Assembly: GCA_026770705.1 (NCBI GenBank)
Contig: JANJGN010000049.1
Coordinates: forward strand, 1,116,001 to 1,180,000
Length of the DNA: 64,000 nucleotides
Reading direction: 5' to 3'
Source: Isurus oxyrinchus
Taxonomy: Eukaryota
The notes below the pieces were generated by a model. That model had not been told where the DNA came from. It was given only the letters and a program-made list of their open reading frames with translations, and did not search any database. Below, one piece after another: positions 1 to 64,000 of this stretch; positions within the stretch are counted from its first letter, which is position 1, and each line of letters starts with the position of its first letter. The translations under genes were made by a program, and so were the position numbers.

Positions 1-131
1 CGGGTGAACATACACCACACAGACGGTAGCAGTTCAAGAAGGTAGGTCACCAGGACCTTGTCAAGGGCAATTACGTATGGGCAATAGATGCTGGCCTCGT
101 CAGCCACGCTCGCCCTCCCGTGAAGGAATAA
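1..131 (+). mobile_element. 3' tail of a non-LTR retrotransposon (CR1/L2-group), inside the intron of the minus-strand GPCR copy
   Basis: TTCAAGAAGG...TCAAGGGCAATTACGTATGGGCAATAGATGCTGGCC matches the tail at 1238-1300, 40380-40430 and, inverted, at 9020-9090 and 42540-42610. Confidence 0.7.
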
Positions 132-498
132 TTAGGGTAAATGTCGTATTTAGTAGGGGAAAATACACTATTATATGCAAAGAAAATCTATAACGGTAAA
201 GGGATTAAACGTCGCAGTTAAATTTGAGAGATTACAACATAAATGACGACAACCTATGTCAGTAAAAGCAAGAATTTATATCGTTAAAACAGAGATTTCA
301 TGCTGATGGAACAAGCCAGAAAATCAATATTGGAAAGGAGGGCAATTTGCAGCAATTCAAATGGAGAAATTCTCCAGTTCAAGGAGCTAATATGCTGAGC
401 AGACGTGATACCATGGATTAGTGCCGCTGGTAATTGACAGCAGTAATGAAGCTAATGATTCCTGTAACTAAAACTAAAACTCAAGTACAATACTTCAC

Positions 499-568
499 CT
501 GAAACCCCGAGAGCTGCAAGGACAGGGTAGTGAATGGCAAACAGCAGGCCCTTTGGTGATCCATGCAT
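499..568 (-). CDS. Exon 1 of GPR139-like GPCR copy 0 (exon 2 would lie left of the window)
   Basis: Reverse strand reads MHGSPKGLLFAIHYPVLAALGVS+G over 70 nt, followed by a GTGAAG donor at 498. Same length, phase and sequence type as the four plus-strand first exons. Functional status cannot be judged here. Confidence 0.85.
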
Positions 569-760
569 TTCTGACGGAATCGCTCAAAGCGTTGAGTATT
601 CAGTCAAAGTTTGTCAAATTTATATTCATTGGCAGGCTCCAGGGAGATGATGACATGATTTGCATTTTTTTAACATTTATTGCGCTGAAGTAAACAAACA
701 GATTTTTTGCAGCTGCTGTCGGACCCTTGTTTATTCTTTGATGCAATTGAATTTTTTTTC
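569..760 (-). promoter_or_regulatory. Proximal promoter of GPCR copy 0
   Basis: On the minus strand: CAGCTG (710-715), TCATCA-TCTCCCTGGAGCC (about 635-653) and TATAAAT (618-624), at the same offsets from ATG as in the other copies. Confidence 0.7.
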
Positions 761-959
761 AAGGGATCTCACACGGCTCTAATTGAAATTCTCCTGGGCG
801 GCAGCACAATTCTGGTGACATATTTATTTTCTAAAAAGAAGGAAAATCCAAATGGGCGCCTGCAATGGTGAAATTGCGCATTAAGCGGGAGGAACTCGGG
901 TCCTGAACTCCTCAAAGCTGAGGGTGAGAGAGTGAGATAAGGAAATGCTCCTGCACCTG

Positions 960-1310
960 TGATGCCCAGGCCAGTAACCTGTCGATATGGGAGACAAAAC
1001 CCTGATGATAGATGTCAAAATTTGAATTGAATTAATAATACCTGGCATTGAAAGCTACTCAGAGGTATTGGCGGCATTAAAGCCATGACCTATTGCTGTA
1101 AAATCCTATATGGTTCGCTAATCACTTCCCCTGAGGGAACAAAACCTGCCACCCTTAGCCTACATGTGACTCTTGACCCACAACACTGCGGTTGACCCTT
1201 AATGGCCCTCTTATTTTACCAGAAAGGCGAAAGTATCAAGGGCAATTAGGAATGAGCAATAAATTCTGATCTTGCTAGCGATGCCAGCAACCGATGAAAC
1301 GAAAAAGAAA
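960..1310 (+). mobile_element. SINE-like element sharing its 3' tail with the CR1/L2-group LINE
   Basis: Body TGGTTCGCTAATC...CCTACATGTGACTC...GGTTGAC plus the AAGGGCAATTAGG tail. Four more copies occur in the window. Confidence 0.7.
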
Positions 1311-1399
1311 GGAAAGTTGTTTCAGCAGAAGGTATAGCTGACGAGCAGTATCATTTACCTAATGGAAAACGCAGCCAAATTCACCTTCCTGGTCATTAT

Positions 1400-3010
1400 T
1401 CAGTCCGTGTGACCATGGATCAACACAATGTGGTTCCAAACTTCTCTGTGACTTTGCACACCCTGTAGCAGAACTGGTTCTGGACTCATTGTGGGCAGAT
1501 CCATTTAATTACCACTATTTTCGGCGTTCACTGACCAGTTCTGCATTAGCTCTTTGATTCCGGTCATTTCCTGGTCATTGCTGATGTATTCAATTTGCAC
1601 AGCCCCAGTTCCTGGTGATCACGCTCTTTTCAGTACATGTGAATTTGTTATGACGATAACTCTTTCAACATTGTTGCATTCAGGTCTTGATCACCCTCTT
1701 AAAGTTCATTGCAAGCTGGCTAAGGTCGGCATACATGGATTTGGTGTGCACAAGCTGAAATATTTGCGGATACATTCACTATGTAATGCTTCATCCCAGC
1801 AGATTTTCATGCATTAAGGAGCTGGTCTATTTCACCATGCTTAAAATCAGTATGGAGAGTTCCAATTAACATTCAATTAGGGCAAATAGATTTCAGAACA
1901 GGGAGTTTATAGTCACAGCAGAAAAGTCCAGCTCGGCACGGACAAATTTGGAGCAAGTTCAGCAAGGTAAAAGTCATTGTGGACTAATCCCGTTCAGCAA
2001 GGTGACTTTTCAGGTCGACTGGAATAGTCCAGTTAATTTATTTACAGTGTTAAAATAAATCATATTTGTTCAATACGATTTCACCTTGCCCTACCAAGAC
2101 TAGCATGCAGCGATTGCATTCAGTGCATGCAGTTTCAGTTTAACACGGTAACATTCAGCCTGCACAGATCGAGGTCCAAAAAACCATGGCTTAAGTCGAT
2201 AGGATCCTCTTCAATAATGTGATAAACTCTGCAAGCCACGAAAAGCCTGCAGTTTTGAGAAATGCCTAGCCAAAGTAAATTTAAGATAATTCTAGAAAAC
2301 TGGTTTTAACTGGATTTCCTGCTTTGGAATTCATTTGTAAGAAGTGATCGGCTAACCTGCTGTTCCACTGGAAATGAAGTAGTCCAGCCATTGTTGGTCC
2401 ACATTACCACGTCCTTTAGCTTTGTTTTTTACCATCATCCACTTTGTTATTAATCTCCCCTGCATTCCACTACATCACACAACTTCCACTTGTGATATTC
2501 CCTTCCCACTCCCACCCTTTGACTGCCTAAATAATGCACTTAAACCTGTTACGTTTCTCATTTATTGAATCTCTGATAAACAATAATGGAACTGAAACGT
2601 CAAATTAGTTTCTGTTCACAGAAGATACCTGGCCTCATTTATGTTTCCTGGATTTTGTTTCTCATATTATTGCATTTGGCATGGCAACATTCAGTGTAGA
2701 AATGACTAGATAGAGAAGGCTATATTCCAGCTGTTAGGCTCTAAACTCTAGCCTTCAGCGGGTTAGTCCAATTTAGTTCCATTCAGTGTGGACATGCCAT
2801 GCCTGCCTATAGTGAATGTGCAACGGTACGGTTGTACCGCTTTACGTTTAGTGGGCAATAATCTTTTCAGCATGGCTGTGTTTGGTACTGACTGCTTCAC
2901 ACTGACGTCCAGTGGAGACAGGCCCAACTGAGTATTTTTCAAATTGTTTTGCACCAGTCCAGGTTAGTTGGATAGGAACGTTCCATTCAGCATTTTACGT
3001 TCATAGAGTA
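1400..3010 (-). repeat. Highly degenerate 35-bp repeat field upstream of copy 0, interrupted by a Penelope end
   Basis: About 1978-2012 TGTGGACTAATCCCGTTCAGCAAGGTGACTTTTCAG matches the reverse complement of the 35-mer (TGTGGACTGGTTCAGTTCAGCATGGTGACATTCAG). Further hits near 2130-2165 and 2775-2795. Confidence 0.6.
2380..2670 (+). mobile_element. Penelope-like element 3' remnant
   Basis: Pyrimidine-rich tract, then CTGATAAA...CTGAAACGTCAA...CACAGAAGATACCTGGCC, homologous to the arms of the palindromes at 11590 and 36880. Confidence 0.5.
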
Positions 3011-3449
3011 CAGGTGAAAGCCCCCATTTGCCTCGTTGCACAAAAACTGGACTTCTGGAGAAAACAGGCCTTAACAGAAAAGGACCTGATGGATAATGCC
3101 CATCCTCTGAAGAGGGTTCAGAGGAGCAATCAGAGGACGAGTTGGAGGAGCCAGAACAACTGGCAGCAGATGCCGAGCGGCAAATTGACTGAGACACCTC
3201 AGCCTTAGAGTGTAGCAGACATCTGTAGAAAAAAATAAATCGTGTTATGGATCTTTGCTGTGTCAATGCAAATTACATGACCAAAAAGGAAGACCATTAT
3301 TCATACGTCAAATGAAATCCAAAGAAAATTGAGCGCCTCTGGGGTAACAAAGGCTTACAAGTTACTGCCTAACAGCCACTCAAGCCAGTATGCTTGCCTG
3401 AAACAAGTCACTTAACTTAGTTAAACATTTAGTCTTTGATAAAGAGAAT

Positions 3450-6400
3450 CAATAATTAATGTTACATACCAATGGTTGGCGGGATATGTGACACATTGGA
3501 GGCCAAGGTGAAAGCATTCAAGTTGCAGCCCTGTTTCAACCAATTCTACCACCACCACGCACAGCAGGTATGGATACAACATTCTCGTACCACTGATTTG
3601 ATCAAGTAACAACATCATGCCTGAAGACAGAAAGCATTGAAGTCAGAAACAAGGGTTTTTTTCAAGACTGGCATTGCCTGTTATATCTGCTTACGTTGTA
3701 GCTGATCAAAACATCCTTGCTACATTATCCATTGAGGTGCAATGTGATATCCTCCGCCTGCAGGAGACACATACAGGGAGTGAGAACAACTGCCCAAAAA
3801 TAACAGGAACGTTCCTGGTTAATGAAAGACCTCATCGACAATATGGCAGTGCTGTATTTGTTAGAGCTGGTTCAGTTGTAGAAACCACTTCGAAAACAGA
3901 GGAGGACAGCATCGAAATTATAACTGTAGAGCTGAGCAAAGTAGTAGTGACCTCAGTGTACAAGCCACCTGGCACAGATATCAGCTTCTCTAACCCTTTA
4001 CCCAACTGCACAGTAATCCACAGATCATCATTGGAGACTTTAATAGCTACAGTACCCAATGGGAGTACAAGGGGTCTAATAGCGATGGAGAAGCAGTCGA
4101 AGAATGGATGGACGCTAACCAGCTTAGCATGATCCTCGATCCGGAAGTACTAGCCCTTTTCCACTGTGCCCGCTGGAAGTGTAGTTATAACCCAGATCTT
4201 GCCATTGTCAGCAACGACATTGCTGACATCTGCAAGAAGCTTGTCGCAGAGACAAAACCACAGACACAACACCGGCCTATTGGTATCTAGGTAATTGCAG
4301 CAGTGTTATCAACTGTCGTACAATTCAAAAGGTGCTTCAGCTTCAAGAAGGCCGATTGGAACGGCTTCATACGAGCACTTGACTGTAAGGTTAACGCATT
4401 AAACCATTATCTGAGCACTACAACCTGTTTGCAAAAGCTGTTCAGAAAGCAACTAGAAGGAATATCCTCCGAGGTTGTAGAGCACACTACATCTCTGGTC
4501 TCACCAAGGAGAATGCTGAACTCTACTGGGAGTATGCCTCAGTGTTTGAATCTGACCCCTTCTCAGAGGATTCAATACCTACCGGTGAGAGGGTGATATT
4601 AGGTATCTCCCAAGAGCGTCAAACCATCTGGGACACCTTGATAGAGACAACAGTTCTTAGAAAAAAACAGCAAGAAGGCATGGTCTCTCATATGCAAACT
4701 TGGAGGCAATCCCAAGAAAGCTGCTCAACATCCAAATGTGCCTGCAAACCAAGTTGCACACCAATTGCTCCTAAATGGAAAAATCAACAAGAAACAACCA
4801 AAAGCACAACTAGATAGGAAGAAGGACAGCAATGACCCTGGATTCACTGGACCATTCACCAAAATGGAACCATTCACCACGCTGTAAAATGGTATATCTA
4901 CTCTACAACAGGGGAAAGCAATTGCTCTTGACAACATAGCAATGGAGCAGATAAAGCATTTTGTACAGGAAGCAAAGAAATAACTCCTACAATTGTTTAA
5001 CCACTGCCTGGCAACACACAAGCTACCTAATATTTGACAGAAGGCACATGTAATAGCACTATTAAAGCCCGTAAAAGATCCCTCAGATCCTAAGAATTCT
5101 TAGCCAATCTCATTGTTTTGCCACACCAATAAGCTGTTTGAAAGCCTGATACTCAATAGGATAGCGCCAACTGTAGATGAGAAGATGATTCCAGAGCAAG
5201 CAGGTTTCCACCCCGGCAAATCAACGAGTCAACTGCTCAACCTCACACAGCATATCTAAGATGGTTTTGAGCAAGGGCTGGTAACAGGTGCTGTTTTTGT
5301 AGACCTGTCAGCAGCATACGATGCAGTGAACCATAGACGTCTCCTCTGCAAGATCCTAGAGATGACAAAAGATATTCACTTATCAGAGCTGTTAGAACGC
5401 ATGCTTCAGAATCGCTGGTTCGATGTTGAACTAGGTGGGAAGCGCAGCAGATGGCATATTCAGAAGATTGGTCTCCCTCAGGGAAGCGTGCTTGCACCAC
5501 TGCTGTACAACATCTCGAATGACCAACCTATAGACAGTGTAACACACCGTTTCATATATGGTAATGATTTATGTGTCACTGCCCAAAGCACTGTTTTAAG
5601 ACCGTGGAAAAATCGCTTTCTGTGGCCTTGGAGGGACGAACATCCTACTATGAAGAAAACCAACTTTGCGCAAACCCTTCAAAGACGCAGGTTTGTGCAT
5701 TCCACCTCAAAAACCGTGAAGCCAAATGTCAGCTTAAAGTAACCTGATGTGGAGCAATACTGACGGATTTCGAGCACCCAATTTACTTAGGAGTCACCCT
5801 TTACAGGTGCCTCACCTTCAAGCACCACATCGAAAAGACAAAGGCAAAAGTGAGCACACGAAACAACATTCTGAACAAGCTCACTATCACAAAATGGGGA
5901 GCAAGCACGAAAACATTGCGAACCAGTACACTTATTCTTTGCTATTCTACTGCTAAATACACCTACCCTGCATGGGAAATATCTACTCATGCTAAGAAGA
6001 TGGATGCCGTTCTCAATGCAAGCTGCCGACGTATCACAGGTTGTATAAAACCAACAAACACCAACAGCCTATATATCCTGGCCGGTATCCCCCCCACTCA
6101 TATAAGAAGAAAGAAAGAAAGCAAGAAAGAGCGACTTCGTCAAACATCAGAAGAGAGGCACCCTCTACATGGTCATACACCTACAACCAGCAGCCTAAAG
6201 TCAGGGAAGACCTTCATGAACAGTATTGTTCCATTACAATCAATCCGACCTGAAGCCCGCATCGCCTTGTGGAAACATCGACACTCCAGTCTCGAACAAC
6301 CCCCAGCGATGGAAATTGTACCGGATGAAAGCCTTCCCCCAGGGGCTAACTGCAACAGGGCAACCTGGAAGTGCCTTAATAGGCTTAGGACTGGCGTAGG

Positions 6401-6610
6401 TCGTTCAAAGGCAAATGGGGATATACAGCCAGCTCGACAACTTGTGAATGTGGAACTGAACCACAGACTGTGCAACATCTCCTGCAATACCTACCGCTAC
6501 GGGAACCCTGCACTGTTACAGAGCTTGCCGAATTCAACAACAGGCACAAAAATGTGTCCAGATCTAGCTGGGCCATGCACAGACTGTCCATAGACACAAT
6601 AAGTAGAAGT
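3450..6610 (+). mobile_element. Near full-length, decayed Vingi-like (Ingi/I-group) non-LTR retrotransposon with APE endonuclease and RT
   Basis: Broken single ORF from about 3617: CDIL-LQETH, VYKPP, YNPDL (APE); GLPQGSVLAPLLYNI, RFIYGND (RT); RNNILNKL-KWGA, RRITGCIKPT, ERHPLHGH, LNRLRTGVGRSK; ends GACACAATAAGTAGAAG. About 3 kb with no ORF1 or RNase H. The 5' boundary is approximate and the clade is assigned from recalled motifs. Confidence 0.8.
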
Positions 6611-6754
6611 CACACAGAAACAAAAGACATAAACTAGCCATTCTCCCCACGTGCATCCAATGTGATTCATGAACTTACGAACATCCGAAATAGGAACATG
6701 ATTAGGCCACTCGGCCTCTGGACGAAAGCATCAGTTATGTTTCAACCAACTCAC

Positions 6755-7690
6755 CTCTTGCTCTTAACATGTAGCCAGGTAGATGCCAGAGTGTAGCAAT
6801 ATGGAACTAGTTGACTCGGGGCGGGGCAAGTGCTGGAGCACAAGTCTGGCTGAGGATGGTTGCAAAATCTTCAGCATTGTCTTTAACACTGATGTGCTGG
6901 GTTCTCCCATCATCAAGGATGGGGATACTTGTGCTGCCTCCTTCAGATAGTTATTTAATAGTCCAGTACCATTCACAACTGGATGTGCAGGACTGTGCAG
7001 TATTTTCTACTGCTAAACCTGTCATGCACAGATGCAGCTGGGAGACATATGTTTGTAAGGGCGAAGTAAAATAATTCCTTCAGCATCTGCTGCAGACCCA
7101 ATAGAGCAATTATATCATTTAGCACTCTGCCAGTCCGGTCAATATTGGTGCTACAGAGACATTATTGGTGTTGAACACTGAAGTCCCCAACGCAGAGTCA
7201 ATTATGTTCTCTTTCCACCCTCAGTGCATCTTGCAAGTAATGTTCAACATTGAGTAGTACAAAATGATCAGCTGAGGGGTTGGGAAGTGTGAGGGTGTTG
7301 GGTTGGTGGTAATCAAAAGGAGTTTTACTTGAACATGTTTGGCCTGGTGCCATGAGACTTCATGGGGCCCGGAGTCGATGTTGATGTTTCCCAGGGAAAG
7401 TCCCACGTGACTGTTTAGCACCGGGCAGCCACCTCTGGCAAGTCTGTCCTGTCGGTGATACAAGACATACACAGGGATGGTGTTGGTGCTGCCTGCAACA
7501 AGATGTGAAGTGTGGTCAGCGAAGATCAGTATGCCAGCAATACGTTCCTTGGCCGGCCTGTGGGACAGCTCTCCAAAATTTGTTACAAGCCCCATATATA
7601 TATATGGACGACTTTGCAGCGCCGGCAGGGCTGGTTATGTTGTTGTTCTTTCTGGTTCGCAAGTCGATGCAAGGTTGTCCGTCTGAGTTC
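6755..7690 (-). mobile_element. Internal fragments of a CR1/L2-group LINE (endonuclease and linker region)
   Basis: Minus strand gives YVLYHRQDRLARGG, GPHEVSWHQAKH-LLLITT and a W-TIK-L-EGGSTSIPILDDG-like stretch. Confidence 0.65.
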
Positions 7691-8010
7691 AGTCATTATA
7701 GACTTTCTAGCTGTTCTGATACAGCTAAGTGAATTGATGAATTATTTCAGAGCGCGTTTAAAAGACAACCCCATTGTTATGGGTCGGGAGTCACATGTAC
7801 TTCAGATCAAGGAGCGGCGGCAGATTGCGTTTCCTAAAGGACATTCGTGATCTAGATGGGTTGTTTTAAAAGGCAAACAGCAACAGTGCCTTGATGAACA
7901 TGTGCTTAGCTTTTCCTTCCAGATTTATTAATTGCATGAAAATTCCACTAGAACTCTTGATGAGATTTCAATTCGTGTCCTGCGTATATTTGCTTTGGTC
8001 TTTGGATTAA
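7690..8010 (-). mobile_element. SINE-like element (family of 960-1310)
   Basis: GGAGTCACATGTAC...GGCAGATTGCGTTTCCTAAAGGACATTCGTGATCTAGATGGG is the inverted SINE body. Confidence 0.65.
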
Positions 8011-8100
8011 TAGCCAAGTGGTTATGGTACTGGGTTTGTAACCCCAAGATCGAGAGTTCAAATCTCACAATGGCAAACTATGAAACAATGTAACTTCATC
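8010..8100 (+). mobile_element. tRNA-derived SINE head
   Basis: A-box-like TAGCCAAGTGG and B-box-like GAGTTCAAATC, without a full cloverleaf. Confidence 0.5.
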
Positions 8101-8119
8101 TGAAACAGATGGAAATGGG

Positions 8120-8960
8120 TTTGTACTCGAAAGAGTATCAATACTCTTCCAACACCTGCGTGGTGAAAGCTGGGTCTTCGGGGCTGTCAGCTGCATGTTC
8201 CATGGATCAGCTTTTGGAAAACAAATGCAAGGCGCCAGAATGACTTCATGCTCACACGTGGTCTCCAAGGAGAAAACCGTTTCTTTCCGTATAATCTCGG
8301 CATGGAAACCGTTGACCAGTGTCACAACCTTCCTTATTTCAGCGGACACACCAACATTCCTCCCTCTGCCAATGCTCCAAAGTGGTAAGTGCTACACGCA
8401 GGACCTCAAAACAACCAGCGGCCCTCATATGTACCTCTTTCCCTAAGAAAAATGGTGCCCCTCACAACATCCAGCCCAAGCACCGAAATCCAGCCTCTGT
8501 CCGGCCAAATGTTCTGCAGTCTTAAAGATTGGGCAGCTCAAGAATCTGCTTCATCATGAAGATCAGGGTAGTCATGTTGTTCTCACCTGCACTGGGTATC
8601 CACTGCTCCCGGCTGTCATGTCTCATTTTCTCTTGCAGAGGAAAGGACAGATGGTATGTGAGACGGAAATTTATATTTCATTTATGTACTCAACATGCCG
8701 GCCTGTAGATCTAAACTTTTGTTTTTTGTTATCACGTCCTTTCATCTTAAAGTCCTTTTCCTCCCTGAAGCAACACCAGGTGGCTTGGCTGCTTAGTGAA
8801 CACTTCTGAATGGTTTAAATCTGAACCCAGAACACAGTCGCCACCCATTGACCAGGACCACCAATTCCTGATATGTGTGCTCAAATCAGGAAGAAAATGC
8901 TAGCCAGGGGCTTTAACTGAATGTATAAGCTCATTCAGGACCTTACAGAAATGCTGACCT
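8120..8960 (+). mobile_element. Penelope-like element fragment (RT C-terminus and GIY-YIG region, decayed)
   Basis: Degenerate coding-like sequence including ATCCACTGCTCCCGG (IHCSR) and a terminal CCAGGGGCTTTAACTGAA (PxGLN-like). Confidence 0.45.
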
Positions 8961-9009
8961 CCTGTCCGAACTCCATCCAGCCTTGCATGATCTTATGGCG
9001 AGGCCATCT

Positions 9010-9370
9010 TTTTTTAATATTCTTTCATGGGATGTGGGTGTCGCCGGCTAGGCCAGCATTTACTGCTCATACGTAATTGTCATTGTTCAGAAAGCATTTA
9101 AGAGTCAACGACATTACTGGTGGGCCTGAGCCAGGAGTCATCCGTAGGCCAAGCACGAGCTAAGGGCGGCCGATTTCCTTCCCTAAAGGACATTAGTAAA
9201 CCAGATAGGATTTTACAACATCATCAGCCTTTTAATTTCAGATCTTTATCGAATTCAAATTTCACTGTCTGTCAGGGTGGGTGCGGACCTGGTTCCCGCG
9301 TCCCAACAGCATTAACTTGGGTCTCTGAAACACGAGCACAGAGACAATGCCACAGCAACACGGCCTCCCT
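9010..9370 (-). mobile_element. SINE-like element (family of 960-1310)
   Basis: TTCATGGGATGTGGGTGTCGCCGGCTAGGCCAGCATTTA...GATTTCCTTCCCTAAAGGACATTAGTAAACCA, the best preserved inverted copy. Confidence 0.75.
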
Positions 9371-9619
9371 GTGCTGGGTCTTCATGGAGATCCGGAATTT
9401 AAAAAAAAACTGTAACATGATGGAAACACTCAGATGGTCTGAAAACATCTCTACTGAGAATTTCAAGTAAATTGCACTTTATTGCTGAAAAGCACAATCT
9501 CTCTGACGTGGGATCAACCATTCTGCCAATAACGGTGAGGAGTTAGGCCTGCCCACGCTCAAATTAAAGGCAGTGAATAGAGCATTTTCAACACAGAATG
9601 TCAGCGTGTGGATCTTGGG

Positions 9620-10080
9620 CTGTATCTGAGACGTAATGTAACCACACTGAACTGAAAGTGTAAACGCTGATTAGAATCATGTTCATCTGGACTTGTCAAC
9701 ACTGAATGTAACCGTGCTGAACTGGAGCAGTCCAAGCTCAATGCAGCCGAGCTGAACTGGAGCAGGACACCATGAATGCGACAGTCCTGAACTGGGCCAC
9801 GGCAGAAGAATATAAACGCGCTGAACTGGGCCGGGACACAATGAATATTACTACTCTGAACTGAAGTGGACTCGTCATTACTGAATGCAAATTTACTGAC
9901 TTGGAGCTGTCCAGGAGAAATATGCCAATGGCGAACTGGACAATTCTACACTGAATATAATTATCCTGAGCTGAAACTCGACCTTTCCGTTTTAAATATA
10001 ACCATACTGAATTAAACATAGTTATGCTAAAGCAGATGCACAATAACTGCTTTCCATATGTGCGGTGATCACACGGACTG
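9620..10080 (+). repeat. Degenerate 35-bp tandem repeat upstream of GPCR copy 1
   Basis: CTGAACTG recurs at about 9647, 9717, 9752, 9787, 9822 and 9856. The unit ACTGAATGTAACCGTGCTGAACTGGAGCAGTCCA matches the 55.6-59.3 kb array. Confidence 0.85.
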
Positions 10081-10329
10081 AAAAAATGATTTGGTTGGGG
10101 TTTTGACTGTGTTAATTTTTCGGACTGGAATATCTCTGATCAGTTCTCTTTTGTGCTGAGACCGCGTCATTCAGCACTAAGGAGCTTGAACCCGCTAATT
10201 CATAATGTCCAACGTTCACTTTAATCATTGCAACTGCTTTTAAAGCTTTTTATTACCGTTCATGGACAAATAAACATGACATCGTTAGAAAGCCTCAGCT
10301 ATTTCAGTATTAAACTGATCTCAAAAAAA

Positions 10330-10507
10330 TCATCCCATCAAAAGACAAGCATACACCTGGTAACAGCTGCAATTATATATTCTTTTCAATCAATATAATT
10401 AATTAAAAATAATAATGCATCTAATTATGTCCCTGGAGCCTGGCATTTAGCATAAATGTGACAGTTTTGCAGAATAGTAGAGAATGCGCTCGAAACTTCT
10501 GTCAGAA
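10330..10507 (+). promoter_or_regulatory. Proximal promoter of GPCR copy 1
   Basis: CAGCTG 10364-10369, TAATTAATTA about 10397, TAATTA 10422-10427 followed by TG-TCCCTGGAGCC, and CATAAAT at 10451. Conserved across paralogs. Confidence 0.75.
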
Positions 10508-10577
10508 ATGCACGGAGCACCAAAAGGTCTGGCTTTTGCCATTTTCTATCCTTTCCTGGCAGCTGTCGGGATTCCAG
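10508..10577 (+). CDS. GPR139/GPR142-like class A GPCR copy 1, exon 1 (N-terminus and first half of TM1)
   Basis: ATG at 10508, MHGAPKGLAFAIFYPFLAAVGIP+G, GTAAAG donor at 10578. The phase-1 junction joins in frame to 12830. Confidence 0.9.
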
Positions 10578-10649
10578 GTAAAGTATTGTTGGCAGTTACT
10601 ACCTTACCGTATCACTGAATAGCTATTTTAATGGTTCCATCCAGCAGTA

Positions 10650-11000
10650 ACTCTTCCTCCATGGTACAATATGCCTCCTCCATTTAAAGTGATAATTTAC
10701 CTGTCTTTTATTTACTTTTTAACTGAGCACTTTCTCTCCTTATAGCGGGCATAATTGGGCTTAATTTAAAGTATAATTTTAACACTTTAAATATTAATGC
10801 TAACTTTCTCAATGTTAACGCTATAATTAATTTCTTTTGATGACACGATTTCTCACCTTTAACGGTGTCCTTTCAAACAATTCACCAACATGTTTTTCTT
10901 CACCCTACCGGTGTAACATTTTCCTTTGTAATATTATACTGTAATTCTTAACCAATACCACTCCGCCCCTTTAATTATACAATTCCTACTATTACCATAG
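10650..11000 (+). repeat. Degenerate 22-bp repeat at the 5' end of the copy 1 intron
   Basis: Consecutive 22-mers CGCTATAATTAATTTCTTTTGA / TGACACGATTTCTCACCTTTAA / CGGTGTCCTTTCAAACAATTCA. Confidence 0.6.
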
Positions 11001-11589
11001 CATCACACGTGTAAATATATTTTCTTGCGTTATTGGCATTGTTGCTGTGGGTAAAGTGTCACATTATTAACCAAATGTAAGCGTAGTTTGATTATGTTAT
11101 TAGCATTGTTAGTTTTGGTGGATTAACACATGGTTATCTCGGTGTACAAATAGCTCTCAAGCGTCTTTTTTTGTATCGACAATAATTAATATCCACAAAT
11201 ACATTTCTGATTTAAATTGTTTAACCATTAAATTATTCTCGGTTGAATTTTAGGCATGAATTTATTGACAGAACATTATTCGATATCGATGTTTAACAGA
11301 AATCTAAGCTATGTGACAATTATCCATTTTCTCAGTCAGTCTGTGTTGTTTTCCCAATCTCACAGTCGCTGTGCTTTTGCTCCCAGTTTCTAACATTCAA
11401 TAGTTAAGGCCAGTTCTTGCTTTCCGCATTACTGCTGCTGAATGTTCCAAAATGAGCCCTGCTGGATTCTAGTGTTCTTTCTGTTCCTAACACCAGGAAA
11501 GTTCCGGGAATATATCCGTTTCACTATTTCATCAACATTACGTGAGGTTGTTTGAATTTCAGCATCTCTCTTATCCGAGTTAAAAAATA

Positions 11590-11830
11590 TTAAAGACAAA
11601 ATGTGCTGGAAAAAGCTCAGCGGCTGTGGCAGCATGTGTTGAGAGAGAAAGAGGCTTAATATTTCGAGTCCGTATGACTCTTCTTCGGAACAGCAGTCCT
11701 ATTGAACTCGAAGCCCTAGCTCTACTTATCTCTCCACACCTGCTGCCAGGCCGGCTGAGTTTTTCCCAGCATTCCTTTTTTTCCCTTTTAATTCAGATCT
11801 CCAATGTCCGCAGCATTTTGTTTTTTTTTT
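11590..11830. mobile_element. Penelope-derived inverted-repeat (palindromic) element
   Basis: GCTGGAAAAAGCTCAGC..GGCAGCA..GAGAGA..TTTCGAGTCC pairs with AACTCGAAG..TCTCTCCACACCTGCTGCC..GCTGAGTTTTTCCCAGC. Confidence 0.7.
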
Positions 11831-11999
11831 AAATTAGTATTATATTCAATACCCACTCTCTGTGAAGCTGAACATTAATCCACGGAACATAAGCCAGGAT
11901 GATGCATTATAGGAAGAGTTTTCTCTGATTAAGATCCCCTCTTTTGCCACTCCACTTGGTTCAAATCGAACTGGCGATTCTTTATTCTGTCATAGAGTG

Positions 12000-12290
12000 T
12001 GGTGGAATTGGCAAGGAAAGTGTTTCTTCTCTATCCCTAATTATCCTTGAACCAATTGGCTTATCAGACCATCATATAGGGCAGTCAATCGCATTGCGGT
12101 GAGTCTGCAGTCACATGTGCAGACCAAACCAAGTAATGGTAGATGCCATTCTAGTGATCCCGATGAGGTTGTATGATAAACAACAATAATTATTGCATCA
12201 TTATGGGAAGTAGCTTTCAATTACAGATTTCTTATTTAATTAATTCTTCCCGGATTATTTGCCCAGTGATATAATTACTTTGCCACTATC
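12000..12290 (-). mobile_element. Old SINE-like copy (family of 960-1310)
   Basis: ATCCCTAATTATCCTTGA...GCAGTCACATGTG inverted tail and body. Confidence 0.55.
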
Positions 12291-12829
12291 TGCTGGTTGA
12301 CTACATAAGCAGGCGGCCGGTGATTTAACTTGTCTTTGCCAACATGCCCTCGCAAATTAGGGATACGATAATTGTACGTTCACTTCTCGGTGATGCTTTC
12401 GAACATGATTATTGTCGTGGATTCGAGATGTGAGTATTTTTACATATGTTGATCGGACGAGGACGCTCTAGGCCCTTAGTGGGATGTGACCTTTGAGAAG
12501 TGAATGTTTTTGTATGTCTTTGATTGAACTAACTTCCGATGGCTCCTTGTTTTCCATTATCTTCCATTTTATTATTGTTCGCTCTGATGTCTTTACGCCA
12601 CCTTATTGCGAATAAGGATGATAATTTTACTTGCAGAAACAGTGCCCGGATAGGGAGCCGTAGTTTCCAACTCAATATCACGGATAAAGATACAGATATC
12701 AATGAAATTGCTGCAAAGCCAATGGTTTTGTTTGATGTCGGTTTAATAACGTTTCCTTCCTCGCTGTGTCACACACATACGTTCTCCAAATTTCTTTATT
12801 CTCTCTCTGTCTCTCTGTCTGTGTTCCAG

Positions 12830-13740
12830 CTAATTTGGTGGCCATTGCTATTCTCTCCCGAGGAAGGTGTGGTCTTTCCAGGTGCATCACTCGGTACCTG
12901 GTAGTCATGGCAATGGCGGATCTCCTGGTCATTATTACCGGCGTGATCTTAAACAGGATTGTTGGCATTTATTTCCCAGTGAGTTTCTTGTCCATCACGC
13001 CGTTATGCAGCCTTCGCTCCGTACTGAACTCTGCAACTTTTGGCACTTCTGCCTGGTTAACAGTCGCTTTTACCTTTGATCGATTTGTGGCCATTTGCTG
13101 CCAAAAGCTGAAAATAAAATATTGCACAGAGAAGACGGCGACGTACGTTATATGTGTAGTTTGTACAGTGAATTGTTTCAAATCTTCGTTCTTGTATTTT
13201 ATATATGAGCCCATGTACATAAGTAACAATATTCCCTGGTTCTGCAGCGTAGAAATTGCTTTTTATACATCACCTGCATGGGCTGCATATGACCTGATTC
13301 TTCACATTTTAATGCCTTGTCTCGCATTCATTCTAATCTTACTGCTCAATGCTCAGACCGTCAAACGCATTCTAAAGGCCAGTAGAGCCCGCAGGAGACT
13401 CCGGACCCAGAGAGATGGAGAGAATCAGAGTGACCCAGAAATGGAGAACCGGAGAAGGTCCATCGTCTTACTCTTCTGTATCTCGGGCAGCTTCATCCTG
13501 TTGTGGATTTGGTTTCTAATTAATTGTCTCTATGTCAGAATTGCGAGAGTCACGTATTTCTCTGGTTCAGATTTCAATGGGCTAAATTTTATTCTGGAGG
13601 AAACCGGAATAATGCTTCAGCTTTTGAGTTCCTGCATCAACCCGTTTATTTATGCAGGGACCCAGAGTAAGTTCAGGGAGGATTTAAAGAATGCGCTGAA
13701 ATTACCATGGATTCTCATTGTAAAATTTATTCAACAATAG
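12830..13740 (+). CDS. GPR139/GPR142-like class A GPCR copy 1, exon 2 (intact; spliced product 326 aa)
   Basis: Polypyrimidine tract and CAG acceptor at 12827-12829, then an open frame to TAG. Rhodopsin motifs: ANL (TM1), MAMADLL (TM2), FTFDRFVAIC (DRY-like), ECL2 PWFC, NPFIY (NPxxY) and helix-8 KFRE. Confidence 0.93.
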
Positions 13741-14759
13741 CAACATGTGCACGTGTGTTTAATTACAGCCTATATCACCTTTCATTGGGACCATCCTGTT
13801 CTGCCGGCGGTGGGTCAGGCCGTGTGCAGATCCACAGGCCACGATATCAAGGACCGTTTTAACAAGCTTGAAAAAAGCTTGAGTCATGATGTGCAGTAAA
13901 TTAAATTTCGTACTTAATTGAAGGGCGTTATTTCATTCGTGTCGCTGTTTATCGTTTGAGTAAAATATTACCATTAAAATGACAACACTATGTCGTCTCA
14001 TCGTTCTCCATTGTTCTAACCGCATATCTAGTTCAAGTGTCCATGAAGGGGATAGAGAGGCCCTGTTTAGGGCATTGTGTGCACCCTTGCTCCAAACTCT
14101 CAGAGAAAGTACCGCGAGAGGAGCCTTTGGAATCTGGGATCCTATGAAATAGAGGATAACAAGGGCAAGAAGAGACCATTCAACCCCTCCAGGCAATTTC
14201 ACCATTCATGCATATCGTGACTGACCTGCGTCTAAACCAGTTTCTCATTTGTGCTTAGGATCACTTAATAACCAACACTATATACTAATCCATAGATTTG
14301 AAGGAGAGGCTATCTGCCTCTCACTCATAGTTTCTCTCTCATTTTGTACTCTCGCTGTCTCCGTCTTTACCATCTTTAGTCCTCTCTGCCGATCCTTCTC
14401 GTTTATCTCACGTTTGGTTTCTGTGGCCGTCTCTCTCTCTCTCTCTCTCTCCCTCTCTTTCTGTCTCTTGACCTCTAAGACAAACGCAATCATTCTATTT
14501 TTCATTCCTTATCCATTTCAAATTGTGTTTCCATCTCTGGTTAAGTCCCTTTCTCTCGTGTTCTTTAAATGAAGCTAAAATCAATACTTAACTTCGGACA
14601 CAAAATAGCTTCCACTCCAATGTCAACACAACACCGAAGAATCAATTGAGTTCAGATCTAGGTCTTCGTGGAGGACACAACGGAACCAGCGTTGCGAATG
14701 TTTGTTTTCATTTGTGTCAACGAAGCTGCCTCTCCATACGCACAACATTTAACAGAATG

Positions 14760-15300
14760 GAATGAAATCGGGCTTCCGTTTTATGAGCAAAGTTTGGGCA
14801 GACTAGGTTTGTACCCGCTGGAGCTCAGAAGAGTAAGAGGCTACTTGATTGGAACATATATGGTTCTGAGGAATGTACGTGTACGTGGAAAGTTTGTGAG
14901 AGAATCTAGAACTTGGAGCCACCATTGTAAATTAGGCGGTCACCCATTTCTGTGGGAAATGAGTTTTGTTTTTCTCGCAGAGGATTGTGAGTCTTTGGAA
15001 CAATTTCCCATAAAAGACGGTGTAAACAGAGTCTTTGAAATGCTTCAAGGCGGAGATAGATATATTCTTGATGAACAAGGGCTGAAAAGTTGCCGCGGGG
15101 AGGCTATAGTAAGAAACAATAGCAGAAAATGTTGGAAAAACTCAGCGTTTCAGATTTCAAGCATCCGCATTATATTGCTTCTCCCTTGGGCGACAGTCAA
15201 GCCAGGTATGATATCGTTGAATCGTGGAGCAGGCCGGAGTCGGCCGAGTGGCCGACTGCTGCTCCTAACTCGGATGTGCATATGTTCTTATGTTTTACCG
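14760..15300 (+). mobile_element. CR1 LINE 3' fragment with a small Penelope-derived insertion (about 15115-15180)
   Basis: YEQSLGRLGLYPLELRRVRGYLI and SRTWSH CR1 C-terminal motifs, then the tail GGCCGAGTGGCCGACTGCTGCTCCTAA. Confidence 0.8.
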
Positions 15301-15539
15301 AGGTGTCGGCTAAATGCTTTAAATTCAAATTTCAAATGCAATATCTTCCCTTCTTGAGATATAATTTTCCTTAAGGATGTCAGTTTCGCTTAAAGCAGTG
15401 CTAGGCAAAGGCTAACTGCCGTAGAGCTAATCTTCTGATTTAGCCGGGTCTGTAAAAATGCCACAGCGTAAACCTAAATTTAATTTTGAAATTTTGAATA
15501 AATTAATTCCAATTTATTTTCACTGATTTAACACGGGAT

Positions 15540-17200
15540 TTATACTGTTGGAAGCCGACGTTCTTATGAAAAATCTGAATTGATTTCCAAAATGAAGTTC
15601 AAAGTTTGAAATTCGGATCTGGAAGCTAATAATCTCTGGATTTCCCGAAGCGCCATATACTGGCGAGATTAAGCAGCGTTCAATGCGTGGCTTCAGGATT
15701 GCGGCAGAAGGGACGGCTTCCAATTACAATCAATTCTGAAGGAAGAGCCACCGATACAAAATAGACGGATTCCACCTGAACAGGACTGGGGCTCATATAC
15801 TCTTCGGAAGGTTCACTGCTTCAGTTGGGTAGCGGGGAGGGGGGAAGTTAAATTAATTTAGCAATGAATGGCCACTATCCCATAGAAGTAATGAATCAGA
15901 AATAGCATCCATGCAATGTTAGCGTTTTATTGGACGGGAAAAGGAAATAATATCACGTTAGATCGGGAGCAGAGAAAAAAGGACTCCGCGGAATACGAGT
16001 AAAGGTTTAGCACCCACGTTTGTCATTGCACAATTCGGGGTGGATAATCTTGCTGAGTTACAAACACAAACAGCCACATGGTAAATTACAAGCACAAACA
16101 ATGATATGGGAATATGCTGCAGGGGCAATAATGCAAACCTGGCTGAAATATTCTGAGGACAGGAAACTTATTATTCCACTTTAAAAATGTTCTTAAAAGG
16201 CAGACTTCCAAAAAGGAATGGTGCTAGCATAACTGATTGGAGAAGACGCCGAGAATATTGAAAGAAAGGATATTATTAAAGTGGCAAGAATATAAAGCAT
16301 CAGGTTAGAGTTCAGAAGCCAAACCGGTAGAATACCACTTCCTGGGGTTGCTTTATTGGTCTTAAGCAAATGCGAATGAGAGAGAGGTTGGAAGAGAGAG
16401 AGAGAGAGGATGTGAGAGGTCATAAAGGGGTGAATTCAAAAGAGGTAAGTTTTATATGGTGCATATCATAATGCAAGACCTATAAAGTGCTGATATTGAC
16501 GAAACTTAAATACCCAAATGTCGTTTGCAATAATGTTAAAACAAAGGGTAAGGATGGGGGAGGATTTCTGCAATTTGTTCAGGGGAACATCCTTGACCAG
16601 CAAGTTCTCAGTCCAAATAGAAAGGAACGTTGCTTGGCCTGGCACTGGGGAATCAAGTGGGTCAAGTGAGCCAAATAACGTTAGCAGGAACTTTTGAGTA
16701 AAAGCGACCATCTTGTAGCAAGGTATAGATTATTAAGAGAGATGCACACAGAGCAATGAAGGCAGATTTTTAAAATTATCAGACAGCTAAATTCAATGTA
16801 AGAAGAGGAATCTAGAAAATTGAAAACACATCCAAGGTTTAATGAGGAAACTCTAACGTAACAATAGGTGACATTTCAGGAAGAGACATCTCAGCACAGG
16901 TTTGGCCCATTCCAACAAATGTTGAAAGCCAGGTCTCCAAATATGACGATGGAGATGGAGAATGAGATGGTGGAAAATAGAACCTGCAGGTGGCATGTGA
17001 GTGGAAATACTCAAGTGAAAGGCAGGCTAAATATAATAAGTCCAGTCATCAAGTAAAGAGAAAGTAAAACTGATAAAGAGAGAAATGAGAATAGAATGTG
17101 AGTGAACATGAAATAGAACTAAACAAAATGACTGTGCCAGCTGCCAAAGCCAGCGGGGCCGTTCAGGATGATCCACGATACATGTCTTTCCGTACATGAA
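15540..17200 (+). mobile_element. Highly decayed CR1 LINE 5' portion (ORF1 esterase and ORF2 endonuclease)
   Basis: ISG..P, NAWL and DGFHLNRTG SGNH-esterase remnants, then FLQFVQGNILDQQV-SPNR and SDH endonuclease remnants. Confidence 0.6.
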
Positions 17201-18414
17201 AAGGCAACCAATGATGCCATTGGACGGAGACACAGTGCCAGTGAAATACGTTACTTAAAGAAAGAATTCTGGAGAGGGGAGTGGGGCAGGGCTTCTCGTT
17301 CATATACACAGCTCAGGCAAGATGTACTGCTGCGTGATTTGTTTTCCATTTTCAAATTAAACAATTTGAGTTCAAAAGCTATAGTTGTTTTCAAATCTCT
17401 GAAATTTAATTTTATAGATTCCGCTACACTTATGAAAAAAAGGTCCATGAGTTTGCATGTAACGGAGAAAAGTGAAATTGCTTGATTTCTGATCTTCCAG
17501 ACATATCAATAAATGTAAAGTTTGACTGGCAATGCCCAACAGCGTTTTAAAGCTACAGAGGAGACTGAACTTGATTTCCTTGTCACAAAAATAGTAACGT
17601 CAATGCAAAAATTTTGATCATCGATTGAAAAAATAGCTGCCTCCCCAGTTTTGACTGCTCTAATTGTTACATTTTCAAATTTTTCAGACTGTGCACACCG
17701 ATCTTAGGAGCAGGAAAGGTCCTGAAGATCACTTTAAATGCCAGAGATGACAATGTGTGGAATGTGAGGCACAATGTGAGTTTTTCTTTAAACTGTTTTG
17801 GAGACGGGATATCGGCCGTTGTTTACTTACAGGTCTGCATTGGCGCGAAATATCTTTCAAAATTGATGGCAAGATGGCTTCATTAACTCTTTCATTGGCA
17901 TCCCTGCTCCTGGCTGCTGCATCTTTTGTCATTCGCAATGATGTCACAGAGTAACTCAATGCAACGTTGCATGCACCACAATGACAGCAAACGCAGTTCC
18001 CCTCAACCCTCGAACACAACCCATAGCACTCGGCCTTTCCCTCAATAGATTTGAGCTTATCTGCTCTCTCCCCTGATACGTTCAAGCTCTGCAGCAAAGA
18101 AAGATTGTATTCCCTATGGCGCAGTATTTGTTCAAATTTATAGATACCCTGGGATGGCCAAACATCATGGCATTCTTTTCCGCTGCAGTTGGATGAAAAG
18201 TAATGCAAAGCATTATGAATCACATTAGCTTGCTGGAGTTTCCGGGTAGATGATATATTGCGAATTCGGTTCAGCTTTGGGCTCCACTCAAAACTTACTT
18301 GGTCAGCCTGCACTCCATTGGCCTCTATCTCTCCCGAGGTATCCGCACGCAGTTGTGTTTTTCGCTCAAAGCTGGGTGCTCAGTTCATCAGCCGTGTCCA
18401 CCTGCACACTGCTT

Positions 18415-21400
18415 ATCACAGAATCACCGAATTTTAACGGCACTGAAAAAATCCATTCAGTCCATTGTTTCTGCACCGGCTCTCCAGATTAGCATTAGGG
18501 CCTAGTGCCATTGTTCTGCCTTTGCCCTGGACCCCTGCATATTTTCTCTACTTAAATAGTCATCGAACGCCCTCTTAAATGCCCTGATTGAACCTGCTTC
18601 CACGACACTTCCAGGCACGGCATTCCAAACCTGAAATACTCGTTGTTTGATAAAGCTTTTCTCATGTCACATTTACTTATTTTGCTAATCACTTTAAATC
18701 TGTGCCCTCTCGTTATTGCTCAATTTGCGAACGGGAACAGCTTATTCCTGTCTACTTTGTCCGCCCCCCGCCACCCGCCCCCCTCATGAATTTGAAAACT
18801 TCTATCAAGCCTTCTTCTTCCCAAGGAGAACAATCTTTACCTCTCCAATCTGTCCTCACAGCTGAAGTTTCTCATCCCCGGACATTTTCCTGTAAACCTC
18901 TTCTGCAGTCTCTCCAATGCATTCACATCTTCCTTATAATGTCGCAGCCAGAACTGTACACATTATTCCAGCTGAGGTCTAACGAGTGTCTTCCTTAAAC
19001 TCAGCATAATCCCCTTGCTTTTGTACTAAATTCTCGTGTTAATAATACCCAGGTAACTTTGTACTTTATTAACTGCTCTCTCTACCTGTCCGGCCACCTT
19101 CAATGATCTATGTACAAAAACGCTGAGGTCGTTTTGCTCCCTGCACCTCCTTTATTTTATTTTGTCTGTCAATGTTCTTCCGACTGAACAGCATCACCTC
19201 ATACCTCTCCACATTGGACTTCATCTGCCACTTGTCTGCCCACTCTACCAAATTGTCTATGACCTTTTGAAGATCTAGACTGTCCTCCTCGCAGTTTGCG
19301 ACATTCCCACGCATCGTATCATCCAACAACTATGAAATTCTCCCCTGCAACCAAGGTCGAGATCATTAATATATATTAGGAACAGCAAGGGTCCCAAATC
19401 TGACCACTACAAACCAACATCAGTCCAAAAAATATCCATTGACCATTATTCCCTGCTCCCTATTTTGCTACCAATTTGTATCCATGTCGCCACTGTGCCT
19501 TTTATTCAATGAGCAATGACGTTTCTCACAAGTCTGTTGTATGGCACAGTATCAAGTGCTTTTTTCAAATCCCATCTACAGCACATGAACAACATTACCC
19601 TCATTGACCTTTTCTGTAACCTCTACAAAAAACTCCAGCAAGTTATTTAAACATGACTCTACCTTTACAAATCCATGTTGCCCTTCCTTGTCAACCCACA
19701 TATTTCCATGTAACGACTAATTATATCCCGAATAATTTTTTCTAGAATCTTGCCCACCACTAAGGTTAAAGTTACTGGTCTGTAATTCTTGGGCTTATCC
19801 TGACAACAGAATAAGGGCGCAATGTTTGCAATTCTCCAGTCCTCTGGCACATCCCCTGAGTTAAGGAAAGACTGAAAATTTATTGCCAGTGCCCCTACAA
19901 TTTCTATTCTCCTTCGCTTCAATATCCTTCAATGTACCTTGTCCAGTTCCGTCTCTTGTCACCTTTAAGGACCGACAGTCTATTCGCTAATCAATTTTGA
20001 ACCCTTCAAATGACAGAGTTTCTTCTTCAGCATGGCCTGGGTAGAAGCTACGTCCTTGGTAAAGATGGATGCAATGTAATCATTTAATAACTCAGTAATA
20101 GCCCCTTCATCGAAGTGTAAATTGTTTAAGTCCCTAATTAGTCAGACTGCTCACTTTACATCCCTTTTCTAATTCTTATGACTTTGTGATTCTCCTTTAT
20201 GTTGGCTGCCAGTCTTTTTTAATAATCCCACTTCGATTCTCTAATATGCTTTTCTCACCTCCCTCTGAACCATCTGCATCCATTTTAGTTCTCAATTATA
20301 TTTTCTACCAGGCACCTGTCATAAGCACAATTTTTATTCATTATCTTAACATCTATATCCTTTTTCACCCAGGGACTTCTGGTTTTGTTTTCTATACCTT
20401 TCCCTTTCGATAGAACATACCTTGACTGTACACGAACCAATTCGTTTTTTTTAAGGTAAGCTATTATTCAGCTGCAGATCTCCCCGTCAATCTTTCATTC
20501 CCGTCTATTCAGCTCATCTCCGTTCATGCTCCATCGAGGTTGGCTGTTGTGCCGTTAAATATTCTTACCCTACCAGTCGTTTTTACCATTTTCTTAAAAT
20601 GTACAATGCAGTGATCACTGTCCCCAAAAGTTTCCACCAAAGATACTTGATCTATTTGGCCCACCTCACCTCCAGGCCCAGAATCAGGTCCAACAGTCCA
20701 TATTGTACTTGATCAATTGGACACAAATTGCTCTGGAAAATTTTCCTGAACACAATATAGGAACCTTTGCCCCTTTCTGCCCTTTAAACAACCACGGTCC
20801 CAATACTTACGCACAGGTAATTGAAGTCCCCTACAGTAACTGCTCTATAATGCTTGCATTTCCCCCCAATGTGCATGCAGATTTATTCTTCTACATCTTT
20901 CTCATTAGTTGGCGGTCCAAAGACCACACTAAGCAATGTAATTGCACACTTTTCTTTCTTAGATCTTGCCAAATTGATTCAATCCTTGAACTCTCTGAGA
21001 CATCCTCTTTCTATGGCACTTCAATGCCTACCTTAACCAATGCCACCACGCCTCCTCCTTTCTTTCCTTTCTTATCTTTTCTGAACACCTTGTACCAAAG
21101 AATATTTAACACCTAGTTCTGCCATTCCATGAGCCAGGTCTTTGTTATCGTCAGAACATCATGTTTCCACATAGCAGTCTGCGCCTGTAACTCCTCAATC
21201 TTATTCACTATGCTCTGTGTATTCAAAAAAGCATAGTAATACTGACCTAAATATTATTACTTTCCCCCGCAACCCGATTCTACCTGTTAACTTTCTATTC
21301 TCTATTCTAGTGCTATCGTCCCCCTCCCAGTATTTTGTGCACTCTGGCTTTGTGTACCTCTCTAGTATCTTCTCTTGGTTCCCGCACCGTCCCAACAGCA

Positions 21401-21800
21401 CTAGTGAAAAGCCCCGGATGGAACTCAGTCCCAGATCTGTACAGGTGTTACCTATCCAGCTTGTACAGATTCATCTCCCCGAAAGCCAAATCCAGTGTCC
21501 CAGCATTCGAGAGCCCTCCCTCTTGCACCATCTTTCCAGTCACGTATTCATCCTATTTCTGTGCTCACTGGCACAAGCCCCTGGGAGTAATCCAGAGATT
21601 ACTACATTTGAGGTCCTGTTTGCTAATTTTCTACCGAGCTCCTGATTGCAGGACCACATCCTCTCTTCCTACCTAAGTCATTGGTAGCAATGTGGACCAC
21701 GACCTCTTTCTGTTCACCAAGCCCCCTACACCCGACCCCCACGCCGAAGAATATTTTGCAGCCACTCTGTGATATCCTTGACCCTAGCATCAGGGCGGTA
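18415..21800 (-). mobile_element. Long decayed CR1 LINE (ORF1 esterase, endonuclease, RT, 3' tail)
   Basis: Minus-strand peptides VVVHIATNDLGRKR (ORF1), GDVPEDWRIANIAPLF, NYRPVTLTLVVGKILE and LVEWADKWQM (RT). CR1 tail near 18415-18490. Confidence 0.88.
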
Positions 21801-22069
21801 ACATGCCACCCTAGAGTCATATCTCCTTCTACTTCCTCTGACCCTTTAGTCAAAGGCCACGAAATCCCATGTGTCTTCATGAGCAGGAACAGACAAGGAC
21901 TTGTCAATGGACAAGCTGTTTACTAACAGACTTACACATTTGATTCTCTGCTAACCAGCAGCCTGTCTTAAAAATCATTAATAAACCAGCATGAAGAAGC
22001 AAAGAGCATGTCAACTCACTTCGCTCACATACTGGAGGGATAACGTCGGTCAATTGGTTAACCTAGTTA

Positions 22070-22145
22070 GTTCCAAGTTATTGTAGTGGTTAGCACCTAC
22101 ACCAGTTAAGGTGGAGACCCGAGTTCAAATCTCCCAGTACTGAAT
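22070..22145 (+). mobile_element. tRNA-derived SINE head or tRNA-like relic
   Basis: TGTAGTGGTTAGCAC (A box) and CCGAGTTCAAATCTC (B box). The acceptor stem does not pair convincingly. Confidence 0.5.
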
Positions 22146-22189
22146 CGTTACTGCCTTAATGCCTTAGGATCGAAATTGGGTAGCTTTGA

Positions 22190-22400
22190 TATGCTGAATG
22201 TCCAACAATGTATGCTATTTGGAGTAACTCGCATTCGTAGTGAATGGAACCATGATGAACAGAATTTCCACACACACAGGATGTGACGCTGCTGCGCTTG
22301 GCGAGTTAATGCTGAATTCGCACATGCTGAACATGATGAATGGGCACCGAATGTAACTGTGCTGAACTGGAGACGGAATGTAATCAGGAAGAAATCGGCC
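22190..22400 (+). repeat. Degenerate 35-bp repeat upstream of GPCR copy 2
   Basis: GTGAATGGAACCATGATGAACAGA and CCGAATGTAACTGTGCTGAACTGGA match the 35-mer. Confidence 0.7.
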
Positions 22401-22519
22401 TGTCACTAGTGCAATTGGCTGATATGGCCAAAATGCATGCCTACCTATTTTTGTTTTAATGCGGACATTTACCTGTGATCACTTTGTACATTTCAATTTA
22501 GATCTGTGTCAGATTCCAT

Positions 22520-22701
22520 GAAAAACATTCCATCCAACTGCAATAAAACAAACACCAGTCCCAGCAGCAGATTCACTAATTTGTTTCTTACAAAATTAAT
22601 TAAAGTTATTGCAAACCAGCTAATTATCTCCCTGGTGCCATCAGGTATAAATTTGTCAATTTTTGGTGCAGTGCTGAACGCGCTCAGACCTTCTCATTGA
22701 A
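22520..22701 (+). promoter_or_regulatory. Proximal promoter of GPCR copy 2
   Basis: CAGCAGCAGATTCACTAAT, TTAATTAA, TAATTA-TCTCCCTGGTG (22621-22637) and TATAAAT (22646-22652). Confidence 0.7.
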
Positions 22702-23179
22702 ATGCATGGATTACCAAAAGGCCTGCTCTTTGCCATTTACTGTCCCGCCATTGCAGCTATCGGGGTTCCAGGTAAAGCTAGTAAGTAGCTGCATGAATTA
22801 TTGGTGAGCTATATCAGTGCTCCCATTTTAGCAGTAGCGCATCTCCATGTAACCGATGTTGTTTTCCAATCTAATGGAATATATTTTCTGTTTTCTTTTC
22901 AATTAACTGCCTTAATTTCTCTTCCGCTATCATTCTTCCACTTTAATGGTATTATCTCTCCATTTGACACAATATTTTCTTCAATTTACCTGCATAATTC
23001 CGCAGTATTAATGCTATAATTCCTCCCCTTCAACAGTCTTACTTAATCCTTTTACCAGCGAAGTATATTTACATTACCTGCATATTTTCAACCCTTTAAC
23101 TGATTTTCTCGTGTTAAGCATCATTTTATCACATGAATTGAATAATTTGTCCCAGTTATCACGCCATTTCGAGATGAGT

Positions 23180-23600
23180 AAAATTGGATTGCTCTTTTGG
23201 ACGTTACTGTGTTTAAATTAATACAATATTATCATGATATGAAGGCAATTCTATTGCATGTTTGACAATGCTATTGTGGGGGGATTGCCATTAAGTTATT
23301 CTGGTGCAAAGAGTGTTCAATTGTGACATTGGTACTGTTCCTGTGGCTACATTTTCAAACCGTGATAACAGTGTAATTGGAGTTCTAATGTGCCATTGTC
23401 TGTGACAGAGAGAGGAGTATTACAGTATCATCCCTGTGAACACGTAGATCAACTGAGCTACAGACATTGTGTTTGTGAGTGAATTAAGTCGCCGTTTTCA
23501 CTGTGCGATTGCAACTCAGTTGTATTGTTGCCACTGTTACTGTGGGCGAATTATGATAGCGTGGTCACTGTGAGTGTAGATCTATTGACTTCGATAATGG
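23180..23600 (+). repeat. Degenerate roughly 66-bp tandem repeat in the copy 2 intron
   Basis: The ATTGTG..ATTG..ACTGTT.CTGTGG motif recurs at about 23187, 23252, 23319, 23386, 23450, 23518 and 23583. Confidence 0.6.
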
Positions 23601-23649
23601 GGGGATAATTCCCACATGTACTTCATTGATTGAGGTGTGAACACTTTCT

Positions 23650-23880
23650 GACTGGGTGGTCTTGTGGTGTAGCGGGTAGCGTCTCTGCCTGTGAAGCAGA
23701 TATTCTGGATTCAAGCCAGGGCCTGATGATCTCGGGAGGTGCGGACATAAATGGCTAAATAGGTTGAAAATTAAGCTGCAACTCCTTCCAACACATAGAT
23801 GACAGCCGCTAAGCCCAGTAGAGGCTCCTGGTCAGCCAGAAGATGTGGCAGTTGTGGCGCAAGAACCTCCTGACGTTAAA
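23650..23880 (+). mobile_element. tRNA-derived SINE
   Basis: TCTTGTGGTGTAGCGGGTAGCGTCTCTGCC...GGATTCAAGCC head; a related copy lies at 53730-53850. Confidence 0.55.
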
Positions 23881-26199
23881 AGGCTGCGCATTCACCTTCT
23901 TCCCACGGGATGTACTTCATCGCCATCGCCCTCATCGCTTCAACGGGCAATCACTCAACAAATTCCTGAATGATTTCATTGAAAGGAAGCTATTGGGCAG
24001 TGAAATGCTCAAAGATGTATAAGTAAAGTAAAGAATTGTCCATGGATGACTAATTGGCATATGTCTCTCACTCACAGAGCATGGTGTTTCTGCACTCAGT
24101 CTACCCCACTCACTTCTTCATCCGGCTCTCCTCTTCCTCATGCACTATTGCTGTTTGTTCTAAGTTGATGACTGCTGCAGTGGGATTCCCTTCTGTTCCT
24201 AGCACGCGGCAATGTCTCGGAATTTCTCAGCATTAATTGAGGACCCGTAAGTGGCTGTACCCTCTCGGAAAATATATAATATTTTTATTCCAAATATTCG
24301 TCCTTGGCTGCACATGGCTGTTATACGGACTGTGGAGTGCAGGACGGGGGAAGTGTTGCATCGTGGAAGATTATTTCTCTAAAGGAGACCACGTCAACTG
24401 CCAATGGTTCTATTAGTTGAGATCGACACCCAAAATTATCAGGTGATTATCAGGTGAAGAGTTCCAACATACTCTGCATCCTGCATAAAATGTCCACCGC
24501 ATAGTTGGAAGTGCTAATGTTCCAAACGCTTCATTCTGTTTGAGAGTATGTTTTACACTGTTCATTACAGACATTTTAAACAGTGAATAAGTTCACAGAA
24601 TTTCATTTGTAGGACCAACTTCTGATCCTCAGTGAGACATAATCCGTGTTCTTGTTAGATTTCACACTTGTTGGATGCTTTATTTGTCTACTTCAATAGT
24701 TTCTATAGCTCTTCGATGATGGGTTTTCATTTTTGTGTGTTCCATTATTCTGTGTTATAGACAAGTTTTGATTTCCTTTTCATTCTCTGTTAAGTTTCAT
24801 GAGAATATATTTTATTCGCAAACCATTGGCTCAATTTCTTTTGAAACAGAATCATTATTTCAAACCCAAAATAACCGCCCATAGAATGAAAGATAATTTC
24901 CAACTGAGTATCAAGTCTCGAAGCTATACGTTTCACACACAACTGTAAAAAGAATGATTTTGTTTGAAGACAAGCAAGGCATTTTCCTGTTCTCAACCTA
25001 ACTCACACACATTGTCTCTGTCTCTCTCTCTCTCCCTTTCTCTATTGCAGCTAATTTGGCAGTGATCATGATCCTGCCTCGAAGAAGATGCGGCCTCTCT
25101 GGATGTATCACTTATGACGTGGTGTCCGTGGTGATGGATCTCCTGGTCATAGTTACAGCTGTAATATTGAACCGAATTGCTGGGATTTATTTCCCATTCA
25201 GCTTCCTCTCTGTCACACCAATGTGCAGTCTCCTTTCTGCACTAACTTTTGAAGCTATAGACAGTTCTGCCTGCTTAACAGTTGCTTTCACCTTTGATCG
25301 ATTTGTGGTCATTTGTTGCAGGGAGCTGACACGAAAATATTGCACCGAGAGGATGGAAGCATGAGTAAAAGGAATCGTATCCGCACTGAGCTGTGTAAAA
25401 AATGCTTTCTTGTATTTTATATAACAACCGAGATACACAATTAAAAATATACCCTGGTTCTGCACTGTAAAAATAATATTTTACAAGTCGCCAGCATGCG
25501 CCACATATGACTGGATTTGTTTCATTGTAACCCTTTTTCTCCCATTCATTCTGATCTTATTCCTAATGCTCTGACTGCCATGTACATTCTAGCGGCCAAT
25601 AGTGCCCGCAGGAGACTCTGTATCCAGAGTATTGGACAGAATCAGAGTGACCCAGAGATGGAGAAGCGGACAAAGTCCATACTTTTACTTTTTGCCATCT
25701 CGGGAAGTTTCATTCTTTTATATTTGCTCTTTTTTGCAACTATCCTCTATGTCCGAATTGCGAAAGTAATCTATTTCTCAGGATTCACTTCTACTCAAGG
25801 AACATTTACTCTTGAGGAAAAAAAGATTTATGCTTTAGTTATTGTCCTCCGGTATCAACCCGTTTATTTATTCAGGGACCCAGAGTAAATTCAGGGCCGA
25901 GTTAAAGAATGGGCTGAAATACCCACTGAACATTTTGATTAAATTATTTAAAATTGGATAGTAGGTAAATTCTGCTGAACTGTACGTTATTTCCCAATAC
26001 TTCATCTCCTACTCTGTGCCACGTAAGACCACGCATCCAAGATCCTCTCGGTTTCAAATCCATTCCCAATGTGTCAATATAAAAATGAATAAGGAAAACA
26101 GCATCACTGCAGGATTAAGTGAGAAAAATCATCACAATTAGTTTCCTGTTCTCTTACCGGTACTTACTCAGGCCTGGTGCATCCCAGCAGCCTCGATGG

Positions 26200-26545
26200 C
26201 ATCTTCCATCCATCCCTCCATCCATCCGTCTTTCGATCCTTCCTTCCTTCCTTCCTTCTGTCAATCAGTGCATCCCTCTATTCGACTATCTATCTATCCA
26301 TCTATCTATGTATCTATCTATCTATCTATATATATATATTTAGTTATCCATCTAACTCTCTATATGCCTATCTCTCTATCTATCAATCTCTCTATCTATT
26401 TGTCCATCTATCTGTCTATCAGTCTGTCTGCATGCCCATTTGTCTGCTCATCCATTAGCTAATCTATATACCTGCATGCCTCATTGTCTCTCTGTCTTTC
26501 TGCATGCCTCTGTGTTTGTTTGCTTTTTTGTCTTTATTGTGTTAT
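26200..26545. repeat. Compound tetranucleotide microsatellite (TCCA/TTCC/TATC/TGTC/TTTA)
   Basis: Directly visible simple repeats. Confidence 0.9.
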
Positions 26546-26559
26546 TTATTTATTTTTCA

Positions 26560-28060
26560 TGAGATTTGAGCATTCCTGTCGAGGGCACCACTCCGTTCCC
26601 ATCTCTGATTTTCCCTATCATGCCAGTGTTCTGTCTGTGCTTTTCACCTTCATTGTCTCTTCTATTGTTCACGAATAGGAATGCACAGCCTCTTCTATTC
26701 GTTCCAGACTTCCGCTGCAGCACCTGCATCTGTGGCCTTGCTGATGACTCCAGAGACACGTCATCAGTCTGAAGCTGAGCTGAACTCAACAGCCTTCCGA
26801 GTGTGAGTGGCCTCAACTGTCAAAGCCCCTCTCAGTGCTTTAATGAGTCTGCCGTTTCTTCTCGGAATTGCGACCCTGCTACTGCAGTCATTCCACCAAC
26901 CACCAAACTGAGAGTACCTGCTCTGCTGCATGGCGGTGGGGTGATGTGACGTGAACCCTGTGAGATCTCTTTTTCTTCCTCAGTGTTGGAGGAATGTTTC
27001 CCAGTCAACACAGTCTGGCTGCTCTCTTTCATGCTCTCCAAGATAAAGAAGAGAGATGAGAGAACAGCATTTCCATCTGACTACTCATCATTTGGAGCTC
27101 TGTCTGACCAGTCGAGCACATGTGGGCATGAAGTATTGTGCTCCATCCTTTGGGCATTCATTACTCAGGGGTTTCACACCCGCCACCACCATGAGTGAAT
27201 ATCCACCCTGCTTCCAGCTCCAGAACCTCTCTCTCCCCGCTTTGTGGGTGGCCATGCCTGGCACACCACATTCAGTTCTTGCCGTGTCCTATATGTTTTG
27301 AGCTACCTTTTCCTGCAGGCATGTAGCCTCCCATTCGTGATCGCCCATCAAAAACTGATTAAATGATCAAAATGGTGGATATGTAACATCCTATCATGGT
27401 ACCAATGGCGTGGCTCCTGCATTTCCATATTCAGCGCAGAGCAAGAATCACCAATGCCTCATTGGTTGTTTTCACAGAGAGGCTTACAGTCCTCCGGCAG
27501 CCAATGTTGATATCTGGGAATCCTTTGAATGGGCAGCCCCTTCATTGTTCCTCGGATTTATGGTTGAAGTTTTATTACTATTCAATTGCCTTGACAGCAA
27601 GCTTCGGCCCATCGATACTCTTTCATCATTGCAGCCACGTAAGTACATGGGATCATCAGAAAGCTTCTCAAGTCCTCCGCTATCGCCACGGTGCTCAGTT
27701 TGGCGAAGCAATCTCCTCCAGCTGCCCCCCGGGTTAACAGAACATTCCTCTGGGTCTAATGGCCTGATAGAGAACGACCAGGGGCGCATCATTGAGCCTA
27801 TGACGCAATCCTTCCCCTGCCATCTTCTATAACGCTACCAGTTGTGTTTCTTCCGATGCTGCTGCCTTTGAAAGTCCTGCTGGCTGCACTTAAACATGGA
27901 GCGAGCCTTGTGTTCGACGGTACTTCCAGCCACAAACGAGGCTTAACTGCCCGAGTCCCCCACATTGCAAGTGTTAATTAAATGGCCTGAGAAGATCACG
28001 TTCCCACTTCTACACCTGTGCCTCCCCTTTGTGGCCACTGACAAAACCCTGGCCATCACA
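26560..28060 (-). mobile_element. Decayed PIF/Harbinger-like DNA element (Myb/SANT-like remnant)
   Basis: Minus strand from 27823 reads MAGEGLRHRLNDAPLVVLYQAIRPRG, then EEIA, resembling the Harbinger-associated Myb/SANT start. Homologous to about 44870-45060. Confidence 0.45.
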
Positions 28061-29949
28061 ACATGAAGCACCTTTTCTCAGCAGGGGACTGGGTGATTGT
28101 GATTTCGATCAAATTTCGCTTTTGCTTTCGTGCCCCTCATCCAACACTATCAGACAAAGAGAATATTTCTAGAAATGAAAAATCAGATTCCATGTTTAAA
28201 TATAATTCTGAAATTTTTACCTGCGACTTTCTGAATCTGTATTTCTCTTTTAACTCTGTGATTAGATTACAATGCGTTTCAATAACGTGAAAATACTCCC
28301 CTTGGTGTCAGGCGCATGCTGAGTTAAATGGCTTTCTATTTTAATTTCCAAAAATCTAATCGAGTCTCTTGCATGCATTACAAGGTATAAAATGTGCCAC
28401 TCGCCAACACTATCGAATGCCACTGTTCAAGTTATCCTTTGTATGTGGAGATGAATCTTGGAAAAGCAATACAGTGTGTCCAGAGGACAGACTGGTGAAT
28501 TAGAAATTTCGGTTTAACGCCCGCGGGGAAAATGTCCAATCGCACTGGTAATGCTTCAGACAAGGTTAGGTTATACATCTTGTGATAGTTTCAGGTCGCT
28601 GCCCGAACTGAGGTTCCATTGGTGAGTTCCTACCTAGCGAGGTCATCCCCTGGTCAGTCTGCGGAAAGGAATTCACCCAGTCCCCTAAACTTCTGAGACA
28701 CGAACTGTTCCTTTCAGGAGATTGTTTTTGCGATTGTATGACTTCTTAAAGAGCTACTTGAGTTGTTTGTAGAACATAAAGAGAATGTACAACATTCTAG
28801 TATTTGTTAGCTGAAGACAGTTTAGAGACCCGACCCTTTGGGACACACTTTTTGGGAACACTAAACGAGTGAAATTGCAATTGAGCAGCATCTGAGAACT
28901 CAAGAAACCATAACAACTGCTGCATCTACATCAGGCAAAGAGATGATGCAGAAAGAAAGATTCCATACTTGTAAATAATTCCTGAGGCTTCTTTAGGCAC
29001 CTGTCGATTCTGCATTTTTTCTATAACTCCATTACAGCAGTGACAACACTTCAAAAGTACTTACTTGGCTGTTCAGCAATTTGAATTTCTGAGTTAATGA
29101 ACGGCGCTATGTAAATGTAATTTTTGTTTTCTATCAGTCACTATAAATAAACAAATGGATGGAATTATGAAATCTAGCTACACCTTCCAGTCTCTGGCTG
29201 TCTGTGTCTCAGTGGGTGTATTTGTGTATTAGCTGTCTGCACCTCTCTCTCCCTTTCGGCAGATCACTGTCATTCTGTCTGTGTCCCTAACTCTGTTTTT
29301 CCCACTCGCTTTTCTTCTCTTTCCTTGATGTCCCCAAGTGATGCAAACTCTCCCTTTGCTATTAGTCATTTAACAAAGGATTGTTTCCAGCTCGATTTGT
29401 GCTCTGACGCTTCTGTAAGAAAACCATAATGGTGCAATAGGTTAGTTCAGCTTTAATACACTGATGAAGAACTACATCTATTACTGGTGATTCTGTCTTC
29501 AGCTCGCTGATGAACAAGGAATTATTTTGACGTGTAAAATTGCATTTATATTTCTTGTGTAAATTTTACAGAACGAAACAGATGGTTAAATATGCAAGAG
29601 GACTATGTGTCTGTGGTTTTTACCTCAGTGAACTCCGTTAAACACTAAAACTTAAGCAAAAGATTTGGCAAATTTATTGCAGGCGGGTGGGCTAACGGGA
29701 GTATGGACATTAAGCTGCTTTTATGTAGGGTCTTGTTAACAATGTATTTGCGGTACTCCATTCAGCTTTGTTCTCCTTACCTAGGGAGGGATATAATTAC
29801 CATAAGTTGCTGCAACTGGGTACACTGAAGTCAGTAAAAGGCACAGAGGGCAATCCGGCCATCCGGACTATGCTGGGCGTACGCAGAGCAATTCCATCAG
29901 TTTAATCTCCCCATTCTATCCCGTAACCCTGTAATTTGTTTCTTCCTTA

Positions 29950-30335
29950 AGTGTCCAACATCATTATAATCATCATTAGTATTGTCATCCAAATCATCAT
30001 CAGCACCATCATATTCAGCACCCTCATACACATCATCCTCATCATCATCATTATTATTATCCTCACCCACATGAACATCACCATCATCATCAGCATCGCT
30101 ACTATTATCATCATCCTGAGCATCAACATTATCATTACCATTATCATCCTTATCACTGTCGTCTTCTTGCTCTTCTTCTTCTTCGTCTTGCTCTTCTTCT
30201 TCTTCTTCGTCTTGCTCTTCCTCTTCTTCTTCATCTTGCTCTTCTTTTTCTTCTTGCTCTTCATCTTCTTCTTATTATTATTAGTAGTAGTAGTATTACT
30301 ATTATCATCATTATTCTTTCTTCTTCTTCCTCTCC
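29950..30335. repeat. Compound trinucleotide low-complexity tract (ATC/CTT/ATT/AGT)
   Basis: Directly visible. It explains the two spurious long ORFs. Confidence 0.92.
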
Positions 30336-30849
30336 ATGTAGTCACCCACTTCTCTTGCACTGCCACTGCCCTTATGTCTCTCACATCTGTATCTTTCCAT
30401 CTGATCTTGATCATTTATTTTCCCTTTGTTTCCCACAGTCCAACCAACAACACTAAGGTCACCATGCGTCCTCTTGCCCAACGTGACTGCACAATTTCAA
30501 CGATGACCATGTGAACTCAGTATCTTCTTGCCTTTTTTCTCCAATTCCTCCAGAATCTGCAGTGACCTCTGATCCTGTACTTCCTTATCACTTCAAACAT
30601 CCATCTCCACACCTGCAACACAGTCGTTTTTCCTCACTTCCTGAAGTTACCTAGTATTTCGCAGGACATAAAAAGTAAGAGTCTTCAATTTCCTATATTC
30701 TATACTCAACCTTGTTCTCAATCATTTTCTTCCTGACATTTGCCATACGCAAACGTTTTATTTTCATCTTAATGTATATCTATTTTTTTCTTATGGGTAT
30801 TCTGGCCTTGCTTGATGAAATTCCTATTTGATAAATAGTACCTTCACAC

Positions 30850-31900
30850 TCCCTGAAATACTCATCTTTGAAGGTATCCAATTGTTCAGTTAGCGTTTCT
30901 CCCGACAACCTTTGGCTCCAACTTACACCATTCAAATCACTGCTTACCCAATTGAAGCTGACTTTCCCCCAGTTAATTAGTCTTACTCTGGATTATTCAG
31001 TGTTCGTTTCGAAAGTCAGCCGAAATCTTACTATACTGTGAACATTCTCCATTAAACATTCTCCCACTGACACTTGATCCAATTGCCCACCTCATTTCCA
31101 ACAACCGGATCAAGCAGCAACATATTTCTGAATGCAGCAGAAACGAATGCTGTAGAAAATAATACCTGAAGAAAGTCTGGAAATAATTGCCCACCATCCC
31201 ACACCAGAGCCCCTCCCCCGCAAACCCAGTTTAATTAATGCTACTACTATCCCAGCATATATTCGGATGTTTAAAGTTCACCTTTATATCTGCCCTATAA
31301 ATTCCTTGATAATTTATTCCGATACACCCTTTCCACCCTTCCCAATGGTGTCTCATTGACCAATGGAATTGTACCTTTATTTTTTTTGTTACCTTGATCT
31401 AACCAAATAGATGCTGTAATGACCAGCCCAGGACAGTCTCTTTCGCCAGCACTGCAATGTTCCCGCCGCAGTCCTGGCCACTCTGCTAGTTCAACTCCCA
31501 TCGCTTCTTGGTTCAACTGCTCTCTGAAAGCTCGCCTTCCTTATGACTTCTTGGCTAGCTGAATAATCGCCCTTTTTTTGGACACTCTGGTCGTTCGAAA
31601 AATCGCCACTTTCCTGGCTCATTTTGCAGAACTCAAGCCACTTTCATGGATCATCCATCCCCGTAACATTTCGTAGTATTTTTTCCCCAGTGACAGTGAT
31701 TGCTGAAGTTGCACCTGCAACTTTGCCCCATGAATTTCTTAGATTATGAGTCTCCTCTACTATAATGGCAGATGCAAAATATCTGTTCCAGTTTTCTGTC
31801 ATTTCCTTGTTATTGAGTCAGTCTGGTCCACGAGGGAACGCAACACTTACTTTAGCTCAGCACTTCATTTTTAGATGTTTGTAGATGTCTTCCTTCTTTT
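30850..31900 (-). mobile_element. Old CR1 LINE endonuclease-region fragments
   Basis: Similar to 20440-21100, e.g. GCTGACTTTCCCCAGTTAATTAGTCTTACTCT and ACTTGATCCAATTGCCCACCTC. Confidence 0.55.
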
Positions 31901-32884
31901 CTCTGTGTACATTTCTTGATAGTTAAATGCAATATTACAAATTATTGAACTTGATCATGTTATTATTTTCAACGTTTGCTGCTTTCCTTGTTTCCCCCAG
32001 TCTTCTGGCTGACCACTCAACTTCACAGCATTGCCCACCTTTACATTACATCTTATATTGTCTTTAACTTGCTTAGTTTGTTGTGTTTTGTGGTTTTCTC
32101 GTGGATTTTTCTTCTCTTTTTCAGTGGAATACAACTTTATTGAGAATTATTCAATCCCTTTCCAATGTCTGTCACCACTACTCCCCCTTCTTATTTCCGA
32201 ATCCACTCTAGCCTTCATAACATTCTAATTGCGTTTTTAAAAAATTTATATTTAAGACGCTCGTTTCGGACCATTGTTTTTCACCTTCAAATTAACTGTG
32301 AAACCTTGCCATTTTATGATCAGCCTTGTCCTTGGGATCATGCATATGTTGTCAAAACAATATTTCATTACAAACGTGCATTAAATCAGTATGGTGAAGG
32401 TGGGCTGACATTGGATAAAAATCTTCCAATCCAACATTGGAGAAACACTGGAAAGAGAAATAACCGGTTGCACTTTTTGGCATCTTCAAAATAACAAAAT
32501 GTGCTACTTCATAACAGAAACATTGGAAAGCAAACATGGTAATTAAATAGGTTCGATTCACTAAATACACAACTATGCAAAAATCAAATACAGCGAATCC
32601 AATTATTCCAAGCATAATTGCTTTTGTTCTGAAATAATGCAGTTTTTTTTAATCGATCAATATCTTAGCCTCTGTAATGATCCAAGCTGATGCTATTTGC
32701 GGCTACATTTTCTGTTCCCAGAAAAATATTAGGAACACTCTGAGCCATTTTTGAATTCCAACCCATGTATTGCTTCACAGCAAAATTTGTACCTATGCAC
32801 AGTAGCTCCAAGTCCTCGTTTCTTTAAACATCACAGACCCCAATTAAATTGAAGGATTTTTAAATGCCGCAACAGCCCTCATTT

Positions 32885-35800
32885 CCTTCTGATCCCAACT
32901 AATTTTACTACTGGGCAAGTCAACCCCCAGGGTGGAAGCTGGCTTGATATATATTTTTTTTGTGGAGTGTACTTACTGGAAGAAAATCACAGGAGTCTCC
33001 GATAGATTTTTTTTAACAAAACTATAAAACATTCATTAACCAGAAACATTGACTATATTACAGTAGGCAACAGAAAGCTTAGAAATGCTTCAACACAGAC
33101 ATCGAGGAAAAAAGATTCAAACTCATGCAATTCCTTTTTATCCTGGAATTTCAAACAGACCCAAAACACTAGTGAAGAGGTACGCCTATTTCCACATCAA
33201 GGCTAGAGGCGGTTCAGTTGCAAAGAGGTTTATCTTCTTTTAGACTTCTGAACATTCATTAGAATGCCTTCCACAATTGCTTTCTCCCTTGAGATATCCA
33301 GAAAACGCGCCAAGATTGACTATACTTTAAATATTGAACCATGTACATGAGTACCTTCAATTCATTTGCTCGGCTGTCTGTCATCATTTCGAGCAAGACA
33401 CTGAGTCTGAAACATTTTTTGTCTGTTTCCGGTAGGATTCACACACCAAGTGAACTAAAACATTCCATTCCTTGCCTCCCCCTGACTCTCTGATGCGTTC
33501 TTTCCCATCCATCCCCTGTTGTTCGTTACCAGCACACTATTCGTTCGTACCTTTCTTGCTGCTTCAACTTTCCTGAAATTTTAAATCCAGGGTAACCAAA
33601 CTCTTCACTTCAATGGTCATAGAACCTGATTAAAAATGTCTTTATACCTAAAGGGCCTGGAGACGTCTTGGTCCCTAAAAAACGAAAAAGCTAAACTGAA
33701 ACCAAGCCGAGGTTTCAGCTTTCTTAAACATGTTTTATTTAAATATTAAACTTAAAGTTATATCCTAACATCTCCCCACAAAAAATGAAAATTTATTTTT
33801 CAGAAACATTTTCGTTTTAAATTACCACCTGCTCTTAATACCAATCCCATCTTATTTAGCAGATTTCACTCTAGCTCTGGCAATGTATTTATAAAAAAAA
33901 TAATATTTTTCCATAAGAATCAACTACTGCACAAGCCCATTTTGATCACGATGTTCATCTTCCTCCATATGTGCTGTTGTTAAAGCACCTGTTTCTTTAT
34001 TGTCTCTTCCCACTGCTTGAATGCCTTGTCAAATGTTATATTTGTCGCACTAAACCCCGCCGCAATTGTGTCAGATTCTTGTTATGAAACTGTGGTAAAG
34101 TGGTTAAAGCATTATGGTTCATACATGAAAAAGTCGCTGCAGATCTGCTGAAATATGGCTTTTAAAGTGTTCTATCGCCAAGATGAAACGCAGACTCTCC
34201 TTTTCGATAGTTGAGTATTTCTTACGAAACGAATTTAACTTTCCAGAGATGTAACTGACTGATCCACATATCGTCCCCCTGTACCAAAACTGCACCAGCA
34301 TCCATGTTGGGGGCATGAACAGCCAATTTAAATGACTTGGAACAATTTGGTGCTGCTAAAACCAGTGCAATGGTTAGTACAGTTTTCAAGCTATCAAAGA
34401 CACTCTGAGACTCCTCTGGTAATTCAAACATTTTGCCATTCTTCAAGAATCCTTTTAGAAAAGCCCCTAAGGTGCTGAAATTCCGAATAAATCTACCCTG
34501 CCTGTATACACAAAATCCTCCTCTTTGTTTTAGAAATTGGAAAATCGAAGAAAGCCTTTATTTTTGCTTGTCTAGCTGTTACTTGGCATTGACAAACAAT
34601 TTAGACCACAAATGCCACTCGTGCTTTGGCAAATTCACGCTTTGCAAAACTTATGACCAAATTGGCTCTTTGTAATCCATCATTTTTTTTCTCAAGTTTT
34701 GTAAATGTTATTCTAAATTATGGCCTAACATAAATATTTAATCAATATATACAACAACATAGTATGCATGTTGTCCTTTTGACTAACTAGTATACAGATT
34801 CATTGCAGTACCTGTCACGATCATTATAACGTCAAACCCCAAATACCTTCTAGCAACTTAAACTTCACAGCTGCCTTTTCAAATGAAGTGAAACTACTAT
34901 TAGCCAAATCCTGTAAATGTAAATTTAGCCACGTGCAGAAGATTTCCAGTTAAATCAAATTCCTCGGAGGAATCAACATCATCCTCTGAAAGGCTATCCA
35001 GCCTTTCTTCCTTTATTCAAACCTAATCTCCATTTAATCATGCTTTGTGAGCTCTTCCTCTTTTGGAAACTCAAGTTCAAGATATTGTATTTTCATTTTT
35101 TCAATCTTTGCTTTGCTCCTAGTTACAATCAGGGTTTTTCTATTTCATTCCTCCTCCCTTTTCCAATTCGAGATTGTTTTTTTCATGTCCGTTGATTTTG
35201 CTTTTCCCCTTTCTCTCATTTTCCTTTCTTTCAGATTCATTTTTTGCTAATTTCCCTGTATTTCTATAATTAGAGGTTTTTCATTTCTCTTTCTCGTTTT
35301 CTTCTAATCCAAATCTGCTCATTTCTCTTTCAGTTTATTTTTCCTCCAATGCAAGTTCTTTTTTGTTCATCTGTGTAGGAATCTTATCTAACTGTTGCTG
35401 TGATAGATCATTTTAATTCTAAATGCCGGTTAAGTGCTTTAATCATATCATCTTTACAAAATGCTGGTTTTCTTTCTGCATTATATTGATGAGTTAACTC
35501 TGTCAGTGTAGTCTTAGTTAAGGATGTTCAATAATCCACAGTTACATCTTCTGTTCCTAAAAGAAATTAGCAACAATCAAGGCAAACATTGAATTCCAAT
35601 CTGTGCATTAATTTACAGCAAATCTTGCAGAGTACCTCAGCTCCCTCGTTTCTTTAAGGGTTCAAAGATCCCACATAAATTCAAGAATTTTTAATTCTGC
35701 TAGAGCCCTCACTTTCTTATGACCCCAACTGATGTTATTACGTGACATGTTAGATTCAACAATGGAATTTGGCTTCAGAGACCTTAATTTTTTTTTTTAA

Positions 35801-36620
35801 CTGTGGGAAGTACGTTTTGAAAGAGATTCGCAGGAGTCTGCTGTTGACTTTTTTTACAAAACGCTTAAAAGTTCTTAAATAAGCAACATTAACTAAAGTA
35901 CATTAGTCAACGAAAAATGTTGGAGATATTTGAACACAAGCACCAAGGAAAAATATTTAAAATCCCGCCATCCTATTTATGCCAGCCATACCCCATACGG
36001 ACAGAACATTCCAGTACCACGATTCCCGCAATAAGGCTAACACTGGTTCAGTTGCAAAGAGTTTATTTTCTAGTAGACTTCGAAAAGCTCATTCGATTTT
36101 TTTTCCACGATTCGTATCTACCTTGCGTTATCCACGAAACTCACTTTAAATTGAAAATTACTCAGTTTTATACCAATACGTTTCAACTCCTTAGACTCCT
36201 TTCCCCAAACACCTGGCAGCTTATCCTACTGGAGAGAGAGTCTTAGCTATTTCCTACCTTCACGTTGTTGTATACCTACCAACTGAACTAATATCTGCAT
36301 TTGTCTATGGGGCTCACTCTGATCCCCTGTTGTCGGGCAATACCAGTTTTTTATTTCACTACTTTTTCTGTTTGTTTCAACTTTCTTAAAGTACCAACCG
36401 CTTTTTAATGCATCTCTTCAAATCAAGAGTCGGAAATCTCACTAAAAAATGCATGTGTACATAGAGGGCCTGGAGACTTCCTGGCTACATCTGAAAAAGA
36501 ATCTCTAACATGAAAACAAACCCAGGTTTCACCTTTCTCTACACCCGAATAAAAATTGAACTGAAAGCTATGCCTTGTTCCTAACATCAACAAATACAAA
36601 CATACCTTACTTAAACCTAT
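32885..36620 (-). mobile_element. Internally deleted Ty3/Gypsy LTR retrotransposon relic (LTRs about 32885-33790 and 35715-36620)
   Basis: Two diverged direct repeats of about 900 bp share GCAGGAGTCT..TTTTT.ACAAAAC and AGGGCCTGGAGAC...AGGTTTCA.CTTTCT. Internal RT/RNase H remnants: FDSLKTVLT-ALVLAAPN-SKSFKLAV-A-GAVL and KYSTIEKE. A degenerate PBS-like sequence lies at about 35702-35713. Confidence 0.75.
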
Positions 36621-36879
36621 ATTTGGTTCTTAACACATATCAGCATCAATTGTATTTTAAGCATTAGTTCATTTCCACAACCAATAATTCATGCAGGCAA
36701 ATATTGTCTTAATATCACTGACTGCTAATACTGGGCCCAAGGTAACTTTACACCATTACTGACATTGCAACAAAATGGATTTGTAAAGTTCCCTTTTTGA
36801 AATTCAAGCTGATGGTTTGTTTTCATGCAACGTCGGAGTTGCATTTGTGAAGACAACATCCACTTCTATATTTGTATTA

Positions 36880-37100
36880 CAGAGACAAAAATACCTGGAA
36901 AAACTCAGCGAGTCTTACACCATCTGCCGAGAGTAATACAGTTGATGTTCCGAGTCCATATGATTCTTCATCTGATGAAGAGTCATACGGACTCGAAATG
37001 TCAACTGTATTAATCTCGGCAGATGCTGTCAGACCTGCTGTTTGTCCAGGCATTTTTGATTTTGTTTCAGATTTCAGCATCCGCAGTATTTTGCGTTTAC
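36880..37100. mobile_element. Penelope-derived palindrome with a minimal hammerhead-like core
   Basis: Arms of about 85 bp are inverted about 36972. CTGATGA-A-GAGTC-ATACG-GACTC-GAAA at 36972-36998. Confidence 0.78.
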
Positions 37101-37639
37101 ATGTGTATTGTTGTCTGAAACTATGGGAAGTGATGGCAGAGGCTCCAAAGTTCTTTCCATCACATAACTGACCAAAATAATCTCCCGATTTACTTTTGCC
37201 ATTGTTGTGCATGGAAGCGTTTGCAGTTTGCTAGTCAATTTGTTTGGCTGCATAATGAACTGCCCTCCTTTACCCATCAAAGCCAGTGGGAGGACGGAGC
37301 TGGAGGTGTTTTTTTTTTTGCCGTTCGGTCACAACAGCGACTGCTTGAAGGCTGGGACGTTACCTATTATATTAAGGTTCATTTCCGAGTTTAAACCAAT
37401 TGACAGTCGAGGAGCCAGTTCCAAACTCATTGAACGATTTGAAAAGGCAGATTCGCTAAAACTGACTTGGAAATTCATTTCTTGTTATTTGACAAAAAGC
37501 ATGATTTGAACTGTGATTCCCCACGCAGCCATAATCCCGATATACAAATACAAAATTTCATTATTTGCTACATTTGTAACATTCTATGTGACATTAAAGA
37601 GAAGTTGGGGCTGGTCGTGTCTAATGGCATGTTATAGCC

Positions 37640-39200
37640 TTTGCCTTTCTCAGTGGCAGATGTCGCAGGTTTGGAAGGTTCTGTGGAATGCGGCTTGTTG
37701 AGATGCTGCAGTTCATCCACCAAGGTCCACTCTACTTTGCACCCATGGTGGAGGGAGTGTTTTTATTTTAAAATGATTGGTATGATGCCAATCAAGAGAG
37801 CCGAATTTTCTTGAATATTTTCTGAAATCTTGAGTATAATTGTTCATGCACTCTAGCCGGAAATGAAAGAATATTCATCCACTGTTTTGTTATGTGCATT
37901 ATAGACCGTGGTCAGGCTTTGGAGACTGAAGAGAATAATTACTCCTTGCACTTTTCGCAGTTTCTTATCTGCTACTGCAGTGAAAGCATTTATATGTTCT
38001 TCCAGTTTATTTTCTAATCAGAGTTAACCCCCAACATTTTGATGATGAGAGATTCTATGGTTTACTGCTGTTTATTATTTTTTAAATTTACTTCATGGAA
38101 TGAGAGCATTGTCAGCAAGGCAAACAATTGTTATCCATTCCTAAGGTACATGAAAAGAGTCACTTGCTGTACCATGTCACTTCCAGCTGCGGTTAAGATT
38201 CAACCACATTGCTGTCGGTCTGGAATCATATGAAAATGCCGCACCATGCCTTCTCTGAAGGGTATTAGTGAACCAGGTTTCTGTTTTTAATGAAAATTGG
38301 CAATAATTTCATGGGCACCATTACTGAGACTGGCTTTCAATTCCAGATTTATTAATTGAAATTGAAATCCATCAACGATTGTGGGATTCCAAACCATGCC
38401 CACAGAACATTAGCCTTGACCTTTGGATTCCGAGTACAGTGAAGTTACCACTATGAAACTATCTACACCACTTCGTGTTGCAGTGTTTAGATTTTCTTTC
38501 TTGGAGATGCCAATTATCTGACTTTTACGTGGTGTTATTGTTACTTGTCACTTCACAACTGAAGCCTGTTGTTTGTTCAGTTATTACTGAATATGTGCAA
38601 AGTTTGCTTCATTTTCTGTGCAGTCCTGAATGTGCAAACATCAACTCACAACACGACTTCCGATATAAAATTGAGGTAATGCCATTTATAGAGCTTTTGG
38701 TTGTGGCTCGGCATTGTACACAAACCTGAGCAATACGTGTAGGGTTTTGACGAGGCTGGGGTGATGAGCTTCCAACAACCAGAAATATTTAATTTACGCT
38801 GCCTGTCAGTGGAGAGCTCCCCATCCCCTCCAATTTCCATTGACTTCATTTATCTAAGGATACTGCATGCCACACTCGTTTTAATGTCGTCTTAATACCA
38901 AGTGTTACCGTCCCTCAATTGTGGTCGTTTGAGAATATTTGAGCCAAGTCCATAATGGTGAGAGGAGCCGAGTGATACTTGAAGAAATCAGAGAGAGCAT
39001 CAGGTACACGTTATTTCTGTTTAGTTACAAAATGGAACTTTGTCGTGGAGGAGGTGCAATAGCAGATATTACATTTCGGCCAGTTGCAAGGCAATTTGAA
39101 ACTCTAAAAGGCAGCTATTGTTAGAGGAAGTTGAAATAGTGCAAGGGGAATCTTGTTGATGGATGGAAACAGTTTGGTGCACCTTTCAAAATAGAAACAA
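37640..39200 (-). mobile_element. Old CR1/L2-group LINE fragments, interrupted by a SINE at 38085-38470
   Basis: TCGCAGGTTTGGAAGGTT...GAGATGCTGCAGT is shared with 52680-52740. The inverted SINE body and tail lie at 38085-38470. Confidence 0.6.
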
Positions 39201-39689
39201 TAGAGTTCTATGGCCAACGTGGTGGGAGACACAGGTGGGAATAGAATGGAAATCTGCATTGAAAAGGAGACGTTTAATGCCAGAAAACTGGAGACCATCA
39301 ATTTGGCGGTGGTGGTCTGGCGTGTGGGGAGGGGGGGTGGGGAGCGGAGGGTGGTTGGAAGTGGGGGTGTGGGTGGGGGCGGAGGGGGGGAGGCGGTGGC
39401 AGGAGGAGATTCACGACTTGAGGTGTGAATGAATGCATGCGTCTCCTTTCAGAATGCAGTGGTTGTTGAAAAACGCAGTTCAAATCAGAACACGCTGGAA
39501 TCGCTCAGCTGTTCTAAAAGTACCTACAGATAATACCAGATTTGTTGAGAATTTCAGCATTTTATCCTTGCTTTATGAATTTCTGACCAGATAAAAACTC
39601 TAGACTTGGACTTGCGCATTACTGCAGTAATTATGTTCAGCTGGATGCGTTCACTTTGAAAGGCATCTTGTTGAATAACACCTTGTCAA

Positions 39690-40510
39690 CTCAGAATACC
39701 CATGTGCAGCAAAGGACCTGTGTACCATGAGTGTAAACGCTTCCTGGTGGGCTTGTCAACACTGCATATATCCATGCTGAACTGAAATGAATCAATCCAC
39801 ACAGGCTGTCACTATGTTGAACTAAACTGCGCTTGTCATAACTGAATGTAAATTGATGAAACTGGCCCTGTCTGCCAAGATGTAACAACGCTAAACTTTC
39901 CAGCCCTTAAAGATTTTAACATTTTTGAACTGGTTCTGTCCACACTGAAATGAACTGTGATGAACTAGATCTCGCCATTCTCAATATAAGTACCCGAACT
40001 TGACCTGGATCAGGCTGTGTAGAATACAATAGTCGAGAAATGCACCTGACCACACTCAGTTTGACCATGAATATGCCTTGGCTGTGTTGAGGCTTGCTTG
40101 TATTAATCTGATCATATTCAATGCTAATCTGAAATTGTACTCACGGAATGTAACTACTCTGAAATAGGTACTTTTGCACTGATCTTACAGATGGTGACGC
40201 CGAAGTAGAAACCATATGTGCCTTTGCTAAACTGGACATGCACGCACTGACTTGGAAACATGTGGCCGCAGCTTCACTGTCGCTGAGCCAAATCTTGTAA
40301 CTTATTTCCCAACAGCACTGTGTATGCACTGACACCATATGGACTGCATCGGTGCAAGAATGCGGATTATCAACATCTTCTCAAAGTCAATTAGGGATGG
40401 CAATAAACGCTGATTTAGACATGAACGATTTAAAAAGCAGAAATAACTGTAAATGTGTTTTATCGGAGCTTCTCACGAATAACTGGTCTAGTCTGCACTG
40501 AACCAAATTA
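39690..40510 (+). repeat. Degenerate 35-bp repeat upstream of GPCR copy 3
   Basis: CCATGCTGAACTGAAATGAATCAATCCACACAGGCTGTCACTATGTTGAACTAAA and GAACTGGTTCTGTCCACACTGAAATG. A LINE tail is inserted at about 40320-40435. Confidence 0.75.
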
Positions 40511-40834
40511 TGAAAAATGTAGCCTTACCTTCCCTGAAGGCAACACGACTTAACTGTAGCTGTTACAATGAAGAGAATAACGACAGTTCTGTTAAAGTGT
40601 TTCAAGTCTCAGAGAGACTTGCAACCCAGTTGAAGTTGAATATTGAGCGTTGAGGCTGATGAGAAATTGGCTGCGATTTTCTGCATTTTTTAGGTGGTCA
40701 CTTGTGAAAACATTGCTTTAAGCTGAACCCAATGTCCAGGCACTCATCGTGTTTAATTTTTAAAAAAAACATTGTAATTCGGTTGCTTCTGTGGTCCCCT
40801 GGGCATTTTACTACAGAGTCGCCCTTGTACTAAT

Positions 40835-41043
40835 GAAAGAAAACATTCCATTTCATTAAAACAAAAACAACAGGTTAGCAGCAGCTGCACTAATCTGTTT
40901 GCTACAGTAACTAAATTGAAGTTGAATTTAAATTAATTAAGCAAGATTTCAAAACAACTAATTAGCTCTCTAGAGCCTGGCAAGAGGACTAATAGTGACC
41001 ATACTCAGTGGATTGCAGAGCACGCTCAGAGCTTCTGAAACAA
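40835..41043 (+). promoter_or_regulatory. Proximal promoter of GPCR copy 3 (partly decayed)
   Basis: CAGCTG 40882-40887, TTAATTAA, TAATTA 40959-40964 followed by GCTCTCTAGAGCC. The TATA position is mutated. Confidence 0.65.
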
Positions 41044-44000
41044 ATGCATGCAGGACCAAAAGGTCTGGTGTTTACCATTTATTGTCTCTTCCTTGCAGTT
41101 ACCAGCGTTCCAAGTGAGACATTGAGGTTACTTAGCAGTTGTGTTAAGTTATTGTTTAGCTGCATAAATTCTCATAATTATCCGTAGCGCTTCTTTATGT
41201 CACATACATGCCTTCTCCCGTTTCATGGAGTATAATGTTCCTGTCCAGGACTATAATGTGCTTTGTTACAGGGCACAATTTACCCTCTTTTACAGCATGA
41301 CTCATTCACGTTAACAGCATTAATTCACCACTTTAAAATTATGATAACTGAATTAATGACATAATTTCACGGTTTATTGTTATAATTTCTCCACTTTTAA
41401 CATTACCATTTCACTGATTTACCAGCGTAATGTCTTCATATTATCTATATTGCGGACAGCCTTTAGCTTCCATTGTCTTGTTATGAAAGGTAGAATTTTA
41501 TCTCTTCTATTATATTATTTCTTCCATCTATGTCCAACATCTGACGATGAAGATAATTTTTGATTGTGTTATTGACCCTGTTACTGTTGTTAAAAAAATA
41601 GCGCTATCACGGTGTAAAGGGAATTCCATTGTGCTATTGTCAGTACAATTTTGGCTGAATTAACACAAAGTTGTTGTGGTGTAAATTTTGTTCTATTGTG
41701 GCATCGACCCCTTCTCTGATGGTGATCTCTCACACAATGCGGATGAAATTTGATTCTGTTATTGGCTCTGTCACTTGGAGTGAATTCTCACATTGTTAAA
41801 ACTAAGCAGTTTTGTTTTGTCTGGTTGACTCTGACAGCAACGGAAAAATTCCGACCCATGAATCATTTCTTGAAATATTTAAACCATCGAAGGATCTCCA
41901 CTGAATTTAATGGATTGATATAATGAAGGAACTTTATTAGCCACTGAAATGTTGAGACGTATAACAATGCTGTAGATGTCCTTTGCCAGTGAGCTCAGTG
42001 CTTCTGTTCTAAGCCTCTAACACCCCCTGCTTCAGCCAGGCACTCCTCTCCGAAATTCTCTGCTGCTGATAGTTCTAGATTCCTTATTGCTGAGCAGGGG
42101 ATTTTCTTTTGTGCCGAACATCCGACGTTGTCTCTGACTGTTCACATCATCGTGATTTTCTCCACATTAATTGAAGCCCCAGAAGTGGCCTCATCCCTCA
42201 CATGAGCCACATAACACCCTTCTTTTAAATATCGACAACACGATAAATGTCATAATTTATCCCAATACCACAGTGTAACGCCCAGTAAATGGCACACTTA
42301 GGAGCATCTTTAGCCAAATGTCACCTCCTCATTGCCAGTTCCACTGATTCGGATCGACGCAGAAGACCTGAGTTTATGATGAGGCAAAGATCTCAGGTTT
42401 GCCACTGCCTCCAATCCAAAGTGTCCACTGCAAATTCGGAGATATGTGACTGTTTAGTGGCATCATTTTGTTGTGGATGCTTTTGAGCAAGTTGCCGGCC
42501 GGATTTTCCAACACGAAGCACATTTTTATTGCCTTATTCTTTCAGGTTCTGTGGGCCTTGCTGACTGGACAGCATTTATTTCCCATCCCTAATTGCCCTA
42601 GAGAAGTTGGGGTGAATCGTCTTATTGAACCACTGCAGCTCATGTAGTTATAGGTACTCCCACAGCACTACTAGGAAGGGATTTACAGGATTCTGCCCCA
42701 AAGAGATTGAGGGAATTGAGATATAGCTACAGGTCAGTTTAGTGTGTTGCTTGGAGGGGAACTTACAGGTGGTGCTCCAGTGTGTCAACTTCCCTTTTCC
42801 ACCGAGCTAGTAGAGGTCCCAGGATTGGAATATTCTGTTGAACATTGCAACTTGTATACAGTACACACTTCTGTTCCTGCGTTTAACGGTGGTGGCAAGA
42901 GTGAATGTTGAAGGTGGAGGATGGGGTGACAATTAAGTAGGCTGTGTATTTTTCCTGTATGATGTCAACTTTCTTGAGTGTTGTTGGAGCCAAAGTCATC
43001 CAGTCAAACTGGAAACATCCATTCAGCCGCCTGAACTGGGCATTTGATGGTGGACATACTTTGTGGAGACATGTGGGTGAGTTATTCACACCTGTCCTGT
43101 TCTTCATCTAAAATATTTAAATTGCTGGTTCAGTTCGGTCCCTGGTCAATTTCTCATCCAGGATGCTCACAAAACATTGAAAGTAGCCTCTGTGGAATAA
43201 TTGGAGGTATAAACCGTCTTCTTGATATTTTCTGCACTTACACTTGCTCGTTGTGTTATTTAACGGCATCAATGCTTATTATATATAGATTTGCAGATTG
43301 AAACAATTATTATGTACTCGATGTTCTGGTGTCATCTCTAATAAGTTTTAAACATTTTGTTGTCCTCTATTGGCCTGATTCTCATATTTTGCATTATAAT
43401 GCCATTGACTTGCCCTAGTTCCTTGATCTGGATGAGTACTTTTTATTCCAGTAAACAGTTGTTCCCCTCCAACTGAGGGTCGCACTACAAAGTTTTAAAG
43501 TTCACTCAGGATTATTTGAAACATATGAATATGTTACCCGTCGTTCTGCTCTCTCTCTCTCTTTCTCTCTGTCTCTCTGTATTGCAGCAAACTCGGCAGT
43601 GATTGTGATCCTCTGTCGAAGAAGGTGCAGCCACTCCAAATGTATCAATTATTACCTGGTGTCCATGGCAGTGACAGAAATCTTGGTCATGGTGACCGCG
43701 GTAATATTAAACAGAATTGTTGGAAATTATTTCCCATCTAGTTTCCTGTCTATCACACCAATTTGCAGTTTTCGTGCTGCCTTAAATACGGCAGCAATTG
43801 ACTGTTCTGCTTGGTTAACAGTTGCTTTCACCTTTGATTGTTTTGTCGCCATTTCTTGCCAGAAGCTAAAAATAAGATATTGCACCAAATAGATGACAAC
43901 ACGGGTTATTGTAATCGTTTTGGTACTGAATTGCATAAAAAATATCTTCATATATTTTGAATTTGAACCGAGGTGTATTATTGACAATATACCCTGGTTC

Positions 44001-44485
44001 TGTATCATTATACTTTGCTGGCATGGATATCATTTGACTGGCTTCGTTCCATATTAACCCCTTTTCTCCCAATCATTCTGATTTTACTGCTCAATGCTCT
44101 AAGCGTAAAACACATTCGAGCAGCCAATCGAGCCCGCAGGAATCTCCAGACCTAGCGCAATGGAGAGAATCAGAGTGATCCAGAGGTGGAGAAGCGGAGA
44201 AAGTCCATTGTTTTAATCTTTGGCATCTCGGGAACTTTTATCCTCTCATATTTGATATTTCTTGTAAACATTATTTATGTCCGAAGAGCCAATGTTACCT
44301 ATACCTCAGATTCTGATTTCAGTAATGTCGCATTCATTCTCCAGCAATTTGGATATATTCTTCAGCTATTGAGTTCCTGCATCAACCTATTTATTTATGC
44401 TGGGACCCAGAGTAAAATCAGAGCCGAGTTAAAGAATGGGGTGAAATATCCACTGAACCAAATTATTAAAACATTTAACATTTGA
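41044..44485 (+). pseudogene. GPR139-like GPCR copy 3, pseudogene (exon 1 41044-41113, exon 2 43588-44485)
   Basis: Exon 1 MHAGPKGLVFTIYCLFLAVTSVP with GT donor. DRF is changed to DCF; stops at 43890 and 44153; deletion near 44010. Confidence 0.92.
42535..43150 (-). mobile_element. CR1/L2-group LINE 3' end in the copy 3 intron
   Basis: Inverted tail CAGCATTTATTTCCCATCCCTAATTGCCCT and the peptide WMTLAPTTLKKVDIIQEK-LIVTPSSTFNIHSCHHR. Confidence 0.75.
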
Positions 44486-44569
44486 AAATTCATCATGAAC
44501 TGTACTTTGTATTGCAGCAGGGCATCCTGCTGACCATATCACTCACAGGCTCGCTTCCAAAGTTGCCTT

Positions 44570-45420
44570 TCTTCAAAACCTTTATTCATTACGTGCATCA
44601 TGCTGATTGGCATGCGACCATGTATTCGCGGATGCCTCAACTGTGTCTTGCCTACAAAGGCCAACGCTCCACCCACAGCCGATGTTAATGCCTCAGTAAT
44701 ACCTGTTGGGAAGTTGATTCATAATCAGTTGCATTGAAGGCTGCCAGGCTATTATTATGCGCCTCCAGGCCGATTCGCCTTGTCAGGGCGATCATGTCAT
44801 TGATCCTCATTCAGCACTAAATCCAGGCTGGTATATGGGACCAGTACAAGGTTGCTTACCTCCTCTGTTACAGCCCTCCATCCCTGCTTGCTTTGGCTAG
44901 CCAATCTCCTCAGGATGTCTGTCTGAGAGCTTACAGATTGAACGAACATATGGAGGGAGACATCAATGACCCGACGCTCAGTTTCCCTCTGCCATTTGCT
45001 ATGTTGCTATCCCTCACTGCACCATCAGCACTACTGCCTTTGGAACTAATGCTGGCTGCCATTTGAAGCTGACAGCGGCCATGTCAACACTCGTACTCCC
45101 TCCCAGCCACAACTCCTAACTGACCACATCCCTCAACTGGCATCCCGTATTTAACCGGCCTCCCGCTTCTGCCTCATGGCTGTTACCCAATTTATGATTG
45201 ACATTTGGAAGTATTTTAAAATAAAATATGAAGGAAGGGCAGCGATTTTCAAATGGCCGTGGAGTGATCACATGTTTGGCGTGTTTTGAAAATAAGACTC
45301 CTGAAGGTTGTCTCAGGATCCCAATGCATCTGAGACAGTTTCGAATTTTCTAAAGGATTCCTGGGAGACATTGGGACTTTGTGGCCACCGGTAAAATTCC
45401 GACCTGGTTCATGTAGAATT
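44570..45420 (-). mobile_element. Decayed PIF/Harbinger-like element, paralogous to 26560-28060
   Basis: Minus strand ATGGCAGAGGGAAACTGAGCGTCGGGTCATTGATGTCTCCC aligns with ATGGCAGGGGAAGGATTGCGTCATAGGCTCAATGATGCGCCC. Confidence 0.4.
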
Positions 45421-48254
45421 ATGTTCCTTATAGAGCGAAGGCATATTATGATCTCGATTAAAGTCAAATTTCCCTGGGAATAGATATAGGTAGCTGAACA
45501 TCTGACAAACTGTGTGTGCACATTGCAGCAAAGACATTCTCCCGTCCAATGTGCACGAGGGAATTCCCCCTGTCCTCCAAACTGCTGAGGTACCAGCGGG
45601 TGCTCTGCGGCCGAGGAGATGGTGAGGCCGTTTCTCTGTCCTCAGTGAGGTTAAGAGTTATTTAACGCATTCCAAATACTAATCCACCCACAGATCCACA
45701 CCAGTGGACAGCGCTTCATTGTTCCAAGTGCAGCAATGGCTTCAATACTATATTTCATTGCTGACCCACATACACAGCTAGTCGGAGGAGAGACCATTCA
45801 ACTGTCCAGACTGCGGCCAGGGCCCGGCCTGCTGGTGCTCCCTCCACAGGGCCAACACGGGTGAAAGCTGATATATCTGAATGCATGTATGTGTCGGTTA
45901 CCACCAGAAGACACAAAACAACTTAACTATCTTTCACTTGCTCGAGTTCAGTAAAGGGATACATCTACTCATTATACCTGCTGAAACACCAATACATTCA
46001 GAATGTACTGTTACCATTCATCTGTTCCCTGTACAGAAATGGCTCAAATATTTTCCTTCTAAATGCGTTATCAGCAACTTATATTGGATAAATATTGCAA
46101 TGAAAACAAAGATTTCTGTACGATCTCAAGGAGAAAGACTATGGATTATGATTTGCACTTTTATTGGCCCTTGGGCAGACCGTTTATGAAACTTCTTCAA
46201 ATTTGACTTATGAGAATTTACAACTGTTTCTTTGCATAAATTCAATATACAATTAGGTCATGTTGTCCTTATTACTGTTTGCTTGATCATTGAAAATAAT
46301 CGAATGGGTTCTGAAGTTAACCTAGTTTGACATCAATGTTTCGAACACGAAAAGGGTAAAACACCTGGAGGCACAGAGATTGCCCGGTTGTCATTGATCT
46401 TACACGAGGAGGCCTCGGGTTTGATACGGTTTGTTTAATGCTCTTTCAGGATTGCAAGTAGAAAGCTACTTAAAGGCCTTTTTGATTTCTGGGCTCGTGA
46501 ACTGTGTAAATGGAGAATTATACTCATCCGCAACTTTTTGCTGTATCTTCATGCCTCTGTAATGATGTTGTATTTTAATTAATCTAGCCAGCAGCCACTT
46601 GCACATCATTCTGAATCCATATGTGCCCGCAAACTCTGATTACTCAATGAAAGAAGGCGTAATAAATACACTTATTTAGCGTGGGATCATGATATTCCTA
46701 ACGACACAGTGTTGCAAGAGGAATTTAGCTATAATCTTAGCTTACATTCTGCAAATTTAAGCCAACATTCTGTATGTTTGTGGGCTCTGGTGGTCTGATA
46801 GCTGAACAGCAGTATGTGCTTGACAAATGATAATGAACTTAAGCCGCTGAAGGAATGGCGGCCGCGTCACCACTCGACACAATAGGTAGTGCTGGCATCA
46901 ACTGAGTTCTGAGCTCTGCCCAGTTCCGTCCTCCTCGCATCCTGACAATTTTATCAGGTTCTCCAGTTGAGTAAACTGTGTTACCAAAGAAGCCCAATTA
47001 GTGGCCGTGTTTCTTACAACTTCTCTGTCGCTATTTACTTGAAAAAATATATAAATTATCAGAGGCAGATACATAAGTGTCGATGTGCATATGCATGTAG
47101 CTGCCTGTGTGTATATGTGTTTTGCATGTTGATGTGTATGTGAATGCCTGCTTGTGAAATGTCAGGGAGATTCACAGTTTCGACATTTTTTTCTGACTAG
47201 GGCTGATTCCGTCGGTCATTCTCCCGCTTCACGCCACCAGATTTCACTTTGGACCTTTATGTATAGAGAGATGGGAATGTAATATATATGTTTCTGTTCA
47301 ACAACGAATGTTCGAACGTTAACCCAAGTCTCATCAAATCCACAGTTGAAATGATTCACTGGAGCAGGAAACGTTATTGAAAACCTCTATAAGAAACTGA
47401 GAGTTATTCATGACTTCTGCTCATACATTTGTTAATATCTCTATGATGTGTAACAGTTGAACATTCACTGTCGGGCGTGACAGGCAGCATTTCTCACTGT
47501 ACAAAAGTGTTGCTTTGCCATTTCGTATCTTCTTAAATTTCTCCGTGTAATTGTTGGACATAAAAATCGAATGCAACTTAACTGAATCTTATTGATTTTA
47601 AACTGGTTAGAACGCTGATTCTTTGTGCCAGCCCTTCCTGGAACGATGGAATTTTAATTGAACAACATTTCAAAATTAAGCGCTTTTGGTCAGCATCAAT
47701 CAAAGTGGAGGTATAGAAAGTTTAAAAAATCCAGATTTATCCATATTTTTACTGTTAATTAGCAATTTGCTGCTTCTGCATTTTAACCAAACTCTGTAAT
47801 TACATTACAACAAGGCTACTCTTGGAAACGCTTTCTTGATTATTATACAATTTGGCAACTGAATTGAACGGCGCTAAATTAATTCAAGCCTCGTTTTTTT
47901 TCACAGTCAATATGAATGAGCATGGAGCTGGGTTTGTGAAATTTATTTCACCTTTGATTTTCTGGCTGTATGAGTCACTGGTTGTGCCTCTCTGTCTGTA
48001 TTTGCCTGTGTAAGTTTACATATGCTGATTTGTGTTGTTAACTATTCTAACTTCGCAGTCGCTCTTTGTATCCCTCTCCTTGATCGCTATCTGCGATGAA
48101 ATCCCCCAACGAATGATGGTTAATGAACCCAGCATCGTTACCAGCGCCATTCTTGCTCTGATTCCTCTATAAGGAATTTATAGTTGTGCAATGGTTTTGT
48201 TCATCTTCAGCACAGCGACGAGAAGCTGTTTGTTTCACTTTTTATTCTCGACTC

Positions 48255-49040
48255 AAAGAACAAAGAAAATTACAGCACAGGAACAGGCCCTTCGGCCACC
48301 AAGCCTGCGCCGATCATATTGCCCGTCAACTAAAAGATTTTGCACTTCTGAGGTCCATATCCTCTATTCCCATCCTATTCATGTATTTGTCAGGCTGCCT
48401 ATTAAACACCACTATCGTATTTGCTTCCACCAGCTCCTCTGCCAGTGAATTCCAGACACTCAATATCCTCAGCATAAAAAAAAATTGCCCCACACATCTC
48501 CTCTATGGTTTTCTCCTCTCACCTTAAATCTATGTCCCCTAGTAAATGATTCTTCCACCCTGGGAAAAAGCTTCTGAATATTTACTCTGTCCATGCCACT
48601 CATAATTTTGTAAACTTCTATTTAGTCGCCCCTCAATCTCCATCACTCTAGTGAGAACAATTCGAGTTTCTCCAACCTCTCCTCATAGCTAATAACCTCC
48701 AGACCAGGCAGTATCCTGGTAAATCTCCCCTGCACCTTCTCCAACGCCTCCATATCCTTCTGGTAATGTGGCGACCAGAAATGCACGCAATATTCCAAGT
48801 GTGGCCTAACCAGGGTTCTATACAGCTGCAGTGTTTATATTCAATACCCCTGCCAATGAAGGCAAGCGTACCATATGCCTTCCTGACTACCATATCCACC
48901 TGCGTTGCTACTTTCAGTGACCTGTGGCCCTGTACACCCAGATCACACTGCCCGTAAATGCACTTATGTTTTCTGCAATTTACTGTATAATTTCCGCCTG
49001 TATTAAATCTTCCCAAATGCAATACCTCGCATTTTTACAG
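48255..49040 (-). mobile_element. Relatively young 5'-truncated CR1 LINE
   Basis: [49 protein letters not shown], and the inverted tail GGAACAGGCCCTTCGGCC. Confidence 0.9.
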
Positions 49041-49544
49041 GGATCAGTTCTCAAATGAACAAGAAATTGCTTTTTATTCATTGTGGCCTCAACATTTAAA
49101 ACATATTTTTGCTAATTGTGACTTTGTACAGAGGTAGTTGACTAGCTAGGGTAAGAAAATCGTAATGCAACTATATAGTGTGTTGTTAAGAATGAGCTTG
49201 CAATATTATCACAGTGTTTGGCCCTGTACCTAGGGAGGATGCACCTGTTTTAGATTGGTGAAGCAATGTGTTAAAAAGTCATTACAACAGGAGGAGATCA
49301 CGCACCACTGCGACTGTATGCTGGGTCTTTATAGACCGACCATGACAAATATTTTGCCCTCTCCCTGTGGACAGAACAGTTTACATTTTTTCTCAAGCAT
49401 TCTTTTCTTCTTTTTCCACTTCTTCTTCTCCTTCTCCTTCTTCTTCCTCATCTTCTTTGCCATCCAACCAACATAGCTTAGCTCACCACACATCATCCCC
49501 ACCCAGCAACATATTAAGTTGTCATTCTCTGCCGTGTTGCTTTC

Positions 49545-49990
49545 TTTGATGCTTCCACAAAGGTGGAGATGAGCTGACTTCTTGAAACTCTGAGATACAT
49601 ATGGTGCAGGTGAACCCGCAGGGCAGTTTGGGAAGGAGTTCCAGGATTTTGCCTCAGTGACAGTGAAGAAACGGCGTCAGTTTTCCACGTCAGAATGGTA
49701 CGTGAAGGGGGGCGGGGGGGGGAACTTGAAGTGTAGGTGTATGCTCCCCTTGTTCTTCCAGTTCGTAGGGATCTTCAGTTCTGGAGCTTCCGTAGGAGAA
49801 TTCTTGGAGAGCTGCTGCAGTGCATCTTGTGGATGGTACTCACTGCTGCCCCTGTGCGGTGGTGGTGGAATGAGTGAATATTTGTCGGTGGGGTGCCAAT
49901 CAAGTGTCTTGCTTTGCCTTGGATCTGTCGAGCTTCTTCAGTGTTGTTGTAACTGCAATTATCCAGGCTTCTTGGATGCAAAATAAGTAT
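49545..49990 (-). mobile_element. CR1/L2-group LINE 3' fragment
   Basis: IQGKARHLIGTPPTNIHSFHHHRTGAAVSTIHKMHCSSSPRILL, same family as 42535-43150. Confidence 0.7.
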
Positions 49991-50519
49991 TAGGGAAAAT
50001 TGGACTTAACCTCTGCGATAGGATTTGATTTTACCACTGCTAAGTCTCGAAATGAAACCTTATCATTTACATGAACATTTAACGGAAATGAGAGGTGATA
50101 TCAAGAAGGAAAGAGAGAAAAATACGAAATTACTTTCTGTAGTAGAAGGAAAGCTGATGACAACACAATTAAACCATGATAAGTCCCCAAAAGGCCACAT
50201 CTGGAACACCAGGTCCAATTTTGATCACCTTGCCCCCGGAAAGTATTCTGTCCTTCGAGAGATTGCAGCAACGGTTCAACAGGCACATTACTGTGCATAG
50301 GTGTTTGAATTCACAACAGACTGAATAGATTAAGCTTATAGTCCATCTGTTTTAAAGGAACAGAAGTACTAGGAGGAGGAGTAGACCACAAAGTTCCTCA
50401 AAACTCTTCCACCACTGAATACGTTAATGGCTGTGCTTCAGCTTCAACTCCGCTTTCCTGCCTGCACTCCATGTCCCTTCATTCTCTGATAGAAAAAAAT
50501 ATGTCTCTAAATTCTCCAA

Positions 50520-50855
50520 TTAAACGGTGTGCCCATGGGCATCCGCATAGGAGCAAGTTGTGCTTATCTATTTCGGTGTTTGTGGAACATTCCTTGTTCC
50601 AGTCCAACTCAGGCCTCCTCCCACAACTCTTTTATCGGTGCATCGATAAGTGATTCAGTGCCGCTTCATGCTCCCGTCTGAATGTTGAAAACAATACCAA
50701 TTTTACATCCAATTTCTACCCCTCCATCAACATCACATGGTCCACCTTCGACATTTCCGTTTCCTTTCTTAACCTCTCTGTCTCAATTTATCGTGATAGA
50801 GGGTCCACAAATATTCATACAAACCCACTGACTCCCCCAGTTACCTCGACTACTT
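50520..50855 (+). mobile_element. Penelope-like RT fragment
   Basis: GVPMGIRIG, VEHSLFQS-SGLLPQLFYRCID, SVSFLNLSVSI and KPTDSPSYLDY motifs of Penelope RT. Confidence 0.7.
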
Positions 50856-51879
50856 GTTGTTCAGGGTGGTACAATAGCATGCATAGACAACTGAATAGAG
50901 AAATAGATGACTTTCAGGGAGGCAAATTTTAATGGCACATCACTGAGAAATTGTATACCAACTCTGTATTCAAAACATTGTAATTGCCTTTATTAAGATT
51001 TATAACATTAGTAGTTTCAGATCAAAGCTTCACACCGAAAAAAATGAAGGTGAAATATTTTCAATCATGGTCTCTCTAGTCTGCAGCATATGGAGTGCAT
51101 ATGCGAATGTACTATTCCTCCATAATATTAGTGACAGCACGTGCTATAAGTCAATAGGTTCAAATCCGGTTACTATTGGTTCCAAATATTCGAACCACAA
51201 TGGTTGCGGACGTTCCTAAAGATTAATTAATACGTGCATCAATAAGCCATCTTCAACATATTAAAAACAATTTTGAAACAGAAATATCATAAAGAAAACA
51301 TGCCGCTGACTGGATTCCATTTCTGAAGAGGTCGAACGTGAAGAGTTTAGGGAGTTTCCCTCCCTAAATAAAATGATTTAGAAATGTAATGATAAGAACC
51401 CATTGAGCCAAAGTAGTGCTACTTCCATTCAAAAACAATTCATTTATTTGTTAACTTTTAAAATCAGATCAGGTTCTCAGGCTATTAGCAGAAAATATTA
51501 TTAAGCTCTGTTTGTTTCCCGCAGCGATAATTTGAATGTGTAGAGCCAACAGTTCATCAAGTTAATTATTAATATAATCTCGCTGGAAAACAATGATGCA
51601 CCCTGTCATTAAACGATATTATTGCCATTGCAAAAATCTGGTTAGATACGGTTTCATGACTGAAAATCTTTCTTGGAAGTGATGTGCTTCAGGTCCCAGA
51701 GGGAGTCCGAGTTGCCGTGGAGTCAACCACTTTTAGATGCATGTTGTAGCCTGGCGCTATACATATCTGAGGACGGGGGTTCCAAAGTTCTATCCATCAA
51801 ATAGGATAACAAGAACCTCTCCTGCTCTTCACACTAGTGTGCGTTGGACGGATTTCCAGGCTTATACTCAACATAAAAT

Positions 51880-52145
51880 AAACGCAAAATACCCCAGATG
51901 CAAGAAACCTGAAACAAACACAGGAACTGCTGGAAGAAAATCCGCTCAGGTTTCGGCAGCATCTGTGGAGAGATAAACTCTGGCAGTTCCGAGGCCAAAA
52001 TGACTGACTTTCCTGACCTTCAGAGAGTTAGAAGTGGCTCAGATTGTAAGTCATGTCATCCTGAGCCCAAAACCTTTGCTTGATTTCTCTCTCAGTAGAT
52101 GCCGCCAGACCTACACAGTTTTTTATTTCGAGAACTCTCTGCTTT
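51880..52145. mobile_element. Degenerate Penelope-derived palindrome
   Basis: TCAGGTTTCGGCAGCATCTGTGGAGAGATAAA pairs with TTTCTCTCTCAGTAGATGCCGCCAGACCT. Confidence 0.6.
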
Positions 52146-52619
52146 TGTTTCATGCTAAAGCACCTTTCTTTTTTATAATTACGCGTTCATTAGCCATGAA
52201 ATCTCAGTACATTAATCAAACCTTGCTAATGGGCATGGACGCTAACCATTGCTCCAGTAGATCTGCCAAATTGATTCCAGGATATTTTCCTAAACTTTCT
52301 GAAGCTAGCTGCACAAAGCCTTAAAAATCAACGAAACAATGTTAAACATAGGAACAGATACTCTAACTATTTAACTGGTGGTTTGTTACAGAAATGGATT
52401 ATTTAAATTGGTTAAGTCCGCAATTCCAGCCGAGGTGTCGCCTGAAACCCTGTAGAGTGATTGGAACAGAGCAATAGCTGAATCAAATCTGCCAAATATT
52501 TGGCAGTCATTTGACAGATAGCTGGAATTGAACCACACGTTCACTCTCCGCCATAAAACACAGTTACAAAGAAGGTTTTCATCATTTTCTCTGCTTTCAT
52601 TATTTTCTGTGATTTGAAC

Positions 52620-53700
52620 GTGATCTTGCAGGTGGTGGTGCACCTGTGCGTTTGCAGACTTTGTCCTTCTAACGCACAATGATCGCAGGTTTGGAAGGTT
52701 GCGTGGAACAAGGCTTGGCGAGATGCAGCAGTGCAGCTTTGTAGGGGAAGTAAATGCTCAAGATGGTGAACGGGTGCCAATAAAGATGTTTATTTATTGC
52801 ATTCTGGAGCGTGCCCATTTTCCTGACTGTTGCTGGGATGGCACTCGTCCCGGCAAGGGGAGGATATTCATTCACATTCCTGAGATAGAACGGGCAGATA
52901 GCGAACAGCTTTTGGGGAGGCAAGAATGTAATGGCTCCCTGCAATACTTCGAGTGTTTGATATGCTCTTGTAGCCGTAGCATTTCTAGGATTTTCCTGTT
53001 GACTTTCTGCTCAATTTTAAACTCCAGGATATCAGACATTAGCCTGAGAAACTTGTGTATGTACATTCTGAGGCAGAGTGGATGAACCAGAAACAACGAG
53101 AACCATCTTACCTTTTGCTAGCTATGATTCCAACTAGTGGAGAAATTCCCTCCGATTTCCATTAACTCAATTTTGCAGGGGAATCTGGTGCCAGATTTGG
53201 TCAAAGCCTGCATTAATATTATGGACAGAGACCCTCGCTGCACCTCTGCATATAAGTTCCTTTGTGCATGATAGGGCTAAGTCTACAATGATGTCAGGAG
53301 GCAAGTAAACATGAATCAACCCAGGGTTAGCATCTGTATGTAGGCTACGCCTGTGTCAGTGCCTCCTGATAAATCTGCTGAAGCATTCTCTCAGCACTTT
53401 CCTGATAAATGTGACTAGACCAAAGGAACGATATTTGGGTGAATTGAATTTGTCTTACCTTTAGGGGGAGGACATGCCTGGACAATCTCCCACATTGTCT
53501 GGTGGATAAGAGCGTTGTTAGGACACTGAAACATTTTGCTGCCAGTGAGGCTAGTTCAGTGGCACAAGTCTTCACATTTGCTGACGCCATATTATTAGGT
53601 CCCATTGCTTTCATGTTTCCGGTGTCTTCCGCCATTAGATTTTTGGGAGGGAGAGGGCAAAATGGAAGGTGTTGCAGTTCATTTGCTTGCACTGCAGATT
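52620..53700 (-). mobile_element. CR1/L2-group LINE RT fragments
   Basis: KAMGPNN-A-VKTCATELAS-AAK (KAxGPD motif) and a 3' region shared with 37640. Confidence 0.65.
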
Positions 53701-54024
53701 TTCATAAGGAAGGTTGCTGCTGTCGTACGCAGTTCTTGTGGTGCAGTTGGTAGCATTCCTACCACTCAACCACACGCTCTGCATTCAAGTCCCATCCCAG
53801 AACTTCATGAAAGCAACAGTTGCATTCACAACAGGTCCGATATCCCTCCGTTTCAAAATTTATGTGTACTTCACTCAATATCAAACAGGTGTTAAATTTG
53901 TAAGAGTCTTTCATCAGCTGAAACTGAGCGTTAGTTGCAATGCTCCAGGCTCTCAACTTGCAAGACTCATGTGCAAGCTTTTGCTCTTTGACAAGCGCTC
54001 TCTTTGTCTCGAGGGACAGTTCCC

Positions 54025-54162
54025 TGGAGAGAGAGAGAGAGAGAAAGGGAGAGAGAGAGGGAGTGGAGAGAGGGAGGGGGGTAGATAGAGTGGGAGGGGG
54101 AGGGACAGGTGAGAGTGAGAAGGGGGAGAGAGAAAGAGAGAGGGATGAGAGAGAGAGAGAGA
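54025..54162. repeat. (GA)n polypurine tract
   Basis: Directly visible. Confidence 0.9.
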
Positions 54163-55554
54163 TCTTTTGCAGTTATTAATCATAATGCGAGGGATACAGA
54201 GGAAAGTGCCCCCCTGAACCTGACAAGGGATTGGGATTGTGCGTTGAGTGTTTTGGTTGGTTTTGTGAGGGCAGGGGAAACCCAGCGTATTTTCTGGAGG
54301 GTTAAGGGATGGTGGAAAATAGAACAGGCAGTCTATTTGGCTCTCAAAACCATGACAGTGTGGATATCCTCAGCTGAGGGAAATGAATTCCCTATTTGAG
54401 CATTGGTATGAAAGGTGAATACTCAGAGGAGTTGTTTTGCAGATTCAGAAAAACCGGAGAATGCAATGCACAATTTATAGGAAGCTGTGTGCGAGGAAAT
54501 GATGCTGTTGGAGTCAGTGCGCTGATGGTGAATTTGGATAGCCTATCTCCAGGAATTGAAAAGCATATTCAAGGAAATGAACGGAAGAAACTGAGGGGGA
54601 CAATATGAAGGTGTGGGAATGTTGGAAATTTGAAATAAGGTTAACTGCTATCCCGAACAGTGTTTGAGAGCAGGAGATTGAACTCAGAAATGTGCCGGAG
54701 AAGGAGATGAGGGTGGGGGCCTGAGGAAGAATAAAACAAGCAAAATTTTATGCATTGTGGAGTAAAGCAACCGATATAGTTAGGATCCATTCCTGTATCT
54801 ATAGCAATATCTTGTTTTCACAGAGGTGACTGGAGTGAAAGGAGAAGTGTTTTTATTGAGTGCGACAGCAGATTCAAGTAGGGAAGGGCTGTGTTCTCGT
54901 GATGGATCGAAATTAGTTGGAAGTTATCTCAAGAAATGAACAAATATCTGTCAGTCTACCCTGGTAGGGGATGGGGGAAAAAGAAATGGTTATGGACAGG
55001 AAACTGGGAACTTTCAATGTGGCGGTGGCATTAGGCATGTCACAGGTTGGGGTGGAAAGAGACTGAATGGGGCGTTTCCAAAATGCATGGAGGCACGCTG
55101 ACCAGACACGGTCCACACATAGTGGGACAGTAAAGAATAAGGCCTTTGCAAAAGTAATATATTCGTGTTCATACAACCAAAAGCCCAATTACTGAAGACC
55201 TGTTGAAAAGGTCCCGTGCACACTAAACATAAAAGGTGTGTAAAGAGGGCATTGTGTACCTGAATTTAAAATACAACATTTCGGAAACATACCGCGTGTC
55301 TGACAGCGTCTGTGGCAAAAGAAACTGAATCGTTCTGAGATTCTACAGCATTTTATGTAACAATTTCTGACCAAATATAACTTTGGGAGTTGCACAGCTA
55401 CATTAAGTCAGTAACCGTACTGAACTGAAATGTCCAATCTGAAGGCAATCCTGCTGAATAGGATTTTGTCGATTTACAGTTGTGCTGTATAGAACTGAAC
55501 TTGTGTAAGCAGAAAGAAAATGCCTTGTGTAACGCAGATGAACAAAGATGTGTC

Positions 55555-58500
55555 TCCATGATGAACTGAAACAGTCCACACTGAATGTCCCAAAGCTGAA
55601 CTGAACCAGTCCACACTGAATATCCCCATGCCGAACTGAACCAGTCCACACTGATTGTTATCATGCTGAACTGAAACAGACCACACTGAATGTCACCGTG
55701 CTGAACTGAACCAGTCGACACTGAATGTTACCATGCTGAACTGAACCAGCCCTCACTGAATGTTACCATGCTGAACTGAACCAGACCACACTGAATATCA
55801 CTATGCTGAACTGAACCGGACCACACTGAATGTCACTGTGCTGAACTGAACCAGTCCACACAGAATGTTACCATGCTGAACTGAACCAGTCCACACTGAA
55901 TGTCAACATGCTGAAATGAAACAATCCATACTGAATGTTGCCATGTTGAACGGAAAAAATTCCACACTGAAAGCCTCCATGCTGAACTGAACCAGCCCAC
56001 ACTGAATGTCACCATGTTGAATTGAACCAGCCCACACTGACTGTCACCGTGCTGAACTGAACCAGTCCACACTGAATATCACCATGCTGAACTGAACCAG
56101 TCCACACTGAATGTTACCATGCTGAACTGAACCAGTCCACACTGAATGTAACCAGGCTGAGCTGTAACAATCCGCACTGAATGTCACTTTGTTGAATGGA
56201 ACCAGTCCACACTGAATGTAAACATGCTGAAATTAACTAGTCCACACTGAATGTCACTAGGATGAGCTGTACCAGTCCAGACTGAATGTCACCACGCTGA
56301 ACTGTACCAGTCCTCACTGAAATTCGCCATGCTGAATTCAACTAGTCAATACTGAATGTCATCATGCTGAACTGAACCGGTACACACTGAATGTCACTAT
56401 GCTGAACTGTAACAGTCCACACTGAATATTACCATGCTGAACAGAACTAGTCCACCCTGAATGTCACTTTGCTGAATTGAACCAGTCCACACTGAATGTC
56501 ACCATGCTGAACTAAACCAGTCCACACTGAATGTCAACTTGCTGAACTGAAGCAGTCCACGCTGAATGTCACCATTCTGAAATGAAACAGTGCACGCTGA
56601 AAGTCACCATGCTGAACTGAACCAGTCCACACTGGATGTCACCATGCTGAACTGAACCAGCCCACAATGAATATCACCATGCTGAACTGAACCAGTCCAC
56701 ACTGAATATCACAATAATGAACTGTAGCAGTCCACACTGAATGTCACCATTCTGACCTGAAACAGTCCACACTCAATGTCACCATGCCGAACTGAACCAG
56801 TCCACAATGAATGTCACCATGCTGAATTGAACCAGTCCACACTGAATGTCACCATGCTGATCTGAAACAGTCCACACTGAATGTCGCCATGTTGAACTGA
56901 ACCAGTCCACACTGAATATCACCATGCTGATCTGTACCCATCCACATTGAATGTCACCATGCTGATCTGTACCAGTCCAGACTGAATGTCACCATGCTGA
57001 ACTGAACCTGCCCACACTGAAGGACACCATGCTGAACCAAAATAGCCCACAATGAATGTCACCATGCTGACTTGAACCGGTCCACACTGAATGCCTCTAT
57101 GCTGAACTGAATCAATCCACACTGAATGTTAACAGGCTGAATTGAACCAATCCACAATGAATGTCATCATACTGAACTGAACCAGTCCGCATTGAATATC
57201 ACCATACTGAACTGTAGCAGTCCACACTGAATGTCACCATGTTGAATTGAACCAGTCCACCCTGAATGTCATCATTCTGAACCGAACCAGTCCACAATGA
57301 ATGTCAGCATGCTGTACTGAACTAATCCACATTGAATGTCACAATGCTGAACTGAAGCAGTCCATACTGCATGTTAAAATGCTGAACTGAACCAGTCCAC
57401 ACTGAATGTCACCATGCCGAACTGAACCAGTCCACACTGAATGTCACCATGCTGAACTGAACCATTACACACTGAATGTCATCGTGCTGAACTGAAACAG
57501 TCCACCCTGAATGTCACCATGCTGAACTGAACCAGTACACACTGAATGTCACCATGCTGAACTGTACCAGTCCACACTGAATGTCACCATGCTGAACTGA
57601 ACCTGCCCACACTGAAGGACACCATGCTGAACCAAAACAGCCCACAATGAATGTCACCATGCTGACCTGAACCAGTCCACACTGAATGCCTCTATGCTGA
57701 ACTGAATCAATCCACACTGAATGTTAACAGGCTGAATTGAATCAATCCACAATGAATGTCATCATACTGAACTGAACCAGTCCGCATTGAATATCACCAT
57801 AATGAACTGTAGCTGTCCACACTGAATGTCACCATTCTGACCTGAAACAGTCCACACTCAATGTCACCATGCCGAACTGAAACAGTCCGCAATGAATGTC
57901 ACCATGCTGAATTTAACCAGTCCACACTGAATGTCACCATGCTGAACTGAAACAGTCCACACTGAATGTCGCCATGCTGAACTGAACCAGTCCACACTGA
58001 ATATCACCATGCTGATCTGTACCCGTCCACATTGAATGTCACCATGCTGAACTGTACCAGTCCAGACTGAATGTCACCATGTTGAACTGAACCAGCCCAC
58101 ACTGAAGGGCACCATGCTGAACCAAAACAGCCCACAATGAATGTCACCATGCTGACCTGAACCAGTCCACACTGAATGCCTCTATGCTAAACTGAATCAA
58201 TCCACACTGAAAGTTAACAGGCTGAATTCAACCAATCCACAATGAATGTCATCATACTGAACTGAACCAGTTCGCATTGAATATCACCATACTGAACTGT
58301 AGCAGTCCACACTGAATGTCACCATGTTGAATTGAACCAGTCCACCCTGAATGTCATCATTCTGAACCGAACCAGTCCACAATGAATGTCAGCATGCTGT
58401 ACTGAACTAATCCACATTGAATGTCACAATGCTGAACTGAAGCAGTCCATACTGCATGTTAAAATGCTGAACTGAACCAGTCCACACTGAATGTCACCAT

Positions 58501-59275
58501 GCCGAACTGAACCAGTCCACACTGAATGTCACCATGCTGAACTGAACCATTACACACTGAATGTCATCGTGCTGAACTGAAACAGTCCACCCTGAATGTC
58601 ACCATGCTGAACTGAACCAGTACACACTGAATGTCACCATGCTGAACTGAAGCAGTCCACACTGAATGTCACCAAACTGAACTGAACCAGTACACACTGA
58701 ATATCACCATGCTGATCTGTACCCGTCCACATTGAATGTCGCCATGCTGAACTGTACCAGTCCACACTGAATGTCACCATGCTGATCTGAGCGAGCCCAC
58801 ACTGAAGGACACCATGCTGAACCAAAACAGCCCACAATGAATGTCACCATGCTGACCTGAACCAGTCCACACTGAATGCCTCCATGTTGAACTGAATCAA
58901 TCCACACTGAATGTTAACAGGCTGAATTGAACCAATCCACGATGAATGTCACCATACTGAGGTGAACCAGTCCGCATTGAATGTCACCATGCTGAACTGA
59001 ACCAGTCCACACTGAATGTCACCATTTTGAACTGAAGCAGTCCACACTGAATGTCACCATTCTGAACCGAATCAGTCCACAATGAATGGCAACATGCTGA
59101 ACTGAACTAATCCACACTGAATGTCACAATGCTGAACTGAAACAGTCCACACTGCATGTTAAAATGCTGAACTGAACCAGTCCACAATGAATGTCTCTAT
59201 GTTGAAATGAACCAACCCACACTGAACGTCTCTGTGTTGAACTGACCCAATCCATACTGAATGACACCATTTTGA
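55555..59275 (+). repeat. 35-bp tandem minisatellite, about 106 units, consensus ACTGAATGTCACCATGCTGAACTGAACCAGTCCAC
   Basis: Unit starts at 56071, 57016, 57611, 58101, 58801 and 59221 are exact multiples of 35 apart. Degenerate flanks extend to about 55410 and 59950. Confidence 0.97.
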
Positions 59276-60054
59276 AAGTAACTTCACTTTTCCAAGCTCG
59301 AAATATCCTGACCTGGCCCTGTCCATTATAAATATAAAAAACTGTCATGCTCGAGACTGCGCCAACTTTAAGTTGAGGAACTGGTCTTGCCGACTCTGAA
59401 ATTAATTTTTATAAACTGGATCTCTCTTCGCTGGATATCATCGCGCTGAGCTGCACCTAAAGCAGGATCTATTAAACATAAGATTAGTGAACACACTGAA
59501 CTCATCCATGCTGAATACGACCTTACCCAGAAATCGATGAATAAATCTGATCCACACTGGCTGGGAGCTCATTACTCTGACCCTGTACACACAAAATGTA
59601 ATTAACCCGAACGAGAGCAGTAATACACTGACATTACGGACATTGTCCAGGACATGTCGATATCAAATGTACCTTTGGAAAATTAGGCATGTCCACCCTT
59701 AACCTTACTGTTCCATATTGGAAATGCTCTGGTGAACTGATCCTGTCCACAATAAACATAATGGAAAAGACCTGAGCAATCCACGCTTAATGCAAGCGTG
59801 AGGAATTGGGCCAATGGACAGCGAAGGCAACCGAATGTAACTGGGTGTATCCTCAATTAATACGCATTCAGTTGTGTGAAAGCGTGTGAATAGTCTCAAA
59901 GGCAGTTGACACCAGGTTGCATCTGATTCGTGACAACACGGGCTGAGCAATAGTCAGGTGTGAGAACTTCTCTACGTTTCCTTAGTAACATTTGCCATTA
60001 TCAGCGTGGTCAGTATAGTCACTGGTTCACTTTAGATTAGTTTCCAGCCTCATT

Positions 60055-60244
60055 AAAGAACATTCCATGCAATTAACTCCTGAACACAAGCTGAGCAGCA
60101 GCTGCACTAATCTGTTTTTTTTAACCTAAATGTAATTAATGTAAAGTTTCAGGCCATCTAATTATCTCCCTGGAGCCTGGTATCGTGTATAAATATGACA
60201 GTTTGACAACGATTTGCAGAACACGCTCAGAGAGTCAGATAGAA
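60055..60244 (+). promoter_or_regulatory. Proximal promoter of GPCR copy 4
   Basis: CAGCTG 60099-60104, TAATTAA about 60133, TAATTA-TCTCCCTGGAG 60159-60175 and TATAAAT 60188-60194. Confidence 0.75.
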
Positions 60245-63200
60245 ATGCACGGAGCACCGACTGGTCTGGTGTTAGCCATTTACTAACCCGTCCTTGCAGC
60301 TATCGGGGTTCCAGGTAAAGTATTGTAGTTATTTTGTAACTTCAATTGTCAATGGTAGGCAGCATTAATTAACCCATATTGCCTGTCGCACATCCCCACG
60401 ATATGTTTTGTCCCATTTAATGAGATATACTTCCCCCTTCATCCGTGCACTTTTTTCCTTTAAATGGTATATATATATTTTTTTTAAGCCTGAACTACGT
60501 TTCCTTTGCTATTCTAACCATATCAGTTCGCCATTTTAAGGTTCCTTTTTGCCTAATTTAAGAATGCATTTTCTTCAATCTATTGATTTATTTTCTATTA
60601 ATGTGATAGTTTCTCCACTATCCCTTTTATTCCCCATCTTACCTTTATAATTCCCTCCCTGTAATGGTGCACTATCCCCCAATCGCTTTAATTATATATT
60701 TATATAATTTATATTATTTACTGTTAGCCATCTCACGATGTAAACATACTTCAATTGTGCTATCGGCACAATTGCTGTGGATTAATTATTTGCACCGTAT
60801 TGTTAAACATTAAAAGCAATTCCATTGTTGGCGCTGATACACAGGGAAAATAAGAGCGAGTGCAACGAAAGTTTACCTGACTGATTCCTGGCATGGCAGT
60901 GCTGACATATGAGGAGAGATTGAGTCGGTTAGGATTATATTTGTTAGGGCGCAGAAGAATGAGGGGGGGATATCATAGAAACCTAGAAAATTCTAACAGG
61001 AATAGACAGGGTAGATGCAGGGAGGATGGTCCCGATGGTGGGGGAGTCCAGAACCAGGGATCACAGTCTGAGGATATGGAGCAGACCACTTGGGGCTGAG
61101 ATGAGGAGAAATTTCTGCACATAGAGGGAAGTGAGCCTCTGGAATTCGCTACCACAGAAAGTAGTTGGGTCCAAAACATTGTACGTTTTTGAGAAGAATT
61201 TTGATATTCGCCCTCTTGGGGCTAAAGGGGTGAAAAGGTACGGGGAGAAAGCTTGAACAGGTTATTGAGTTGGATGATCAGCCATGATCATAATGAATGG
61301 CGGAGCAGGCTCGAGGGGCCGAATGGCCTACTCCTGCTCCTATTTTCCATGTTTCTATGTTTATATAATCATACCATTATCATGGAGTTCCTATGGGTGA
61401 TTAATCAAAATGTTGTTACAATGTGAATGAAATTTGATTTTCTAACTGGCTCTATAGAATAGCACGTTGTTATCAGGGTGTAATTGTACTTCCACTGTGT
61501 TGCCACAAGGTTCTTGTGAGTTTTATGACAGTGTAAAAATAGTTCAGTTGTGTTCTTGACCGTGTTCCCGTTGTTTATTGAAAAAAGAAATGTTAAAGTG
61601 CAAATGCATTTCTATTGATTTTTTGCCATTGCCATTAAAGGAATAATTCCCAATAATGGTTGAATGATCGATAATCGATTGAATATTTCCCAGCTGAACT
61701 TAGTAGCTCAAGTTACTAAGGAACATGATTAGGCACCGATTTTTGACAGATATTTTAGCAGTGTAAAAGTAACGTTTCGATGAATGATTGGTATTTGCCT
61801 CAAACTCAACGTTCTGTTTCTCAGTCTCAAACAAATTGAGCAAGTTGACTGCGGACATTTCCAAGACTCAGTATTTTTTTACAGTCATTCGTTGACTGGG
61901 GTCACTTTTGATGCTCAACCTGACATAATGTGTTTTCTGGCTAGTTTCCTCAGGTATTGTTCAATAGTTTTTTTTTTCAGCTGCATCGCTATTCTGGATA
62001 GAATTTGTCGATGTAGCAGATATTTTATTTTACTTTCTATCTATTTGCTGCTCCCATGTTTTTGGATGCCTTTGTGCTCTCTGCTGCATGTCATTATATT
62101 ATTCTTATGTCATTGACCTACCTTAGTTTCGGGATTATTATTTCAACCATGGAAACAATTGTCCCTAGCTTTTGGGATACTTTTGAACACATAATCACAT
62201 CTTAAATGTATTATTTTCACCAGAATCCTTTAAAGCATTATTTTTGAGGGATTGGCGGTTTGTTGGGGTGTGGTGGGGAAAAGAGTTGTGGGGCTGCAGG
62301 TGGAGGAAATTCAGAAAGTTTCTTGATCTTGATCTTGATCTCTCCCAGATGCATTTTCTCTCTATCTCTCTTGCTTACACAAGCTATCTTACAATATCTT
62401 TATCTGTATTACAGCTAACTTGGAAGTGATTGTGATCTTGTCTCGAAGAAGGTGTGGTCTCTCTAGATGTATCATTTGTTACCTGGTATTCATGGCGGTG
62501 ACGGATCTCCTAGTCATGATCACTGCTCTGATATTAAGCTGGATTGCTGGTATTTATTTCCCATACAGTTCCTTGTCCATCACGCCTGCTGCAGTCTCCG
62601 AACTTCCTTAATCTATGCAGCCATTGACAGTTCCGCCTGGTTAACGGTTGTTTTCACTTTTGACCGATTTGTGGCAATTTGTTGCCAGAAGCTGAAAATA
62701 AGATACTGTACCGAGAGGACAGCAGCAGTGGTTATAGGAATAGTGTCCACACTGAGCTGCGTAAAAAGCACGTTCATGTATTTTGCAAACGAACCTATGT
62801 ACTTAATTAACAATATACCTTGGTTCTGCAGGTTAAAGTCAGTATACTATACGTCACCTGCATGGGCTGCATATGACTGGGTTCGTTCCATTGTAACCCC
62901 GTGTCTTCCATTCATTCTGATTTTACTGCTCAATGCTCTAACCATTCGACATATTGTCTTGGCCAATAGAGACTCCGCAGGAGACTCCGGGCCCAGAGCA
63001 ATGAAGTCGACCAGAGTGACCTGGAGATGGAAAAGCGGAAGAAGTCCATGGTTTTACTCTTTGCCATCTCGGGCAGCTTCATCCTGTCATGTTTCTTATT
63101 TTTTATAATGGTGTTTTATGTCCGAATTGCCAATGTCCCTTACTTCTCAGGTTTGGATTTCAATGATTCTGCATTTGTTCTAGAGGAAAGTGGCTATCTG

Positions 63201-63311
63201 CTTCAGATCATGAGTTCCTGCATCAACCCATTTATTTATGCTGGGACTCAGAGAAAATTCAGGGCTGAGATAAAGAATGTGCTCAGCCTAATGTTTAAAT
63301 TATCTAAATAA
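60245..63311 (+). pseudogene. GPR139-like GPCR copy 4, pseudogene (exon 1 60245-60314, exon 2 62415-63311)
   Basis: Exon 1 MHGAPTGLVLAIY*PVLAAIGVP has TAA at 60284. Exon 2 retains DRFVAICC and NPFIY but has frameshifts near 62590 and 62970. Confidence 0.92.
60860..61362 (+). mobile_element. CR1 LINE 3' end in the copy 4 intron
   Basis: LTYEERLSRLGLY-LGRRRMRG and the tail GGGCCGAATGGCCTACTCCTGCTCCTATTTTCCATGTTTCTATG. Confidence 0.9.
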
Positions 63312-64000
63312 TTTTTACAACATCAGTGAAATATAACATGAATTATGTGCTAAATTCCATCAGTTCACATTATTGACCATATCACATAGATCCGCCCTTC
63401 CAAGGTGCATTCGTTTTTAGCTCATTACCCTGTATGGTGAAATTAAGAATGTATAAGGAACCCTGCATCACCAGGCAATTATGTTTTGTAAACTGTTCTA
63501 AGTTAGTTTCCCACCTTCTCGTCTACAATGACTCTGAACCTTTCATTTTCTATATGGATCAAGGGCGTTGGATATCAGGATAGCTTGAATCAGCTGGTCA
63601 TGAGCCATGATGGCAAGATTACACTTGGTTATTGTTCTTTCATGGGATGAGTGCATCGCTGGTAAAGCCAGCACTTGTTTCCCATCCTTAATTTACATCA
63701 TCAAGGCACTTCCTCGATGGGCTCCTCCATTGTATACACGTGAGTGCACAATACAGTTTGAAGCTGTGCCAGGTGTTGTCATTTCCTCTGGTGTTCCATC
63801 TCCTGTTGGCTTGCAATAGATGTGCCACATCAGCCTAAAGGTGGCCAATACAGGGCTCTCATATTTCCAACGGAATGGTCTCAACTTACTGTCTCTGTAG
63901 GCAGTCTGGTGCACCTGTGCTATGCTTGCAGGTTTGCAACCGTGCTGCATGAGTCTGCCTGTGTTGATGGACAATATGGGGGGGATGATGTGCCATATAA

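Follow-up and report, generated by a model that had tools for sequence, protein, structure and literature searches.

A GPR139-related birth-and-death receptor array in Isurus oxyrinchus and its possible chemosensory use in sharks and rays

The stretch of Isurus oxyrinchus DNA analysed here (64 kb, called the window) contains five two-exon class-A G protein-coupled receptor (GPCR) loci. With moderate confidence, they are read as part of a GPR139-related birth-and-death array forming a ligand-diversified repertoire, most likely of chemosensory use. The anatomy and evolutionary history of the array, as described below, are held with high confidence, while chemosensory use taken by itself is put forward more tentatively, as a candidate function suggested by sequence features. 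In this scenario, a GPR139-related ancestor underwent repeated duplication and decay in sharks and rays, the window being one piece of the tandem array; the ligand-anchoring arginine of GPR139 has given way to many residues, and the positions lining the pocket vary. The outcome may be a diversified repertoire signalling via one common partner, with ligands probably no longer limited to amino acids, and its likeliest use would be in olfactory or other epithelial sensory cells. Published surveys, in the passages available, describe a chemoreceptor repertoire dominated by V2R and a nose largely without odorant receptor (OR) expression (PMC6368271, PMC10116579), and a vertebrate-wide census counts, in the part available, six chemoreceptor families only (PMC10869828). 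A class-A family of more than 100 divergent lineages, nearly confined to elasmobranchs, would be an obvious candidate to fill this gap.

Organization of the receptor cluster

An earlier note on this DNA had described five paralogous two-exon GPCR loci, one intact, three disabled by different lesions and one truncated by the window edge, and this description holds. A tblastn search of the window with the intact open reading frame as query finds four copies of exon 2, all on the + strand, with no further copy in the window when the threshold is relaxed to E<=50. A scan of the window with the conserved 23-residue N-terminus of the family finds five copies of exon 1, at 568->499 (- strand), 10508, 22702, 41044 and 60245. 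According to their reading frames, locus A is intact, loci B, C and D are broken by differing stops and frameshifts, and locus E is cut at the window edge; three of the four complete copies are pseudogenes and one is intact. The layout is common to all, with a 70-base exon 1 encoding the N-terminus and half of TM1, a phase 1 intron of 2.1-2.5 kb and an exon 2 encoding the remainder of the receptor. The outer limits given in the earlier note, 499 and 63311, coincide exactly with the end of locus E exon 1 and the stop codon of locus D. The spacers contain a reverse-transcriptase remnant and a 3.7-kb satellite of a 35-base unit.

In the intact locus A, exon 1 (10508..10577, + strand), located by the N-terminus scan, encodes MHGAPKGLAFAIFYPFLAAVGIP plus one base and ends at the donor CAG/GTAAAG. 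Exon 2 (12830..13740, + strand) is preceded by a pyrimidine tract and AG, runs intact for 302 codons past the split codon and ends with the stop TAG at 13738; its tblastn match spans 12766-13737 at 100%. Together, 70 + 908 coding bases make 326 codons, in agreement with the 326-aa spliced protein of the earlier note. Copy A belongs to class A by its score against Pfam 7tm_1 (75.3 bits, cut-off 30.5, E 7e-21), and it has the class-A marks DRF, NPFIY and the cysteines of TM3 and ECL2 (Cys59 and Cys138). The class-A motif CWxP of TM6 is absent, the segment reading LWIWF, so that in the TM numbering used here, which was set by hand with anchor residues and a single HMMER alignment as guides, the protein lacks Pro 6x50 and Arg 6x51 and has Phe at 6x51. 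Copy A deviates at 10 of 135 family-conserved positions and lies in the upper tail of the family (median 5; at least 10 in 8 of 94 members).

The three pseudogenes, whose first exons were likewise located by the N-terminus scan, decayed in different ways. Locus B (+ strand) has an open exon 1 (22702..22771) and an exon 2 (25051..25955, 3' end approximate) that is interrupted by TGA at 25362 and by TAA at 25422, is frameshifted over TM5-TM6 and meets more stops in the entry frame at 25572, 25590, 25767 and 25836; the tblastn match covers 25023-25952 (E 1.9e-66). Exon 1 of locus C (41044..41113, + strand) is open but divergent, with donor CAA/GTGAGA, and its exon 2 (43588..44479, + strand, 3' end approximate) carries TAG stops at 43890 and 44153 and a single frameshift between 44003 and 44009, the match at 43578-44470 being split in two across different frames (E 1e-50 and 2e-49). 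In locus D (+ strand), exon 1 (60245..60314) is interrupted by an in-frame TAA at 60284, and exon 2 (62415..63311, stop TAA at 63309-63311) has frameshifts near 62557-62587 and 62964-62970; its match, 62402-63323, is split into three, each part in a frame of its own (E 8e-19, 5e-53 and 9e-36). The edge locus E has an open exon 1 on the - strand (499..568; 23 codons and one base; donor CAG/GTGAAG; N-terminus scan score 105), and its exon 2 is expected past the left edge of the window.

Size, distribution and naming of the family

A protein database search gave 3748 candidates, of which 2337 proteins pass E<=1e-5, and 108 representative clusters (50% identity) were recovered at E<=1e-30. This very large family is almost restricted to elasmobranchs, with single relatives in salamanders, the coelacanth and one teleost. 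In the best 120 rows of the protein search, 119 of 119 named rows are elasmobranch and 84 of the 120 come from one species (hand count); among 22 representatives looked up at E<=4.4e-41, all 21 named ones are from sharks or batoids. Hundreds of full-length family proteins are annotated across several species. The earlier expectation of a large, clustered and pseudogene-rich family is supported by these 2337 proteins and 108 clusters and by the three dead loci out of four complete ones in the window, and the expected automated label GPR139 is indeed found among the database names. No description of the shark family was found in the literature searched. In a tree made up only of family members and four distant matches, the elasmobranch sequences form a single group with weak support (SH-aLRT 70).

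Relation to GPR139 and GPR142

Affinity to GPR139 and origin from an amino-acid sensor, both proposed in the earlier note, stand in part. Among solved structures, a set that includes GPR139 without GPR142, the best match of the family profile is GPR139 with 98.3 bits, versus 80.7 for neurotensin receptor 1 (a 17.6-bit lead). GPR139 also ranks first among solved structures for the coelacanth relative P0238 (70 vs 44 bits, lead 26) and the salamander relative P0229 (53 vs 40 bits, lead 13), and 12th for the distant control P0264. For the single window protein, too, GPR139 is the best solved match, at a distant E 2.5e-7, and human GPR139, when scaled arithmetically to the representative library, would fall at ~E 2.5e-3, behind ~496 clusters.

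As described in extracts of PMC8807744, within class A only GPR139 and GPR142 have Arg 6x51, activation requires a positive charge at this position, and this arginine contacts the carboxylate of L-Trp/L-Phe in published docking; the same source gives Phe at 7x50 of GPR139, versus Pro in 94% of class A. At 6x51, all three coelacanth/teleost rows and P0269 have Arg, and all three salamander rows have Lys; the 35 elasmobranch rows are spread over 11 residue types, with a basic residue in two of these rows, and 3 of the 94 paralogs keep Arg. At 7x50, the salamander, coelacanth and teleost rows have Met, the 28 elasmobranch representatives that are more distant all have a residue other than Pro (Thr in 26, Ile in one and Met in one), and copy A and its subfamily have Pro (87 of 94). 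Retention of Arg 6x51 in coelacanth/teleost relatives, together with the rare non-Pro 7x50 that most of the family, though not copy A and its subfamily, has in common with GPR139, supports descent from a GPR139-type lineage, and a short N-terminus is likewise common to both.

Differences are also numerous. Unlike in GPR139, Arg 6x51 is missing from the shark genes, most of which also have neither Pro 6x50 (present in 7/94 paralogs) nor Trp 6x48 (16/94); the GPR139 contacts E105, E108, F109 and I112 correspond to S, N, S and F in copy A. The TM3-ECL2 cysteine pair is kept in 94/94 shark paralogs but absent from GPR139 at the aligned positions, the window subfamily has a canonical NPxxY, and copy number is in the hundreds, as against one GPR139 gene in mammals. 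The shark genes themselves are neither GPR139 nor GPR142, and what stands of the proposed affinity is that GPR139 is the closest solved relative and that bony-fish relatives keep its arginine. Since Arg 6x51 occurs in just 3/94 paralogs, aromatic amino acids are not a safe ligand prediction. Even if the family were non-sensory, the way in which the arginine of GPR139 type was lost step by step (coelacanth and teleost have Arg, salamander has Lys, and sharks have anything) and the regain of Pro 7x50 in one subfamily would be worth describing, as a clean natural experiment on freeing an amino-acid-sensor scaffold for new ligands.

Variability of the pocket and conservation of the inner face

Across 94 paralogs, variability in the pocket is roughly double that of other TM positions, and the inner face is conserved. 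Mean entropy is 1.28 bits at 17 GPR139 ligand-contact positions versus 0.70 at 152 other TM positions (permutation p 0.0004, a value that overstates independence because the paralogs are interrelated, mostly from one subfamily and one species, and the statistics ignore phylogeny). By helix half, entropy is 1.09 bits in the outer versus 0.53 in the inner half, and the third inner loop has a stretch, DPEMExRRKS, that is conserved among paralogs. Many GPCR families show this contrast between a variable outer and a conserved inner half, which is no special mark of chemoreceptors.

Promoters and transcripts

Alignment of the five upstream regions reveals that each locus has its own compact promoter ~55-150 bases upstream of the ATG. 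An E-box comes first, followed by a pair of TAATTA sites of homeodomain type; an O/E (EBF)-like site, which fits just part of the palindromic EBF consensus, abuts the second TAATTA, and a TATA box completes the set. TAATTA is a site for many homeodomain proteins. The best-preserved promoter is that of locus D (60099..60194, + strand), with CAGCTG at 60099, TAATTA at 60133 and 60159, TCCCTGG at 60167 and TATAAAT at 60188. In locus A (10364..10457, + strand), CAGCTG lies at 10364, TAATTA at 10396 and 10422 and the O/E-like TCCCTGG at 10430, with CATAAAT instead of TATAAAT at ~10451; locus B (22568..22652, + strand) has TAATTA at 22597 and 22621, TCCCTGG at 22629 and TATAAAT at 22646. The locus C promoter (40882..40995, + strand) is partly degraded, with TCTCTAG for TCCCTGG and CTAATA for the TATA box, and that of locus E (569..720, - strand) has, counted from the ATG, CAGCTG at -147, the O/E-like TCCCTGG at -77 and TATAAAT at -56, its homeodomain site being degraded (TCATCAT). 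The 23-base homeodomain plus O/E-like block gives 3 matches with 0 expected and is present in locus A with one mismatch. Identity in the promoter core is 0.69, compared with 0.70-0.74 in exon 2 and 0.39 far upstream. Such a combination of E-box, homeodomain and O/E-like sites would appear closer to the promoters of neurons or sensory cells than to those of leukocytes.

A search of sequencing runs did not find the receptor gene in any run recorded as RNA. The matching contigs are 95-99% alike, and one spans the intron and none skips it; with the intron retained at this level of likeness, their source appears to be DNA, either from a relative or from paralogs.

Alternative explanations

The alternative that survives best, although we think it unlikely, is that these are diversified receptors for endogenous peptides or metabolites inside the body, for example in brain neurons, blood or immune cells. 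GPR139, the closest known relative, is described in extracts of PMC8807744 as a neuromodulatory brain receptor, and a chemoreceptor-type gene can be immune-cell specific, as stated in part of PMC13113109. The next-best solved matches, moreover, are peptide receptors (neurotensin, prolactin-releasing peptide, ghrelin and chemokine). However, so large a family, with paralogs in the hundreds, numerous pseudogenes and a pocket that is hypervariable, is unusual for such receptors, and the promoter would be of a more neuronal or sensory than leukocyte type. We also know of no matching expanded family of endogenous ligands.

Mostly neutral amplification, in which a gene in repeat-rich, satellite-bearing DNA was spread by segmental duplication and left decaying copies without collective function, is improbable. 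The pseudogenized majority of complete window copies, the repeats of the spacers and the many departures of copy A from conserved positions would fit it, but the copies are old (K2P 0.32-0.38 between exon-2 DNAs) and yet, across 94 paralogs, conservation reaches 90% or more in 135 of the 302 columns of exon 2. Full-length proteins by the hundreds in several species, variation concentrated at pocket positions rather than spread evenly, and a promoter as well kept as the coding sequence also speak against it. That the loci are true GPR139/GPR142 paralogs still sensing aromatic amino acids is very improbable, for although they bear the automated names, have GPR139 as best solved match and amino acids are major odorants for fish, Arg 6x51 is nearly lost (Phe in copy A), the four pocket contacts of copy A are substituted and human GPR139 would rank far down the representative library.

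Comparison with other chemoreceptor expansions

The preferred reading, a ligand-diversified and perhaps chemosensory repertoire, invites comparison with ORs as well as trace amine-associated receptors (TAARs). Like them, the shark family occurs in tandem clusters with many pseudogenes and a large lineage-specific copy number, and its receptors pair a varying pocket with a conserved inner face and have short N- and C-termini. Pocket variability, the conserved inner face and the paired promoter sites are compatible with chemosensory use, though not proof of it. Its homeodomain and O/E-like promoter sites resemble the Lhx2/Ebf pairing at mouse OR enhancers, where adjacent Lhx2 and Ebf sites are described as typical in part of PMC5608512. 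Unlike in ORs and TAARs, an intron in TM1 interrupts the coding region. Membership of either family was considered and rejected by sequence: TAAR13e reaches just E 6.1e-5, no odorant receptor is among the matches listed, and the profile search has neither among its best 60. More speculatively, and with the chances rather against it, the shark family could be a seventh vertebrate chemoreceptor family and the missing main odorant repertoire of sharks and rays, a GPR139-type amino-acid sensor having been recruited after loss of its carboxylate-anchoring arginine and expressed as one gene per sensory neuron by an OR-like logic of adjacent Lhx2-type and Ebf-type sites, reached independently of bony-vertebrate ORs. 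The same logic, a rhodopsin-type subfamily expanded in one lineage and proposed as chemosensory on genomic grounds, is found in part of PMC11886862 for class-A expansions of Lophotrochozoa, which concern another subfamily and another phylum.

Gene models and pseudogenes of the array

The 64-kb window, which is free of N runs, holds a single long GPCR-like open reading frame (ORF), at 12766-13740. With this ORF as tblastn query, four exon-2 copies are recovered on the + strand near 12.8, 25.0, 43.6 and 62.4 kb (E 1e-18 to 1e-66), the 43.6-kb copy being spread across two reading frames and the 62.4-kb copy across three, and a threshold of E 50 brings out no further exon-2 copy. The 324-residue ORF from 12766 was rejected as the whole protein, its first 21 residues being the translated pyrimidine tract of an intron. 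Because this long tract closes with AG at 12829, exon 2 of the intact copy (locus A) is assigned to start at 12830, in phase 1; later searches were made with exon 2 alone, from 12832, exon 1 being merely located. In full-length database relatives, a conserved N-terminal stretch of 23 residues (MHGSPKGL.FAIYYP.LAA.G.P) stops exactly at the exon-2 boundary. A six-frame scan for this stretch gives five exon-1 matches and none else at the chosen score, at 10508, 22702, 41044 and 60245 on the + strand (loci A to D) and at 568 on the minus strand (locus E). Each + strand exon 1 is followed by a GT donor, with exon 2 located 2.1-2.5 kb downstream. Exon 1 of locus E runs from 568 to 499 on the minus strand and its exon 2 would lie outside the window, past the left edge, so that this fifth locus is visible solely through the scan for the short first exon and not by tblastn with exon 2.

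The array of one intact, three broken and one truncated locus described in the earlier note, from sequence alone, thus proves correct in every detail by tblastn and exon-1 scan, down to its start at 499, which matches the end of locus E exon 1, its end at 63311, the last base of the locus D stop codon, and the 326-aa spliced product, since the coding parts of copy A (70 + 908 bases) make 326 codons. The different lesions that it ascribed to the three broken copies are likewise found at different positions. Exon 1 of locus B is open; its exon 2 is interrupted by stops at 25362 and 25422 and contains a frameshifted, garbled TM5-TM6 region and more stops downstream. Locus C is broken by two stops (43890 and 44153) and by a frameshift that falls between 44003 and 44009. 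Locus D has an exon-1 stop at 60284 and two exon-2 frameshifts, and ends with its own stop codon at 63311. Each of the three pseudogenes was therefore inactivated independently of the other two. The four exon-2 copies, all of which fall by blastx in the subfamily of the best database matches, share just 70-74% DNA identity (K2P 0.32-0.38), and the array is therefore old rather than a recent burst.

Size and distribution of the family

In a word-indexed search covering 5.8 billion proteins, 2337 of 3748 candidates matched at E<=1e-5, in agreement with the large family anticipated for these receptors. Among the best 120 of the 2337, 119 are named, all from elasmobranchs, and one is unnamed; Heterodontus francisci alone accounts for 84 of these 120 by hand count. 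The product of copy A itself is missing from the protein collection, since the top identity is 75%. As was also foreseen, the commonest automated name is 'probable G-protein coupled receptor 139'; it is applied loosely, however, as other members are called 'GPR15-like', 'neuropeptides capa receptor-like', 'sex peptide receptor-like' or 'FMRFamide receptor-like'.

Searched exhaustively with HMMER, a set of 1.84 billion representatives at 50% identity yields 496 clusters at E<=1e-3; 155 of them pass E<=1e-10 and 108 pass E<=1e-30. Among the 22 representatives looked up at E<=4.4e-41, 21 are sharks or batoids (the batoid genera include Leucoraja, Mobula, Rhinoraja, Hypanus and Narcine), one is unnamed and none is a chimaera. 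Among weaker matches, salamanders (34% identity), coelacanth (31%) and a teleost (33%) contribute single clusters, each labelled GPR139; unnamed sequences of about 27% identity rank next. The ESM Atlas offered no new lead, its matches being limited to 'GPR139' clusters of the family itself and generic 7tm_1 clusters. The family is thus very large, its expansion is elasmobranch-specific, and its relation to GPR139, set out below, is remote yet genuine.

Some annotations are odd: the family member P0114 is named 'zinc finger protein 595-like' and carries zinc-finger domains of Pfam, the cluster of the database row P0168 includes a 'RING-type domain-containing protein', and there are models of 400-600 residues. 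Such fusion-like or misnamed models probably reflect errors of gene prediction in dense arrays.

Kinship with GPR139

A maximum-likelihood tree was computed by a quick method, with SH-aLRT as its only support measure, from 46 rows: the window's exon 2, 35 elasmobranch-labelled sequences (27 named, one unnamed and seven without look-up), six from bony vertebrates and four distant ones. All elasmobranch rows lie to the same side of one weakly supported branch (SH-aLRT 70); the grouping of the salamander lineage with them is strongly supported (SH-aLRT 98), and the coelacanth/teleost lineage falls outside this assemblage, on its own branch (SH-aLRT 97). As true GPR139 and GPR142 are not among the rows, kinship was judged by ranks among solved structures and by hallmark residues.

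GPR139 is the top solved-structure match for the ORF (E 2.2e-10, against 1.7e-5 for the runner-up) and for exon 2 alone (E 2.5e-7). It also ranks first for a profile of 21 family sequences (98.3 bits, followed by neurotensin receptor 1 with 80.7), for the coelacanth relative (70 versus 44 bits) and for the salamander relative (53 versus 40 bits). For a control, the distant database match P0264, neuromedin-U receptor 2 ranks first and GPR139 twelfth. The affinity to GPR139 proposed at the outset is therefore real but remote; by arithmetic scaling to the library of representatives, human GPR139 would stand at about E 2.5e-3, behind almost 500 clusters.

Hallmark residues were mapped by HMMER alignment to GPR139 and by anchor residues, and counted in 94 close paralogs, that is, the best 120 matches minus 26 with lengths outside 295-345 residues. 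According to the GPR139 structure study (PMC8807744), Arg at position 6x51 (class-A helix numbering) is exclusive to GPR139 and GPR142 and required for activation, docking places it in contact with L-Trp and L-Phe, at both carboxylate and side chain, and position 7x50 is Phe in GPR139 and Pro in 94% of class A receptors. The TM6 stretch reads LWIWF in copy A versus LWAPR in GPR139, and Arg 6x51 is found in 3/94 paralogs, Pro 6x50 in 7/94 and Trp 6x48 in 16/94. In the wider alignment, 6x51 is Arg in all three coelacanth/teleost rows, as in the distant P0269 (LWFPR), and Lys in all three salamander rows; the 35 elasmobranch rows have F (8), N (7), Y (5), L (3), A, Q, T, I and S (2 each), R (1) and K (1). 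We read these states as those of a group that would as a whole share ancestry with GPR139, and in which a basic 6x51 would be ancestral and then released in elasmobranchs. The aromatic amino-acid ligand suggested earlier for these receptors is less well founded, the defining Arg having been lost.

Position 7x50 is other than Pro in all 28 of the more distant elasmobranch representatives (Thr in 26, Ile and Met in one each) and in the bony-vertebrate rows. Pro 7x50 is limited to the window's subfamily, where it occurs in all seven rows, in copy A and in 87/94 paralogs, which suggests that one large shark subfamily may have regained a canonical NPxxY, a reversion after its earlier loss from the lineage. 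A TM3-ECL2 cysteine pair is kept in all 94 paralogs, whereas GPR139 lacks it at the aligned positions.

Variability of the putative ligand pocket

Across the 94 paralogs, the 17 ligand-contact positions, taken from the GPR139 paper (PMC8807744), have a mean entropy of 1.28 bits versus 0.70 for 152 other numbered TM positions, with helix numbering being our own assignment and TM4 excluded. The difference is significant by Mann-Whitney (p 0.001) and permutation (p 0.0004) tests, in sequences that are akin and come mostly from one subfamily and one species. Positions 3x29, 3x32, 3x36 and 6x51 are within the 40 most variable sites. By helix halves, entropy is 1.09 bits in the outer half versus 0.53 in the inner, a variable outer half being common in GPCR families.

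At least 90% conservation is seen in 135 of the 302 exon-2 columns, including the DPEMExRRKS stretch of the third inner loop. In 10 of these 135 columns copy A differs from the consensus, with Leu for Trp at 5x43 and Ala for Pro at 5x53 as examples, compared with a median of 5 in the family; at least 10 departures are seen in 8/94 members. Copy A is thus intact but somewhat atypical.

A conserved promoter core

In an alignment of the 400 bases that precede each of the five first exons, far-upstream DNA proves unalignable (mean pairwise identity 0.39), compared with 0.69 in a promoter core as conserved as the coding exons. The core consists, in order, of CAGCAGCTGCA, TAATTAATTA, CTAATTAT abutted by CTCCCTGGAGCCTGGCA, and a TATA box about 56 bases 5' of the ATG. 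Its spacing to the ATG is nearly constant among loci: -86, -81, -85 and -86 for the homeodomain site, -78, -73, -77, -78 and -77 for the O/E-like site, and -56, -57 and -56 for the TATA box. The 23-base block of homeodomain and O/E-like sites occurs three times at <=3 mismatches and never in shuffles; the blocks of B and E exceed 3 mismatches. The TATA box is the variant CATAAAT in the sole intact gene, A (10451-10457), and TATAAAT in pseudogenes B (22646) and D (60188) and in the truncated locus E (624, minus strand); that of C is degraded.

The O/E-like comparison is with the EBF consensus, and both TAATTA and CAGCTG are targets of many neuronal factors. Mouse odorant-receptor enhancers are marked by directly adjoining Lhx2 and Ebf sites, the Ebf half tolerating degeneracy (PMC5608512); the likeness claimed for the shark promoter is limited to the adjacency of homeodomain and O/E-like sites.

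Candidate chemosensory function, literature and sequencing runs

A candidate chemosensory function, drawn from indirect signs alone, is a good, testable hypothesis. No description of the family was found in the literature searched, subscription journals and supplements lying outside its scope. In a chemosensory review mentioning GPR139, the term is confined to the reference list, and the words 'GPCR' and 'orphan' do not occur in the text of a catshark olfactory transcriptome paper (PMC10116579). New here are the exact gene models of the window, the history of 6x51 and 7x50 by lineage, the test of pocket variability and a search for RNA support, which came out negative.

Among the sequencing runs searched, none on record as RNA contains the gene, and six runs of unknown kind contain about 0.27 of its words. 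Contigs of the runs of unknown kind are 95-99% alike over 10300-14300; one spans the intron segment 12057-12568, and the exon 1-exon 2 junction is in none. Over the same interval, two runs guessed to be RNA match a 30-base repeat only (X7) or nothing (X10). The contigs resemble DNA from a relative or from paralogs, with no bearing on transcription either way. Contigs of X1 and X3, two runs of unknown kind, match intron and exon-2 sequence of locus A (12057-12568, 12748-13875) with 2-5% differences, and may derive from the orthologue of a close relative or from a near paralog.

Spacers and repeats

Among nine ORFs scanned in the spacers, no other recognisable gene was found. Three successive + strand ORFs at 3674-6593 have the appearance of a decayed retroelement; the sole match of a spacer ORF, at 5326-5742 to RVT_1, is sub-threshold (25.4 bits versus a cut-off of 29.6). 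At 29947-30514, two ORFs on opposite strands (155 and 187 residues) coincide in part with tandem repeats of 39, 48 and 6-24 bases, with units of CATCAT and TCTTCT type, and correspond to low-complexity DNA rather than to a gene. A 35-base satellite of 106 copies (81% matches) occupies 55551-59270, about 1 kb upstream of the locus D promoter; upstream of locus A, at 9697-9795, 2.8 copies of a similar unit remain.

Follow-up and report, generated by a model that had tools for sequence, protein, structure and literature searches.

A decaying 35-bp minisatellite inherited with the promoters of a shark receptor-gene cluster

Each of five receptor genes in a 64-kb stretch of Isurus oxyrinchus DNA (contig JANJGN010000049.1, 64,000 nucleotides, hereafter the window) is preceded by a field of tandem 35-bp repeats, which lies a few hundred base pairs 5' of the start codon, points in the direction of the gene and was inherited along with it. 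One field has a young, uniform centre between decayed edges; in the others the units are decayed. The reading favoured here, with a probability of about 0.55, is an ancient promoter-linked minisatellite whose centre is live and whose edges are fossil, and which was carried along as a passenger of the genes that it precedes.

The window holds a cartilaginous-fish cluster of five two-exon class A GPCR genes, labelled A (minus strand) and B, C, D and E (plus strand) in window order, with start codons at 568 (minus), 10508, 22702, 41044 and 60245. Gene B is intact and gene A is cut by the window edge; C, D and E, three of the four complete copies, are pseudogenes.

499..568, minus strand: exon 1 of gene A, which is inverted and has its exon 2 beyond the window edge
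10508..10577, plus strand: exon 1 of gene B, 70 bp, with a GT donor
12830..13740, plus strand: exon 2 of gene B, open up to the stop codon, matching Pfam 7tm_1
22702..25965, plus strand: gene C, a pseudogene; exon 2 with stops and frameshifts
41044..44490, plus strand: gene D, a pseudogene; exon 2 with stops, frameshifts and a 13-bp deletion
60245..63330, plus strand: gene E, a pseudogene; exon 1 with a stop, exon 2 with two frameshifts

Branch dN/dS values were 0.24 for B, 0.32 for E and 0.43–0.50 for C and D. As the value for E lies below those of C and D, gene E probably broke recently, the branch estimates being noisy. Exon 2 of gene B was matched by 2210 of 3141 candidate database proteins. 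Among the best 120 of these 2210 matches, all 119 named proteins came from sharks (54–75% identity), and most of these 119 carried the label "probable G-protein coupled receptor 139." This label is loose, because a 16-member profile matched GPR139 (E 8e-12) and the TRH receptor (E 5e-12), the nearest solved structures, only remotely; judged by their sequences, the "GPR139-like" receptors are a separate, shark-expanded class A family. Pfam gave 7tm_1 as the sole match of the receptors and no assignment to OR, TAAR, V1R or V2R. An exon-2 bin reached a summed depth of 13,269 in sequencing run X4 against 53.5 for single-copy DNA, which is consistent with a family of hundreds, depth not being a copy number. 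Contigs about 85% identical over the end of the gene B intron and exon 2 (12385–13543) were found in organisms A and B, so a closer paralogue of gene B, as judged from these contigs, exists outside the window. A search of metagenome contigs with the receptor alignment gave 101 pattern matches, of which 0 were confirmed, and a literature search with most subscription journals outside its scope found no paper on the 35-bp repeat or the receptor family.

Several other elements were observed in the window. A MITE-like inverted repeat with a length of about 175 bp and 83% self-complementarity lies at 36883–37098; it is related to a very high-copy intronic element at 11594–11825. In the region between genes C and D, a stretch of about 1.1 kb was duplicated in direct orientation long ago, the two copies (32704–33820 and 35543–36633) now being 63% identical. 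A borderline tRNA-like Rfam match at 8011–8068 (29.8 bits, E 0.036) adjoins an interspersed repeat and is probably a SINE head, and compound ATC and TCT triplet repeats at 29959–30273 give rise to a spurious 155-codon frame on the minus strand.

The fields were located by flat cyclic alignment to the 35-bp unit in 912 windows of 210 bp, with the maximum of the same windows reversed as the threshold. Exactly six runs were obtained, at 9451–10080, 22121–22470, 39551–40320 and 54951–59920 on the plus strand and at 1401–2170 and 2661–3010 on the minus strand. An nhmmer search with a three-unit profile returned the same places, with the best match at 9635–9734 (E 1e-15) and further matches at 22241 (1e-5), 39755 (3e-10) and 2032–1956 (1e-10); the reversed window, used as a control, gave one match with an E value of 4.9. 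As the preliminary description had stated, the fields end 0.3–0.8 kb 5' of all five start codons (about 830 bp for A, 430 for B, 290 for C, 440 for D and 300 for E), and they always follow gene orientation, all six runs lying on the gene strand and those of the minus-strand copy being inverted. Its statement that the repeat was not seen elsewhere in the window was borne out as well, both searches finding runs only upstream of the five ATGs; outside the fields, there were isolated weak single-unit matches only, and 30 Markov shuffles gave the same rate, about 8 matches per window at an identity of 20/35. Because the five genes are paralogous, the five fields represent one origin and not five independent co-locations. 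Genes A (568, minus) and B (10508, plus) are arranged head to head, and their fields face each other across about 6.4 kb.

1394..2170, minus strand: proximal field of the inverted gene A, decayed units
2640..3020, minus strand: distal field of gene A, decayed units
9451..10087, plus strand: field of gene B, about 14 decayed units, the best-kept short field
22170..22410, plus strand: field of gene C, about 7–8 decayed units, truncated
39551..40600, plus strand: field of gene D, some 30 decayed units, with orthology to E in 5' flank and tail
55075..55544, plus strand: decayed 5' edge of the gene E field, from nhmmer, unit distance and flank homology
55545..59290, plus strand: young array, centre of the gene E field, 106 units at about 89% to the consensus with one 1-bp indel
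59291..59950, plus strand: decayed 3' tail of the gene E field, orthologous unit for unit to the A and D tails

The fields differ greatly in size, with one young array of 106 units as against roughly 8–30 decayed units elsewhere, and those of the paralogues range from about 8 to over 120 units. Between the 5' flank and the tail, about 5 units are found in D compared with 106 in E. The field of gene A is split by about 400–500 bp without units (about 2170–2660), and that of gene B ends in a terminal block common to A, B, D and E. An assembly artefact can be ruled out for field B, since a single contig of run X4 (organism A), which may be the source sample, spans 9310–11617 with 6 differing letters and 4 gaps; orthologous contigs with field B were also present in organism B, a related species. 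Rfam gave no match on the 35-bp fields, and a 22-letter pattern of the unit matched neither metagenome contigs (0 matches) nor viral contigs (0). A coding function of the long array was rejected, the longest stop-free stretch being 36 codons on the plus strand and 81 on the minus strand, as was a special DNA hairpin, for which the folding energy was no better than that of shuffles in two of two stretches. Spacer enhancers of the Xenopus rDNA type derive from a duplicated promoter; this origin was likewise rejected, no unit match being found over any of the five proximal promoters.

That the field belongs to the duplicated cassette, as had been proposed, is supported by the alignment of the tails unit for unit, the homology of the 5' flanks of the B, D and E fields and the colinearity of the intergenic DNA. 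When ungapped motif discovery was confined to the fields of A, B, C and D, it returned a unit identical to the array consensus at 32 of 35 positions (differing at positions 10, 25 and 29), with 22.7 bits of information compared with 10.0–10.3 in five shuffles. Because this discovery was blind to the long array, it argues for one origin of all fields. Unit positions 13–14 read CA (12), CG (7), TA (6) or TG (1) among 37 well-matching decayed units and look like an old CpG. When fields were aligned in register, the D and E tails agreed at 197 of 299 letters and the A and E tails at 137 of 205, each better than 300 permutations of unit order (p 0.003); B–C (p 0.01) and B–D (p 0.03) also aligned, and 6 of the 10 field pairs were not significant. 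Colinearity in a unit matrix was significant in 2 of 15 pairs (A–E and D–E) and not for A–D, where the best path ran one unit off. The C–D and D–E intergenic regions gave 10 of 13 matches in one colinear plus-strand chain, mostly at 57–67% identity. C and D are the closest pair by intron (0.62 vs 0.46–0.54 for others) and by differing 4-fold sites (0.29 vs 0.41–0.45), and beyond its field, gene A showed no homology to the other cassettes. Taken together, tail, flank and intergenic homology imply that the duplicated unit comprised a gene, its downstream DNA and the next field, and that the edges had already decayed when they were copied.

The depth of this decay was measured as distance from the ancestral unit, calibrated by simulation, with seven control regions all at background. 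Values were 0.5–0.6 for the tails, about 0.33 for the core of field B and about 0.18 for the young array. Set against a neutral distance per lineage since the paralogue split of 0.3–0.35 (4-fold sites) or 0.35–0.5 (dS), the tails are older than the duplications and field B is near neutral. The preliminary description had also stated that the 35-bp period persists despite heavy divergence. This was confirmed for B (z 14.8), the proximal field of A (6.6) and the tail of E (4.6) and weakly for C (3.8), whereas no period was detectable in D (2.1) or the distal field of A (0.7). Where the period persists, no function is needed to explain it, because intron, intergenic DNA and a second repeat have been kept at the same depth; intron and intergenic DNA of the paralogues are still alignable at about 58–62%. 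The second repeat is unrelated to the 35-mer, runs in gene orientation and has been kept in five of five genes.

10600–11150, 22800–23350, 41130–41700 and 60340–60950, plus strand, and 120–480, minus strand: decayed repeat of about 22 bp in the first 0.5 kb of intron 1

This repeat was seen in intron 1 as a lag-21/22 signal (z 2.6–5.3) and as a motif of 12.3 bits, compared with 7.8–8.3 in four shuffles, with 16 of 34 site spacings at 21–23 or 44. Each promoter and exon 1 is thus bracketed by two old minisatellites, the 35-bp repeat upstream and the 22-bp repeat in the intron.

Turnover was evident in the young array of gene E, which has a period of 35 over 106.3 copies at 55551–59270, in exact 35-bp steps. 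Seven duplicated blocks at lags of 14–51 units carried common derived variants, as produced by in-register block turnover; recent block duplications in 55545–59290 were of 14, 17, 20 and 31 units. By unit structure and block turnover, the 35-bp repeat is a minisatellite, with copy-number variation seen between paralogues. From this anatomy we infer that the minisatellite would have arisen once, a few hundred bases 5' of an ancestral receptor promoter, and that all later duplicates would have inherited a field because the duplicated unit was large (gene, downstream intergenic DNA and next field). In the centre, in-register unequal exchange or slippage would expand or collapse the array, giving 106 units in E and about 5 at the matching place in D; at the edges, turnover would have stopped before the duplications, leaving the units to decay one for one ever since. 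Array centres are described as being homogenized more efficiently than ends in a study of satellites (PMC5615363). Position and orientation would then be fixed by descent, linkage to the promoter would help retention, and no function would be needed.

The 190 bp 5' of each ATG could be aligned across all five copies, at 57–68% pairwise. In these promoter blocks, TAATTA abuts TCCCTGG about 85 bp 5' of the ATG, among motifs that we take to be an E-box, an AT-rich homeodomain site, an O/E(Ebf)-like site and a TATA box. In the promoter of gene A, only the O/E-like half has been kept, at 646 (minus).

10320..10507, plus strand: putative proximal promoter of gene B, placed by its motifs; homologous blocks lie 5' of the other four ATGs
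10422, 22621, 40959 and 60159, plus strand: homeodomain plus Ebf composite, the sole four occurrences in the 64 kb, none of them in a field

A mouse OMP Ebf probe has CTCCCTGG in common with the promoter (PMC5608512, supplementary file 7), and the Sfaktiria composite of the same source has the spacing found in the promoters if the O/E site is read as TCCC-NN-GAGC, or a spacing one base longer if that site is read as the perfect palindrome. The composite hints at olfactory-type expression of the receptor family but represents one ancestral motif occurrence; expression tables for catshark tissues, contained in the supplement of PMC11979771, may bear on its place of expression. The suggested relevance to receptor choice would draw on these promoter motifs only. 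The homeodomain plus Ebf site predicts expression of the "GPR139-like" family in olfactory neurons. Sharks have an apparently small odorant-receptor repertoire, and olfactory expression, if true, would bear on it.

Two marginal signals hint at constraint on the fields. The first concerns the two TGA(A) cores of the unit, positions 3–6 (TGAA) and 18–20 (TGA), which are 4-fold under-mutated in the long array, with 12 variant events as against about 50 expected from same-base positions (10 old vs 38.7 expected; 2 recent vs 10.8 expected). Neutral simulations matched this depletion by a two-window statistic in 0 of 480 runs without site-rate variation; with such variation, 0 of 120 matched at an SD of 0.3 and 5 of 120 at an SD of 0.5. 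A third TGA in the same 5-mer context was not depleted. Generic low mutability of TGA/TCA was rejected as the whole cause, since these contexts elsewhere in the window (introns, interspersed repeats) were reduced only 0.86-fold (58 vs 67). The variant spectrum is strand-skewed: the first 31 units hold C>T 28 and C>A 20 as against G>A 8 and G>T 3. This excess of C over G changes suggests that a local mutational bias is partly responsible; transitions in the young array are about equal to transversions. The two cores had been picked on the whole array. In a blind split, in which low sites were chosen from units 1–31 and tested on the remaining 73, 30 events were found vs 37 expected (permutation p 0.36), with 7 of the 10 chosen sites staying low and 3 not, and the base-adjusted rank correlation of site variability in the array gave p 0.11. 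Cores were in nominal excess in the decayed field of A (102 vs 88 expected, P 0.05), in slight excess in B (77 vs 70, P 0.18) and in none in D; 6 of 7 decayed fields had no significant excess. Nuclear-receptor half-site, TEAD, MAF and Pax motifs were rejected for the cores, their required positions being variable in the array.

The other signal comes from the comparison with organism B, which was made among the matches listed (32 of 6164 pieces and 40 of 388 difference rows), leaving out records about 10–17% different (taken as paralogues), one interspersed-repeat record, the records of organism A and overlapping second haplotypes. Among these matches, field B differed from its orthologue at 21 of 549 bp (3.8%; run X7, record 25) and the intron of gene B at about 78 of 1572 bp (5.0%; six non-overlapping records), with no significant difference between whole field and intron (p 0.36) and no significant heterogeneity over 10 non-coding stretches (p 0.15). 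Over the 302 bp with the best units of field B, 5 sites differed (1.7%; run X5, record 9; uncorrected p 0.01), compared with 5 of 229 in exon 2 (2.2%). None of the 7 differences listed within field B fell on core positions, where about 1.4 were expected; this count is uninformative. Promoter, exon 1 and intron start differed between organisms A and B at 31 of 463 positions and were not slower than the intron. In addition, the array consensus has moved from the ancestral unit at 3–4 of 35 sites, where about 8–10 were expected, a borderline deficit; this slow drift could be explained by homology-dependent turnover without function.

A cis-regulatory role of the field, activating or silencing, is possible on these signals but doubtful. 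In its activating form, which is unlikely, the field would be an upstream element tunable by copy number, in which a protein binds the two TGA(A) cores of each unit (15/20-bp spacing) and the multimer acts with the homeodomain plus Ebf site, setting the frequency or strength of receptor expression. The core depletion, the low divergence (5/302) over the best units of B, the core excess in A and B (copies not known to be broken) as opposed to D, and the fixed place beside a promoter with an olfactory-receptor-like composite would all fit; promoter VNTRs are described as changing factor-site density in a review (PMC12776774), and tandem homeodomain sites as raising expression of an OR transgene in PMC7804114. 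Against it stand the blind split and the rank correlation, the lack of significant core excess in most decayed fields and a whole field no slower than the intron. Moreover, the latest variants still show the depletion (2 vs 11) even though gene E has by now become a pseudogene, selection on each of 106 redundant units would be hard to sustain, and no DNA-binding factor could be assigned to the cores. Singular receptor choice needs a default-off state, and the field could alternatively seed silencing, through a repeat-binding repressor (e.g. a zinc-finger protein) or methylation of the array that places the promoter in default-off heterochromatin. Core depletion would fit here too, as would the trace of an old methylated CpG at positions 13–14, the low CpG o/e of the array (0.19 vs 0.49 in the window) and heterochromatic silencing of OR promoters, as reported in PMC5608512. 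CpG decay, however, is the default in vertebrate repeats, the consensus holds no CpG to methylate, and field B is not CpG-poor (0.68), which makes a silencing seed quite improbable.

It had also been suggested that the field is a recombination substrate driving duplication, the oriented fields serving as matching partners in unequal crossing-over or conversion, by which receptor genes are duplicated and reshuffled. The layout recalls the 70-bp repeats of trypanosome VSG genes (PMC4858185), the homology of the inverted copy A ends near the 5' end of its field, and gene D is a mosaic, with field and flank matching E and with intron and exon 2 closest to C, which argues for a crossover between the 5' edge of the D field and the gene body. 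The fields are only 45–48% alike from unit to unit, however, and so poorer substrates than exon 2 (70–75%), and their 5' edge is no boundary, because D and E remain homologous upstream of their fields. Informative sites favoured D+E as far as about −140, a point in the promoter and downstream of the field, and C+D beyond it (6:1 before and 4:9 after, to exon 1; not significant), and no breakpoint could be tied to a field, that of C being mostly lost and too short to compare. With homology crossing the D/E 5' edge and only a weak switch in the promoter, the suggestion found no positive support and is very unlikely to be right. Independent arrival near the receptor genes, as a dispersed satellite or on a transposon, is the least probable reading: a few extra contigs on the best units of B (depth 117 vs 53.5 in one bin of run X4) would fit, but the rest of the 64 kb holds no field, the tails are orthologous unit for unit, and field bins in X4 had depths of 53.5–117 as against 13,269 for the exon-2 bin and 203,869 for an intronic interspersed repeat. 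These depths are not copy numbers, and they count only matches at least 84% identical to field B, E-type arrays elsewhere being invisible to them.

Inheritance as a passenger is favoured over these readings because the field diverges about as much as the intron, the 22-bp repeat has been kept equally well and the longest array precedes a pseudogene, gene E; the core depletion (12 vs about 50), the 1.7% over the best B units and the slow consensus drift count against it. As a passenger, the field would offer a clean, datable minisatellite life cycle, its edges predating the duplications of the genes, and could serve to mark promoters and to trace how a large receptor family was duplicated. Should core constraint hold across the family, the field would instead be a repeat-based cis element for which hundreds of paralogues give replicates. 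The widest reading, an unrecognised chemosensory family of hundreds of genes in cartilaginous fishes with OR-type promoters and two bracketing minisatellites, in which the copy number of the TGA(A)-bearing 35-mer sets or gates receptor choice, is improbable; if true, it would be a gene-by-gene, repeat-based counterpart of the mammalian enhancer hub.

Among known systems, mouse OR promoters and Greek Islands share with the window the homeodomain plus O/E(Ebf) likeness, which lies in the proximal promoters and not in the fields (PMC5608512 and PMC7804114). Greek Islands, by contrast, lie between genes, number one or a few in each cluster and are not built of tandem repeats, and the 35-mer lacks the composite; a field acting as a Greek Island was therefore rejected, the Lhx2 plus Ebf composite occurring in 0 fields and at four places in the 64 kb, all proximal promoters. 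GPR139 is a class A GPCR like the shark receptors, with remote similarity (E 5e-12 to 8e-12 for TRH receptor and GPR139). The VSG 70-bp repeats of Trypanosoma brucei are likewise oriented, upstream of each member, long once and short elsewhere (PMC4858185); in contrast, each shark gene has its own promoter, there is no sign of expression-site switching, and no breakpoint was tied to the fields. MAOA-type promoter VNTRs (PMC12776774) are also head-to-tail units of tens of bases near a promoter with widely variable copy number. The 35-bp repeat differs in being common to all paralogues of the cluster and mostly fossil, older than the duplications, and its likeness to promoter VNTRs is one of position, any shared function being putative. 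Like satellites with homogenized centres (PMC5615363), the E field has a young uniform core with decayed units on both sides; unlike them, it is small, of euchromatic scale and gene-linked, and its edges can be dated against gene duplications.

Follow-up and report, generated by a model that had tools for sequence, protein, structure and literature searches.

A constrained homeodomain–O/E core-promoter composite in Isurus oxyrinchus and the large GPCR family behind it, a candidate olfactory receptor repertoire of sharks and rays

The window analyzed in this study is a 64,000-nucleotide stretch of the Isurus oxyrinchus genome (GenBank assembly GCA_026770705.1, contig JANJGN010000049.1, positions 1,116,001 to 1,180,000, forward strand). 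It contains five paralogous promoters in which a homeodomain-like site stands directly before an O/E (EBF)-like site, and a preliminary description had read this composite as a sign of expression in olfactory sensory neurons. Does the composite reflect more than the common descent of the copies, and what does it indicate about the genes behind it? All five sites that had been described are present, starting at 10422, 22621, 40959, and 60159 on the plus strand and occupying 636–653 on the minus strand. Each promoter precedes a 70-base coding exon (MH start), an intron of 2–2.5 kb, and a second exon of 0.9 kb; exon 2 of the minus-strand copy lies outside the window. Among the five copies, the gene at 10.5 kb is the only intact one, and the other four have stops or frameshifts. 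The features are listed below in window coordinates.

499..653, minus strand: paralog 5, head to head with the intact gene (composite 636–653, ATG 568, exon 1)
10364..10369, plus strand: CAGCTG E-box of the MH-start subfamily
10396..10402, plus strand: upstream TAATTAA, a second homeodomain-like site
10422..10427, plus strand: homeodomain half of the composite, TAATTA (family consensus TAATTR)
10430..10439, plus strand: O/E (EBF)-like half, TCCC-TG-GAGC, 2 bp past the homeodomain site
10451..10457, plus strand: TATA-like box CATAAAT (TATAAAT in most paralogs), starting 29 bp from the first base of the composite
10508..10577, plus strand: coding exon 1 of the intact receptor, 23 codons and 1 base (MHGAPK...), followed by a GT donor
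10578..12829, plus strand: single intron, GT...AG, 2,252 bp, its splice predicted from alignment with NCBI protein models rather than from RNA
12830..13740, plus strand: coding exon 2 of the intact gene, open to the stop
22621..25952, plus strand: paralog 2, pseudogene (composite 22621–22638, ATG 22702, exon 2 at about 25,050–25,952 with stops and a frameshift)
40959..44479, plus strand: paralog 3, pseudogene (composite 40959–40976, degenerate TATA, ATG 41044, exon 2 with stops and a frameshift)
60159..63308, plus strand: paralog 4, pseudogene (composite 60159–60176, ATG 60245, stop in exon 1, frameshifts in exon 2)

The intact gene (10508–13740) encodes a class A GPCR of 326 amino acids (Pfam 7tm_1 only), and seven helices are seen in the predicted model of a 75%-identical relative (pLDDT 86). 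The broken exon 2 of paralog 5 is located at C49:1111096-1111896, and a near-identical (99%) copy of the window gene and its region lies ~1.82 Mb downstream on the same contig. Repeats are present in and around the window: reverse-transcriptase retroelement fragments (5362–6593, a weak RVT_1 match) between the head-to-head promoters, a tandem repeat of a 35-bp unit in 106 copies (55551–59270), and a 15 kb degenerate array of a 21-bp unit inside the receptor cluster 70–85 kb to the left (C49:1029400-1044400). The 21-bp unit resembles the O/E half and yields many weak matrix matches.

The distance of 73–78 bp between motif and ATG given previously holds for the start of the O/E half; the 17-mer as a whole starts 81–86 bp upstream. 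The TATA-like box at −56/−57 was found in four of the five window copies, as reported, and is degenerate in the copy at 41 kb. Likewise, the CAGCTG E-box is present in four of the five, and TAATTAA in all four plus-strand copies. A pattern fitted to the five sites matched four times in the window (0.03 expected from shuffles); having been built from those sites, it shows only that the copies are paralogs rather than chance matches. Across the family, the composite reads TAATTR-NN-TC(C/A)C-NN-G(A/G)G(A/C/G), followed after ~11 bases by TATA, and its position is fixed at 29 bp before the TATA box. The E-box was rejected as a family-wide element, being conserved in the MH-start subfamily alone (13/20 promoters; 1/13 and 0/8 in distant subfamilies). 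The upstream homeodomain-like word TAAYTAA (8/20, 4/13, and 5/8 promoters) and a forkhead-like TGTTTR word, also upstream of the composite (8/20, 8/13, and 7/8), are spread more widely.

Conservation was examined with 20 MH-start promoters less than 80% identical to each other, kept from 45 that were gathered. Within the 330 bp preceding the ATG of these promoters, no 17-nt window is better conserved than the composite, in agreement with the earlier impression that the motif is better conserved than the sequence between. The pairwise identity is 0.73 for the composite (homeodomain half 0.78, O/E half 0.73) and 0.80 for the TATA box, and that of the flanks and the intron is 0.52–0.58 and 0.44, respectively. 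Four-fold sites of exon 1 reach the same level of conservation as the motif (0.72, 13 sites), and we count this match as a point against. As alignment error depresses non-coding identities, comparison with synonymous sites is the fairer one. In 10 genes with both parts (overall dN/dS of 0.23), the identity of the composite is 0.70 (homeodomain half 0.77, O/E half 0.71) versus 0.585 for four-fold synonymous sites of exon 2, 0.54 for the flanks, and 0.44 for the intron. The motif is thus more conserved than both the flanks and the synonymous sites, the two yardsticks by which the preliminary description could have failed. Because the motif passed this comparison, shared ancestry alone is unlikely to account for it.

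The proposal that the likeness merely records the ancestry of recent duplicates and has no function is largely refuted, and we regard it as hardly credible. It draws on the broken copies: the four window pseudogenes still hold high-scoring sites (21–29 bits), and three broken loci score as high as intact loci. The comparison of intact with broken copies gave no difference in decay, the loci (16 versus 3) being too few and too young to tell. The proposal is at odds with the excess of motif identity over exon-2 synonymous identity and with the persistence of the site between subfamilies, including those with skate and stingray members, whose distal DNA is unalignable. From the 20 MH-start sites we derived a matrix and used it to score 13 promoters from distant subfamilies, whose TATA anchors were called by pattern. 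The site 28–30 bp before TATA ranked first in 6 of the 13 (0.1 expected) and was in the top five in 11 (0.5 expected), and the distal DNA of these promoters aligned no better than the best shuffle in 13/13. Judging from these alignments, neutral ancestry cannot hold an 18-base word in place amid such diverged surroundings.

A further 20 promoters were held out, picked on exon-1 sequence alone; two of them have unrelated upstream DNA. An earlier run that needed a strict TATA call placed 5/20 of them and ranked the site first in 1/5; this call missed the AATAAA and ATTAAT variants and was replaced by a TATA-free test. Within 620 bp of the donor, 7/20 held-out promoters score at least 11 versus 2/60 upstream control windows (Fisher p 0.0006, a value that overstates certainty, as do the other p-values, since subfamilies are non-independent samples). 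Genome-wide, the exact 17-mer pattern has 26 matches (3 in the control), 20 of which are inside family clusters, and exon 1 follows in all 11 cluster matches that were inspected. The six matches outside the clusters have no family exon nearby and were treated as chance, given the three of the control. A looser pattern gave 170 matches versus 26 in the control. In the 272 kb around the window, five of the nine matrix matches scoring at least 15 are at promoters. The composite is a real, constrained core-promoter element. Two scans of metagenome contigs did not find exon 1, so that all promoter data come from one genome.

Which factors might read this element? In its right half, conservation is symmetric about a freer 2-bp center (positions 9, 10, 12 and 15, 17 are fixed), and because of this symmetry we read the half as an EBF-dimer-like site. 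The dimer consensus, TCCCNNGGGA, was taken from the preliminary description and is also seen in the OMP probe of PMC5608512. TCCCNNGRGA with at most one mismatch is present in 14/20 MH-start and 6/13 distant promoters (shuffles 1.0 and 0.7), and the best EBF reading has a mean of 1.4 mismatches with a 2-bp spacer versus 3.9 with 1 bp. By spacer, the held-out promoters gave 8/20 at 2 bp and none at 0, 1, 3, or 4 bp, with an expression that was written after the sequences had been viewed. The held-out promoter L185 has a perfect TCCC-TA-GGGA immediately before a TATA-like word.

The element also varies. In the MH-start subfamily, the EBF site mostly ends in C rather than A (15/20), distant subfamilies often have TCAC instead of TCCC (20/33), and the homeodomain half is lost in many of them (at least two mismatches in 11/13 promoters). 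The full composite is kept, further upstream, in a subfamily with a long N-terminus (L029, L074, L076, L136, L186, and L187), where its junction also reads TGACA on the opposite strand. The N-terminus of this subfamily (on C17, C18, C20, and C85) consists of tandem 14-residue repeats, each bearing an N-glycosylation sequon (WNVT). The TGACA word, together with the departures of spacer, terminal base, and TCAC variants from the mouse motif, could suggest a constrained element bound by other factors (TALE, STAT/BCL6-like, or zinc-finger), in which case the olfactory likeness would be coincidental and uninformative about tissue. We consider this quite improbable: the symmetry about two bases suits EBF better than a STAT site with its three-base center, and TCCCNNGRGA is found again at this position, perfect or nearly so, in L018, L117, L185, and L191.

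The mouse composite provides the closest published comparison. According to PMC5608512, it pairs a site for Lhx2 with a relaxed one for Ebf, the two being stereotypically spaced, and is found in 35 of 63 OR enhancers (the Greek Islands); PMC7804114 and PMC8213717 place it also in the class I J element and in TAAR enhancers, respectively. Both the mouse and the shark composite have TAATTR and, immediately after it at a fixed distance, a relaxed O/E site of the pyrimidine-purine type. The two differ in that the mouse composite has a 1-bp spacer and lies in intergenic enhancers, whereas the shark composite has a 2-bp spacer and occurs once per gene, 29 bp before TATA. The homeodomain plus O/E reading of the preliminary description fits, with EBF-like symmetry, and its likeness to mouse does not extend to spacer and promoter placement. 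Similarly, the statement that such composites are a signature of OR promoters and enhancers stands for enhancers; in two papers, the mouse composite, described in the first as a degenerate pattern with a 1-bp spacer, is depleted from OR promoters (PMC11643329, PMC12547500).

The published 17-position mouse pattern was matched exactly by 2/20 shark sites and with at most one mismatch by 15/20 (background 0.13% and 1.2% per position), though this pattern, used here rather than the original weight matrix, is so permissive that several matches occur in any promoter. Its position 7 was failed by 16/20 shark sites. When mouse sites were scored with the shark matrix, Sfaktiria reached 2.3 (top 0.2% of background) and the J-element sequence, reconstructed from primers, reached 14.4. 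By inference from these analogies, the shark element would work like the Greek Island composite, yet it is not a member of that set. Mammalian OR promoters, as described in PMC5318403 and PMC12547500, resemble the shark promoters in their AT-rich surroundings, in homeodomain and O/E sites no more than 100 bp from the start, in extra homeodomain words, and in a forkhead-like TGTTTR word upstream. They are usually without a TATA box and a fixed composite, whereas the shark promoters have both, and the shark genes are not ORs.

The family behind the element is very large. In the 4.98 Gb assembly, 1,775 places match a degenerate pattern for its TM3 motif, FTFDRF(V/M/I)AI, and 1,159 match a pattern for exon 1 plus the donor, with no match in the reversed control of either; these copies include pseudogenes and assembly duplicates. 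Near-identical duplicated blocks on C49 and on C38/C42, which are either unpurged haplotypes or recent segmental duplications, inflate the counts. Members sit in tandem clusters. Intact copies are 2/11 in the 272 kb around the window and 17/40 in a hand-picked sample of the TM3 list, and no stop is present in 113 of the best 130 matches, a sample biased to good copies. By extrapolation, there would be several hundred intact genes. Other chemoreceptors of the same genome comprise 3 strong OR-like matches, 3 ORA loci, and 37 NCD3G matches, the last corresponding to at most 37 V2R-like loci as they include non-V2R class C receptors. All of these lie at loci other than those of the family. In size, clustering, and pseudogene load, the family behaves like a chemosensory receptor repertoire.

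A database search returned 2,294 clusters passing E 0.001 among 3,919 candidates. The best relatives (69–75%) are from sharks and are labeled ‘probable GPR139’ or with assorted peptide-receptor names, and the named members listed are from galeomorph and squalomorph sharks, skates, and a stingray, with no chimaera among the names in these listings. In a tree of 69 proteins, made by a quick method with SH-aLRT support only, the 54 elasmobranch members form one clade (94) that is sister (100) to a salamander gene, with GPR139 on a long branch. Skate and stingray members nest inside subfamilies of the clade. The sister gene matched 20 amphibian clusters and one sturgeon, with no amniote among the 25 matches. 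This gene (P0229 clade) is a single conserved gene in frogs, salamanders, caecilians, and sturgeon, and is tractable in Xenopus or axolotl. GPR139/GPR142 is the nearest solved structure by sequence and fold (7VUG) and the origin of the NCBI label. The family is distinct from it, with ~22% identity and a separate locus and clade; identity with GPR139 was rejected, the true GPR139-type gene being a separate single copy on C15 outside the clade.

The modeled fold is nearest to GPR139 and peptide receptors at 16–22% identity, and the nearest solved relatives are the GPR139, TRH, PrRP, neurotensin, and GPR15 receptors. Membership in the OR or TAAR families was dismissed, as neither is among the 31 solved relatives. 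Pfam assigned 7tm_1, with sub-threshold Srx in 4/6 proteins. Two single-copy relatives were also observed. L103 (C9:126713131-126715850) shares 59% identity with a coelacanth protein and is conserved in reptiles, amphibians, bony fish, and sharks. In this assembly an in-frame TAA lies in its exon 2; judging from fused annotations, TMEM183A may be its neighbor, and the gene has no composite. L105 (C6:157839131-157840036) is a divergent member of the wider group with an open frame, 26–34% identity to the others, and a long branch.

Variability among 79 close paralogs was compared along the receptor with a pocket numbering set by motifs, which is approximate. Pocket-facing positions average 1.14 bits versus 0.69 for other helix positions (p 0.0005), and the rest of the extracellular half and the intracellular half show 0.95 and 0.54 bits, respectively. 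Charge swaps occur at several pocket positions. From these alignments, the variability of the extracellular half would fit a repertoire tuned to many ligands over a common signaling face. TAARs and formyl peptide receptors offer a parallel as non-olfactory class A lineages that expanded in clusters, and TAAR enhancers carry the composite (PMC8213717). The shark family differs in its lineage and its far larger expansion, and its olfactory role is read from sequence.

The kinship with peptide receptors bears on another alternative, an immune or barrier repertoire comparable to the formyl-peptide and Mas-related receptors, expressed in leukocytes or epithelia, with the O/E half read by EBF1 or an unrelated factor. 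The greater persistence of the O/E half than of the homeodomain half across subfamilies would agree with it, as would the report, in PMC8455134, that cartilaginous fishes are without MAS1-related receptors. Four presumed RNA runs of unrecorded tissue also contain paralog-like fragments: fragments of 80–90% likeness over exon 2 appeared in all four, and exon 1 pieces in one, with no exon 1–exon 2 joint in mapping at 80% likeness. The exon 2 fragments may be paralog transcripts from outside the nose; the cover is shallow and the runs are guessed to be RNA. A search for RNA datasets containing exon 2 of the intact gene listed none. The intron of that gene contains a short interspersed repeat (11610–11790) that is very abundant in all four runs. 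Set against an immune role, the homeodomain half stands at exactly the same 2-bp spacing in separate subclades (MH, long-N-terminus, L078, and L133), and a blood promoter driven by EBF alone would need no such half. We regard this alternative as unlikely.

Known chemoreceptor genes of the same genome were used as controls. Of 20 V2R loci taken, 13 gave exon 1 and a TATA box, and in 0/13 of these promoters was the composite in the top five at this position. All 13 share a short TATA-to-ATG layout, and in 4/13 an O/E-like word lies no further than 110 bp from TATA (0.6 in shuffles). Several V2R promoters (L141-L154, C2 clusters) have a common TTCTTTTGGGA-like word 60–80 bp before TATA that is O/E-like in another layout, and V2R locus L142 has a composite-like site on the opposite strand, 144 bp before TATA. 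None of the 100 looser-pattern matches listed falls in the C2 V2R cluster. Neither the ~49 kb around the OR pair on C11 nor the surroundings of the three ORA genes (start sites not placed in either) yielded a proximal composite. The ORs are weak controls, because PMC11979771 reports catshark ORs as not nose-specific. Among ~55 scattered off-cluster matches is a composite-like site (C4:194727753-194727769) that lies 10 kb upstream from a broken OR-like gene; as a single, at most suggestive case, it was not used as evidence. The comparison with V2R, OR, and ORA genes leaves olfactory use neither confirmed nor excluded and takes away the simplest positive control.

V2R promoters without the composite would also suit a chemosensory or other sensory repertoire deployed elsewhere than in the nose, with EBF and a different homeodomain factor as its drivers; its site might be the taste buds, the brain, ampullary or lateral-line cells, or the solitary chemosensory cells of skin and gill. 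Birth-and-death features suit any environmental sensor, and the sister gene is single-copy in amphibians and sturgeon and was not found in the amniotes of the search. We consider this location rather unlikely, as such an immediate pairing of homeodomain and O/E sites is described for the olfactory enhancers of OR and TAAR genes. The catshark list of the top 50 ‘brain and olfactory epithelium’ genes (PMC11979771) names no GPCR of any family and is neutral.

The explanation that we favor, and hold to be somewhat probable on sequence and analogy, is that the composite-bearing family is an unrecognized, very large olfactory receptor repertoire of sharks and rays, whose products would act as odorant or peptide sensors. 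Likeness to the published mouse sites suggests that the composite would bind a homeodomain factor (Lhx2/Emx2 type) and an EBF dimer, and the bound composite would switch each gene on in olfactory sensory neurons. As mechanistic guesses, each gene's own composite beside TATA may make a distant enhancer dispensable, one or a few family genes may be chosen per microvillous neuron, and the receptors may signal via Go/Gi and TRPC2. We count in favor of the olfactory explanation that the known shark receptors are few and label few neurons. Sharks have large noses, yet the catshark has 65 known chemosensory genes (PMC6368271). Its olfactory neurons are all TRPC2/Go-positive, the V2R co-receptor labeling 5.9 neurons per mm and other probes 0.45–2.8 (PMC10116579).

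Several observations count against the olfactory explanation: the lack of the composite at this position in V2R promoters; the 2-bp spacer, the terminal base of the EBF site, the TCAC variants, and the loss of the homeodomain half; the low score of the Sfaktiria site; the OR and ORA loci without a proximal composite; and the pocket variability, which is little above that of the rest of the extracellular half. EBF and TAATT-binding factors are active in many neurons and in B cells, and this breadth is counted against it as well.

The real weight of the finding is the family behind the motif. No account of it was found in the open full-text literature, the scope of our search (subscription journals lay outside it), and no description of a GPCR expansion of such size was found, whatever its tissue proves to be. 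The sole matching paper with both GPR139 and ‘cartilaginous’ mentions them separately (PMC12294341), and the whale shark paper describes cartilaginous fishes as relatively poor in GPCRs (PMC8455134). The chances seem to us evenly balanced that sharks and rays smell mainly by a fifth, undescribed family, namely hundreds of peptide-receptor-like GPCRs mislabeled GPR139 that arose from one ancestral gene expanded before the shark–ray split, with an Lhx2/EBF composite gained per promoter. If this is true, hundreds of intact GPCR genes with olfactory-type promoters would overturn the small-repertoire and GPCR-poor views, and the tiny olfactory repertoire of sharks would be an artefact of searching four known families alone. 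The family would represent a further independent origin of vertebrate smell receptors, and the Lhx2/EBF composite would work as a per-gene promoter element, possibly a form of receptor choice older than enhancer hubs.
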